From: Chitinophagales bacterium | GTDB taxonomy: Bacteria > Bacteroidota > Bacteroidia > Chitinophagales > Chitinophagaceae | Direction of reading: 5' to 3' | Assembly (NCBI GenBank): GCA_038241595.1 | Contig: JBBSSY010000001.1 | Span: 1-29,859, forward strand | DNA length: 29,859 nt | Shown: positions 1-29,859 of the stretch, one piece after another | Layout: every line of letters begins with the position of its first letter | How positions within the stretch are numbered: the stretch's first letter is position 1 | Translations under genes and position numbers: made by a program | The notes under the pieces: model-generated | The model's database searches: none | Told to the model about the DNA's origin: nothing | Seen by the model: the letters and a program-made list of their open reading frames with translations, nothing else

Positions 1-2
1 AA

Positions 3-587
3 GGACTGCACAACGAGGATGAATTACAGGGTTATTTTATAAAACGCGTCGAGAAATACCTGCTCGCCCACAACAAAAAATTATTGGGTTGGGATGACAT
101 AATGGACGGTGGCGTGGCACCTACGGCGACCGTGATGAGCTGGCGCGGCGAGAAAGGAGGCATAGCAGCCGCTAAACAGGGCCATCAGGTAATTATGTCG
201 CCAAGCAATCCGCTGTACTTTAACAGGTACCAGGCCGATCCTGAGCATGAACCGCTGGCGGCCAGCTTTTCGATTAATACGCTGGAGCGGGTGTACCAAT
301 ACGATCCTCAGCCAAACGCACTTACCGACCGGCAAAAGCAATTTATTATTGGCGGGCAGGCTGCCATCTGGACCGAATTCGTTTCATCGGTGGAGCACCT
401 GGAATACATGCTCCTGCCACGGTTGCCGGCCATAGCCGAAGCGTTATGGACACCATTGGAAAAGAAATTATTTACCGGCTTCGTTGATCGCCTTAATCGA
501 TGGCATTTTGACGCATGGCAGCAAAAAGGCATCCGTTTTCATCCGGGCTATTTTACCAGCCGAACCCATGAGGGAAACAGGAAATAA
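3..587 (+). CDS. GH20 beta-N-acetylhexosaminidase, C-terminal part (5' truncated by window edge)
   Basis: Frame 3 is open from base 3: GLHNEDELQGYFIKRVEKYLLAHNKKLLGWDDIMDGG..VMSWRG..LYF..YQ..GGQAAIWTEF..EYMLLPRLPAIAEALW, the GH20 catalytic-barrel C-terminal half. It is collinear with the GH20 at 15116. Confidence 0.93.
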   Translation, partial: GLHNEDELQGYFIKRVEKYLLAHNKKLLGWDDIMDGGVAPTATVMSWRGEKGGIAAAKQGHQVIMSPSNPLYFNRYQADPEHEPLAASFSINTLERVYQYDPQPNALTDRQKQFIIGGQAAIWTEFVSSVEHLEYMLLPRLPAIAEALWTPLEKKLFTGFVDRLNRWHFDAWQQKGIRFHPGYFTSRTHEGNRK

Positions 588-623
588 GGGAAGGGAGCAT
601 TGCAAAATATAAAACGGTATTCT

Positions 624-2165
624 ATGCAAGTAAAAAAGACATGGTCATCAGTGGTAACCATCTGTATGATGTGGGCGATTTGCTCAAATGCAACTGCCCA
701 ACAGGAGCGGCCAAATATTATTTTGTTTTTGGTTGATGATATGGGGTGGATGGATACCTCTGTTCCGTTTGGCGATAGTATGATGCCCTTGAACAAACGC
801 TACCATACGCCCAATATGCAACGCCTGGCAAACGAAGGCATGAAGTTTACCAGTGCCTACGCCGCGCCGGTTTGCACACCCACAAGGGTAAGTTTGCTTA
901 CTGGATTAAACGCAGCCCATCATGGCGTAACCAATTGGACAAGCCCGCAAAAAAATAATTCTACCGACCACCCCGACGACCAGTTTATTGCCGCCAACTG
1001 GAATATAAATGGTTTGTCCAATTCAACCAAAACGCCCCGCACCGTTTATGCTACTACTTACCCGCAACTATTAACGCAGGCGGATTACTACACCATCCAT
1101 GTAGGCAAAGCGCATTGGGGCTCCGCCGGTACACCAGGCGCCAATCCCCATAACCTGGGCTTTATGGTAAATATTTCTGGCCATGCCGCCGGTCACCCGC
1201 AAAGCTACCTGGCTACGGACAACTATGGCAACAAGCCTGGTAAGGCCACTGCCCAGGCTGTTCCCGATCTTGAAGAATATTACGGCACCGATACCTTTTT
1301 AACCGAAGCGCTTACCCTGGAGGCCATCAAAGCGCTTGAAACGCCCATCAAACATAAACAGCCATTCTACTTGAACATGTCGCATTATGCGGTGCACATT
1401 CCTATAATGGCCGATAAACGATTTGTTCAAAAGTACTATGATGCGGGACTCGATTCAACCGAAGCGGGCTACGCCAGTCTGTTAGAGGGAATGGATAAAA
1501 GCCTGGGCGACATTATGGACTTCCTGCAAGCCAAAGGCATAGAAAAGAATACCATCATTATTTTTATGAGCGATAATGGTGGACTGAGTTACGCGCCTCC
1601 GCGCGGCGGTAAACCGCATACACAAAACCTGCCGCTGAAGGCTGGTAAAGGATCGGTTTACGAGGGTGGCATCCGTGAGCCAATGATTGTGAAATGGCCG
1701 GGCGTTGTGAAGCCTGCTTCCATATCGCTACAGCCGGTGATTGTGGAAGATTTCTTTCCGACAATATTACAGATGGCTGGTATCAGCAACTATAAATCGA
1801 TACAAAAAATAGATGGCGAAAGCTTTGTGGCTATCTTGAAAAACAACCGCTATCTGGATTCGATGCGAACCTTTACGTGGCATTTTCCCAACAAATGGCA
1901 GCCGCAGGATGGTCCGGGCATTAACTACAAATCTGCCATCAGGCAGGGCAACTGGAAGCTTATTTACAACATGCGAGACGGCAGCAAAGAGCTGTACAAC
2001 CTTGCCGCCGACCTGGGCGAAAGCAACGAGTTGTCTAAGCAGTATCCGCAAAAAGTGGCTACTCTTGGTAAGCTGCTTGCTGATAAATTAAGAAAATGGC
2101 AGGCACCAATGCCGCTGTTTAAAATCAATGGCAAACCGGTGCCCTTTGCAGATGAAGTACACTAA
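624..2165 (+). CDS. S1 family sulfatase (Cys-type, CxPxR), Sec-exported; possibly S1_16-like (unverified)
   Basis: RPNIILFLVDDMGW metal motif, CTPTRVSLLTG signature, GKAH, SHYAVH, FMSDNGG and YEGGIREP. Signal peptide ends NATA-QQ. ATG at 624 preferred over TTG at 600. Confidence 0.93.
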   Translation: MQVKKTWSSVVTICMMWAICSNATAQQERPNIILFLVDDMGWMDTSVPFGDSMMPLNKRYHTPNMQRLANEGMKFTSAYAAPVCTPTRVSLLTGLNAAHHGVTNWTSPQKNNSTDHPDDQFIAANWNINGLSNSTKTPRTVYATTYPQLLTQADYYTIHVGKAHWGSAGTPGANPHNLGFMVNISGHAAGHPQSYLATDNYGNKPGKATAQAVPDLEEYYGTDTFLTEALTLEAIKALETPIKHKQPFYLNMSHYAVHIPIMADKRFVQKYYDAGLDSTEAGYASLLEGMDKSLGDIMDFLQAKGIEKNTIIIFMSDNGGLSYAPPRGGKPHTQNLPLKAGKGSVYEGGIREPMIVKWPGVVKPASISLQPVIVEDFFPTILQMAGISNYKSIQKIDGESFVAILKNNRYLDSMRTFTWHFPNKWQPQDGPGINYKSAIRQGNWKLIYNMRDGSKELYNLAADLGESNELSKQYPQKVATLGKLLADKLRKWQAPMPLFKINGKPVPFADEVH

Positions 2166-2222
2166 AGCTTGAATGTCAATGTTAAGAAAGCACACCATAA
2201 CCCGTTAAAACAATAGTCAATT

Positions 2223-3737
2223 ATGAAAGCAATAATGGTCGTATCGATGATTTTGGCATCGTACATCGCAGCAGCCCAGCAACGGCCCAACATCGTCATC
2301 ATCGTTTCCGACGATCATGCCTATCAGGCCATCAGCGCCTATGGCAGCAAGCTGATGCAAACACCGGCCATTGATCGCATTGCCAAAGAAGGCGTCATTT
2401 TAAAAAAGGCTTATGTTACCAATTCGATCTGCGGTCCCAGCCGGGCAGTCTTATTAACAGGTAAGTACAGCAATAAAAACGGGTTTAAAGACAATGAGCA
2501 TTCCCGCTTTGATGGCAACCAGGATTCGTTTATCAAGCAACTGCGGAGCAGCGGCTACACCACCGCGTGGATAGGCAAGTGGCACCTGGAAACCAAACCG
2601 CAGGGCTTTGACTTTTGGCAGATATTGCCCGGCCAGGGACAGTATTACAATCCCGATTTTATCATGATGGACAGCAGCATCAAGCGTATCGACGGCTATG
2701 CCTCCAACGTTATAGAAGACGTCGCAGAAAACTGGCTGGACAAGCGCGAGGAAAGCAAACCATTTTGCCTGGTAATCGGGCACAAAGCCACGCACCGTAC
2801 CTGGATACCCGACACCGAAGACATGGGCCTGTTCGATAAGGTTACTTTTCCATTGCCGCCAAATTTTTATGATAATTACGCCGGTAGAGAAGCGGCAAAA
2901 GTGCAGGACATGACCATCGCCAAAACCTTAATTATGGGTTACGACCTAAAAATGTTCGACAGCGACGCGGCGGCGGATAAAGAAGGAGGTGTCAAGAGAA
3001 TGAACCCTGCGCAACGGGCAAAGTTCGATGCGTACTACAAGCCAATATATGCGGATCTGAAAGCCCGCAACTTAACCGGCAACGCCCTTACGGAATGGAA
3101 GTTTCAACGCTACATGCGGGATTACCTGAGTACCGCCGCCTCGCTCGACCGCAACATTGGCCGCACCCTTGAATATCTAGACAAACACCAGCTTGCAAAA
3201 AACACCATCGTCATTTACCTGTCCGACCAGGGATTTTTTATGGGTGAACATGGCTGGTTCGATAAGCGTTGGATGTATGAAGAATCGTTCCGTACGCCCA
3301 TGGTAATGCGGTACCCCGGCGTAATCAAACCCGGTACGGTCAGCAACGATTTTGTGATGAATCTTGACATCGCGCCAACCGTGCTGGATGCGGCCGGTGT
3401 TGCTATTCCACAAGACATGCAAGGCCAGTCGATGCTGCCTGTTCTCAACAAAACCGCGAAGGGCCGCGACGTGATGTATTATCATTATTACGAGAATGGC
3501 GAGCATGCGGTGTCGCCGCAATTTGGCATTAAAACGAAGCGCTACAAACTCATTCGTTTTTACAAAAGGGTCAACAGTTGGGAGATGTACGACTTGCAAA
3601 AGGATCCGCATGAAATGCACAACCTGTACGGCAAAAAAGGGTATGAACAGGTTACAGGCGATCTGCACAAACAGTTATTGCAGACTATTGATAAGTACGA
3701 AGACGACGATGCCAGGCAGGTATTAAACAGTAAGTAA
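2223..3737 (+). CDS. S1 family sulfatase (Cys-type), S1_11/mucin-desulfating GlcNAc-6-sulfatase-like
   Basis: RPNIVIIVSDDH, TNSICGPSRAVLLTGKYS, GKWHL, HKATHR, SDQGFFMGEHGWFDKRWMYEES. Signal peptide ends AAA-QQ. Confidence 0.92.
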   Translation: MKAIMVVSMILASYIAAAQQRPNIVIIVSDDHAYQAISAYGSKLMQTPAIDRIAKEGVILKKAYVTNSICGPSRAVLLTGKYSNKNGFKDNEHSRFDGNQDSFIKQLRSSGYTTAWIGKWHLETKPQGFDFWQILPGQGQYYNPDFIMMDSSIKRIDGYASNVIEDVAENWLDKREESKPFCLVIGHKATHRTWIPDTEDMGLFDKVTFPLPPNFYDNYAGREAAKVQDMTIAKTLIMGYDLKMFDSDAAADKEGGVKRMNPAQRAKFDAYYKPIYADLKARNLTGNALTEWKFQRYMRDYLSTAASLDRNIGRTLEYLDKHQLAKNTIVIYLSDQGFFMGEHGWFDKRWMYEESFRTPMVMRYPGVIKPGTVSNDFVMNLDIAPTVLDAAGVAIPQDMQGQSMLPVLNKTAKGRDVMYYHYYENGEHAVSPQFGIKTKRYKLIRFYKRVNSWEMYDLQKDPHEMHNLYGKKGYEQVTGDLHKQLLQTIDKYEDDDARQVLNSK

Positions 3738-3746
3738 ACCGGATGC

Positions 3747-3772
3747 ACACGTATAGACTGCGTGTCTTTTTT
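3747..3772 (+). terminator. Weak intrinsic terminator-like hairpin
   Basis: ACACGTA-tagac-TGCGTGT (7 bp, one G-U pair) followed by C and T6. Confidence 0.4.
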
Positions 3773-3799
3773 AATCACAAAATATAAAACTAAACAGCA

Positions 3800-6700
3800 A
3801 TGAGAAAGATAATTACAAGACTTATGCTTTGCATGTTGCTAAGTATATGCATGGCGGTGGCTATGGCCCAGCAAAAAAAGATTACAGGAACCGTCAAAGA
3901 CGATAACGGCAATCCTTTAATCGGCGCAACTTACCATGTAAAGGGTACAAACATCAATGGCGCCACCGATAGTAACGGAAATTTTTCGATAACGGTAAAT
4001 GGGGCAAATGCAGTACTGGAATTCACGACGGTAAACTTTGTCGCTAAAGAAGTACAAGTTGGTAACAGCAACATTTTACATGTGGTTTTATCAGCCAGCA
4101 ACAACAAACTGGACGAGGTAGTGGTTACGGCTTTTGGGGTGGGCAAGCAAAACAAAAAGCTTGGCTATGCCGTCACCACCATAAAGGGAGAAGATATTAC
4201 CCGAACAAATACTGTTAACCCAATTACTGCCTTACAAGGCAAGGTGGCTGGTGTGAATGTAAATGTTATGTCGGCAAGTGGTGTTCAAACATCTCCATTT
4301 ATTCAAATCAGGGGTTCTAAAGTTTTAGGAAAACCCGGCCAAAACTCCAACCAGCCAATTTTTGTGATTGATGGAAACGTATTGGAGAACAACACTTTTG
4401 ATGCGGATAACGCTGATGGCGGTTCGCAATTAAAAAATCTTAATCCGGATGATTATGAAGCCATCACGGTTTTAAAAGGCGCCGCGGCAACATCGGTTTA
4501 TGGTTCGCGTGGCATCAATGGCGCGATAGTAATTACCACAAAAAAGGGGAAAGCGGGCCAGGGTTTGGGCGTTGAATTTAACAGCACTTATTCAAACCAG
4601 CATATATACAAAGCTCCGATGGCTTACCAAAATACCTACGGCCAGGGCAGCTGGTCTGCCGCCGAAGGTAACTTCAGGCCCGACGGTACCGTGATTCAGA
4701 CTATGGGAAGTTGGGGTACGAAAATGGACGGTAGTTTGCACCCGGCTGTGTCTAATTTCGACAAAAAGGTTCCGTATTCACCACAACCCGATAACTGGAA
4801 AGTGTTTTATCAGGATGGAGCCTATATAAATAACAACCTGGCGTTGACAGGTGGTACGGAAAAATTTGGCTTTCGCATGTCGTATTCCAACAACCAGGCA
4901 ACCGGTACCCTGCCCAATAACGCTATGACAAGAAATGCTGTTGATTTAAAGATGAATGGCCAGTTAAATAAAGTGTTTTCAACCGAGTTGGGTGTTTCTT
5001 ATGCAAACACGGTGGCGCGTAACTTTTATTCACAAGGCCGTTACTATTTCGGCGGTGGCCAAAATCTCGGTTTCAATACGTATTATCTGCCGCGTAATAT
5101 AGATACCAAAGACTGGTATGCTACGTACAGGGCTGCAGATAATACTCCGGACTTGATCCATGCTTATGGGAACCTGTCAGCAGTGGTGAACGCATTTTCA
5201 AGATTTGATAAAAATAATTATTACCGTTACGAAAATTCTGTATTGGCCTACACCCAATTAAAAGCGCAGGTAGCTCCCTGGTTGGATTTTTCGGCAAGAG
5301 CCAACGTCAACTATTACAAAATATTTACAGAAGAAAAAAACCTGGGCAATGAGAAAGCTAACCGCGGCGGATATTACAGCGTAGGGGGCAACTATTCAAA
5401 CGATTACACTTTATTGTTCATGGGTCATGCCACCAAAGCGTTCAATGACGATTTTTCTGCTGATTTCAGGGTTATAAATGAAGTATATGGAAACAGGCAG
5501 GGGGAATCGTACAGTGCCAGTTCCAATGGTGGGTTAAGTGTTCCCAACCAGTTTTTTCTTGGCAATTCAGTTAACAACATACAAAACAACATCAAGTACG
5601 GCTACACAAAACCCTCCCGGCTAACCGTTGGTTTAGCAGGTATTTTAAACCTGAACTATAAACGATATCTAAATCTTGAAATCACAGGACGTAACGATTG
5701 GTTAAGTACCCTTACGTATCCCTACGCGGTCATTGGCGGGAATAACAATTATACGGTGTTTTACCCTTCGGTAAATGCTTCCTATTCTTTCGTCGACCAT
5801 TTTGCTGACGATATGCCAACCTGGTTGTCCTCCGGCAGGCTAAGGGCATCTCTTGCCTATGTAGGTAACTCCGGCATTGCCGGCGCTTATGCCACCGGTA
5901 GCGGTTATGTACCTGCCACTACTTACAATCAAAACGGACAATCGGTTGGATTGGCCACTCAATACAGAGCCAACATCAAACCCAATCTTAATCTGAAACC
6001 ACAGGTGCAGCGTTCTATAGAGCTTGGTACCAACTTCGGTTTGTTTAAGGAAAAGGTAAATGTGGATTTTGCATGGTACAAAACCAATACTTTCGACCAG
6101 TTGCTCGAATTGGGTGGTGTACCCGAAACCGGTTACAATACCATGTTTGTAAACGCAGGTAACATTCAAAACAAGGGCTGGGAATTGTTGGTAAATTATT
6201 CGCCCATACGCCAAAAGGATTTTGGTCTTGACCTGTCGGTGAACATGGCAAGCAATAAAAGTAAAATCATTGAATTTGGTAATGGCATTAAGCAATGGGA
6301 GCTGAGCGGCGGTTATGATGGCGCCAATGTATACGCCTATGAGGGCGGTGCCTTCGGAATTCTTACTTCAGAATCATCGGCTTCTGTTAAACACGATTCT
6401 AAAACGGGTTTCCCTTTGGTAACAGTTGGTGGCCGCAATGTAAACACCAATGCGTTGGATAAAAGAGATTTTCAATTATACGAATACGTTTCCAATACAG
6501 ATGCTGACGGCGCTGCACAAATCGGAAAAATTGAACCAAGCCTGACGGGTGGTGTAAGTGCTACGCTACGCTATAAAAACTTCTCCTTGTTTACACAGGT
6601 TGATGGCAGGTTTGGCGGCTGGGTATATTCCGAAGCATTGAACTATGCCATGGCACAGGGAACGCCTGAAGCATCATTGCAATGGCGCGACCAGGAGCAT

Positions 6701-7189
6701 GGTGGCGTTCAACGAATAGACTCATACAACGGTGCAAAAAGATATGACGGCGCCCTGCCAAACGTTGTATTTGCCGAGGGTCAGGTGAGCAAGATACGGC
6801 CAGGTGTCAGTGTTGCGGGAATGACTTTTAAAGAAGCATACGACCAGGGATTGGTGGAACCCTGGAAAGCGTCAGCCTATTATGTTTATTCATTTGGTTT
6901 TGGTACCAACATCAATAGCGTAAACAACATAAGCACCGCCAAAAATTCGTGGGTGATGATGCGTGAGGTGACCTTGGGATACAAACTGCCTGTTGGGGTA
7001 CTCGGTAAAACATTTTTAAGAGGTGCGCGGTTTAGCTTATCAGCCCGCAACATTGGTTACTTGTACAAAACATTGCCAGGCGGTCAAAACCCCGAGGCAC
7101 TGCAAAGTAACGACCCTTTCCGCCCCTACATCACCGGTGGTGTACCCTTTACGCGTAATTACGCCGCAACCATTAACATATCACTCTAA
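3800..7189 (+). CDS. susC: SusC/RagA TonB-dependent transporter (no STN domain)
   Basis: CarboxypepD_reg-like N-domain (ITGTVKDDNGNPLIGAT), LDEVVVTAFG, plug motif NPDDYEAITVLKGAAATSVYGSRGINGAIVITTKKG, beta-barrel C-terminus; adjacent susD. Confidence 0.97.
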   Translation: MRKIITRLMLCMLLSICMAVAMAQQKKITGTVKDDNGNPLIGATYHVKGTNINGATDSNGNFSITVNGANAVLEFTTVNFVAKEVQVGNSNILHVVLSASNNKLDEVVVTAFGVGKQNKKLGYAVTTIKGEDITRTNTVNPITALQGKVAGVNVNVMSASGVQTSPFIQIRGSKVLGKPGQNSNQPIFVIDGNVLENNTFDADNADGGSQLKNLNPDDYEAITVLKGAAATSVYGSRGINGAIVITTKKGKAGQGLGVEFNSTYSNQHIYKAPMAYQNTYGQGSWSAAEGNFRPDGTVIQTMGSWGTKMDGSLHPAVSNFDKKVPYSPQPDNWKVFYQDGAYINNNLALTGGTEKFGFRMSYSNNQATGTLPNNAMTRNAVDLKMNGQLNKVFSTELGVSYANTVARNFYSQGRYYFGGGQNLGFNTYYLPRNIDTKDWYATYRAADNTPDLIHAYGNLSAVVNAFSRFDKNNYYRYENSVLAYTQLKAQVAPWLDFSARANVNYYKIFTEEKNLGNEKANRGGYYSVGGNYSNDYTLLFMGHATKAFNDDFSADFRVINEVYGNRQGESYSASSNGGLSVPNQFFLGNSVNNIQNNIKYGYTKPSRLTVGLAGILNLNYKRYLNLEITGRNDWLSTLTYPYAVIGGNNNYTVFYPSVNASYSFVDHFADDMPTWLSSGRLRASLAYVGNSGIAGAYATGSGYVPATTYNQNGQSVGLATQYRANIKPNLNLKPQVQRSIELGTNFGLFKEKVNVDFAWYKTNTFDQLLELGGVPETGYNTMFVNAGNIQNKGWELLVNYSPIRQKDFGLDLSVNMASNKSKIIEFGNGIKQWELSGGYDGANVYAYEGGAFGILTSESSASVKHDSKTGFPLVTVGGRNVNTNALDKRDFQLYEYVSNTDADGAAQIGKIEPSLTGGVSATLRYKNFSLFTQVDGRFGGWVYSEALNYAMAQGTPEASLQWRDQEHGGVQRIDSYNGAKRYDGALPNVVFAEGQVSKIRPGVSVAGMTFKEAYDQGLVEPWKASAYYVYSFGFGTNINSVNNISTAKNSWVMMREVTLGYKLPVGVLGKTFLRGARFSLSARNIGYLYKTLPGGQNPEALQSNDPFRPYITGGVPFTRNYAATINISL

Positions 7190-7208
7190 TTATTTTCAAT
7201 TTAAGACA

Positions 7209-9032
7209 ATGAAGAATATATATAAATACATCATTGCTTTGCTGGCGGTAGCCTGTTTGTCTCAATCGTGTAAAAAACAAATGATTGAACTCAATACAAA
7301 TCCCAATCTGCTAAACGATGCCGCGCCTGAATATCTTTTTACCGGCGCTACTGCCGACATGGGAGTAACTTCAAGAGATAGAACTTCAAAGAAGTATGCT
7401 ACTACGATGACCTGGATGCAGTACGTGGTACCCGAAGGCACCAGTACAGACGCATTGGTAAAATTTTACTGGAAACCTGGATCGGGACCAACACAGGGCC
7501 CAATTCCCGGTTTTACTTACTACACCGACTATTTCTCTGCTGCGGGCAGGGATATGAACCGGATTATAAATAAGATTGACAATATGAACGACGCCGACAA
7601 GGAAAAATACAAGGGGTTACGTGCCATTTGTCAAACAGTCGACGTTTTCCAGGCCTGGCGGGTAGCCGATATTTACGGCGCCTTACCGTACAAGGAAGCT
7701 TTTTTGCCCGATGAATATTCAATGCCACAGTACGATTATAACTGGGATCTCTACAAAGTTTTTGAAACAAAGCTGAAGGCAGCAGCCACTGTGTTGTCAG
7801 CTTCCGGTTCCGCACAACTTGCTTTAGGTAACCAGGATATGTTTTTTGGTGGTGATTACACTAAATGGCTGGGATTTGCGAATAGCCTGCGCATAAAAAT
7901 TGCACAACGCTTCGAAAAGCGCGATGCCGCACAGCTGACTGCTGTGTTAACTGACATCGCCGGCAATTTTGCCGGTAAAATTATGTCGGCTAATGATGGA
8001 TCCTTTGCAATAAACAATACCCGCGACTGGAACAACAATGTGGATGATATCAACACAATTCTGTTTAGCTACAATGCGGCGTTTCCCTTTGTGCAGCAGC
8101 TAAAAGCTACAAACGACCCGCGTATCAGTTTTATGGTGCGTCAAAACGACTTTGGCACCAATTCAAAACAGTACAGGAGAGTGCAGGATCTGGGTACACC
8201 TGCTTCTAAAGCGGCCTTGTTACTTCCCGAAAACCAGGAGCGTTATGCAGGCAAGCATGCTACGCCTGCTTCGGCCGGCAATACAGACTATGGCACTGCT
8301 GGTGGCAACAGGTACAAAACATTTGCCCTTACCGGTTCTAACGGCAACCAAACGCTGAGCTATCAGTCTGCTATCCAGTCAAGGTTGTTTATAAAGAATG
8401 GTGGTTTTGGTGGATTTAATGCACTGTCATCCCGCGATTTGATGTACGATGATGAAAGCTTTGTGGATGGTTCTACGATTAAGATGAAAACCTATTATAT
8501 CTCGTATCCTGACGTATGTTTCATGATGGCCGAAATTGCTGCCAAAGGTGGCAACGGTTTGGGTAAAACCGCGGAAGCGTGGTACAGGGCCGGGGTCACC
8601 GCATCGTTCGACTTGTACAAGCAAATGGCTGTTGCTACAAATGTACCCGGAGCAACTTCCGTTACAGCGGGCTCATTTGCCACTACCATTCCGTATACCG
8701 GTTTGCCTGGTATATATACACAACAATGGGTAAATAACCTGCTTACCCCCGATGAGGCATGGGCCACCTGGAAACGTACTGGCTATCCTCAATTCACTGA
8801 TGTTCGTTCAACAAGCAATGGACTGATCGGCACAAGCAGCATTGCTTACCTGGAAAATCTTTGGGATGGTGGTGAGAATATGCTAATTACACGCAGAGAT
8901 GCATTGCAAATGACTTCAACGATAAATCAGCCAAATTTTGTTTCAGCGGTTGAAGCGCAAAAAAACAAGGATGCATCCTACGGAGCTTCTTCTACAGATA
9001 CTAAAGGACGCATTTGGTGGGATAAACAATAG
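7209..9032 (+). CDS. susD: SusD/RagB-like outer-membrane lipoprotein (607 aa)
   Basis: ATG at 7209, 19 nt after the susC stop. Lipobox LSQS-C then KKQMIELNTNPN; DIYGALPY, W..FANSLRIKIAQR and EAWATWKRTGYP..RIWWD are SusD-like features. Confidence 0.92.
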   Translation: MKNIYKYIIALLAVACLSQSCKKQMIELNTNPNLLNDAAPEYLFTGATADMGVTSRDRTSKKYATTMTWMQYVVPEGTSTDALVKFYWKPGSGPTQGPIPGFTYYTDYFSAAGRDMNRIINKIDNMNDADKEKYKGLRAICQTVDVFQAWRVADIYGALPYKEAFLPDEYSMPQYDYNWDLYKVFETKLKAAATVLSASGSAQLALGNQDMFFGGDYTKWLGFANSLRIKIAQRFEKRDAAQLTAVLTDIAGNFAGKIMSANDGSFAINNTRDWNNNVDDINTILFSYNAAFPFVQQLKATNDPRISFMVRQNDFGTNSKQYRRVQDLGTPASKAALLLPENQERYAGKHATPASAGNTDYGTAGGNRYKTFALTGSNGNQTLSYQSAIQSRLFIKNGGFGGFNALSSRDLMYDDESFVDGSTIKMKTYYISYPDVCFMMAEIAAKGGNGLGKTAEAWYRAGVTASFDLYKQMAVATNVPGATSVTAGSFATTIPYTGLPGIYTQQWVNNLLTPDEAWATWKRTGYPQFTDVRSTSNGLIGTSSIAYLENLWDGGENMLITRRDALQMTSTINQPNFVSAVEAQKNKDASYGASSTDTKGRIWWDKQ

Positions 9033-9148
9033 TCGTATCACAGGCCTGTATCCATCAATAGTAGGAAGATGACGATTAATAAAAGCTTTTAACGACTAAC
9101 AAACCAGGCAACAGCAGGATTCTTTGATAAAATTTAAGAACTGAAAAG

Positions 9149-10657
9149 ATGATGAGAATAACATTATTTGGGATTTGCCTGCTGTCGGTACTCCAGGTTG
9201 CCGCGCAAAAATTGTCCTACAAAAATTTCGCAATCATTCAGGAGGGAGACACGCAACAGGACATTATTCGCAAGGCGGCCAATGTGGTGCCATCACCACG
9301 CCAATTGCGCTGGCAGCAACTGCAACTCACCGTATTTTTTCATTATGGGATCAACACCTTTACCGGCAGGGAATGGGGCGATGGAAAAGAAGACCCGACC
9401 CTTTTCAATCCTACGCTACTGGATGCACGGCAATGGGTGCGCACCGCCAAAGAAGCAGGATTTAAACAGGTTATCCTCACCGCCAAACACCACGACGGCT
9501 TCTGTTTGTGGCCAACCGCCACAACCAGTCATTCGGTAAAAAGCAGCCCGTGGCAAAATGGCACCGGCGATTTGGTGAAAGACGTTCGAAATGCCTGTGA
9601 CGAATATAAAATCGGATTCGGCATTTACCTTTCGCCCTGGGATCGTAATGCGGCCGTGTATGGTACCGATGCTTACAACGACTTTTTTATGAAGCAGCTT
9701 ACGGAGCTCCTGACCAACTATGGCCGTATAGATGAGGTGTGGTTTGACGGAGCAAACGGTGAAGGCCCCAATGGCAAAAAACAAGTGTATGACTTTGACC
9801 GTTGGTACGCTCATATTCGCAAACTGCAGCCATCGGCTACCATTGCTATCATGGGACCTGACGTGCGGTGGGTAGGTACTGAAACAGGTTATGGCCGCGA
9901 CACCGAATGGAGCGTGGTGCCAGCCGATAATCTCGACCAGTCTGTCGTGGCGGGAAGCTCGCAGCAAGGCATTGCCTTTAAACCGAAGGGCGACATGCGC
10001 GGCAGCGATCTTGGCAGCCGCGATAAAATTGCCAGTGCCAAAGCGTTGGTGTGGTATCCTGCAGAAACCGACGTGTCCATCCGGCCGGGTTGGTTTTATC
10101 ACAAGGAGGAAGATGACAAGGTGAAATCGCCTGAAAAGCTGCTCGACATCTATTACAGTTCCGTAGGTAAAAACAGCGTATTGCTGTTAAATATTCCGCC
10201 AGATAAAAGTGGCCTTGTAAATGAAAGTGATGTTCGCAGTCTGCAGCAATGGACCCGGTTGCGGGATGCGACCTTTTCCAAAAACCTGGCAAAAGGGGCA
10301 GCCATAAAATCACCCAACGGTAAAAACAACAAGGCGCTGACAGATAATAAATACCAAACCTATTGGACCACCACGCAAAACGATACTACCGCTATTTTGA
10401 ACTTTTCTTTCAACAGGCCAGTCAATTTCGATGTGCTGGAATTGCAGGAAAACATTGCCATTGGACAACGAATTGAACATTTTATCCTGGAGTACAAACA
10501 CAACAATGAATGGAAACCGTTGGCTGAAGGCACCACTGTGGGTTATAAAAGATTGTTACGCTTTGATCCGGTAACAGCAGATACAGTGAGGCTGCGCATC
10601 TTATCGTCAAGATTAAATCCAACGTTGAGCGAATTTGGATTGTACAAACAGCCATAA
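9149..10657 (+). CDS. GH29 alpha-L-fucosidase (GH29B alpha-1,3/4-type appearance) with C-terminal F5/8-like domain
   Basis: FFHYGINTFTGREWGDG, LTAKHHDGFCLWPT, YLSPWDRN, EVWFDGANGEG, RWVGTETG, DVSIRPGWFY. Confidence 0.95.
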   Translation: MMRITLFGICLLSVLQVAAQKLSYKNFAIIQEGDTQQDIIRKAANVVPSPRQLRWQQLQLTVFFHYGINTFTGREWGDGKEDPTLFNPTLLDARQWVRTAKEAGFKQVILTAKHHDGFCLWPTATTSHSVKSSPWQNGTGDLVKDVRNACDEYKIGFGIYLSPWDRNAAVYGTDAYNDFFMKQLTELLTNYGRIDEVWFDGANGEGPNGKKQVYDFDRWYAHIRKLQPSATIAIMGPDVRWVGTETGYGRDTEWSVVPADNLDQSVVAGSSQQGIAFKPKGDMRGSDLGSRDKIASAKALVWYPAETDVSIRPGWFYHKEEDDKVKSPEKLLDIYYSSVGKNSVLLLNIPPDKSGLVNESDVRSLQQWTRLRDATFSKNLAKGAAIKSPNGKNNKALTDNKYQTYWTTTQNDTTAILNFSFNRPVNFDVLELQENIAIGQRIEHFILEYKHNNEWKPLAEGTTVGYKRLLRFDPVTADTVRLRILSSRLNPTLSEFGLYKQP

Positions 10658-10819
10658 GGCAGAGGTTTCTTCTTGCAGTTTACACAGTTTAGTAAGTGAT
10701 CAAAGAAATGAAATGGACTTCGGAGGCCGATGACAACGCGAAAGACTTGATGGATAAAAAAGCCAGTTCAGAGGCATTAAGTTCAAATGACAATTAACGC
10801 GAACACACATCAGATTGGT

Positions 10820-10927
10820 ATGAATCAAAATGACTACCTGATCCTTTTTCTTTTGTCTCTGATATGCTGTAAAAGGATTTCGGCACAAACGACTACCAAT
10901 CAGATCGATTCTCTGCCTTTCAAGTGA
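10820..10927 (+). pseudogene. Signal-peptide-only mini-ORF, possible relic of a deleted exported-enzyme gene
   Basis: MNQNDYLILFLLSLICCKRISAQTTTNQIDSLPFK*: hydrophobic core and an SA-Q cleavage site like the neighbouring enzymes, then a stop 12 codons later. Confidence 0.35.
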
Positions 10928-11029
10928 ATATAGCCAACGATTTATAATTGATTGGTATCATCGGCTTAAAAAATGATAAAGCAATCAACATACGGTAAAT
11001 AATATATTACCGGCAAAAGCTTTTTATCA

Positions 11030-12940
11030 ATGAAAAAATTCATTTTTATCGTTCTGTTTTTTGTTGCGCTTTGTACACATGCCGCTGATACGCTGCACGT
11101 GGTCACCCATAAAAAGGAAACCATTGTTACCGATCCGGTGCATGGTTTTAATGAATATAAAAGATGGGGCGTGTTTCCGTCACGTGCAACGCCGGTACGA
11201 AAAATTATGCTGAAGGTGCAATTTGCCTGTCCTGAAAACATGCGCTGTGCCGATTGGGATTACAATGACCATATCACCATCAGAAGGAGAGGCGGCTTGC
11301 ATGGCGCATCCCAGGATTATGAGATTGGCCGCATGCTTACGCCCTATGGTGGAGCGTTTGCGAAAGACTGGACGTTTAACTGGGAAGTAGATGTGACCGA
11401 CTTCAGTATGCTGCTGCGCGATAGCATCGAAATTGGCTATAATCATACCGGTTATGAACCCAACAACGATCGTGGATGGGCCGTAACCCTCGATTTTGAA
11501 ATCATCCAGGGAACACCCGCATGGGAGCCCATCAGCATACAAAAAATTTATGAAAACAGTTATCGCTATGGCGACAGCAGCAAGCCGATTGAAGATGAAT
11601 TGACGCCTGTAACCTTTACAGCGGCACAGGGCGCAGACTTTGCCCGGTTGCGAATTTTGCAAACAGGCCATGGCATGGACCGCCCCGATGGATGCGGCGA
11701 ATTTTGCAATAAGTACCGGCAGGTAATTTATGATGGAAAGCTGATCGATACCCGGTCGATTTGGAAAGTGTGCGGCGATAACCCGTTGTATCCGCAGGCC
11801 GGCACCTGGATATATGACCGCGCCAACTGGTGCCCCGGCAATTTAATGCAGCCCGATATTTTCAACCTGCCGGTTGCCAGGGGTGGCGAACATACGATCG
11901 ATGTAAACATGCAACCCTACGTGTCGATAAAGCCATCGGCGGATGAAGTAATAGCTGCCTATTTAATTCAGTACAAAAAAGCGGCAGAAAAAAATGATGT
12001 GGCGCTGCTGGATATAATTAGCCCAACCATAAAAGATGCCTTCCGCAGGTACAATCCATCGGTTAAACAGCCGACCATTATCGTGAAAAATGTTGGTGCT
12101 GCCAATATAAAAAGCATGCACGTTAATTACGGATTAGCGGGATCAAACAAAAAAAATTACCAGTGGACGGGCAACCTGGCGCCATTTGCCTCGGACACTG
12201 TTATACTTCCGGGCACTATCGAAACCAGGAAACGTCGTGACCAGTTTGAAGTGGCGTTGTTGAAGCCGAATGGAAAAAAAGACGGCTATGATGCCGACAA
12301 CAAAATGACAAGCTGGTTCGACGCCGTGTCCCGGCAAGACTCTACACTCATTGTGTACCTGAAAACAAACAACCAGCCTTCGCAGACTGCCTATGTGTTA
12401 AAGGATGCCAATGGAAACGTGGTGCAGCAACGATCGCTTGGTTCGTTGGCAGCAAACACGGTATACCGCGATACGGTGAACCTTGCTGAAGGCGGTTATC
12501 GTTTTACATTAATGGACAGCGCCGACAATGGACTTGAATTTTGGGCCAATGCCAGGGGCGGCAGCGGAAGGGCAAGATTGCTTAATAAAAAGGGCGAGAT
12601 CATCCAGTATTTTGAATCAGACTTTGGAAAATTTATTCAATATGATTTCATGGTAGGCAGGCCTGTAACACCGGTTGCGGCTGTCAATTCGTTTGGGCTT
12701 TATCCAACAAGAACGAAAGATAATACAACCCTTGATTACTATGGCAATGTCCCTGCTGAAGTAAAGGTGCAAATCCTGACAGATCCGGGAGAAAAGATAG
12801 TGGAGGAACATACGTACAGCGACCTTACTGAAGGTGTGTTTACGTACGACCTCAGTCGTTTTCCCAAAAGCCGGTTCTACTTGAAAGTGCTTATAAATGG
12901 CGAAGAAAAATTCAAAAAACGAGTTCGGTTAAAAGAATAG
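11030..12940 (+). CDS. Peptide-N-glycosidase F (PNGase F)-family protein with Ig/CARDB-like domains and a T9SS-like C-terminal domain
   Basis: Motifs CPENMRCADWDY, EIGRMLTPY, DVTDFSMLL, TGHG, GCGEFC and DRANWCPG match the PNGase F motif order (CDEWDR, EIARFITPY, DVTDF, GWGH, GCAEWC, DRAGWCPG). Has a Sec signal peptide. Confidence 0.88.
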   Translation: MKKFIFIVLFFVALCTHAADTLHVVTHKKETIVTDPVHGFNEYKRWGVFPSRATPVRKIMLKVQFACPENMRCADWDYNDHITIRRRGGLHGASQDYEIGRMLTPYGGAFAKDWTFNWEVDVTDFSMLLRDSIEIGYNHTGYEPNNDRGWAVTLDFEIIQGTPAWEPISIQKIYENSYRYGDSSKPIEDELTPVTFTAAQGADFARLRILQTGHGMDRPDGCGEFCNKYRQVIYDGKLIDTRSIWKVCGDNPLYPQAGTWIYDRANWCPGNLMQPDIFNLPVARGGEHTIDVNMQPYVSIKPSADEVIAAYLIQYKKAAEKNDVALLDIISPTIKDAFRRYNPSVKQPTIIVKNVGAANIKSMHVNYGLAGSNKKNYQWTGNLAPFASDTVILPGTIETRKRRDQFEVALLKPNGKKDGYDADNKMTSWFDAVSRQDSTLIVYLKTNNQPSQTAYVLKDANGNVVQQRSLGSLAANTVYRDTVNLAEGGYRFTLMDSADNGLEFWANARGGSGRARLLNKKGEIIQYFESDFGKFIQYDFMVGRPVTPVAAVNSFGLYPTRTKDNTTLDYYGNVPAEVKVQILTDPGEKIVEEHTYSDLTEGVFTYDLSRFPKSRFYLKVLINGEEKFKKRVRLKE

Positions 12941-13067
12941 TTTCGTCATTTGTGCATAACAGATAGCACTGTTTAATCCAGACAGCCCGGGATACTTCTG
13001 GGTCATTCGCTGTGGCAATGCAACGTTTGGATTGAGTGATGATTAGTTTCCTATTAAAAGTTATAAT

Positions 13068-15095
13068 ATGAAGTATTTACTGGGTTTTCTCGTTTGCATG
13101 AGTATGGCATCTTTCGCCTTTGGCCAACGTGATACCATTGCCTTAAATGTGGATTGGCGGTTTGTTATCGACAAGACAGGGGAGGGGATGGGCCAGCAAT
13201 GGTTTAGCAAAGAACTGGCCGGTTCAAAGGAGGTGCAATTGCCGCATACCTGGAACATCGAACCCAATAATCAAAATCATTATGGTTGGGGATGGTACCA
13301 GAAGAAAATAGCCGTACCTGCCCAATGGAAGAGCAAGAACGTCGTGCTGCAGTTTGGCGCCGTAAACCACACCTCGTATGTTTATGTGAACGGCGTACAG
13401 GTGACCGAAAATATCGGCGACGGGTTCAATAAATTCTTTGTGAACCTTACCGGGCTATTGGCATATGGCAAAGACAACATTATTACCGTGGCGGTTAACA
13501 ACGACTATGGCAGGAACAAGGTGCCTTTTGGTTCGTCGTTCGACTGGCCAAATGATGGTGGAATCATTCGACCTGTTGCGATGATAGTGAGCAACAAGCC
13601 TGCAGCCAATTACGTGCACATAACCCCCCGGTTAAACCTGGTAAACAACGAAGGTGAACTGCAGGTTACACTGGGCTTCGATAAACAGGGGAAAAAGTCA
13701 TTAAAACTGGCTGTGACCATTACGGAAGAAAACCAGCCAACCCATCATGTGGTTCTTACAAAAACATCAACACCTGTTTGGCAAGATGCCGAAGCAACGG
13801 TAAATTTTGTTTTGCCAACAGTTAATCCGTGGCATTTCGATTTCCCCAATTTGTACCGGGTGGATGTAGTGGTTATTGATGGAAACAAGGCGGTTGACAG
13901 GCTTAGTGCCAACATAGGCTTCAGGCAAATAAAATTCATAAATGGACAAACGTTTTTGAACGGGGAAAGGGTTAAACTGATGGGTGTGGAGTGGACGGCT
14001 GGATCGAACCCTGATTATGGCTTTGCCGAAACTGATTCTATCATCATTAGCCAGGGAAAACTGATGAAAGACGTAAATGCCATCTTTACCCGTCAGCATT
14101 TTCAGCAGTCGGATGTGTTCTACGATTTCTGCGACCGCAATGGAATTATTGTTCAGCAGGAAGTGCCATTGTGGGGCCCTGAAACGCCCGCGAATGATAC
14201 CATTCAACGCATAGCGATGTCGCAACTACAGCGGATGATCGGCAATAACTACAACTACACCAGCATTTTTGCATGGGGTGTGGGCAATGAGTTGAGGGGC
14301 AGATCGGCAGATATTAAAAAGATGATCACCGCGCTGATAGCACGGGCAAGATCGTTGGATAGCTCCAGGATGGTTGCCTATGTAAGCAACACACTTACCC
14401 AGAACTTTTATAATGATCCACACTTTTCACCCGACGCGGCCAATGATGGCGACTTTATTATGATGAATGAATATGGCGGAAGCTGGTGGGCCATCCCCAC
14501 AGGAAAGATCCACAATTACCTGGACAGTGTGCACATGAGCTATCCTGATAAGCCATTCTTTATTTCCGAGTTTGGCTTGTGTGCCCCAAATTTTAGAGGT
14601 GGCGACGAAAGAAGATTGCAGGACCTCATCTATCACATGGCGATTTATGAAACCAAGCCCTATGTAGAAGGGGCTATTTACTTCGATCTGACCGACTACC
14701 GCACCCACTACCCCGGCACGTTAGAAAACGACAAGTTCAGAAGGCGTATCCATGGCGTGTACGATATGTATGGCAAGCCAAAACCATCTATGAAGGTGTT
14801 GCGCGAAATGTCGTCGCCTGTTGAAGTGCAGCAAATGATACGAAAGGGTAAAGACAAGTCAGGCGTTCTGATATTTGGTAATATCGGCTTACCACAGCAT
14901 GCGGTCAGCGGTTATAAATTATACCTGTCAGATAAATTGGACAATTATTTAGACTCAAAAGCCTATAACATTCCTGTGTTGCAACCGGGCCAACGCGTAA
15001 CGATTGATGTTGATGATCCGTTTGATGCAAAAGGAATTTTAACTGTTGTTCGTCCAAACGGTTATGTTGTTTCACAAAAATCATTTGCAGAGTAA
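13068..15095 (+). CDS. GH2 glycoside hydrolase, specificity unclear
   Basis: Sugar-binding domain (LPHTWN, WYQKKI, FGAVNHTSYVYVNG, GGIIRPV), W..DFPNLY, IGFRQI; putative acid/base WGVGNE (E408) and nucleophile ISEFG (E501). Confidence 0.92.
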   Translation: MKYLLGFLVCMSMASFAFGQRDTIALNVDWRFVIDKTGEGMGQQWFSKELAGSKEVQLPHTWNIEPNNQNHYGWGWYQKKIAVPAQWKSKNVVLQFGAVNHTSYVYVNGVQVTENIGDGFNKFFVNLTGLLAYGKDNIITVAVNNDYGRNKVPFGSSFDWPNDGGIIRPVAMIVSNKPAANYVHITPRLNLVNNEGELQVTLGFDKQGKKSLKLAVTITEENQPTHHVVLTKTSTPVWQDAEATVNFVLPTVNPWHFDFPNLYRVDVVVIDGNKAVDRLSANIGFRQIKFINGQTFLNGERVKLMGVEWTAGSNPDYGFAETDSIIISQGKLMKDVNAIFTRQHFQQSDVFYDFCDRNGIIVQQEVPLWGPETPANDTIQRIAMSQLQRMIGNNYNYTSIFAWGVGNELRGRSADIKKMITALIARARSLDSSRMVAYVSNTLTQNFYNDPHFSPDAANDGDFIMMNEYGGSWWAIPTGKIHNYLDSVHMSYPDKPFFISEFGLCAPNFRGGDERRLQDLIYHMAIYETKPYVEGAIYFDLTDYRTHYPGTLENDKFRRRIHGVYDMYGKPKPSMKVLREMSSPVEVQQMIRKGKDKSGVLIFGNIGLPQHAVSGYKLYLSDKLDNYLDSKAYNIPVLQPGQRVTIDVDDPFDAKGILTVVRPNGYVVSQKSFAE

Positions 15096-15115
15096 TCAGT
15101 TCAAAATCAAATACC

Positions 15116-17413
15116 ATGAAAAAAATTACCATGATACTGCTTGTATCGGTTGTCTCCGCTGCAGTGTTTGCCCAGGCAACTAACTCAATCATTCCCCGCC
15201 CGGTTTCCATTCAAATGGGAGCGGGCAGTTTTGTTGTCGATAACAATACGGGAATCCAATTCAATTCTGCACAAAAATTATTGAAGAACGCGGCTGATTT
15301 TATGGCCGCACATATCAAACAAATAAGTGGCTACAGCCTTCCCATAAATGGCAGCAAAGCCAAAACGATCGCCTTAAAAATTGGTAAGGTCGCTGCTATT
15401 GGCGATGAAGGGTATGAGTTGAATGTGTCACCAAAGCACATAATTATTTCGGCAAATACCACGGCGGGAATCATTTACGGCATGCAGTCGTTGTTCCAAA
15501 CACTTCCGCAGGTCCGTACCAACGAATCGCTGCAAATTCCGGCCATGCAGGTAACCGATTATCCCCGTTTTCCATGGAGAGGAATGCACCTGGATGTGAG
15601 CCGTCATTTTTTTCCCCCGTGGATGATCAGGGAATATATTGACCTGATGGCTTCCTATAAATTAAATACTTTTCATTGGCATTTGGTTGACGACCAGGGA
15701 TGGCGGATAGAAATAAAAAAGTATCCGCTGCTTACAAAAGTGGGTGCCTGGCGGGTAGATAAGCTCGACCAGGTTTGGAGTCAGCGCCCGCAGGCCATCG
15801 AAGGGGAACAAGCCAATTATGGTGGCTATTACACGCAGGAGCAAATTAGGGACATCATTCAATATGCCGCCCAACGAAACATAAACATAATTCCAGAAAT
15901 CGAGATGCCGGGACACGTCGCCTCGGCCATAGCGGCTTATCCATTTTTAAGCTGCACGCAAAAACCGCAACTTCCGTTAACCGGCGGCAACTACACCAAT
16001 ATGTCGTCAAACTATTGTGCCGGCAACGATTCTGTTTTTACTTTTCTTCAAAATGTCTTAACAGAAGTAATAGATCTCTTTCCTTCAAAATTAATACATA
16101 TTGGCGGCGATGAGGTAGACAAAGGCCCCTGGAAAGTTTGCCCTAAATGCCAGGCACGTATAAAAGCCGAAGGGCTGCACAACGAAGATGAATTACAGAG
16201 CTATTTTATCAAGCGCATTGAAAATTTTGTTGAAAGCAAGAAAAGGAAAATTGTAGGCTGGGATGAAATACTGGAAGGTGGATTGGCTCCTTCGGCAACG
16301 GTAATGAGCTGGCGCGGTGAAGCTGGCGGGATAGAAGCTGCCAAAATGCACCATGATGTGGTGATGACCCCCGGTACTCCCTTGTATTTTGACCATTACC
16401 AGGCCGGCCCTGAAGGTGAACCGTTGGCAATCGGTGGCATGAACACCTTAAAAAGTGTGTATGAATATAATCCCATACCGAAGGAATTAACTGAGGGCGA
16501 GGCGAAGTATGTGTTGGGTGCCCAAGCCAATGTATGGACGGAATACATCCTTACTCCGGCAGGCCTGGAATATATGGTTTTACCCCGTATGCTTGCGTTG
16601 GCCGAAGTGGTTTGGAGTCCGCCTGCTGTCAAAGATTTTAATGACTTCAACAAGCGCCTGCAGTATCACTTCAAAGGCTTCGATCAAAAAGCACTGAACT
16701 ACAGCAAGGGCAATTTCACCGTGGCCATTAAACCGGTGTCCGCCAATGGTAAATTGCAGGTGGCACTATCCACCGAAGCGCTGAATGGCGAGATATTCTT
16801 CACGACCGATGGCCGTACCCCCACCATCGAAAGTACCCAATACACACAGCCGTTCACCATCGATTCGTCGGTGGTAATAAAGGCGGTCACTGCGGTAAAA
16901 GGATCGGTGCTTGGCCTGGTGCCGGCACAGCAAAGTTTCGTGGTTCACAAAGCGCTGGGCAAAAATGTAACCTATCAAAATCCGGCAAGCCGTTACTATC
17001 TTGCCGATGGTCCCAATTCGCTTACGGATGGCGTCAGGGGAACCAAAGCGGTTGGCAAATACTGGCACGGCTTTTCTGCAAAAGATATGATTGCCACCAT
17101 TGATTTGGGCGAAGAAAAAAGTGTCCAGTCAATTGGCCTCGGTTGCCTGCAAAATTATAGCGACTGGATATTTTTGCCTGCATCCGTAAAATTTGAAAGT
17201 TCAAATGATGGTAAAAATTTTACCGAATTGAGTACGGTTGACAACCCGGTGCCGGTCAACGAAAAATCTGCGTTGCATGATTTCGTAAGTGAATTTCCGG
17301 CTAAAAATGTGAGATACATTCGTGTTACAGCAAAAAACGGACTGTGCCCGGCGGGCCATCCGGGTGCCGGTAAACCCGCCTGGATTTTTGCCGATGAAAT
17401 TGTGGTCAGATAA
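15116..17413 (+). CDS. GH20 beta-N-acetylhexosaminidase with GH20b, chitobiase/Fn3-like and F5/8-like domains
   Basis: DYPRFPWRGMHLDVSRHF, FHWHLVDDQGWR, PEIEMPGH, catalytic HIGGDE, GWDEI; FTTDGRTPT and LTDGVRG/IDLGE C-terminal modules. Confidence 0.96.
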   Translation: MKKITMILLVSVVSAAVFAQATNSIIPRPVSIQMGAGSFVVDNNTGIQFNSAQKLLKNAADFMAAHIKQISGYSLPINGSKAKTIALKIGKVAAIGDEGYELNVSPKHIIISANTTAGIIYGMQSLFQTLPQVRTNESLQIPAMQVTDYPRFPWRGMHLDVSRHFFPPWMIREYIDLMASYKLNTFHWHLVDDQGWRIEIKKYPLLTKVGAWRVDKLDQVWSQRPQAIEGEQANYGGYYTQEQIRDIIQYAAQRNINIIPEIEMPGHVASAIAAYPFLSCTQKPQLPLTGGNYTNMSSNYCAGNDSVFTFLQNVLTEVIDLFPSKLIHIGGDEVDKGPWKVCPKCQARIKAEGLHNEDELQSYFIKRIENFVESKKRKIVGWDEILEGGLAPSATVMSWRGEAGGIEAAKMHHDVVMTPGTPLYFDHYQAGPEGEPLAIGGMNTLKSVYEYNPIPKELTEGEAKYVLGAQANVWTEYILTPAGLEYMVLPRMLALAEVVWSPPAVKDFNDFNKRLQYHFKGFDQKALNYSKGNFTVAIKPVSANGKLQVALSTEALNGEIFFTTDGRTPTIESTQYTQPFTIDSSVVIKAVTAVKGSVLGLVPAQQSFVVHKALGKNVTYQNPASRYYLADGPNSLTDGVRGTKAVGKYWHGFSAKDMIATIDLGEEKSVQSIGLGCLQNYSDWIFLPASVKFESSNDGKNFTELSTVDNPVPVNEKSALHDFVSEFPAKNVRYIRVTAKNGLCPAGHPGAGKPAWIFADEIVVR

Positions 17414-17457
17414 CCGGATCGGTTCCGCGTTATAATAAGAATTAATAACCGCTTTTT

Positions 17458-18477
17458 CTAGATCGCTTTTTGATAAATGATGAAGGCAGGGGCTATTTCT
17501 TCGGTCATTGCAACATTTTCTTGTGCAGGTAACTTATTGTGCAGCAGGTTCATCATCATATTCATGGCCGTTTTTCCCTGGCGGAATGGATATTGCTCCA
17601 GCGAGGCCATAGGGGGAGAGGCGGTGTACCTGGTTATCGGCAGATTGCCAAAACAGACCAGTCCAATTTCATGATGGTGTTGATCATTTTGCAGGCAATT
17701 CGCTGCATCCATGTGTACATAATCGTTGAAGGAAATGATTACCTGCGGAAGATTTTTCTTTGCCAGCAATAGCTGTACGGCCCCAATATTTCCCTCTTTT
17801 GAGAGATCTGTTGTTTCAACCAACTGCATATTTACTTTCAATTTGTTCTTTGAAAAAGCGTCTATATAACCTTGCAGTCGTTCCTGGCTTGCCAATAGGG
17901 TATCGGGGCCGTTGATCATGGCAATTCGCCTGTAGCCTCTGCCTAGCAGCCAGTTTATCATCATAATTGTTCCTTTGTATACATTGCAATACACCTTGTT
18001 GGCGTTAAATTTAGGAACCCGGTCAAAATAAACAACCGGAATATTATGCTTGCTGAGCGAGGTAAGGTGATCATAATTTCTGGTATGCTTCGACAAAGAA
18101 ATAATTAATCCGTCTATTTGTTGTCTACGCATCGCCTCTACCGCTTTAAGTTCAGTGTCATAATCATCATGGCTTTGGCTAACCAATAGGGTATAGTCAT
18201 TTTCCGTTGCCGCATGCTCGATACCACTAAAAGAATCCGAGAAGAAATCATCTTTTATATTGGGTAAAATCACCCCAACAACGAAAGTTTTTTTGTTTTT
18301 AAAGCAGATTGCCTTCAGGCTGGGCTCATAGTTAAGTTCCAAAGCCAGTTTCTTTACCCTCATTTTGGTTCTTAAACCAATGCGCGGATGATCACTCAAG
18401 GCCCTGGAGACCGTAGATATGGCCACTTTCAGCCTTACGGCGATGTCCTTTATTGTGGCCGGCTGTGCGGTGTACAT
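17458..18477 (-). CDS. LacI family transcriptional regulator
   Basis: HTH TIKDIAVRLKVAISTVSRAL, A..LNYEP hinge, periplasmic-binding-protein-like effector domain (DGLII, VVYFDR, ERLQGY). Confidence 0.95.
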   Translation of the reverse strand: MYTAQPATIKDIAVRLKVAISTVSRALSDHPRIGLRTKMRVKKLALELNYEPSLKAICFKNKKTFVVGVILPNIKDDFFSDSFSGIEHAATENDYTLLVSQSHDDYDTELKAVEAMRRQQIDGLIISLSKHTRNYDHLTSLSKHNIPVVYFDRVPKFNANKVYCNVYKGTIMMINWLLGRGYRRIAMINGPDTLLASQERLQGYIDAFSKNKLKVNMQLVETTDLSKEGNIGAVQLLLAKKNLPQVIISFNDYVHMDAANCLQNDQHHHEIGLVCFGNLPITRYTASPPMASLEQYPFRQGKTAMNMMMNLLHNKLPAQENVAMTEEIAPAFIIYQKAI

Positions 18478-18498
18478 AAGAATAAGTATTTGATAGGC

Positions 18499-19206
18499 CT
18501 ATTTGAATAACCTCGAAAAATGGTTTTCGAGATGGTTTCTAATTCCGTTTCTCAGCATTTCGGCCGAGCCATTCTCGATTATATCAACAATCTCCCGGTG
18601 CGATACAAATCGTCTTTCGGAGACTGGTTTACTTAAAATTCCGCTTGAATGCACATAGTCGAAAACGGGCAGCAACAGCTTCTGAAATTTTTTCATGGTA
18701 CTGTTGCCTGTTATTTCATACAATTTGCCATGAAATTTTATTTCGTGCTCGATCTGAAAAATGTGCCTTTCAGTAGCCTGCGGTTCTGCATCTACTATGA
18801 ATTTCAATGCTGCTATATCCAGTGGCGTCACTCGTTCCATGATAAAATCAGCCATACCGACCTCTAGCGCCAGCCGCATTTCGAAAATTTCCTTGAGCGT
18901 GGAATCATCCAGTATCCTGGGGTTCATGCTTCTTTCCAGTATCGACACCAGATCAGGACTGGTAAGAATGGCGCCCCGTTTCTTTTTTGAATCTATCAGT
19001 CCCATCAGTCTTAACCGAAGCAAGGCTTCTCTGATAACTGTGCGGCTCACTTTAAGTGCATCTGTCAACTCCAGTTCTTTGGGCAGCGAATCACCCGGCT
19101 TGAGTTGTTTCGTTACAAAAAATTCAATCAGTTTAAATTCCACTTTGTCTACCAGGCTACTTTTATCTATTCTTCCGATTTTTTCCGTTAACTGTTCAAT
19201 GTCCAT
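18499..19206 (-). CDS. GntR family (FadR subfamily, FCD domain) transcriptional regulator
   Basis: LKPGDSLPKELELTDALKVSRTVIREAL winged HTH, EIFEMRLALEVG, FHGKLYEITGN. Confidence 0.95.
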   Translation of the reverse strand: MDIEQLTEKIGRIDKSSLVDKVEFKLIEFFVTKQLKPGDSLPKELELTDALKVSRTVIREALLRLRLMGLIDSKKKRGAILTSPDLVSILERSMNPRILDDSTLKEIFEMRLALEVGMADFIMERVTPLDIAALKFIVDAEPQATERHIFQIEHEIKFHGKLYEITGNSTMKKFQKLLLPVFDYVHSSGILSKPVSERRFVSHREIVDIIENGSAEMLRNGIRNHLENHFSRLFK

Positions 19207-19320
19207 ATCAGTACTATGTGGTAAATAATGGGTTTAGCATAATAAAAATATTAATATCTGTTAAGGAAGAATGCCTTAACCACGACAGCTGAAATGCTAC
19301 GCTTAAATGATACGGAATGC

Positions 19321-19328
19321 CAAAGATA
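19321..19328 (-). promoter_or_regulatory. Bacteroidota sigma-A -7 element for the gntR-lacI operon
   Basis: Minus strand TATCTTTG matches TAnnTTTG. TCTG (near the -33 TTTG consensus) lies 20 nt upstream at 19352-19349. Confidence 0.55.
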
Positions 19329-19341
19329 TCAAATTAAATTT

Positions 19342-19358
19342 ATTATGTCAGACATAAT
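19342..19358. promoter_or_regulatory. Palindromic operator ATTATGTC-A-GACATAAT, probable GntR/FadR site
   Basis: Perfect 8-bp arms with a GT-N3-AC core typical of FadR-subfamily operators. Lies between divergent gntR and GH35 and overlaps the -33 region. Confidence 0.65.
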
Positions 19359-19548
19359 TAAATTAAAGTAGTGTCTTTGATATTCGCAACGCGTGAATGA
19401 GGTTCTTTCCGGCATTTTTCTTACATCTATGTTCAGCGGCAAAGGATTTTTTGACAAATGACTCATTTCCGGGGTCATTGATGTATCGTAATCTGTAATT
19501 TCACTAAACGATGTATATAGGTATACTCATTAAGTAATAAACGAACAA

Positions 19549-21363
19549 ATGAAAACAGTCGCAACGGCCATTTTTGTGGTTTTATTTTGTAACGGGTTAG
19601 TCGCTCAAACAGGCAGACATACATTTACCCTGGGCAAAACCGAATTTTTGCTGGATGGCAAGCCGCTGCAGATTATCAGTGGCGAAATGCACCCTGCCCG
19701 TATACCCGAGGCCTATTGGCGTCACCGCATTCAAATGGCAAAGGCCATGGGATGTAATACCATAGCTGCTTATATCTTCTGGAATTATCAGGAGAAAACA
19801 GCAGGCGTTTTTGATTTTAAAACCGGGAATAAGGATGTCGCCAAATTCATCCGTATCTGCCAGGAAGAAGGCATGTGGGTATTGGTTCGTCCCGGACCGT
19901 ATGTATGTGCCGAATGGGATTTTGGCGGACTGCCACCGTACTTGCTTAAAATACCGGATATAAAGATCCGCTGCATGGATACGAGATATATGTCTGCGGC
20001 AACAAGGTATATTGATAGGCTGGCAAAAGAAATTGTGCCATTACAATGTACAAACGGCGGCCCTGTTTTGATGTTGCAGGTCGAAAATGAATACGGCAGT
20101 TTTGGTAATGATAAGGAATACATGGTGGCCTTGAAAAAAGCCTGGATAAAAAATGGAATCAATGTTCCTTTTTATACTTCTGATGGCCCCACGCCTTATA
20201 TGCTGCAAGCAGGTACTGTTGATGGCGCCGCTATTGGTTTAGACAGCGGCAGCGATAGCACAAATTTTGCTACAGCAACAAAATTTAATCCGAATGTGCC
20301 TTCGTTCAGCGGAGAAACTTATCCCGGCTGGTTAACACATTGGGGCGAAAAATGGGCAAGGCCCGATACGAATAGTTTAAAAAAAGAAATCAGTTACTTA
20401 TTACAACATAAAAAATCGTTCAACTTTTATGTGATACATGGAGGTACGAATTTCGGTTTCACTGCAGGAGCCAATGCATTTAGTCCAACCCAATACCAGC
20501 CTGATTTAACCAGTTATGATTACGATGCCCCCATCAATGAACAGGGACGGCCTACAGCAAAGTATTTCATGTTGCGTAACATGATTCAGCAATATGTCCG
20601 GTATAAAATTCCTGACGTTCCTGCACCGATTAAAACAGTTGAGATACCCGCCATCGAAATGAAAAAGTCATACAGTCTTTGGGATTATACACTGCCCGTT
20701 CAAAAATCGCCACAACCATTACCAATAGAAATGTATGGGCAAAACCAGGGATTGATCCTGTATAGGACAAAATTAATTGGCCATAAAAGCGGTGTCTTAA
20801 AAATATGGGAACCCCATGATTATGCCCTGGTCTTTCTAAATGGAAAATTTATTGACACGGTTTACCGTGACGGAGGAAAATGGGAAGTGGTGTTGCCCAA
20901 AACAAATACACCGTTTCCTGAACTGGAAATATTGGTAGAAGGCATGGGGCATATCAACTTTGCACAGTTTATGATTGACCGCAAAGGAATTACGGACCGG
21001 GTTACCTTAAACGGCATGACACTCATGAATTGGGAAACAACTTTGCTGCCGATGGATGAAAAATTTATTGCCTCGCAAAAACCTGCACCGGCAAATAACA
21101 ATAAAGAAAAGCCCTGTACTTTTTTTGAAGGAAGTTTTTCATTAACTGAAACGGGAGATACGTATTTTGATTTGAGCAATTATTTCAAAGGCTTGGTATA
21201 TATAAACGGGCATAACCTCGGCCGGTACTGGAACATAGGGCCGCAACAACGATTGTATTGTCCTGCTTCCTGGTTAAATAAAGGAACAAATAAGTTGCTG
21301 GTTTTCGACTTCCTGCAAACGAACGCCATGCCTATTAAAACAACATCGGATTTAACCAATTAG
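19549..21363 (+). CDS. GH35 beta-galactosidase
   Basis: ISGEMHPARIP, NTIAAYIFWN, RPGPYVCAEWDFGGLP, QVENEYG (acid/base), GETYPGWLTHWG (nucleophile region), HGGTNFG, SYDYDAP, NLGRYWNIGPQQRLY. Confidence 0.96.
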   Translation: MKTVATAIFVVLFCNGLVAQTGRHTFTLGKTEFLLDGKPLQIISGEMHPARIPEAYWRHRIQMAKAMGCNTIAAYIFWNYQEKTAGVFDFKTGNKDVAKFIRICQEEGMWVLVRPGPYVCAEWDFGGLPPYLLKIPDIKIRCMDTRYMSAATRYIDRLAKEIVPLQCTNGGPVLMLQVENEYGSFGNDKEYMVALKKAWIKNGINVPFYTSDGPTPYMLQAGTVDGAAIGLDSGSDSTNFATATKFNPNVPSFSGETYPGWLTHWGEKWARPDTNSLKKEISYLLQHKKSFNFYVIHGGTNFGFTAGANAFSPTQYQPDLTSYDYDAPINEQGRPTAKYFMLRNMIQQYVRYKIPDVPAPIKTVEIPAIEMKKSYSLWDYTLPVQKSPQPLPIEMYGQNQGLILYRTKLIGHKSGVLKIWEPHDYALVFLNGKFIDTVYRDGGKWEVVLPKTNTPFPELEILVEGMGHINFAQFMIDRKGITDRVTLNGMTLMNWETTLLPMDEKFIASQKPAPANNNKEKPCTFFEGSFSLTETGDTYFDLSNYFKGLVYINGHNLGRYWNIGPQQRLYCPASWLNKGTNKLLVFDFLQTNAMPIKTTSDLTN

Positions 21364-21370
21364 GTACATT

Positions 21371-21401
21371 AAAAACAAAAGGTGATACTACTTTTGTATT
21401 T
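21371..21401 (+). terminator. Terminator-like inverted repeat after GH35
   Basis: AAAAACAAAAG-gtgatacta-CTTTTGTATTT; 10 of 11 positions pair. The stem is AT-rich. Confidence 0.4.
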
Positions 21402-21567
21402 ACCGGTAATTTTTGGATGTTTGGTTTAGCAGTATCGTTTTGATTACACCGCATCGTCTACCAACAAAAGTGGATCAGCACCTTGGCACTAATTGCTGGC
21501 AACTGCTAACCACAACGGCCGGAATGGAAAATTCGAATTAAACTTCTATTGACCGGTTTGTAAAAAT

Positions 21568-21583
21568 GTGCAAACGATTGCGC
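21568..21583. promoter_or_regulatory. LacI-type operator GTGCAAACGATTGCGC
   Basis: Pseudo-palindrome with a central CG and the GCAA-ACGA-TTGC layout typical of LacI-family operators; about 95 nt upstream of the sigma relic/susC-2 unit. Confidence 0.55.
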
Positions 21584-21676
21584 GAATTTATTACCCATTT
21601 TCATGCTAATATTGGTAGGCGTTTAACGTGTTGCTTGAAGCGTCTCCTATAACTCAATTTTTTCGATAAAACTCAG

Positions 21677-21903
21677 ATGTCTTTAGATCCATACCATGGT
21701 AAACCAGGATTGTTCATCCCGCTAAAGGCCGGTGACAAATTTGCATTTACCCTATGGTATAACATGTATAGCCAGCCCTTCTACCTGGATCTTCTCAAAT
21801 TGTTGAAGTCCGGACCAGTTCCGGACAAAATTTTACGAGGTATTTCTTATTTATATGGGAAAAACGAAAAGCTGTTTCCATTAGTAAACTCATTCAAACC
21901 TAA
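21677..21903 (+). pseudogene. Truncated, frameshifted ECF sigma-70 factor (N-terminal region-2 relic)
   Basis: MSLDPYHGKPGLFIPLKAGDKFAFTLWYNMYSQPFYLDLLKLLKS..PDKIL resembles Bacteroidota ECF N-termini (L..GD..AF..LY..Y...LY....). It continues after frameshifts as EVFLI (21837-21851) and IWEKRKAVSI (from 21853), matching the QEVFLKIWEKR motif. Confidence 0.7.
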
Positions 21904-21906
21904 GTT

Positions 21907-24900
21907 ATGTATTTAACTGCTTCTGTAGCACAACCATTACTGCCAAGGGGCTTATTTACCAAAACGTTACGGATCATGACATTAATCGTCATGCTGTTTT
22001 TTGCTGCTACCATTCAGTCAAGCGCCAAAGACTATCCACAATTGATTACGGTTTCAGGTAAAAATATTTCGCTGGAAAAAGTTTTTAAACAAATTGAGCG
22101 ACAGAGTAAGTATAGCTTTGTTCATGATGTATTGAGCCTGAAACAGGCGAGGCTAGTAAATGTTAACCTCAATAATGCAACGTTGAATGAGGTGCTTGAG
22201 GTGTGTTTTAAAGATCAACCCCTTAACTACAACGTAGTAGGCAAAACGATTGTGATCAATAAAGCTGATCAAAAACAGGAGGAAAAAATTATCGCTTCAC
22301 CGCCCCCCGTTGAAGTGAGGGGCACGGTAACCAATGAAGCCGGAAAACCGATGCAGAGTGTATCAGTTTCAGTAAAAGGCAGCAATCAAGGAACAAGCAC
22401 GAAAGCAGACGGCAGTTTCTCGATAAATGCCAATGCCGGGGATATGCTGGAATTTACATTCATTGGCTATCAGAAAAGGGAGGTAACAGTAGGACAGAAC
22501 AGTACTCTCTCCGTGGTAATGGAAATAGAGGCGGCCATGGGAAGTGAAATAGTCGTAATTGGCTACGGTTCGGCAAAAAAGAAGACCATTACTGGAGCCG
22601 TGGTTCAGGTCAAAGCTGAAAATCTTAATTTCTCCAATTCTACAACTTTTCAGAGCGCCCTGAATGGAAAAGTGGCCGGGCTACAGATAACCCAAAGTTC
22701 GGGTCAGCCAGGCGCGAGCGTCAGCGTGCAGGTAAGAAGCAATCCTACCGCCAATAGTGCTGGCGTTTTATATGTGTTAGACGGGGTGCCCATTGTTGAT
22801 GCGCCAGCGGCCCCAGGAACAAATTCAAGATATGGCGGTGGGGGCGTTAGCCAATCAATCTTAAATAGTATTAATCCTAACGATATTGAATCAATACAGG
22901 TTTTGAAAGATGCCAGTTCGGCTTCTATTTATGGTGCCAGGGCGGGGAGTAGTGTGATATTGATAACAACAAAAAAGGGGGTTCGTGGAGCTACAACCAT
23001 AACCTATACCGGATCGTACGCTTTCGAAAAAGCCGCAAACGTTTTTCCCCAGTTCAATGCGCTTCAGTATGAAAACATACGCAACAATTACTCCCTTCAA
23101 AAATGGTATAATGATAATAAGATTGGGCCATTTTTTGGCACTGCGGACTCGGCCACCGTTGCCGCAACGAAACCGTATGTACCATATTATACGGCAGCTC
23201 AGTTAGCGGCGACTACCAATCTTCCAGGTGCTTTGAGCCAGGTCTTAAGAAATGGATACGTCAACCAACAGAACATCAGCATGTCGGGCGGCAACGAAAA
23301 AACATCCTACTTTATATCGGGAAATTATTTTGATCAGAAAGGTACGGTAATCGCCACGGGTCTGAAACGGTACAATGGGCTTGTGCGCATAGACGAAAAG
23401 ATATCTTCCAAACTAAAAGCAGGCGTTAATTTGATCGGTTCCAATTCAAATACGCAAAATGCGGTTTATGGTGGAACGTTTGAGAATTCGGGCGTTATTC
23501 CTGCTGCACAAAACTGGCCGGCAAATCAACCGCTTGTAAATCCGGATGGCTCTTATCCAATAAATAATAAATACGCGGCAGCTCCTAACCCGTTGAGTTA
23601 TCAACTTAATAATGACCATACGATGGTGACCCGGTTACTTAGTATGGCTAATTTGGAGTATGAAATTATTGGGGATTTGAAAGCCAAGGCGATATTTAGT
23701 TACGATCAACAGGATGCTAAAAGAAACTATTATTCTCCTTCAAACTTTTTATATAGCTCCCAGGGCACAGCCTCGATCACTGACAATTCTTCCAACACCT
23801 TATTGTTGAATTATACATTGAGTTATCAACACCTCTTTGCGCAAAAACATGCTATTAACGCCGTTATCGGGTACGAATACAATAAAACCAACGGAGAAAA
23901 TGTTGGGGCGGGGAATACGACGTTTTTTTCTGACGTTATCGGGTATTATAACTTAAGCCTGGGACAATCGGCCCGGCCTTCAGTATCTTCTTCCCAATAT
24001 ACCAATAGCTGGGCATCTTATGTGGCAAGGGCCATTTACACGTACGATAACAGGTTATCTGTATCTGCATCTATAAATAGAAATGGAAGTACTGCATTTG
24101 CTTCTGGTAAAAAGTGGGGGTATTTTCCATCTGTAGGTGCAAATTATTTAATTTTTGATGATGGCAATAGTAAGATTAAGGCCATCAATTTCCTGAAATT
24201 ACGTGTAGGGTATGGACAAACGGGAAATCCCCCTTCATCGGGAAGCGCCTTTGCCCGATATGGTCCTAGTTTGAGCCCTACGTTCGGCACCAGTTCAACA
24301 TCCACTGCTATATACCTAACCCAGGCAGCAAACCCCAATTTAAGCTGGGAGACAGTTGCTGAACTGAATGTCGGGTTAGATTATGGATTACTCAACAACC
24401 GGATAACGGGTTCGATAGATGTATTTAATAAAACAATTAAAAACCTGATTACTTATATTCCTTTCCCTACCGATTTTCTTGTGAGCGGCTATACGGGCAA
24501 TGCGGGATCGACAAGAGATAGAGGGTACGAATTTTTGGTGAACACTAAAAATATTGTTCCTGCCAATGACGGTGGGTTTGCCTATAGCTCCACCCTTACT
24601 TTTTCGCACTATTTTGATTTTTGGACACAAAGGTCTCCAGGTGCCCTGGCTACCTTGGCTAAATATGTAGCCGCATCCGGACCACAAGCTGCTTACTATG
24701 GTGTGTATGGGTATCAATCAGCAGGAATATATACCGGCACAAAGGGTGTGATGCCAGGCACTATGCCGGGGATGTTGCCGGGCGGCCTAATTATAAAGGA
24801 TATACACAGCTATGATGCAAATGGCACGTTGCAGGGCCCCGATGGCAGTATAACCGGAGCAGACCAAACATTGATAGCGAATAATGCTCCGAAATTCAAC

Positions 24901-25374
24901 TTTAGTATAGGCAATGATTTTTCTTACCGGAACTTCCAGTTCTCCATATTCTTTGCGGGGCAAAAGCGTACAAAATACGCGTCATGGGGCGGCGCTATAG
25001 CGGGCCTGTATGATCAGGTTGGACAGGGGTGGAATAGTTATTACCCAGAAGTTAATAAGCGGTGGACAACCCTGACACCCAATGCAACCATACCTTCCGG
25101 GCTTGTTGATCCTAAGTATAGCGGTTATCAAAATGGGTCTGATTATTACTATATCGATGCATCATTCCTCCGCTGTCAGGATATTAAGTTAGGCTATAAT
25201 CTACCAGATAAAATATTGGGCGATAGAAAAACATTTAAACGGGTAAATATCTCCCTTGATGTAAATAACGCCTTCATTATCTCGAAATTCCCGTATTTGG
25301 ATCCTCAAATAAACCAGGGCTCTTTTTATCCCCTGAATAGAGGTTTCATAATAGGGGTCAACGCAGGATTTTGA
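21907..25374 (+). CDS. susC: SusC/RagA TonB-dependent transducer with N-terminal STN domain
   Basis: STN: ITVSGKNISLEKVFKQIERQSKYSF..TLNEVLEVCFKDQPLNY. Plug motif INPNDIESIQVLKDASSASIYGARAGSSVILITTKKG; ends GVNAGF. Confidence 0.97.
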   Translation: MYLTASVAQPLLPRGLFTKTLRIMTLIVMLFFAATIQSSAKDYPQLITVSGKNISLEKVFKQIERQSKYSFVHDVLSLKQARLVNVNLNNATLNEVLEVCFKDQPLNYNVVGKTIVINKADQKQEEKIIASPPPVEVRGTVTNEAGKPMQSVSVSVKGSNQGTSTKADGSFSINANAGDMLEFTFIGYQKREVTVGQNSTLSVVMEIEAAMGSEIVVIGYGSAKKKTITGAVVQVKAENLNFSNSTTFQSALNGKVAGLQITQSSGQPGASVSVQVRSNPTANSAGVLYVLDGVPIVDAPAAPGTNSRYGGGGVSQSILNSINPNDIESIQVLKDASSASIYGARAGSSVILITTKKGVRGATTITYTGSYAFEKAANVFPQFNALQYENIRNNYSLQKWYNDNKIGPFFGTADSATVAATKPYVPYYTAAQLAATTNLPGALSQVLRNGYVNQQNISMSGGNEKTSYFISGNYFDQKGTVIATGLKRYNGLVRIDEKISSKLKAGVNLIGSNSNTQNAVYGGTFENSGVIPAAQNWPANQPLVNPDGSYPINNKYAAAPNPLSYQLNNDHTMVTRLLSMANLEYEIIGDLKAKAIFSYDQQDAKRNYYSPSNFLYSSQGTASITDNSSNTLLLNYTLSYQHLFAQKHAINAVIGYEYNKTNGENVGAGNTTFFSDVIGYYNLSLGQSARPSVSSSQYTNSWASYVARAIYTYDNRLSVSASINRNGSTAFASGKKWGYFPSVGANYLIFDDGNSKIKAINFLKLRVGYGQTGNPPSSGSAFARYGPSLSPTFGTSSTSTAIYLTQAANPNLSWETVAELNVGLDYGLLNNRITGSIDVFNKTIKNLITYIPFPTDFLVSGYTGNAGSTRDRGYEFLVNTKNIVPANDGGFAYSSTLTFSHYFDFWTQRSPGALATLAKYVAASGPQAAYYGVYGYQSAGIYTGTKGVMPGTMPGMLPGGLIIKDIHSYDANGTLQGPDGSITGADQTLIANNAPKFNFSIGNDFSYRNFQFSIFFAGQKRTKYASWGGAIAGLYDQVGQGWNSYYPEVNKRWTTLTPNATIPSGLVDPKYSGYQNGSDYYYIDASFLRCQDIKLGYNLPDKILGDRKTFKRVNISLDVNNAFIISKFPYLDPQINQGSFYPLNRGFIIGVNAGF

Positions 25375-25492
25375 GTAAACGTATAAAAAAGAAACATGGA
25401 AATCAGCCATCAGATTTTGCGGCAATGCAGTTTATCGCGATGAACACGCTGTGTTGAATTTCATCTGACAATAAAAAAATTAAAAATCACTA

Positions 25493-27016
25493 ATGGAAAA
25501 GTATTTAAAATATGCAAAAGCAACCAGGGCAATAATAATTGTATCGTTCATTGCCCTAACCATTTTTTCTTCCTGTGAAAAAAAGCTGGATTATGTAACC
25601 TACGGCGTCCTTGACGGCACCGCCTTTTTCAAAACCGAGGCCGATGCCACTGCTGCGGTAAGCGCCATGTACACAGGCATGGTAGCTGGTTGGAGCGGCG
25701 GGTTCGGCGCAGCAGGTAATTTTGGGGGAATGAGCGAGATAGCAACAGACGAAGGCTATTGTAGAAACTACCCCCAGTGGAAAATACTGGCCTATACGCC
25801 CGATTTCGGACCTGTTACACAAACTTATTCGACCCTTATTCCCTATGTTTCGCAGATTACCGTAAATATCAGTAAAATCCAAGACATTACCTTTAAGAAT
25901 ACGGCGTTACAGGCACAGTACATTGCGGAACTTAAAGGGTTAAGGGCACTTTATGGACAAATATTGTATAATATGTATGGCCCGGTACCCATGAGGCTGG
26001 ATGCAAGTTTAATTAATAATTCCGCTGCTCCACCGCTTCCGCGACCAGGCAAAGATGAGATGGTGGCCCAAATAATTAAAGATTATACCGATGCCGCAGC
26101 AGTTTTGCCAAATACATTTACCGGCAGCAATTATGGAAGAATAAGCAAAGCTGCCTGCCTGACGGGTTTAATGAAATTATATATGCATGAAAAGAAATGG
26201 ACTGAGGCGATAGCCGTCGGTACGCAGATAACATCATTGGCGCTTGCTTTAACTCCGGATTATTACGATAATTTTAGCGTAAAGGCAAAAGGAGGCAATT
26301 CCGAAATCATCTTTGTCGTTGTTTGCACCGGCAATAGCGCTCAAAATGATTCTTATACAAACAGGTGGTTAGACCATGCTTTGCCAGCCAATTTCATTGA
26401 TCAAAATGGAAACGCGCTTACCAACTATGGATCATTTTTTGCCATGCCCTGGCCTGCGTATAATAAATTTGACCCTACTGATAAACGTTTAGCGCATTTA
26501 TTAAGGTTTTACCCGGCTAAAGTAAATGGTGTTGTAACCGTATTAGATGCACACAATCAAATTCCCGATGTTGGTGCGGTTCCTGTAAAATATGTACCCG
26601 AAGGGTCAGAGAATTATATCGGGTCTGATAGATACGGATTAGATATTCCTGTTTACAGGTATTCGGATGTGTTGCTTTTACTGGCCGAAGCAATCAATGC
26701 AAGCACCGGACCTACCAGCCAGGCATATACGCTTATAAATACGGTTAGAACAAGAGCCGGTTTGCCAAATCTGTCACCTGGGCTTAGCCAGGCTGATTTT
26801 TTATCAAAGCTGCAGGATGAAAGATTATTCGAACTATGGCACGAAGGAATAAGAAGGGATGATCTGGTAAGATGGGGGCTCTATATACAAGCAGCTAATG
26901 CAAAAGGCGCAGCGCTCGATCCTGTTGCAAATGCATATCTAAACTTATACCCTTTGCCAAGAAGTGTGGTCAATCAAAGCAACGGTATTATTCAGCAAAA
27001 TCCCGGTTATAAGTAG
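25493..27016 (+). CDS. susD: SusD/RagB outer-membrane lipoprotein
   Basis: Lipobox FSS-C; AELKGLRALY, YRYSDVLLLLAEA, INTVRTRAGL, DERLFELWHEGIRRDDLVRWG, QNPGY. Confidence 0.96.
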   Translation: MEKYLKYAKATRAIIIVSFIALTIFSSCEKKLDYVTYGVLDGTAFFKTEADATAAVSAMYTGMVAGWSGGFGAAGNFGGMSEIATDEGYCRNYPQWKILAYTPDFGPVTQTYSTLIPYVSQITVNISKIQDITFKNTALQAQYIAELKGLRALYGQILYNMYGPVPMRLDASLINNSAAPPLPRPGKDEMVAQIIKDYTDAAAVLPNTFTGSNYGRISKAACLTGLMKLYMHEKKWTEAIAVGTQITSLALALTPDYYDNFSVKAKGGNSEIIFVVVCTGNSAQNDSYTNRWLDHALPANFIDQNGNALTNYGSFFAMPWPAYNKFDPTDKRLAHLLRFYPAKVNGVVTVLDAHNQIPDVGAVPVKYVPEGSENYIGSDRYGLDIPVYRYSDVLLLLAEAINASTGPTSQAYTLINTVRTRAGLPNLSPGLSQADFLSKLQDERLFELWHEGIRRDDLVRWGLYIQAANAKGAALDPVANAYLNLYPLPRSVVNQSNGIIQQNPGYK

Positions 27017-27102
27017 TGGTATTTCCGTCCTGATTTTTAAACTTTGAATGGAATGATGAGTTGTATTCCGGGGAGGTTGGCCATGAGAAGCACATACTAT
27101 AG

Positions 27103-28604
27103 ATGATTATGAGAAAGCTTGTTAAGGACTTACGTGTTATTTTATTGGTATCCATAGCTTTTTCTTTTACAGGAGCTGTGAGGAAATCTGCTGTAAATGA
27201 TAACCAGGTAATCATTTATCCATCGGAAGATACAACCTCCCTGATAAGGAACCCCGCCATGGGATGGGGATTATATGATGACGCTGACGACAAGGTTACC
27301 ATTGCAGAAAGTTATTGGGTTACACAAGATGAAGCTGCAAAAAAATACGCTTCTCATTTTTACATCCGATGGCGCTGGAGCGATATGGAACCGGAAGAAG
27401 GAAAGTATGCGTGGATATATGATGATAATTTTAAAAAGCTCATAAAAGGCGCTTTGGATAGAAATCTTAAATTGGCCTTCCGTATTTACATAAACGGACA
27501 AGACAATATTAAACCAGCCACTCCAGGTTATGTAAAGGAAGCAGGCGCAAAGGGATATCAAACGCAGAAAAGCGGTGGCGGGTTTAATTGGACTCCCTAT
27601 CCCGACGACCGTGTTTTCCAGGAAAAGTTTTCAAAATTTATCCAGGCCTTTGCCAAAGCGTTTGATGATCCTTCGAGGGTTGATTTTGTGGACGGAAATG
27701 GTTTAGGGCAGTGGGGTGAAGGTGATAATATAAAGACGATTCACAACGATCAGCTTGCTGTGTTTAAATGGATCATAGATCTCTACGGAGATAATTTCAA
27801 GAAAATATTGTTAGTTACCAATCTGGGCAGCCAGGAGGGTTTGGAAGCAGAGAAAAAAATCGCCTACTATGGCGATGATTTCCTGCCGCGAAGGGATGGC
27901 CTGGGGAGCCATTGGTTTAAAGAAGATCAGAAAAAGATGATGGCATCATTATTTCCACGAATGCCGCTTATTGGGGAATCTTGCTATTGGCAAAGCAACA
28001 GCAAGCTTTTTCAAAATGATCCTGCTTTTAAAGCATATGCTCAGCCGGTTACCTGGAAAGATGTTTACCACCTGACTTATAACGATGCGATCGCTTCCCA
28101 TGCCAATTCTTTAGATTTAAGGGAGCCGGACCAGACAAGGCGTTGGATAGATACAGTTCCTGAATTGGTGAAAAAGTTCATGATAAAGGGGGGTACAGGT
28201 TTCACCCCGGCTTTTTATCCATTCCAAACCAAATTAAATCGGGTGGTAGTTTTCACATCGAACACGATTGGAAGAATACGGGAGTTGGAATGTGTCCCAA
28301 TAACAACAAAAGATGGAATTTTAAATATAAAGTAGCCTTTGCATTGATTGAAAAATCGAACATGAAAGTAAAGCAAATGTTTATTGACGAAAAGGCTGAT
28401 CCGTCTCAATGGACAGAAGGATTTGAGTACAAATATTCCTTAAAGGGAAAACTTGCCGCGAACATTGAAGCAGACGATTATATACTGGGTCTGGCGATTG
28501 TTGATACCACCAATAATAAACCAGGTATTCAACTGGCAATTAAGGATCTTCGAAAGCTAAAAAGCGGGTGGTTTGAAATGGGGACAGTTAAAGTATATAG
28601 GTGA
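27103..28604 (+). pseudogene. DUF4832-type putative glycoside hydrolase, split by a 1-nt frameshift at G6 (28188-28193)
   Basis: The 27103 ORF has RNPAMGW, YIRWRWSDMEPEEGKYAW and GQWGE. Adding one G yields KGGYRFHPGFLSIPNQIK..IEHDWKNTGVGMCPNNNKRWNFKYKVAFAL, fusing with ORF 28290-28604 into a 500-aa protein. Confidence 0.75.
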
Positions 28605-28720
28605 TCTATTCAAACATTCTTTCACAAGATACTTGTCCGAAATCAAATTTTAATTCAGTGATTAATCAATGCAGTTGTTTTTTTTGCCTTTAATTGGCTT
28701 TCATGCAATACAAGTAAAAA

Positions 28721-29859
28721 ATGACTAAATATTTTATCTTTCTGAACTTCTTTATTTTACATGCTGTCACTGTTATAATCGCGCAGAAAAAAGATTCTTC
28801 TTTACAGCTTTCCTTGCTTGCCAATGAACAGTGGTGGGGTGGGGCCTCAACCTTTGGTGATAAGATGCCAATGGGAAAAGAAAAGTTTTCCTTTAATCTT
28901 TATGGCGATGTATCGCAAAACCAGGCGGTTCCTTTATTGATTTCCAGTGAAGGCAGGTGGTTGTGGAGTGAGGAACCCTTCCGTTACAGCTTTCGCAACG
29001 ACAGCCTCGTTATCGACCTGGTACATGGTAAAATTATTACTGGAAGAAACGGCTCCTCTCTTCGTGAGGCATACCAATATTCATCCAAACGATTCTTTCC
29101 CTCTTCCGGCAAATGGCCGGACAGCTTATTGATCACAGCGCCTCAATATAATTTGTGGATAGAATTAATGTACAATCCCACCCAAAAAGATGTACTGCGC
29201 TATGCTCAAAACGTGTTGGCCAATGGATTTCCCGCCGGTGTGTTGATGATTGATGACAACTGGAGCAATTATTATGGCGAGTTCGATTTCGACAAAGAAA
29301 AATTTCCCGATGCAAAAAAGTTGATGGATGAATTGCATGCAGAAGGCTTCAAAACAATGGTGTGGATCTGTCCTTTCGTTAGTCCTGACAGTAAGGTATT
29401 CAGGGAGCTATTGGCTAGAAAGCTATTGTTGCTTGACAATGAAGGCAACAGATCTGTAGCCTGGAACAAGGCAAAAAAGCCTCTGCTGATACACTGGTGG
29501 AATGGATACAGTGCCTGTTTGGACCTCACCAATCCTGAAGCGCAGCAATGGTTGAAAGACAAGCTAACCATATTGCAGAACAAATACGGCGTGGGTGGTT
29601 TTAAACTGGATGCAGGGGATGCCTATTTCTATGATAACCCCAATCTGCTTTCCTACAAAAAAGCGTCGCCAAACGACCAAAGCGAGGCGTGGGCAAAAAT
29701 TGGCCTCGCGTTCCAACTGAACGAATACCGGGCCATGTGGAAAATGGGCGGCCAGCCATTGGTGCAACGTTTGGCCGATAAAGACCATAGCTGGGCAGCC
29801 TTACAGTTATTGATTCCCAATACCATTGCACAGCAATTGGCTGGTTATACTTTTACCTG
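28721..29859 (+). CDS. GH31 glycoside hydrolase (alpha-galactosidase-like group), 3' truncated by window edge; absent from the ORF track
   Basis: Own translation from ATG 28721 is open to the edge: signal peptide ..IIA-QKK, EQWWGG, NQAVPLLIS, APQYNLWIEL, MIDDNW, VWICPF, WWNG, DLTNP, GFKLDAGD (nucleophile), QRLADKDHSW (acid/base region). Confidence 0.92.
   Translation, partial: MTKYFIFLNFFILHAVTVIIAQKKDSSLQLSLLANEQWWGGASTFGDKMPMGKEKFSFNLYGDVSQNQAVPLLISSEGRWLWSEEPFRYSFRNDSLVIDLVHGKIITGRNGSSLREAYQYSSKRFFPSSGKWPDSLLITAPQYNLWIELMYNPTQKDVLRYAQNVLANGFPAGVLMIDDNWSNYYGEFDFDKEKFPDAKKLMDELHAEGFKTMVWICPFVSPDSKVFRELLARKLLLLDNEGNRSVAWNKAKKPLLIHWWNGYSACLDLTNPEAQQWLKDKLTILQNKYGVGGFKLDAGDAYFYDNPNLLSYKKASPNDQSEAWAKIGLAFQLNEYRAMWKMGGQPLVQRLADKDHSWAALQLLIPNTIAQQLAGYTFT

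Follow-up and report, generated by a model that had tools for sequence, protein, structure and literature searches.

A conserved gene cluster of a soil Chitinophagales bacterium predicted to serve the utilisation of sulfated, fucosylated N-glycans

Gene content and layout of the locus

The analysed window (G000:C1:1-29859, 29.9 kb) is the beginning of a contig of a Chitinophagales MAG, and sequences located 5' of the locus thus lie outside the contig. Pfam domain scans, carried out on every ORF of at least 100 aa in the whole window, revealed nine co-oriented genes on the + strand (Table 1). The susC and susD genes are flanked by seven co-oriented enzyme genes, the organization expected of a PUL. 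The scans agree with the original prediction of one co-oriented run encoding, around susC/susD, a PNGase F-family protein, two sulfatases, two GH20, a GH29 and a GH2. They also agree on the enzymes said to be missing, as no domain of GH18, GH85, PL, GH33 or GH92 was detected anywhere in the 29.9 kb. The first gene is truncated by the contig start; the encoded GH20 fragment shares 87% identity with the end of a GH20 of 591 aa from the Chitinophagaceae MAG G001, and a search of the assembly did not recover the missing N-terminal half. Two soil metagenome studies contain 0.88 and 0.41 of the sampled words of the 9149-15095 region, and the former may be the source sample.

Table 1 Features of the locus and of its immediate downstream flank.
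Feature	Position	Strand	Evidence
GH20 beta-hexosaminidase, C-terminal 194 aa, truncated by contig start	3..587	+	PF00728 1.8e-38
S1_16-like formylglycine sulfatase, signal peptide	624..2165	+	Sulfatase and SGSH_C domains; ORF from TTG 600, likely ATG 624
S1_11-like sulfatase, signal peptide	2223..3737	+	Sulfatase and SGSH_C domains
7-bp hairpin followed by CTTTTTT	3747..3765	+	pattern match, -7.1 kcal/mol
SusC-type TonB-dependent transporter without STN domain	3800..7189	+	Plug and CarbopepD_reg_2 domains
SusD-like_2 lipoprotein	7209..9032	+	PF12771 7e-42, PF12741 2e-30
GH29 subfamily B alpha-L-fucosidase with F5/8 type C domain, signal peptide	9149..10657	+	4ZRX 1.8e-167
Extra intergenic DNA (about 313 nt) absent from G001	10654..11003	.	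blastn colinearity and sequence
Predicted PNGase F-like amidase, 636 aa, signal peptide	11030..12940	+	N-glycanase_C; 1PNF 1e-16
GH2 (GUS/beta-galactosidase-like clade), signal peptide	13068..15095	+	GH2 N, middle and TIM-barrel domains
GH20 beta-hexosaminidase with CHB_HEX_C and F5/8 type C domains, signal peptide	15116..17413	+	PF00728 2.7e-122
LacI-family candidate regulator, convergent with the PUL	17458..18477	-	LacI and Peripla_BP domains

Intergenic gaps measure 12 to 127 nt, except for the 372 nt ahead of the PNGase gene. About 313 nt of this gap are an insertion missing from G001, the closest relative, in which the gap measures 38 nt. The insertion contains two tiny ORFs, one of which is signal-peptide-like, and could be the site of a separate promoter for the PNGase, GH2 and GH20 genes. 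Judging from its sequence, the hairpin followed by a T-run, located between susC and the preceding sulfatase genes, might act as an intrinsic terminator or attenuator. The TAnnTTTG motif is absent from every intergenic gap of the locus. Taken together, these features leave room for separate transcription units: the description of the genes as one co-oriented run is correct, and the run may comprise more than one operon. No HTCS, ECF/anti-sigma or ROK genes were found within positions 3-17413, and the only candidate regulator is the convergent LacI gene downstream. An orthologue of the latter (59% identity) is found three genes away from a PNGase orthologue in Paracnuella aquatica (L029), but the gene is missing from the corresponding position in G001.

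The PNGase F-like protein and the associated enzymes

The PNGase F-like protein, encoded by a single-copy gene, aligns in phmmer searches with 1PNF (1e-16) over residues 48-279 (chain residues 32-265), a region spanning both sandwiches of PNGase F. The AF2 model (pLDDT 82) features the two eight-stranded antiparallel beta-sandwiches of PNGase F and matches 1PNF in Foldseek (2.7e-14, target-normalised TM 0.70), with an identity in the structural alignment of 23% only. According to the HMMER alignment, residues D60, E206, R248 and W251 of PNGase F correspond to D77, E224, R264 and W267, and W76-D77, E224, R264 and W267 are invariant across 22 homologues of 53-81% identity. R264 and W267 are located in a loop modelled at a pLDDT below 50, and the active-site loop 246-271 is of low confidence. 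In the same HMMER alignment E118, W120 and W191 of PNGase F are not kept, being replaced by His139, Gly141 and His214; H139, G141, E143 and H214 are invariant within the 22 homologues. The changes at E118 and W120 and the poorly modelled loop 246-271 suggest that the substrate range may differ from that of PNGase F. Predicted fold and aligned catalytic residues make the protein a credible N-glycan amidase, as originally proposed; homologue and literature searches returned no characterised member of this clade.

The catalytic part, extending approximately from residue 20 to 320, starts directly after the signal peptide, and the N-terminal bowl-like (NBL) domain is absent. Scores obtained with type II PNGase (2e-7) and 7ZGN (8e-6) are weaker than that obtained with type I PNGase F (1e-16). 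G388 of the Bacteroides massiliensis enzyme B035DRAFT_03341 presumably occupies the position of E118 of PNGase F. Matches to 4R4X and 7ZGN span residues 192-294 only and leave uncovered the region of G388, a small residue that opens space for alpha-1,3-fucose (PMC9522356). The catalytic part is followed by two beta-sandwiches and by a last beta-sandwich (residues 553-636) that weakly resembles a T9SS CTD (PF18962, 18.2 bits vs a cut-off of 27, profile positions 1-73 of 75). This domain is missing from the results of a six-frame genome scan that recovered 17 bona fide T9SS CTDs, and its counterpart sits internally in PNGase~GH29 fusion proteins. The C-terminal PF18962 match, being sub-threshold, does not support assignment as a type A T9SS cargo.

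The classes of the two sulfatases are based on motifs and on similarity to characterised sulfatases. The S1_16-like protein is similar over its full length to 7OZA (BT3796; 6e-177) and carries the FGly motif CTPTR at residue 92. The critical stacking W109 and the O3-coordinating W431 of BT3796 have equivalents in its TNWT and PNKW motifs (chain numbering +4), and the position of W332 is occupied by Pro. W109 and W431 define 4S-Gal/GalNAc activity in BT3796 (10.1101/2021.07.23.453482), and the protein is predicted to be an exo 4-O-sulfo-Gal/GalNAc sulfatase. The S1_11-like protein, which matches 7P24 (2.8e-163) and the N-acetylglucosamine-6-sulfatase 5G2V (2.9e-148) and carries the FGly motif CGPSR at residue 70, is predicted to be a 6-O-sulfo-GlcNAc exo-sulfatase. 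The genome encodes five FGE-domain genes and about 25 sulfatase-domain genes; with this number, a sulfatase in a 20-kb window is not rare on its own. S1_11 orthologues (71-73%) are found in the Pontibacter PNGase PULs L021 and L026. S1_16 orthologues occur in 10 of 400 other genomes, and none of the nine loci fetched has an adjacent PNGase gene, which indicates that the S1_16-PNGase link is particular to this lineage.

The GH29 protein is most similar to GH29-B enzymes, such as the alpha-1,3/4-fucosidase AfcB (3UES, 3e-134), 6ORG (1e-105) and 3EYP (8.5e-101), and matches GH29-A structures at 1e-21 or weaker. The greater similarity to AfcB, SpGH29 and BT2192 places it in subfamily B. GH29-B is the Lewis-type alpha-1,3/4 class, and antennary fucose is therefore at least as likely a target as core fucose. 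The best PDB matches of the GH2 protein reach only about 1e-39 (BuGUS-2-like), and none of the NCBIfam GUS or galactosidase models scores near its own cut-off. The protein has the catalytic motifs NE and SEFG. The HMMER alignment with BuGUS-2 stops short of the N-x-K carboxylate-binding region, where the protein reads, by eye, RRRIHG in place of the GGNKKG of E. coli GUS.

Recurrence of the locus in other genomes

The order of the nine genes is repeated in G001 (L009), with about 83% nucleotide and 79-91% protein identity, and is partly present in L005 and L008. The arrangement is thus not due to chance. SusC is 91% identical to its L009 counterpart and 81% identical to the SusC adjoining the PNGase orthologue in L007. 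The SusC/SusD pair is 79-81% identical to a Flavisolibacter pair encoded next to the PNGase orthologue; the N-glycan PUL concerned additionally encodes an Asparaginase_2 (glycosylasparaginase), a GH92, two GH29, a GH27 and a GH95. The sole SusD orthologue (79%) detected among 300 sampled genomes of the class is encoded directly upstream of a PNGase orthologue (G064). Orthologues of the other enzymes are similarly placed. GH29 orthologues (69-85%) adjoin PNGase orthologues in L005, L007, L009, L026, L029 and L030, and GH2 orthologues in L008, L009 and L012; orthologues of the complete GH20 (56-86%) are found in PNGase loci L005, L009, L012, L025, L033 and L034.

Neighbours were counted in 80 PNGase-family loci of the genome collection. 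SusC genes were found in 27 loci, GH29 in 29 (8 as PNGase~GH29 fusion proteins), ROK in 14, GH20 in 13 and GH33 in 10. Neighbours specific to the N-glycan core include GH92 (5), GH125 (4), beta-mannosidase-like GH2 (3) and glycosylasparaginase (2, plus L007). About half of the family members lie outside any recognisable PUL. Of the 59 loci of at least 15 kb, 13 have a sulfatase gene no more than 10 kb away from the PNGase gene. These sulfatases belong to at least five groups, including S1_11, S1_16, S1_15 and S1_19-like, and the loci are found in Chitinophagaceae, Mucilaginibacter, Pontibacter, Echinicola and Saprospiraceae. Literature searches found no paper on a PNGase-plus-sulfatase PUL, in line with the statement in the original prediction that none was known.

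Possible substrates and comparison with known systems

The locus is a real, conserved cluster and a predicted variant of known N-glycan utilisation loci. We favour, with a probability of about 0.6, a PUL for sulfated, fucosylated complex-type N-glycans carrying LacNAc, LacdiNAc or polyLacNAc-like antennae, the core of which would be degraded by enzymes from other parts of the genome. The analysis shows the gene content and synteny of the locus, the fold and catalytic residues, and a genomic association that recurs; from these we infer the specificity of every enzyme, the order of the steps, the compartment of each enzyme and their co-regulation. The PNGase F-like amidase would cleave the GlcNAc-Asn bond of glycoproteins or glycopeptides, and SusC/SusD, co-inherited with the PNGase across genera, would import the released glycan, or a glycopeptide if the PNGase is periplasmic. 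After import, the antennae would be trimmed by the exo-enzymes, which carry signal peptides and are presumably periplasmic. The S1_16-like sulfatase may take 4-O-sulfate off terminal Gal/GalNAc and the S1_11-like sulfatase 6-O-sulfate off GlcNAc; the GH29-B may remove alpha-1,3/4 fucose (Lewis-type, possibly core alpha-1,3), the GH2 probably beta-galactose, and the two GH20s beta-GlcNAc/GalNAc. Degradation of the Man3GlcNAc2 core could be completed by GH92 and further enzymes from outside the window, where the genome has two GH92 and two Asparaginase_2 genes.

The original prediction of a PUL for sulfated, fucosylated N-glycoproteins thus stands in part. The fold and residues of the PNGase, its linkage to SusC/SusD, the predicted sulfatase activities and the recurrence of PNGase-sulfatase loci speak for it, but the exo-enzyme set is not N-specific. 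S1_11, S1_16, GH20, GH2 and GH29-B, as well as the nearby GH35, belong to classes that Bacteroides employs on mucin O-glycans and keratan (PMC7419316; 10.1101/2021.07.23.453482). The S1_11/S1_16/GH20/GH2/GH29-B set is just as characteristic of loci for mucin O-glycans and keratan sulfate, and cannot separate N- from O-linked antennae. Hence the cluster could be a general PUL for sulfated (poly)LacNAc of animal glycans, mainly mucin-type O-glycans or keratan sulfate, with the PNGase as an accessory acting on an N-linked, KS-I-like fraction, or as a passenger; we consider this rather unlikely. The region upstream of the locus, where GH18 or PL genes had been named as signs of a GAG or mucin target, could be inspected in G001. 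It carries neither, as expected under the original prediction, but the G001 locus opens, directly upstream, with a lipoprotein GH16. The best solved match of this protein is 6T2R (5e-65), a polyLacNAc/keratan-active endo-beta-galactosidase, ahead of laminarinases (4e-49), and its orthologues (56-61%) in PNGase PULs of Pontibacter and Rufibacter are neighbours of S1_15 and S1_11 sulfatases. This candidate shifts the target towards sulfated (poly)LacNAc, either N-linked (KS-I-like) or O-linked. The GH16 is, however, located outside the window, may be a galactosidase or a laminarinase, and has no close copy in the assembly of the window (best 33%). Moreover, no O-glycan-specific enzyme (GH101, GH129, GH84/89 or M60-like peptidase) was found in the window or in the G001 flanks, and the SusC/SusD pair accompanies the PNGase gene into PULs with N-glycan core enzymes.

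A specialisation for invertebrate-type N-glycans with core alpha-1,3-fucose and sulfated LacdiNAc, which would involve a fucose-tolerant PNGase and a core fucosidase GH29, is improbable. Soil offers insect, nematode and mollusc glycoproteins, GH29 is tightly linked and sometimes fused to this PNGase family, E118 of PNGase F is replaced by His139, and the G001 locus also contains a GH109. A B. massiliensis GH29 preferring Lewis x-like Fuc-alpha-1,3-GlcNAc is a core alpha-1,3-fucosidase (PMC9522356), and a review (PMC10154615) states that CAZymes acting on such non-classical N-glycans have yet to be discovered. The protein lacks, however, the NBL domain common to the two known alpha-1,3-fucose-tolerant enzymes of the family (PNGase F-II/group-2) and scores better with type I PNGase F; the GH29 is a generic GH29-B, and no enzyme specific to invertebrate decorations was identified. 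In addition, PNGase relatives of 62-66% identity are found in nine Pontibacter loci and in Mucilaginibacter L014 within PULs that encode a sialidase, a sialate O-acetylesterase and a GlcNAc-2-epimerase, which suggests sialylated, vertebrate-like complex N-glycans. A link to invertebrate glycans specifically, raised in the original prediction, finds no support. Still less probable is a mosaic of independently transcribed units (GH20-sulfatase, SusCD-GH29 and PNGase-GH2-GH20) without a shared substrate. The hairpin and the insertion-bearing gap described above would suit such units, accessory genes are exchanged (LacI-GntR-GH35 in the window, GH109-GH20-sigma/FecR in G001), and S1_16 orthologues elsewhere have unrelated surroundings, for example an AraC-sulfatase-MFS operon. 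All nine genes nevertheless keep their order in G001, where GH29 and PNGase are closely spaced. GH20, GH2, sulfatase, PNGase, GH29 and SusCD modules recur jointly in a member of another family, Mucilaginibacter arboris (L012), and S1_11 orthologues recur in Pontibacter PNGase PULs.

The preferred reading, a PUL for complex-type N-glycans, can be compared with several known systems. The PNGase F-like protein shares the two eight-stranded sandwiches and the D60/E206/R248/W251 equivalents with the type I PNGase F of Elizabethkingia meningoseptica (1PNF/1PNG/1PGS) and with BF0811 of B. fragilis (group 1; 3KS7), but differs from both in about 320 extra C-terminal residues and in the His/Gly/His found at E118/W120/W191. 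The sulfatases show full-length similarity (E 1e-163 to 1e-177) and the CxPxR motif in common with BT3796/BT3057 (S1_16, 4S-Gal/GalNAc) and BT3177/BT4656 (S1_11, 6S-GlcNAc) of B. thetaiotaomicron. All of these B. thetaiotaomicron enzymes were studied in a gut symbiont on sugars derived from mucin O-glycans and GAGs (Luis et al., 10.1101/2021.07.23.453482), whereas those described here are encoded in a PNGase PUL of a soil bacterium.

In the B. thetaiotaomicron complex N-glycan apparatus, the GH18 BT1044 acts with multiple co-regulated loci (Briliute et al. 2019, as cited in PMC10570127 and PMC10154615). As proposed for the present locus, the apparatus takes released complex N-glycans across the outer membrane by SusC/D and then trims them with GH2/GH20/GH29-type exo-enzymes. 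Release is by a GH18 ENGase, with GlcNAc staying on the protein, and the described loci have no sulfatases; in the present locus, an amidase would perform this step, and sulfatases are encoded alongside it. A further system is that of B. massiliensis for plant/insect N-glycans, in which the PNGase B035DRAFT_03341 is accompanied by GH92, GH29, GH3, GH2 and GH20 (Crouch et al. 2022, PMC9522356). The keystone of release would in both cases be a PNGase F-family amidase, in place of a GH18 ENGase, with linked SusC/D, GH29, GH2 and GH20. The B. massiliensis PNGase belongs to group 2 (type II) and has a bowl-like domain at its N-terminus, whereas the protein described here combines a type-I-like catalytic part with three extra beta-sandwiches. 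An uncharacterised sulfatase is found in one functionally associated locus of the B. massiliensis system (PMC9522356); in contrast, the present soil host has no GH92 or GH3 in the PNGase-SusC/D locus and carries two sulfatases inside it.

Gene content and conservation of the locus

ORF listing and Pfam scans of the window returned the same gene inventory as the original prediction, with all nine genes on the plus strand, and Pfam found no GH18, GH85, PL, GH33 or GH92 domain in the whole window. Each enzyme carries an N-terminal signal peptide, and the N-terminus of SusD is lipobox-like.

Genes of the PUL and of the adjacent region, with window coordinates
Feature	Position	Strand	Basis
GH20, C-terminal fragment	3-587	+	Pfam
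Sulfatase (first, S1_16-like)	600/624-2165	+	Pfam
Sulfatase (second, S1_11-like)	2223-3737	+	Pfam
SusC	3800-7189	+	Pfam
SusD-like_2	7209-9032	+	Pfam
GH29 with F5/8-C domain	9149-10657	+	Pfam
PNGase-like, 636-aa protein with N-glycanase_C domain	11030-12940	+	Pfam
GH2	13068-15095	+	Pfam
GH20	15116-17413	+	Pfam
LacI-GntR-GH35 block	17458-21363
STN-type SusC	21907-25374
410-aa secreted protein	27103-28335

The window lies at the beginning of contig C1 in a fragmented MAG; the assembly comprises 633 contigs (3.7 Mb) and is 86% complete, and the contig start falls inside the first GH20 gene. The nearest kin of the window proteins are found in Chitinophagaceae MAGs and in Flavisolibacter. Much of the 9149-15095 stretch is present in two soil metagenome studies (0.88 and 0.41 of the sampled words), the first of which may be the source sample; the listing for this stretch includes no RNA data set.

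The syntenic Chitinophagaceae MAG G001 stands in for the DNA upstream of the window, which begins at the contig start. A 445-kb G001 contig (loci L009 and L091-L094) is colinear with window 1-17414 at ~82-84% nucleotide identity, and features the same gene order (GH20, S1_16, S1_11, SusC, SusD, GH29, PNGase, GH2, GH20) at 79-91% protein identity. The right-hand part of the locus is common to the Logan contig L005 and to locus L008. The locus is real and conserved. In G001, a GH16 of 312 aa whose N-terminus is lipoprotein-like is encoded directly 5' of the first GH20, followed further 5' by a divergent NagB/PIG-L fusion, a CBM9 protein and insertion sequences. Upstream GH18 or lyase genes had been named as possible signs of a glycosaminoglycan or mucin target; neither occurs upstream in G001, and the GH16, closest to polyLacNAc-active enzymes, makes the outcome a mixed one. 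The window's own 86%-complete assembly yielded neither the missing half of the GH20 gene nor a close copy of the GH16. IS1595, IS21 (IstA/IstB) and DDE_3 transposase genes flank the PUL region of G001 (L094:84-5444, L093:12227-12907), consistent with a mosaic gene content between relatives.

The intergenic gaps within the nine-gene run range from 12 to 127 nt, but two places stand out. Between the S1_11 gene and susC there is a 7-bp hairpin and then CTTTTTT, and a 372-nt gap precedes the PNGase-like gene, ~313 nt of which (10654-11003) are an insertion relative to G001, where the gap measures 38 nt. This extra DNA, probably what is left of a former gene, includes two tiny ORFs, one of which has a signal-peptide-like sequence. 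Scans of the locus for sigma-70 promoters and terminators performed no better than on shuffled sequence, and the Bacteroidota -7 motif TAnnTTTG is present in none of the intergenic gaps. The co-orientation of the nine genes is therefore certain; their co-transcription is only a possibility, as the hairpin with its T-run, the 372-nt gap and the absence of TAnnTTTG would also suit separate transcription units. The window segment 9060-9227 (the SusD-GH29 gap and the first GH29 codons) resembles the S1_11-susC gap of G001 (G001:C15:154056-154224, 75%) and may reflect an earlier rearrangement or duplication within the locus.

Downstream, convergent LacI and GntR genes separate the PUL from a second locus comprising GH35, STN-type SusC, SusD, the 410-aa protein and GH31. 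In G001, the PUL is followed by GH109, GH20, an ECF sigma factor, FecR and then the STN-SusC; the LacI-GntR-GH35 block occupies the place where G001 and L005 carry GH109-GH20. In Paracnuella aquatica (L029), a LacI orthologue (59%) is encoded close to the PNGase orthologue. At window 21416-21883 (junction ~21880), ~1.85 kb are gone relative to G001, corresponding to the 3' two thirds of the ECF sigma gene and the whole fecR; as this loss lies just 5' of the STN-SusC, the trans-envelope signalling partners are missing here. The 410-aa protein, located between the second SusD and GH31, has no Pfam or NCBIfam match, and its G001 counterpart by position (L093:10282-11895) has a weak DUF4832 match.

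The PNGase-like protein and its genomic neighbourhoods

The PNGase-like gene is single-copy in the genome. Residues 48-279 of its product match PNGase F residues 32-265 (phmmer, 1e-16), whereas type II and group-2 PNGases score far lower, over the second sandwich only. The AF2 model (pLDDT 82) superposes on PNGase F (1PNF) with a TM-score of 0.70. PNGase F residues D60, E206, R248 and W251 correspond to D77, E224, R264 and W267, although the loop bearing the last two (246-271) is modelled at low confidence. These residues are invariant in 22 homologues (53-81% identity), as are His139, Gly141 and His214, which are aligned to E118, W120 and W191. The catalytic part is followed by two beta-sandwich domains and by a last sandwich (553-636), which spans the whole T9SS Por_Secre_tail profile at 18 bits against a cut-off of 27 and was not picked up in a genome-wide scan yielding 17 clear CTDs. 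In P0092, a fusion of PNGase and GH29, the CTD-like domain is internal. For these reasons, T9SS export is not claimed; the enzyme may reside in the periplasm, with imported glycopeptides as its substrates.

Of the 301 genomes sampled from the class, 65 encode homologues of the catalytic domain (E <= 1e-40); the tally includes the unpublished genome G554, on which the statement does not rest. A large, uncharacterised PNGase F-like clade is thus common in the class. In 80 loci from the genome collection, ORFs were called and clustered, clusters were named by Pfam, and neighbours were counted within 10 kb. The PNGase homologue is accompanied by GH29 in 29 loci (8 as PNGase~GH29 fusion ORFs), SusC in 27, SusD in 21, ROK in 14, GH20 and sulfatase in 13 each, GH27 in 11, GH33 sialidase in 10, GlcNAc 2-epimerase and LacZ-type GH2 in 9 each, sialate O-acetylesterase in 7, GH123 and GH92 in 5 each, GH125 and GH109 in 4 each, beta-mannosidase-like GH2 and GH95 in 3 each, and glycosylasparaginase in 2. 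One more glycosylasparaginase is found in the Flavisolibacter locus L007 (SusC-SusD-PNGase-Asparaginase_2-CutC-GH92-GH29-GH29-GH27-GH95), whose SusC and SusD share 81% and 79% identity with those of the window. The N-glycan core is the target of GH92, GH125, beta-mannosidase and glycosylasparaginase, and their proximity to the PNGase genes is taken as the strongest genomic argument that the family acts on N-glycans. About half of the loci lack any PUL context. In a reverse test with SusD, the one orthologue found in 300 genomes is PNGase-adjacent, a single case and too few to count.

The fusion proteins (P0082, P0090-P0095 and P0118, from loci L037, L041, L061, L068, L069, L077, L082 and L086) are ~1105 aa long. 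In P0092, the one examined, a whole 640-aa PNGase-like protein with its CTD-like last domain precedes a GH29-A-like fucosidase that shares only 25% identity with the GH29 of the window.

Sulfatases and accompanying glycosidases

Both sulfatases contain the CxPxR motif, and five FGE-domain genes are present in the genome. The first matches BT3796 (7OZA) over its full length (6e-177) and retains the equivalents of W109 and W431, which are needed for the 4S-Gal/GalNAc activity of BT3796 (Luis et al., 10.1101/2021.07.23.453482), while W332 is replaced. For the second, the matches are 7P24 and 5G2V, both 6S-GlcNAc sulfatases (1e-148 to 1e-163). Sulfatases vary among PNGase loci. In other lineages, S1_11 orthologues (71-73%) occur near PNGase genes in Pontibacter, together with S1_15 (6S-Gal/GalNAc type; 6S20, 8.5e-178), which directly adjoins PNGase in Mucilaginibacter arboris; S1_19-like sulfatases are located directly beside PNGase in four Echinicola species, and two further sulfatase groups also occur near PNGase genes. 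Desulfation thus appears to be a recurrent add-on of these PULs, the particular sulfatase being exchangeable. The reverse search moderates this view: S1_16 orthologues are rare (10 of 400 Bacteroidota genomes), and as none of the nine loci fetched contains a PNGase gene, a general link between S1_16 and PNGase was dropped. The family-level relative carries an AraC-sulfatase-S1_16-MFS operon. Since the genome has ~25 sulfatase-domain genes, a sulfatase gene close by carries little weight on its own.

The GH29 falls into subfamily B (AfcB, 3e-134; also SpGH29 and BT2192), GH29-A enzymes scoring 1e-21 or weaker, and its predicted target is accordingly Lewis-type alpha-1,3/4 fucose. Core activity is also possible, because the core alpha-1,3-fucosidase of B. 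massiliensis is a GH29 with Lewis x preference (PMC9522356). Catalytic NE and SEFG motifs are present in the GH2, which has only distant characterised relatives (~1e-39) and whose orthologues accompany PNGase in L008, L009 and L012. Two GH92 and two Asparaginase_2 genes are located elsewhere in the genome.

The best solved match of the G001 GH16 (L094:9177-10115) is 6T2R (5e-65), ahead of beta-1,3(4)-glucanases (4e-49). The entries 6T2N-6T2S are all polyLacNAc-active GH16 enzymes of Crouch et al. 2020 (PMC7419316), so the designation laminarinase-like was dropped. Their substrate is polyLacNAc, whether in mucin O-glycans or in keratan sulfate, N-linked as well as O-linked; one of them also retains a laminarinase side activity. 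GH16 orthologues (56-61%) are found in the PNGase PULs of Pontibacter ummariensis (L021:17935-18738), P. litorisediminis (L023:19181-20059) and Rufibacter glacialis (L025:20055-20879); in both Pontibacter loci, S1_15 and/or S1_11 sulfatase genes come directly after them. Together with the PNGase, this GH16 looks like a candidate module for the utilisation of N-linked keratan-sulfate-like chains. As the window's assembly lacks a close copy, GH16 bears on the target through relatives only.

Predicted substrate and relation to known systems

The most economical reading, to which we assign a probability of about 0.6, is that the PUL serves sulfated, fucosylated complex N-glycans with LacNAc, LacdiNAc or polyLacNAc-type antennae. 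The PNGase-like amidase would release the glycan, SusC/D would import it, the sulfatases, fucosidase, GH2 and GH20s would trim the antennae, and the core would be finished by genes outside the locus. According to the main rival, which we regard as rather unlikely, the locus in truth targets sulfated LacNAc chains that are O-linked (mucins, KS-II), the PNGase serving the N-linked fraction only. The GH16 of the relatives and the enzyme classes fit this rival and the N-glycan reading alike; N-linked keratan sulfate (KS-I) as a substrate would reconcile the two.

The original prediction, which named invertebrate-type N-glycans as a possible target, is partly supported. An N-glycan target is probable, whereas invertebrate specificity gains no support and, having no positive evidence, is improbable: the protein lacks the bowl-like domain of both known alpha-1,3-fucose-tolerant PNGase F-family members, a bulky His occupies the E118 site, and homologues (62-66% identity) sit in PULs handling sialic acid. 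A mosaic of unrelated units is more improbable still, given the conserved gene order and the presence of these modules in both Mucilaginibacter and Pontibacter. The His at the E118 site, the extra beta-sandwich domains and the frequent fusion or adjacency to GH29 could mark the clade as the keystone of an undescribed environmental PUL class for non-classical sulfated N-glycans (invertebrate or protist sulfated LacdiNAc or N-linked keratan-like chains, possibly with core alpha-1,3-fucose). This is a doubtful proposal, slightly less so than invertebrate specificity; if true, it would be the first dedicated bacterial system for such glycans.

To our knowledge, N-glycan foraging is known almost solely from gut Bacteroides and pathogens, with release mostly by GH18/GH85. 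PULs that handle complex N-glycans through GH18 release are well known, as are host-glycan sulfatases. As originally supposed, no description of a PNGase-plus-sulfatase PUL was found in the literature, nor anything specific on this PNGase clade in Pontibacter, Mucilaginibacter, Hymenobacter, Chitinophagaceae or Pedobacter. The clade is repeatedly tied to SusC/D, fucosidases and N-glycan core enzymes, and in several lineages also to sulfatases and polyLacNAc-type GH16. If the predicted activities are true, soil Bacteroidota mineralise sulfated animal-type N-glycoproteins by an amidase-first route, and the locus would provide a matched set (PNGase, 4S-Gal/GalNAc sulfatase, 6S-GlcNAc sulfatase, fucosidase and hexosaminidases) for sulfated N-glycan analysis, a field in which the need for tools has been stated (PMC8379841, PMC10570127). 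According to a review, enzymes for non-classical N-glycans have yet to be discovered (PMC10154615). In the PNGase-keystone N-glycan systems of gut Bacteroides, a sulfatase, not studied there, belongs to a functionally associated locus (PMC9522356), whereas here two sulfatase genes and the PNGase-like gene are part of the same PUL.

Follow-up and report, generated by a model that had tools for sequence, protein, structure and literature searches.

A PNGase F-superfamily protein with threonine at the Glu118 column, encoded in a putative N-glycan utilisation locus of a Chitinophagales bacterium

PNGase F is the usual enzyme for N-glycan release, and it fails on the core alpha-1,3-fucosylated glycans of plants and invertebrates. 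The enzyme (type I, from Elizabethkingia meningoseptica; structures 1PNF, 1PNG, 1PGS and 3PMS) has given its name to a superfamily (IPR015197) defined by two side-by-side eight-stranded antiparallel jelly-rolls. PNGase F excludes alpha-1,3-fucose through Glu118, in whose place the type II enzymes, which cut plant and insect glycans, have glycine (PMC9522356). Type II enzymes (PNGase F-II, 4R4X and 4R4Z; the Phocaeicola massiliensis enzyme, 7ZGN) also contain a fucose pocket, a relocated glutamate (E418/E419) and an N-terminal bowl-like (NBL) domain (PMC9522356). In the Bacteroides group 1 PNGases (BF0811 from B. fragilis, 3KS7; the B. vulgatus enzyme, 4QHB), which have an additional insert between their two sheets, an aspartate has been named as the E118 equivalent and plant glycans are left uncut (Crouch 2022, PMC9522356). 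Zebrafish Ngly2 (9LWG) is a dimeric lysosomal acid PNGase from a eukaryote; it contains thioredoxin-like and protease-associated domains and works best at acidic pH. Its PNGase activity has been proven by experiment and depends on the equivalents of D60 and E206 (PMC12753239). Bakshani et al. 2025 described superfamily enzymes of Bacteroidota from sources other than mammals that have C-terminal beta modules and T9SS signals, together with an aromatic-Asp-aromatic motif and a loop carrying His and Glu (PMC12381499). Six diverse members of the superfamily were modelled with open space under the chitobiose, a feature that the authors relate to activities on substrates bearing core alpha-1,3-fucose; of the six relatives tested, five are nevertheless narrow in specificity, PNGaseL (Flavobacterium akiainvivens) being broad, and an open site is therefore no predictor of breadth (PMC12381499).

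The window analysed here, a stretch of 29,859 nucleotides from a Chitinophagales bacterium (assembly GCA_038241595.1, contig JBBSSY010000001.1), contains a gene of this superfamily (P0001; Table 1) that is single-copy within its own genome. More than 1800 homologues exist, the majority of about 640 aa and labelled 'peptide-N-glycosidase F-related protein'. The codons of P0001 were checked, and the residue numbers of an earlier note, made from the DNA letters, were reproduced exactly; the interval treated in that note (11100-11980) falls inside the catalytic domain. The product would be an exported protein with a signal peptide, a catalytic domain made of two jelly-rolls, a pair of Ig-like modules and, at the C-terminus, a beta-sandwich similar to T9SS sorting domains. 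The N-termini of the orthologues are variable up to a conserved (A/S/G)DTLHV, the start of the mature protein in the alignment, and no lipobox Cys is conserved across them. The C-terminal half was modelled by AlphaFold2 with high confidence (aa 325-636, pLDDT 94.5), and the borders between its Ig/FN3-like modules were drawn from the strand pattern; Foldseek returned generic Ig/FN3/MG-domain and PorU matches of low TM for it, and no recognisable carbohydrate-binding family. The type A sorting model Por_Secre_tail (Pfam PF18962/TIGR04183) matches aa 557-631 below threshold (E 0.023; 15.4 bits, the cut-off being 27), and a scan of aa 545-636 alone with the CTD model gave no match. A genome-wide CTD scan produced 19 matches, at least 17 of them clear, and P0001 is absent from them, while precomputed annotation places PF18962 in some of its orthologues. 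Secretion may proceed through T9SS.

Table 1. Positions in the window of the PNGase-like gene, its parts and its neighbours
Feature	Position	Strand	Basis and remarks
SusC-like gene	3800..7189	+	Pfam; same co-oriented locus
SusD-like gene	~7215..9032	+	Pfam; SusC/SusD pair together 3800..9032
GH29-B alpha-L-fucosidase (probable) with F5/8 type C domain	9149..10657	+	Pfam, PDB matches
PNGase F-superfamily gene (P0001), whole	11030..12940	+	ORF list and translation; 636 aa, TAG stop included
Predicted signal peptide, aa 1-19 (MKKF...CTHAA)	11030..11086	+	Read off the sequence
Predicted catalytic domain, aa 20-325, two PNGase F-type jelly-roll beta-sandwiches	11087..12004	+	Profile, AlphaFold2, Foldseek, VIA-align
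W76-D77-Y78 (PNGase F W59-D60-R61)	11255..11263	+	Profile alignment; catalytic Asp, aromatic-Asp-aromatic/positive motif
Thr140 (PNGase F Glu118)	11447..11449	+	Profile alignment, AlphaFold2; strand 132-140 of the model ends here
Hairpin G141-Y142-E143-P144-N145-N146-D147-R148	11450..11473	+	Y142 corresponds to W120; exceeds the PNGase F hairpin by three residues
His214 in GHGM (PNGase F Trp191 in GWGH)	11669..11671	+	Profile alignment
Glu224 (PNGase F Glu206), second catalytic residue	11699..11701	+	Profile alignment; flanking C222 and C226 correspond to C204 and C208
R264-A-N-W267-C268 (PNGase F R248...W251-C252)	11819..11833	+	Profile alignment
Two Ig/FN3-like beta-sandwich modules, ~aa 326-432 and 433-547	12005..12670	+	AlphaFold2; borders approximate
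C-terminal beta-sandwich similar to T9SS type A sorting domains	12671..12937	+	Pfam (sub-threshold), AlphaFold2
GH2	13068..15095	+	Pfam and NCBIfam; downstream
GH20	15116..17413	+	Pfam and NCBIfam; downstream

Homology to PNGase F is visible at several levels. Pfam N-glycanase_C (PF09113) matches aa 189-294 (E 6.8e-15, 55.5 bits against a cut-off of 25), and pairwise phmmer comparison with PNGase F (1pnf/1pgs/3pms) gives E values of about 1e-16. N-glycanase_N (PF09112) gave nothing at E <= 0.1 and no NCBIfam model matches the protein, yet a profile built from 72 diverse catalytic domains aligns to 1pnf with an E value of 2.9e-44 over residues 5-301 of 314, spanning the stretch of PNGase F residues 5-137. 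The AlphaFold2 model of aa 18-330 (pLDDT 94.7, pTM 0.92) shows the two side-by-side eight-stranded antiparallel jelly-rolls, and its best structural match is 1pnf_A (Foldseek E 2.6e-18, TM 0.78). Global alignment with VIA-align to the chitobiose complex of 1pnf_A gave a Z of 30.3 and an rmsd of 2.5 A over 284 of 313 residues, at 25% identity; zebrafish Ngly2 is second best (Z 28.1), and the type II and the Bacteroides group 1 enzymes each lie at Z values of about 24. Judged by profile and model, aa 20-325 are a PNGase F-superfamily catalytic domain.

The residue equivalences rest on sequence and profile alignment together with this global match of the fold, and the profile alignment is ungapped, with top HMMER posterior marks, from a shared DVTDF motif to the strand that carries E118. 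Conservation was counted over 151 representatives, diverse relatives spanning clusters at 50% identity. The catalytic Asp77 is kept in 145/145 non-gap representatives and the preceding Trp76 in 140/145; Glu224, within a stretch (C222/E224/F225/C226) that corresponds to C204/E206/W207/C208, in 149/149; Arg264 and Trp267 in 148/148 each. The chitobiose-binding equivalents are all present (W76, H214, Y142, R264 and W267 for W59, W191, W120, R248 and W251, with His and Tyr replacing W191 and W120), and every catalytic or substrate-binding position tested was reported invariant over the 151 representatives, W76 standing at the 140/145 given above. These core pairings had been proposed by the earlier note by eye, and the profile alignment returns them unchanged. 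The same holds for the six cysteines, which it had placed like the three PNGase F disulfides and which agree column for column (C67/C73 with C51/C56, C222/C226 with C204/C208, C248/C268 with C231/C252), each being kept in at least 137/151 representatives, with the pairing itself predicted. The change from GWGH to GHGM was also read correctly (G213-H214-G215-M216 aligns with G190-W191-G192-H193), although it is not a notable one, since His occupies the 214 column in 149/149 non-gap representatives and is usual in the GHG loop, with PNGase F as the exception (PMC12381499).

[quoted passage not shown] It differs from PNGase F by Thr140, Tyr78, His214, Tyr142 and Phe225 in place of Glu118, Arg61, Trp191, Trp120 and Trp207, by the longer hairpin, by about 310 extra C-terminal residues (the two Ig-like modules and the CTD-like domain) and by the lack of a detectable Pfam N-glycanase_N. 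With the Bacteroides group 1 enzymes it has in common the fold and the strand register, unlike them having no insert between the sheets; with the type II enzymes, the fold, a non-acidic E118 column and the His of the GHG loop; and with zebrafish Ngly2, the non-acidic E118 column. Full-length orthologues of P0001 occur in Prolixibacteraceae, the family of Draconibacterium, at 48-49% identity. By architecture and taxonomy, P0001 may be an orthologue of PNGaseDo, from Draconibacterium orientale, which contains three beta modules and a T9SS signal in a matching arrangement, or of PNGaseL, which, unlike P0001, was described with one small C-terminal module (PMC12381499). The C-terminal beta modules, the aromatic-Asp-aromatic motif and the loop with His and Glu described by Bakshani et al. 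2025 are also found in P0001, where the T9SS signal would be the CTD-like domain (PMC12381499).

In the profile alignment, I135-G136-Y137-N138-H139-T140-G141-Y142 pairs with L113-K114-I115-Y116-T117-E118-T119-W120, reproducing without gaps an alignment made earlier by eye, and the Asp of 3ks7 (B. fragilis PNGase) falls opposite T140 with the register unchanged. Alignment of a sister-clade protein with 1pnf and with 4qhb leads to an identical register at the E118 column, so that Thr140 corresponds to Glu118 in three independent alignments sharing one register. Pairwise phmmer introduced a one-residue gap that would have put His139 at E118, and this was rejected in favour of the ungapped register of the profile (1pnf, 3ks7) and of the sister-clade sequence (1pnf, 4qhb). 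Type I enzymes have at this place an acid (Glu118 or Asp) that crowds the O3 of the innermost GlcNAc, where P0001 has Thr140. Among the 120 closest cluster representatives, residue 140 is T in 87, S in 20, N in 9, I in 3 and V in 1, and D or E in 0/120; among the 151 wider representatives the commonest states of the column are S (54), T (28), D (22), G (17) and E (12), 117/151 being non-acidic. The absence of an acid at the E118 column is therefore the common state of the superfamily, with PNGase F and Bacteroides group 1 as the special case. Zebrafish Ngly2, which has Ala at this column in the profile alignment and is active, indicates that the acid is dispensable for activity. [quoted passage not shown]

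That P0001 lacks an equivalent of E118 stands as a statement about position (Thr140), and is overstated beyond it, for an invariant Glu143 lies three residues further on in the longer hairpin and could be a relocated carboxylate. The clade of P0001, found in at least 578 species genomes, has a signature of its own, His139-x-Gly141-Tyr/Trp142-Glu143, in a hairpin three residues longer than that of PNGase F and closed by Asp147-Arg148. Over the 120 closest cluster representatives, E143 is kept in 120/120, H139 in 119/120, D147 in 119/120 and R148 in 120/120; these four residues could fill space or recreate the E118 contact. An acid at 140 and an acid at 143 never occur together (0/34 against 48/117, Fisher p 4e-7), a figure confounded by shared ancestry, and its use as independent evidence of compensation was rejected, given that the split separates two subclades.

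Besides the genes listed in Table 1, the locus also holds a GH35 gene and two sulfatase genes. The fucosidase next to P0001 had been called GH29B-like, and comparison with the PDB bears this out: it is closest to 4zrx (E 1.8e-167) and to the alpha-1,3/4-fucosidase AfcB (3ues/3mo4, E 3e-134; 3.1e-134 for 3ues), followed by SpGH29 and BT2192 (3eyp; about 1e-101 to 1e-105), while GH29-A structures score about 1e-16 to 1e-21. Closest similarity and a C-terminal F5_F8_type_C domain (CBM32-like, aa 388-486) thus assign it, by sequence, to GH29 subfamily B. Enzymes of this subfamily characteristically cleave antennary alpha-1,3/4 (Lewis) fucose, and therefore the neighbour says little about core fucose and does not lend the support for core-fucose tolerance that the earlier note drew from it. 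The GH29 neighbourhood is moreover conserved only partly, a GH29 being adjacent or fused in 15/80 orthologous loci, in eight of which both form one polypeptide of about 1105 aa; no description of PNGase-GH29 fusions was found in a literature search. Many orthologues from Flavobacteriaceae adjoin OsmC, RecJ and MFS genes, as orphans beside housekeeping genes. The recurrent link with GH29 suggests that N-glycans carrying fucose are regularly used as substrate. No alpha-mannosidase or beta-xylosidase gene and no GH92 or GH3-type plant-core enzyme is encoded within the window, and no GH18 or GH85 endoglycosidase is present among its larger ORFs.

Taken as a whole, these observations are best explained, with somewhat better than even confidence, by an exported peptide-N4-(N-acetyl-beta-glucosaminyl)asparagine amidase of the PNGase F superfamily that would catalyse the glycan-releasing step of an N-glycan polysaccharide-utilisation locus. 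Asp77 and Glu224 would act on the Asn-GlcNAc amide as in PNGase F, while the chitobiose core would be gripped by Trp76/Tyr78, His214, Tyr142, Arg264 and Trp267 and the loops fixed by the three predicted disulfides. The SusC/D pair, the GH29-B, GH2, GH20 and GH35 enzymes and the two sulfatases would then take up complex, fucosylated and possibly sulfated N-glycans and trim them. A small, non-acidic Thr140 would lie where Glu118 of PNGase F crowds the O3 of the innermost GlcNAc, and it is therefore proposed that core alpha-1,3-fucose is tolerated, as by characterised non-type-I relatives; taken alone, this tolerance is plausible, with the chances about evenly balanced.

An alternative, which is possible and lies on the doubtful side, is that P0001 is an active PNGase with limits like those of type I, in which the hairpin folds back so that Glu143 replaces Glu118 and crowds the O3 side; core alpha-1,3-fucosylated glycans would then remain unreleased, and the enzyme would serve high-mannose and complex glycans, alpha-1,6-fucosylated or unfucosylated. 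The near-invariance of E143, H139, D147 and R148 in the clade is consistent with it, as are the mutually exclusive acids at 140 and 143 (confounded, as noted, by shared ancestry), a fold nearest to that of PNGase F, a type I enzyme (Z 30.3; type II enzymes reach about 24), and a set of GH2, GH20, GH35, GH29-B and sulfatase genes that suits animal-type complex glycans. The relocated Glu of PNGase F-II (E418/E419) provides a precedent, but there it coexists with a fucose pocket, so that such an acid need not block (PMC9522356). Strand alternation would also put E143 at L121, on the face opposite to E118 and W120 (a weak argument, the strand of the model ending at T140), and in published models the non-type-I relatives show an open E118 region (PMC12381499).

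It is very unlikely that P0001 resembles the type II enzymes in depending on core alpha-1,3-fucose, as a specialist for plant or invertebrate N-glycans comparable to PNGase F-II, PNGaseRz or the enzyme of Phocaeicola massiliensis. The E118 column is non-acidic, GH29 genes recurrently adjoin the orthologues, and the Lewis a antennae of plant complex N-glycans could be dismantled by GH29-B, GH35/GH2 and GH20 (glycan structures: PMC9522356). However, the residue at that column is Thr or Ser and not the Gly of type II (Gly in 17/151 of the wider and 0/120 of the closest representatives), the mature protein opens with the catalytic domain at aa 20 and has no N-terminal bowl-like domain, and the fold resembles PNGase F and Ngly2 more than it does 4r4x and 7zgn; the absence of GH92 and GH3-type plant-core enzymes from the window and the many orphan orthologues beside housekeeping genes point in the same direction. 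Scarcely credible is a non-amidase role, that of a glycan-binding or diverged protein of PNGase fold merely tethering glycoproteins at the cell surface. The failure of Pfam N-glycanase_N to detect it, the lack of an NCBIfam model and a clade membership known from sequence alone could be read in this sense, but invariant catalytic and substrate-binding positions across 151 representatives are unexpected for a binding module, and the matches to active PNGases are very strong by both E-value and Z-score.

An unlikely elaboration of the preferred amidase reading is that the clade has found a third solution to the 'Glu118 problem', in which Glu143 would contact the chitobiose from another loop while Thr or Ser at 140 keeps the O3 side open, so that glycans with any core fucosylation would be stripped. 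Evolution would then have coupled the PNGase repeatedly to a fucosidase, by adjacency or by GH29-A fusion, and this coupling would clear the exposed core fucose.

A robust fucose-tolerant PNGase would be of value to glycomics and for analysing biologics made in plants, and P0001 is a reasonable candidate, belonging to a very large and easily sampled clade of Bacteroidota in which T, S, N, I and V occur as natural variants at position 140. The principle has been published for the type II PNGases and PNGaseL, and a broad superfamily enzyme already exists, so that the gain would be incremental and P0001 is a sound but ordinary candidate, its Thr state being common in a large, already studied family. 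For the organism, the locus suggests that a soil-type member of the Bacteroidota may begin N-glycan foraging with a PNGase predicted to be secreted.

The only Pfam domain of the PNGase that reaches the threshold is N-glycanase_C (PF09113; aa 189-294, E 6.8e-15), the protein C-terminal of it giving sub-threshold Pfam matches only. A sequence search of the PDB matches PNGase F (1pnf, 1pgs, 3pms) to the whole protein at E about 1e-16, with weaker matches to PNGase F-II, the B. fragilis and B. vulgatus PNGases, zebrafish Ngly2 and the plant/insect PNGase of Phocaeicola massiliensis. The gene is single-copy in its own genome (a 3.7 Mb assembly, 86% complete), and its nearest named relatives belong to Chitinophagaceae (81%) and Flavisolibacter (68%). 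In a library clustered at 50% identity, from which 150 representatives were collected, there were 1218 homologue clusters at E <= 1e-3 and 278 at E <= 1e-30; 72 full catalytic domains were aligned and the resulting profile was run against the PDB. This profile covers residues 5-301 of the 314 of PNGase F (E 2.9e-44), pairing C67/C73 with C51/C56, W76-D77-Y78 with W59-D60-R61, T140, G141 and Y142 with E118, T119 and W120, G213-H214-G215-M216 with G190-W191-G192-H193, C222/E224/F225/C226 with C204/E206/W207/C208, C248 with C231, and R264/W267/C268 with R248/W251/C252. Between the shared DVTDF motif and the T140 strand the alignment is ungapped, with maximum HMMER posterior marks, and in the same register an Asp of the B. 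fragilis PNGase falls on T140, Asp being the named counterpart of E118 in Bacteroides enzymes of group 1, that of B. fragilis among them (PMC9522356). Aligning a sister-clade protein to 1pnf and 4qhb recovered this register. The manual alignment of the earlier note was thus correct, since the profile gives identical equivalences (including the cysteines, D77, E224 and R264/W267), and its placing of Thr140 in the E118 column is borne out against 1pnf and the B. fragilis enzyme as well as by the sister-clade alignment. A one-residue shift at E118, seen in a weaker pairwise alignment, was rejected against the register of the profile and sister-clade alignments.

A confident AlphaFold2 model of aa 18-330 (pLDDT 94.7, pTM 0.92) has the PNGase F-chitobiose complex as its best match (Foldseek, E 2.6e-18, TM 0.78; VIA-align, Z 30.3, rmsd 2.5 Å over 284 residues), followed in VIA-align by zebrafish Ngly2 (Z 28.1) and by type II and Bacteroides enzymes (Z about 24). 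T140 ends the model strand 132-140, and residues 141-147 form a hairpin. Because the profile register, the sister-clade alignment and the model match agree, the residue-level observation on the catalytic domain is confirmed as a matter of alignment, from which the equivalences are taken, the structural match being global. The protein is very probably an active PNGase.

Across 151 representatives, there is no variation at D77, H214, E224, R264 or W267 and almost none at G141, and 145 have Tyr or Trp at position 142. The E118 column contains Ser (54), Thr (28), Asp (22), Gly (17), Glu (12) and a few others, an acid being present in only 34/151. Thr at this position is therefore not unusual, the E118-type acid being the minority state, and the His of the GHG motif is the family norm, with the Trp of PNGase F as the exception, as also described in PMC12381499. 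Zebrafish Ngly2, a proven PNGase whose activity needs the D60 and E206 equivalents (PMC12753239), has Ala in the E118 column of the profile alignment; catalysis thus needs no acid there.

The clade of the PNGase, sampled as 120 cluster representatives at >= 52% identity, is never acidic at column 140 (T 87, S 20, N 9, I 3, V 1), and its hairpin is three residues longer than that of PNGase F. H139 (119/120), G141 (120/120), E143 (120/120), D147 (119/120) and R148 (120/120) are fixed in it. In the sister subclade the hairpin is short, residue 139 is Tyr and residue 143 is Ser or Gln, and this is where D/E turns up at 140; of the five residues fixed in the clade within aa 139-148 (window 11444-11473), it shares Gly141 alone, the other four differing and the Asp147 column being absent. 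This stretch is a clade signature beside the active site. Acids at 140 and 143 never occur together (0/34 vs 48/117, Fisher p 4e-7), a hint of compensation that is suggestive only, because the split separates two subclades.

The link between the E118 site and alpha-1,3-fucose, given in the earlier note, is indeed published: Glu118 blocks the space that this fucose would take, Gly replaces it in type II enzymes, which are active on plant and insect glycans, and Bacteroides group 1 enzymes, with Asp, behave like PNGase F (Crouch et al. 2022; PMC9522356). By analogy, there are about even chances that the PNGase, with Thr, tolerates core alpha-1,3-fucose. A restriction like that of type I enzymes, imposed by the clade-specific hairpin, is a less probable alternative. 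In PNGase F-II, where Gly replaces E118, another Glu (E418/E419) is thought to assume its contact (PMC9522356); given this precedent, the fixed Glu143 and the mutual exclusion of acids at 140 and 143, Glu143 is a candidate relocated carboxylate. The claim that an E118 equivalent is lacking is therefore established at the level of position (Thr140) rather than of function. A requirement for core alpha-1,3-fucose, as in type II enzymes, is improbable.

The N-terminus resembles an ordinary signal peptide with no conserved lipobox, and the PNGase is likely exported. The model of aa 325-636 (pLDDT 94.5) consists of three beta-sandwich modules with generic fold matches (FN3, macroglobulin domains, PorU). 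No T9SS sorting domain was detected when the C-terminal module was scanned alone, and the PNGase is absent from the 19 genome-wide matches to T9SS C-terminal sorting domains (CTD), 17 of them above the cut-off; the T9SS is a plausible export route. Of six enzymes that Bakshani et al. 2025 (PMC12381499) expressed to sample separate parts of the superfamily tree, PNGaseL is broad and proposed for commercial use, the remaining five being narrower. One of the six, PNGaseDo from Draconibacterium, combines a T9SS signal with three beta modules, the architecture of the window PNGase, whose T9SS-like module is sub-threshold. Full-length orthologues occur in Prolixibacteraceae (48-49% identity), and we infer that the PNGase may be orthologous to PNGaseDo or PNGaseL.

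Features of the window and of PNGase-GH29 fusions in other genomes
Feature	Position or identifier	Strand	Remarks
5'-truncated ORF at window edge	3-587		C-terminal portion of another GH20 catalytic domain (Pfam, E 1.8e-38)
PNGase ORF	11030-12940	+	636 aa, codons checked; its start yields the residue numbering of the earlier note; encloses 11100-11980, the PNGase F-like domain of the earlier note
C-terminal module of the PNGase	12671-12937	+	T9SS type A-like, 15.4 bits vs cut-off 27
410-aa ORF between second SusD and GH31	27103-28335		no Pfam/NCBIfam match at thresholds used
Fusion loci	L019:8142-11264; L033, L037, L045, L048, L051, L052, L064
Fusion proteins	P0082, P0090-P0095, P0118

The PNGase lies in a co-oriented run that comprises a GH20 fragment (at the window edge), two sulfatases, SusC, SusD, GH29, the PNGase, GH2, GH20, a LacI and a GntR regulator (both divergent), GH35, another SusC/D pair, the unassigned 410-aa ORF and GH31. 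The longest SusD ORF has a GTG start at 7023, overlapping the SusC end (7189) by 167 bases; a start at 7215, opening a signal-peptide-like MKNIYKYI..., is more likely. The neighbouring GH29 is clearly of subfamily B by sequence comparison (4zrx, E 1.8e-167; the alpha-1,3/4-fucosidase AfcB, E 3e-134; against only about 1e-16 to 1e-21 for structures of GH29-A), as the earlier note had it. GH29-B enzymes are known for acting on antennary Lewis-type fucose, so that this neighbour suits complex antennae bearing fucose, whether plant Lewis a or animal Lewis x, and, against the earlier note, is no evidence on core fucose.

Relatives are encoded in at least 578 stretches of a collection that represents each species by a single genome. 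Of the 80 orthologous loci kept, 15 have a GH29 within 8 kb, nearly always directly downstream, and in eight of these the two are fused into a single protein of about 1105 aa. There the fucosidase comes after the CTD-like module, which is thus internal and cannot serve as a C-terminal T9SS signal. Fused fucosidases are GH29-A-like (6gn6, E 3.5e-48) and 25% identical to the window GH29-B; the fucosylated N-glycan link therefore recurs with two subfamilies. A Chitinophagaceae MAG contig (L013:118-4978) has a PNGase orthologue, then a GH29-A-like gene (2175-3266) and a GH29-B (3551-4978) with 69% identity to that of the window. The link is not universal, since about 21 loci (Flavobacteriaceae by titles) have the PNGase beside OsmC-like and RecJ genes, so that no single PUL type goes with the family. 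These orthologues (L046:7379-13422 and about 20 others) are orphans outside glycan-utilisation loci, and about 10 of the loci also contain an MFS transporter gene.

In the proposed role, the exported PNGase would detach intact N-glycans from extracellular glycoproteins or glycopeptides, with Asp77 and Glu224 as the catalytic residues, as they are in PNGase F; the released glycan would be taken up by SusC/D and its antennae trimmed by GH29-B, GH2/GH35 and GH20, together with the sulfatases. The interpretation of the earlier note is reasonable yet less novel than first rated, because a non-acid is the majority state in the superfamily, the structure-specificity link was already published, a broad enzyme of the same superfamily exists, a Glu that may compensate was missed and the GH29-B neighbour is silent on core fucose. 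The PNGase adds a member to a kind already known and is of modest biotechnological interest.

Follow-up and report, generated by a model that had tools for sequence, protein, structure and literature searches.

An STN-bearing susC locus in a soil Chitinophagaceae bacterium that has lost its ECF sigma/anti-sigma module at a deletion scar

In the window, by which we mean the whole 29,859-nt stretch of DNA analyzed here, the susC-susD pair of PUL-2 stands directly behind the scar of a deletion that took most of an ECF sigma gene and all of the anti-sigma gene fecR. The reading that best explains the locus has four parts: the junction is a deletion scar, signaling by the locus is dead, its transporter genes remain in use, and they would now be transcribed from the promoter of the former sigma gene. 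We place the probability that all four parts hold jointly at about 0.7. The argument draws on the following features.

17458 to 21363, cassette with LacI (17458-18477) and GntR (18499-19206) on the minus strand and GH35 on the plus strand, assigned by Pfam and unique to this genome at this position
21560 to 21620, plus strand, promoter-proximal block that survives from the former sigma gene, with the invariant 12-mer CAAACGATTGCG at 21571-21582
21621 to 21676, plus strand, former sigma 5' leader, heavily diverged, with the conserved island CTATAACTCAA at 21647-21657
21677 to 21883, plus strand, ECF sigma pseudogene, codons 1-69 (N-terminus and first part of region 2), from BLASTP and a four-way nucleotide alignment
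21677 to 21916, plus strand, present-day 79-codon ORF from translation, ending 7 nt past the susC ATG (a 10-nt overlap when the ATG is counted from its first letter)
21880 to 21883, deletion junction with the 4-nt microhomology ATTA, placed where homology to G011, L073, L074, and L072 ends
21884 to 21906, plus strand, rest of the fecR-susC spacer from a spacer alignment, 27 nt including ATTA versus about 125 nt in relatives
21900 to 21907, minus strand, mutated remnant of a -7 box, TAACTTAG in the window versus TAACTTTG in relatives
21907 to 25374, plus strand, SusC-2, an STN-bearing SusC-type TonB-dependent transducer, intact at 1155 aa (Pfam STN, CarbopepD_reg_2, and Plug)
25493 to 27016, plus strand, SusD-2, intact at 507 aa (Pfam SusD_RagB)

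An ATG at 21677 opens an ECF-sigma-like frame that runs straight into the AAACTCATTCAAACCTAAGTT-ATG leader of susC-2, as the initial annotation had described. The frame-corrected stump peptide was 59% identical over 70 aa to the intact 202-aa sigma of a sister species, G011 (BLASTP E value, 3e-19), and a tblastn search of the 3.7-Mb genome itself with the stump returned the N-termini of ECF sigma paralogs as all five of the best five non-self matches. By both searches, the sigma-70 similarity of the corrected peptide is far above chance; the sigma identity first proposed for this sequence therefore stands, and its length is revised from about 65 codons to 69. HMM searches for sigma family models, which had been suggested as a check, gave no Pfam match to the stump peptide and no TIGR02985 match on the contig, in both cases at an E value of ≤10, and NCBIfam returned only two sigma models for the stump, with E values of 0.05 and 0.13. 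Because these generic HMMs are nearly blind to the stump, its homology is demonstrable only via orthologs. Of the 68 residues that make up region 2 in the G011 protein, the stump covers approximately the first 43, and the family model does not recognize region 2 there. Homology to intact sigmas ends at codon 69-70, and region 4, which spans residues 126-172 of the G011 protein, is absent from the window. Neither region 4 nor fecR was found between GH35 (19549-21363) and susC, in agreement with the earlier claim that both are missing. The stump had also been thought to contain two frameshifts, near 21836 and 21852; that is the less parsimonious account of the same net change of -1, as one 1-nt deletion near 21843/21844 (ATA to AT) suffices and leaves a single gap against four intact orthologs. 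With this deletion and the truncation at 21883, no uninterrupted sigma frame of approximately 190 to 200 codons is left.

Seven orthologous loci (G011, L072, L073, L074, L075, L076, and L077) were compared with the window. Close relatives of SusC-2 were found via protein search; a scan of genome contigs gave none, and a scan of metagenome contigs (two-sequence alignment) gave only sequences that were 25 to 40% identical. The order sigma-FecR-STN-SusC-SusD is present in all seven orthologous loci, with intact sigma (194 to 202 aa) and FecR (384 to 416 aa) genes, and in four other genera, the closest homologs with an STN domain likewise have both sigma and FecR. Window positions 21416-21883 align to G011 L009:11689-12153, and positions 21880-27015 align to L009:14009-19148. 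The breakpoint is common to G011, L073, and L074, with the left homology stopping at 21883 and the right homology beginning at 21880; against L072, the break falls at 21879/21880. Relative to the orthologous loci, the homology of the window skips about 1,859 bp at this one junction. Because homology breaks at a single point, 21880-21883, we read the junction as the scar of a single deletion. By this alignment, a segment of about 1,859 bp between two copies of ATTA was lost; it held sigma codons 70-202, fecR in its entirety, and 98 nt of the 125-nt spacer between fecR and susC. The initial annotation had proposed the deletion of a cell-surface signaling module and an alignment to sister genomes to look for the intact gene order; the seven intact loci and the jump of about 1.86 kb at one junction bear the proposal out.

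The FecR model PF04773 has no match on the contig, and the junction lies only 23 nt from the susC ATG. No ortholog of the lost fecR was found anywhere in the assembly, in which the best paralogs are 41 to 50% identical; this genome is 86% complete, and so a relocated copy of sigma or fecR elsewhere is possible. The other five STN-SusC genes of the genome all have a FecR match approximately 0.7 to 1 kb upstream, and SusC-2 is without one.

The same deletion would have removed a probable antisense RNA. In the relatives, the minus strand carries a perfect -7 box, TAACTTTG, that overlaps the susC ATG, and about 110 nt beyond the box lies a strong antisense terminator consisting of a 10-bp stem and then a T-run, with compensatory changes at 6 of the 10 pairs. 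These features make it probable that the spacer of the relatives encodes a DonS-like antisense RNA opposite the 5' end of susC. An Rfam search of the region and of the G011 spacer found nothing credible. In the window, the body and terminator of this RNA are deleted and the box is mutated to TAACTTAG; CAAAGTTATG is invariant in five relatives, and the T at 21901 occurs in the window alone.

Upstream of the stump, the promoter-proximal block has been retained. Only 4 changes in the 61 nt from 21560 to 21620 are private to the window, whereas the 56 nt that follow have 16 (Fisher p, 0.0025). Those 56 nt are the former sigma leader, in which G011 has 4 private substitutions and L072 has 2. The 12-mer CAAACGATTGCG does not vary among the five upstream regions that were aligned. 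Judging from this pattern, susC-susD are most likely now transcribed from the former sigma promoter (21560-21620) via a dead leader and stump of approximately 290 nt, possibly with some read-through from GH35. Expression of the pair would then be independent of surface sensing by the STN domain. It would be set by factors that act at the sigma promoter, one candidate being a LacI/GalR-type repressor at the invariant palindrome. Anti-sigma gene disruptions in B. thetaiotaomicron are polar on the downstream susC, which indicates cotranscription in such loci, and autoregulation of ECF sigmas is documented in that species (PMC2709373). If the retained promoter was autoregulated by the lost sigma, it would need another sigma. 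A by-eye scan of 21416-21676 gave no convincing match to a Bacteroidetes -33/-7 pair or an ECF-type -35/-10 pair, and no stable hairpin was found between the GH35 stop codon and susC (fold z-scores, about -0.5). Queries for RNA data sets listed none with a match.

In GCAAACGATTGC, which is invariant in five relatives, 5 of 6 positions pair around a CG center. We liken the 12-mer palindrome to the LacI/GalR operator consensus, and it is a candidate operator on this basis. The palindrome is present in the sigma promoter of all relatives and is thus ancestral, not a novelty of this genome. Consensus-like LacI/GalR sites in the window are not more numerous than expected by chance. Variants of the 12-mer are enriched genome-wide relative to a reversed control. 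We rejected the idea of a widespread operator: most copies are in coding DNA, and none of the intergenic copies examined in G011 has a sugar or LacI gene nearby. The other genomic copies showed no link to a LacI regulon. Three other FecR-linked sigma genes of this genome also have the shorter motif ACGATTG upstream, although at a different distance, and nearly all G011 sigma genes lack it; it is a doubtful candidate for a shared sigma-promoter motif.

It is possible, if doubtful, that susC-susD are transcribed mainly by read-through from GH35 and that PUL-2 now answers to the LacI and/or GntR regulator that came with GH35. The cassette occupies this position in this genome only, relatives having GH20-type or GH109 genes there instead; susC and GH35 lie on the same strand, and the 313 nt after GH35 contain no strong terminator. 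However, the conservation of the sigma-promoter block suggests that this block is the element in use, the divergent region between LacI/GntR and GH35 is without the 12-mer or a similar operator, and the regulator acting on GH35 is itself a candidate only. We consider unlikely a more elaborate scenario, in which one microhomology deletion took the ECF sigma, the anti-sigma, and the DonS-like RNA and fused susC-susD to a sigma promoter with an ancestral LacI/GalR-type operator beside the new LacI-GntR-GH35 cassette, the resulting switch from surface glycan sensing to a cytoplasmic repressor being kept by selection.

The STN signaling domain of SusC-2 is still present, as had been stated at the outset. 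Pfam places it at approximately residues 46-130 (22042-22296), N-terminal to CarbopepD_reg_2 (50.8 bits) and Plug (52.7 bits), with a score of 35.4 bits versus a cutoff of 28.4; the match begins at model position 11 in the window and at position 1 in the ortholog. The omega value of the STN region is 0.19 in the window versus 0.21 to 0.30 in the intact lineages. There is no measurable relaxation in these values, which would also fit a signaling domain that still works. A relative-rate test with distant outgroups gave no signal for the STN domain (4 changes versus 3). Measured against close relatives, the domain has 12 private nonsynonymous changes, versus 2, 1, and 0 (Fisher p, 8e-6). We rejected relaxation as the meaning of this excess, given the omega values of 0.2 to 0.3 in intact lineages and 0.19 in the window. 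The excess is further discounted because the 5' end of susC is unusually similar among the three close relatives (dS, 0.12, compared with a barrel value of 0.50), which probably reflects recombination between these relatives. With sigma and anti-sigma gone from the locus, we infer that the trans-envelope signaling loop of PUL-2 is dead.

If the loop had instead been rerouted, the STN domain would signal through an unlinked paralogous FecR/ECF sigma pair that activates PUL-2 in trans. We judge this improbable. The STN reading frame is intact, its omega of 0.19 is on par with that of the intact lineages, at least eight FecR genes are present in the genome, on contigs C232, C134, C297, and C96 among others, with four of the eight or more being 41 to 50% identical to the lost one, and ECF sigma regulons of B. 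thetaiotaomicron include unlinked PULs (PMC2709373). All of this is consistent with rerouting, but the window STN has drifted from every paralogous STN (identical positions, 36 versus 43 to 44, 39 versus 43, and so on), and it carries Y73H at a position where Tyr is kept by two orthologs and by 5/5 paralogs in the alignment. In addition, its Pfam match is without model positions 1-10, which the ortholog keeps, and the spacer, a possible seat of a sigma-dependent susC promoter, is mostly gone. We found no support for the earlier suggestion that SusC-2 is cross-wired to another FecR.

The stump and the transporter genes have evolved differently on the window's branch, which is terminal in the SusC tree and sister to L072. 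The stump acquired 29 private changes on this branch, versus 2, 9, and 6 in relatives (pN/pS, 0.61), and its nucleotide identity to the intact orthologs is 74 to 76%, compared with 83 to 90% among the orthologs themselves. The ratio of nonsynonymous to synonymous changes on the branch is 20:9 in the stump versus 18:89 in SusC codons 131-890 (Fisher p, 1.7e-7), and the omega of the same stump codons among intact sigmas is 0.16 to 0.19. By these measures, the stump is evolving almost freely, and its pN/pS suggests that it has been dead for about half of the terminal branch. A calibration with the first 70 residues of other sigma ortholog pairs, in which five of six pairs are 79 to 87% identical and one, possibly nonorthologous, is 59% identical, supports this weakly. 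We rejected import of the stump from a divergent donor, as private synonymous divergence is roughly flat across the stump and SusC (0.15 to 0.29).

SusC-2 is 87 to 93% identical to its orthologs. Its private changes are 17 synonymous and 1 nonsynonymous in the plug and 54 and 11 in the barrel, for 71 and 12 together, and the polarized pN/pS of SusD-2 on the window's branch is 0.14 (intact lineages, 0.08 to 0.22); like all of the selection estimates given here, these are whole-branch averages that include the time before the deletion. Purifying selection thus kept SusC and SusD strongly constrained along the very branch that saw the stump decay, from which we infer that the transporter genes are still used.

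These figures make it quite improbable that PUL-2, its activator gone, is no longer expressed and is turning into pseudogenes. The sigma that is required for activation in model systems is dead, and both the antisense -7 box and susC leader codons 1-45 are rich in private changes. Immediately after susD, the DUF4832 gene is interrupted by loss of 1 nt from a G6 run at 28188-28193, which could mark the onset of locus decay, but a homopolymer frameshift of this kind may be an assembly error. Moreover, SusC (1155 aa) and SusD (507 aa) are both intact; on the branch along which the 204-nt stump accumulated 29 changes, the plug and barrel gained 12 nonsynonymous versus 71 synonymous changes, and the SusD value is in line with those of the intact lineages. 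The silent PUL-2 that had been listed among the outcomes is thus disfavored by purifying selection on SusC and SusD, whereas constitutive expression or LacI-type control, also on that list, may apply.

Finally, it is highly improbable that the junction is a misassembly or strain chimera in this fragmented metagenome-assembled genome (633 contigs, 86% complete): Logan contigs break at 21504, and the best-matching run, X1, may be the source sample of the genome and hence not independent, but a Logan contig from this soil run covers 21505-22027 across the junction with one mismatch and no gap, a separate Logan contig (21300-21503) spans the point near 21405 where homology starts, repeats flanking the junction are ≤4 nt, the fecR ortholog is missing from the assembly, and the frameshift and 29 lineage-specific substitutions give the stump a decay history of its own that cannot arise by assembly collapse.

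PULs belong to several regulatory classes, including hybrid two-component systems, SusR, ECF sigma/anti-sigma pairs, and others, and moves of a PUL between classes are rarely seen directly. The assets of this case are an exact breakpoint, close intact orthologs, a roughly datable stump, and evidence of structural genes outliving their regulator. It offers a natural test of STN-SusC function without a partner, of the fate of a partnerless STN domain, and of a sigma promoter taking over an operon, and the comparison points to DonS-like antisense RNAs beyond gut Bacteroides. Its scope is one lineage in a fragmented metagenome-assembled genome. The case is informative rather than surprising, a modest and well-documented piece of regulatory evolution.

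In the literature on orphan TonB-dependent transducers, we found nothing directly relevant. In the E. coli FecA-FecR-FecI system for ferric citrate signaling, the STN domain of the transporter contacts FecR, and FecR controls the ECF sigma. The ancestral locus had the same three-part logic with a glycan instead of iron as cargo, and the window keeps only the STN transporter. The trans-envelope PULs of B. thetaiotaomicron (Martens et al. 2009, PMC2709373) have the same co-oriented ECF sigma, FecR-type anti-sigma, SusC with N-terminal signaling domain, and SusD as all seven orthologous loci. In contrast, the window has only a 69-codon sigma pseudogene and no anti-sigma, leaving the switch inoperable, and the host is a soil Chitinophagaceae bacterium rather than a gut Bacteroides. 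The DonS family, as summarized in PMC7366714 from Cao et al. 2016, consists of cis-antisense RNAs of 78 to 128 nt opposite susC genes. The RNA predicted in the relatives matches this family in size and orientation; it is predicted here from sequence alone and in a different Bacteroidota family.

Within the same genus, the STN-SusC genes at G011:C15:27368-30709 and G007:C251 are also without an intact FecR directly upstream. Remodeled sigma/anti-sigma modules are recurrent in this genus. The G011:C15 case has no recognizable relic and the G007:C251 case has only a C-terminal FecR fragment, whereas the window alone combines a datable stump with intact orthologs that define the breakpoint.

The genome is in 633 contigs and 86% complete, and the window is one entire 29.9-kb contig. 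Pfam annotation gave the following gene order.

ends 17413, first PUL: sulfatases, SusC without STN, SusD, fucosidase, PNGase-like gene, GH2, GH20
17458-18477, minus, LacI
18499-19206, minus, GntR
19549-21363, plus, GH35
spacer of 313 nt between GH35 and the sigma stump
21907-25374, STN-bearing SusC
25493-27016, SusD
downstream of SusD, DUF4832-type gene, then GH31

Compared with relatives, the LacI-GntR-GH35 cassette is at this position in the window genome only. At 17415-21405 it takes the place of GH109/GH20-type genes that in relatives fill the interval from the first PUL to sigma, and this region is a rearrangement hotspot. In G006, another genome of the genus, a GH35 of 90% identity has the GH31 ortholog as its immediate downstream neighbour, SusC and SusD being absent from between them (L065). 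The DUF4832-type gene (27103-28604) is broken at the G6 homopolymer 28188-28193, where 1 nt is missing relative to an unbroken, 77% identical 499-aa homolog in L077, leaving ORFs of 410 and 104 aa; the break is either a true frameshift or an assembly error. Two highly different alleles of this gene occur among relatives, the window's being ~37% identical to those of G011, L072, and L076. It adjoins GH31 in the window and L072; in G011 an IS1595-family transposase and two unrelated genes separate the two (L064:3227-3907). In L073, one of the closest Logan contigs, the GH20 upstream of sigma is called in two parts of 144 and 623 aa (1485-3787) and the SusC ortholog ends at 891 aa (6001-8676), possibly through frameshifts or assembly errors in that record.

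Translated from the ATG at 21677, the frame gives a product like the N-terminal part of ECF sigma factors from Bacteroidota, as the initial annotation had proposed. A Pfam search with the stump peptide gave no match, and NCBIfam returned two sigma models weakly (E 0.05 and 0.13); the sigma similarity held up through homologs instead. The best five non-self tblastn matches in its own genome are all N-termini of ECF sigma paralogs, and over 70 residues the peptide shares 59% identity (E 3e-19) with the intact 202-aa sigma of the sister species G011 (Sigma70_r2, residues 27-94; Sigma70_r4_2, residues 126-172). These matches identify the stump as sigma codons 1-69. The two frameshifts suggested earlier are unnecessary: in alignment with four intact orthologs, one gap of 1 nt near 21843/21844, where relatives read ILQDIFLIIWEKR, is enough to restore the frame. 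The present DNA holds a 79-codon ORF (21677-21916) overlapping the susC ATG.

The order in G011 is GH20, sigma (202 aa), FecR (410 aa), STN-SusC (1155 aa, 87% identical), and SusD. Window 21416-21883 aligns with L009:11689-12153 of that species, and 21880-27015 with L009:14009-19148. Because the two alignments overlap in ATTA, with ~1,859 bp absent from the window, they support a deletion of about that length with 4-nt microhomology at the joint. A protein search found closer SusC relatives at L072, L073, and L074 (92-93% identity), where homology to the window breaks at the identical point, and others at L075-L077 (79-82%). Sigma and FecR are in place at all of these loci, and likewise precede STN-bearing homologs of 44-49% identity in four other genera. 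Lost with it were sigma codons 70-202 and the spacer behind them, the fecR gene, and 98 nt of the fecR-susC spacer, which is 125 nt in full. The proposed loss of the signalling module is thus supported by the intact sigma-FecR-SusC order in G011 and L072-L077. An assembly collapse, the alternative, fares poorly. In soil run X1, one Logan contig extends over 21505-22027 without a gap, with a single mismatch and at depth ~8, and a second (21300-21503) spans the left end of the region common to relatives; since X1 is perhaps the source sample of the genome, these contigs test the assembly and are not independent biology. The lost fecR and sigma 3' part have no ortholog anywhere in the assembly (nearest FecR paralogs, 41-50% identical), and a collapse cannot produce the stump's private history of decay.

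The stump is 74-76% identical in nucleotide sequence to three intact orthologs, which share 83-90% among themselves; the window SusC, a terminal branch sister to L072 in the SusC tree, is 86.5-91% identical to the same three. Changes private to the window's branch number 29 in 204 stump sites, against 2, 9, and 6 in relatives. Twenty are non-synonymous and nine synonymous (pN/pS 0.61), compared with an omega of 0.16-0.19 for the same codons of intact sigmas. A crude mixture (omega 0.18 before inactivation, 1.0 after) suggests that the stump was inactivated about midway along the branch, and over the time since then neutral transporters would be expected to reach a ratio near 0.5. Non-synonymous and synonymous changes on the window branch are 18 and 89 in SusC codons 131-890 (Fisher p 1.7e-7 versus the stump), 1 and 17 in the plug, and 11 and 54 in the barrel; SusD has a pN/pS of 0.14 (intact lineages, 0.08-0.22). 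Because these ratios fall below the neutral expectation, we conclude that both transporters stayed useful after regulator loss. Such constraint argues against a silent locus, one of the outcomes initially envisaged.

Another, cross-wiring to a different FecR, finds no support in the STN, which has moved further from every paralogous STN and nearer to none. This drift and Y73H, the loss of a Tyr kept by both orthologs and all five paralogs aligned, are faint hints of STN decay. The window STN has 12 private non-synonymous changes, clustered at residues 70-89, versus 2, 1, and 0 in relatives. Relaxed selection as a reading of this count failed calibration (omega 0.21-0.30 in intact lineages, 0.19 in the window) and was rejected because the STN is the quickest-evolving part of these SusC proteins in intact lineages as well and the 5' ends of three close relatives are unusually alike. 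Across the first 660 nt of susC (21907-22566; leader, STN, CarboxypepD_reg), dS is ~0.12-0.16 among G011, L072, and L073, compared with ~0.5 in the barrel, suggesting that the signalling end recombined recently between these three, the window lineage not included.

We infer the present-day control of susC from upstream conservation. Changes private to the window number 4 across the 61 nt of the block 21560-21620 and 16 across the 56 nt of former sigma leader that follow (p 0.0025; stump rate for comparison, 29 in 204). Within the block, the 12-mer CAAACGATTGCG (21571-21582) is invariant in five aligned upstream sequences. A conserved block beside a decaying gene suggests that this promoter-proximal stretch may still be in use. 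The simplest reading would be that the old sigma promoter region now serves susC, to which we assign a probability of about 0.5. Its main rival is read-through from GH35, also possible since no stable hairpin was found between GH35 and susC. The 12-mer is a palindrome at 5/6 positions with centre CG, and may resemble LacI/GalR-family operators. Being ancestral, it did not arrive with the neighbouring LacI gene; LacI/GalR consensus-like sites in the window do not exceed chance, and other genomic copies of the 12-mer lie for the most part in coding DNA or have no relation to sugar genes. A heptamer, ACGATT[GT], lies 82-89 nt ahead of where the TIGR02985 match begins in three further FecR-linked sigma genes of this genome (contigs C421, C297, and C128) and within the G011 fecR-susC spacer, and is missing upstream of nearly all G011 sigma genes.

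The deletion also touched a candidate antisense RNA, located in relatives as follows.

L009:13912-14036 (G011), minus, fecR-susC spacer
L072:2880-3003, minus, fecR-susC spacer
L073:5876-6000, minus, fecR-susC spacer
L075 and L077, minus, fecR-susC spacer

On this strand, all aligned relatives have a perfect Bacteroidetes -7 box, TAACTTTG, over the susC ATG and, ~110 nt beyond it, a GC-rich hairpin of 10 bp with a T-run behind it, right next to the fecR stop. Between ingroup and outgroups, 6 of the 10 stem pairs of this strong predicted terminator show compensatory changes, altered on both sides. The relatives' spacer thus appears to code for a ~110-nt DonS-like antisense RNA. The window has lost the terminator and body of the predicted RNA and alone carries a -7 box substitution, at 21901.

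All five other STN-SusC genes of the window genome have FecR ~0.7-1 kb upstream, as do 15 of 18 across three complete genomes from the same genus. The remaining three (one without FecR or relic, one where an additional gene separates FecR from SusC, one with a FecR C-terminal fragment only) point to recurrent remodelling of sigma/FecR/STN-SusC modules. At L085 (G011:C15:27368-30709), an STN-SusC has no FecR or sigma remnant upstream; at L086 (G007:C251), one follows a 118-aa FecR C-terminus fragment, with an 803-aa gene between fragment and full FecR. What sets the window case apart is that its event is resolved to the single base, with measurable consequences for selection. The stump is confirmed and its reading as the product of a deletion supported.

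To our knowledge, the DonS family has been described in gut Bacteroides only. Its members, antisense RNAs of 78-128 nt, repress susC genes in Bacteroides, and the relatives' spacer element, here a prediction, fits that family (PMC7366714). The locus as a whole is a variant of a known system type, not a new type.
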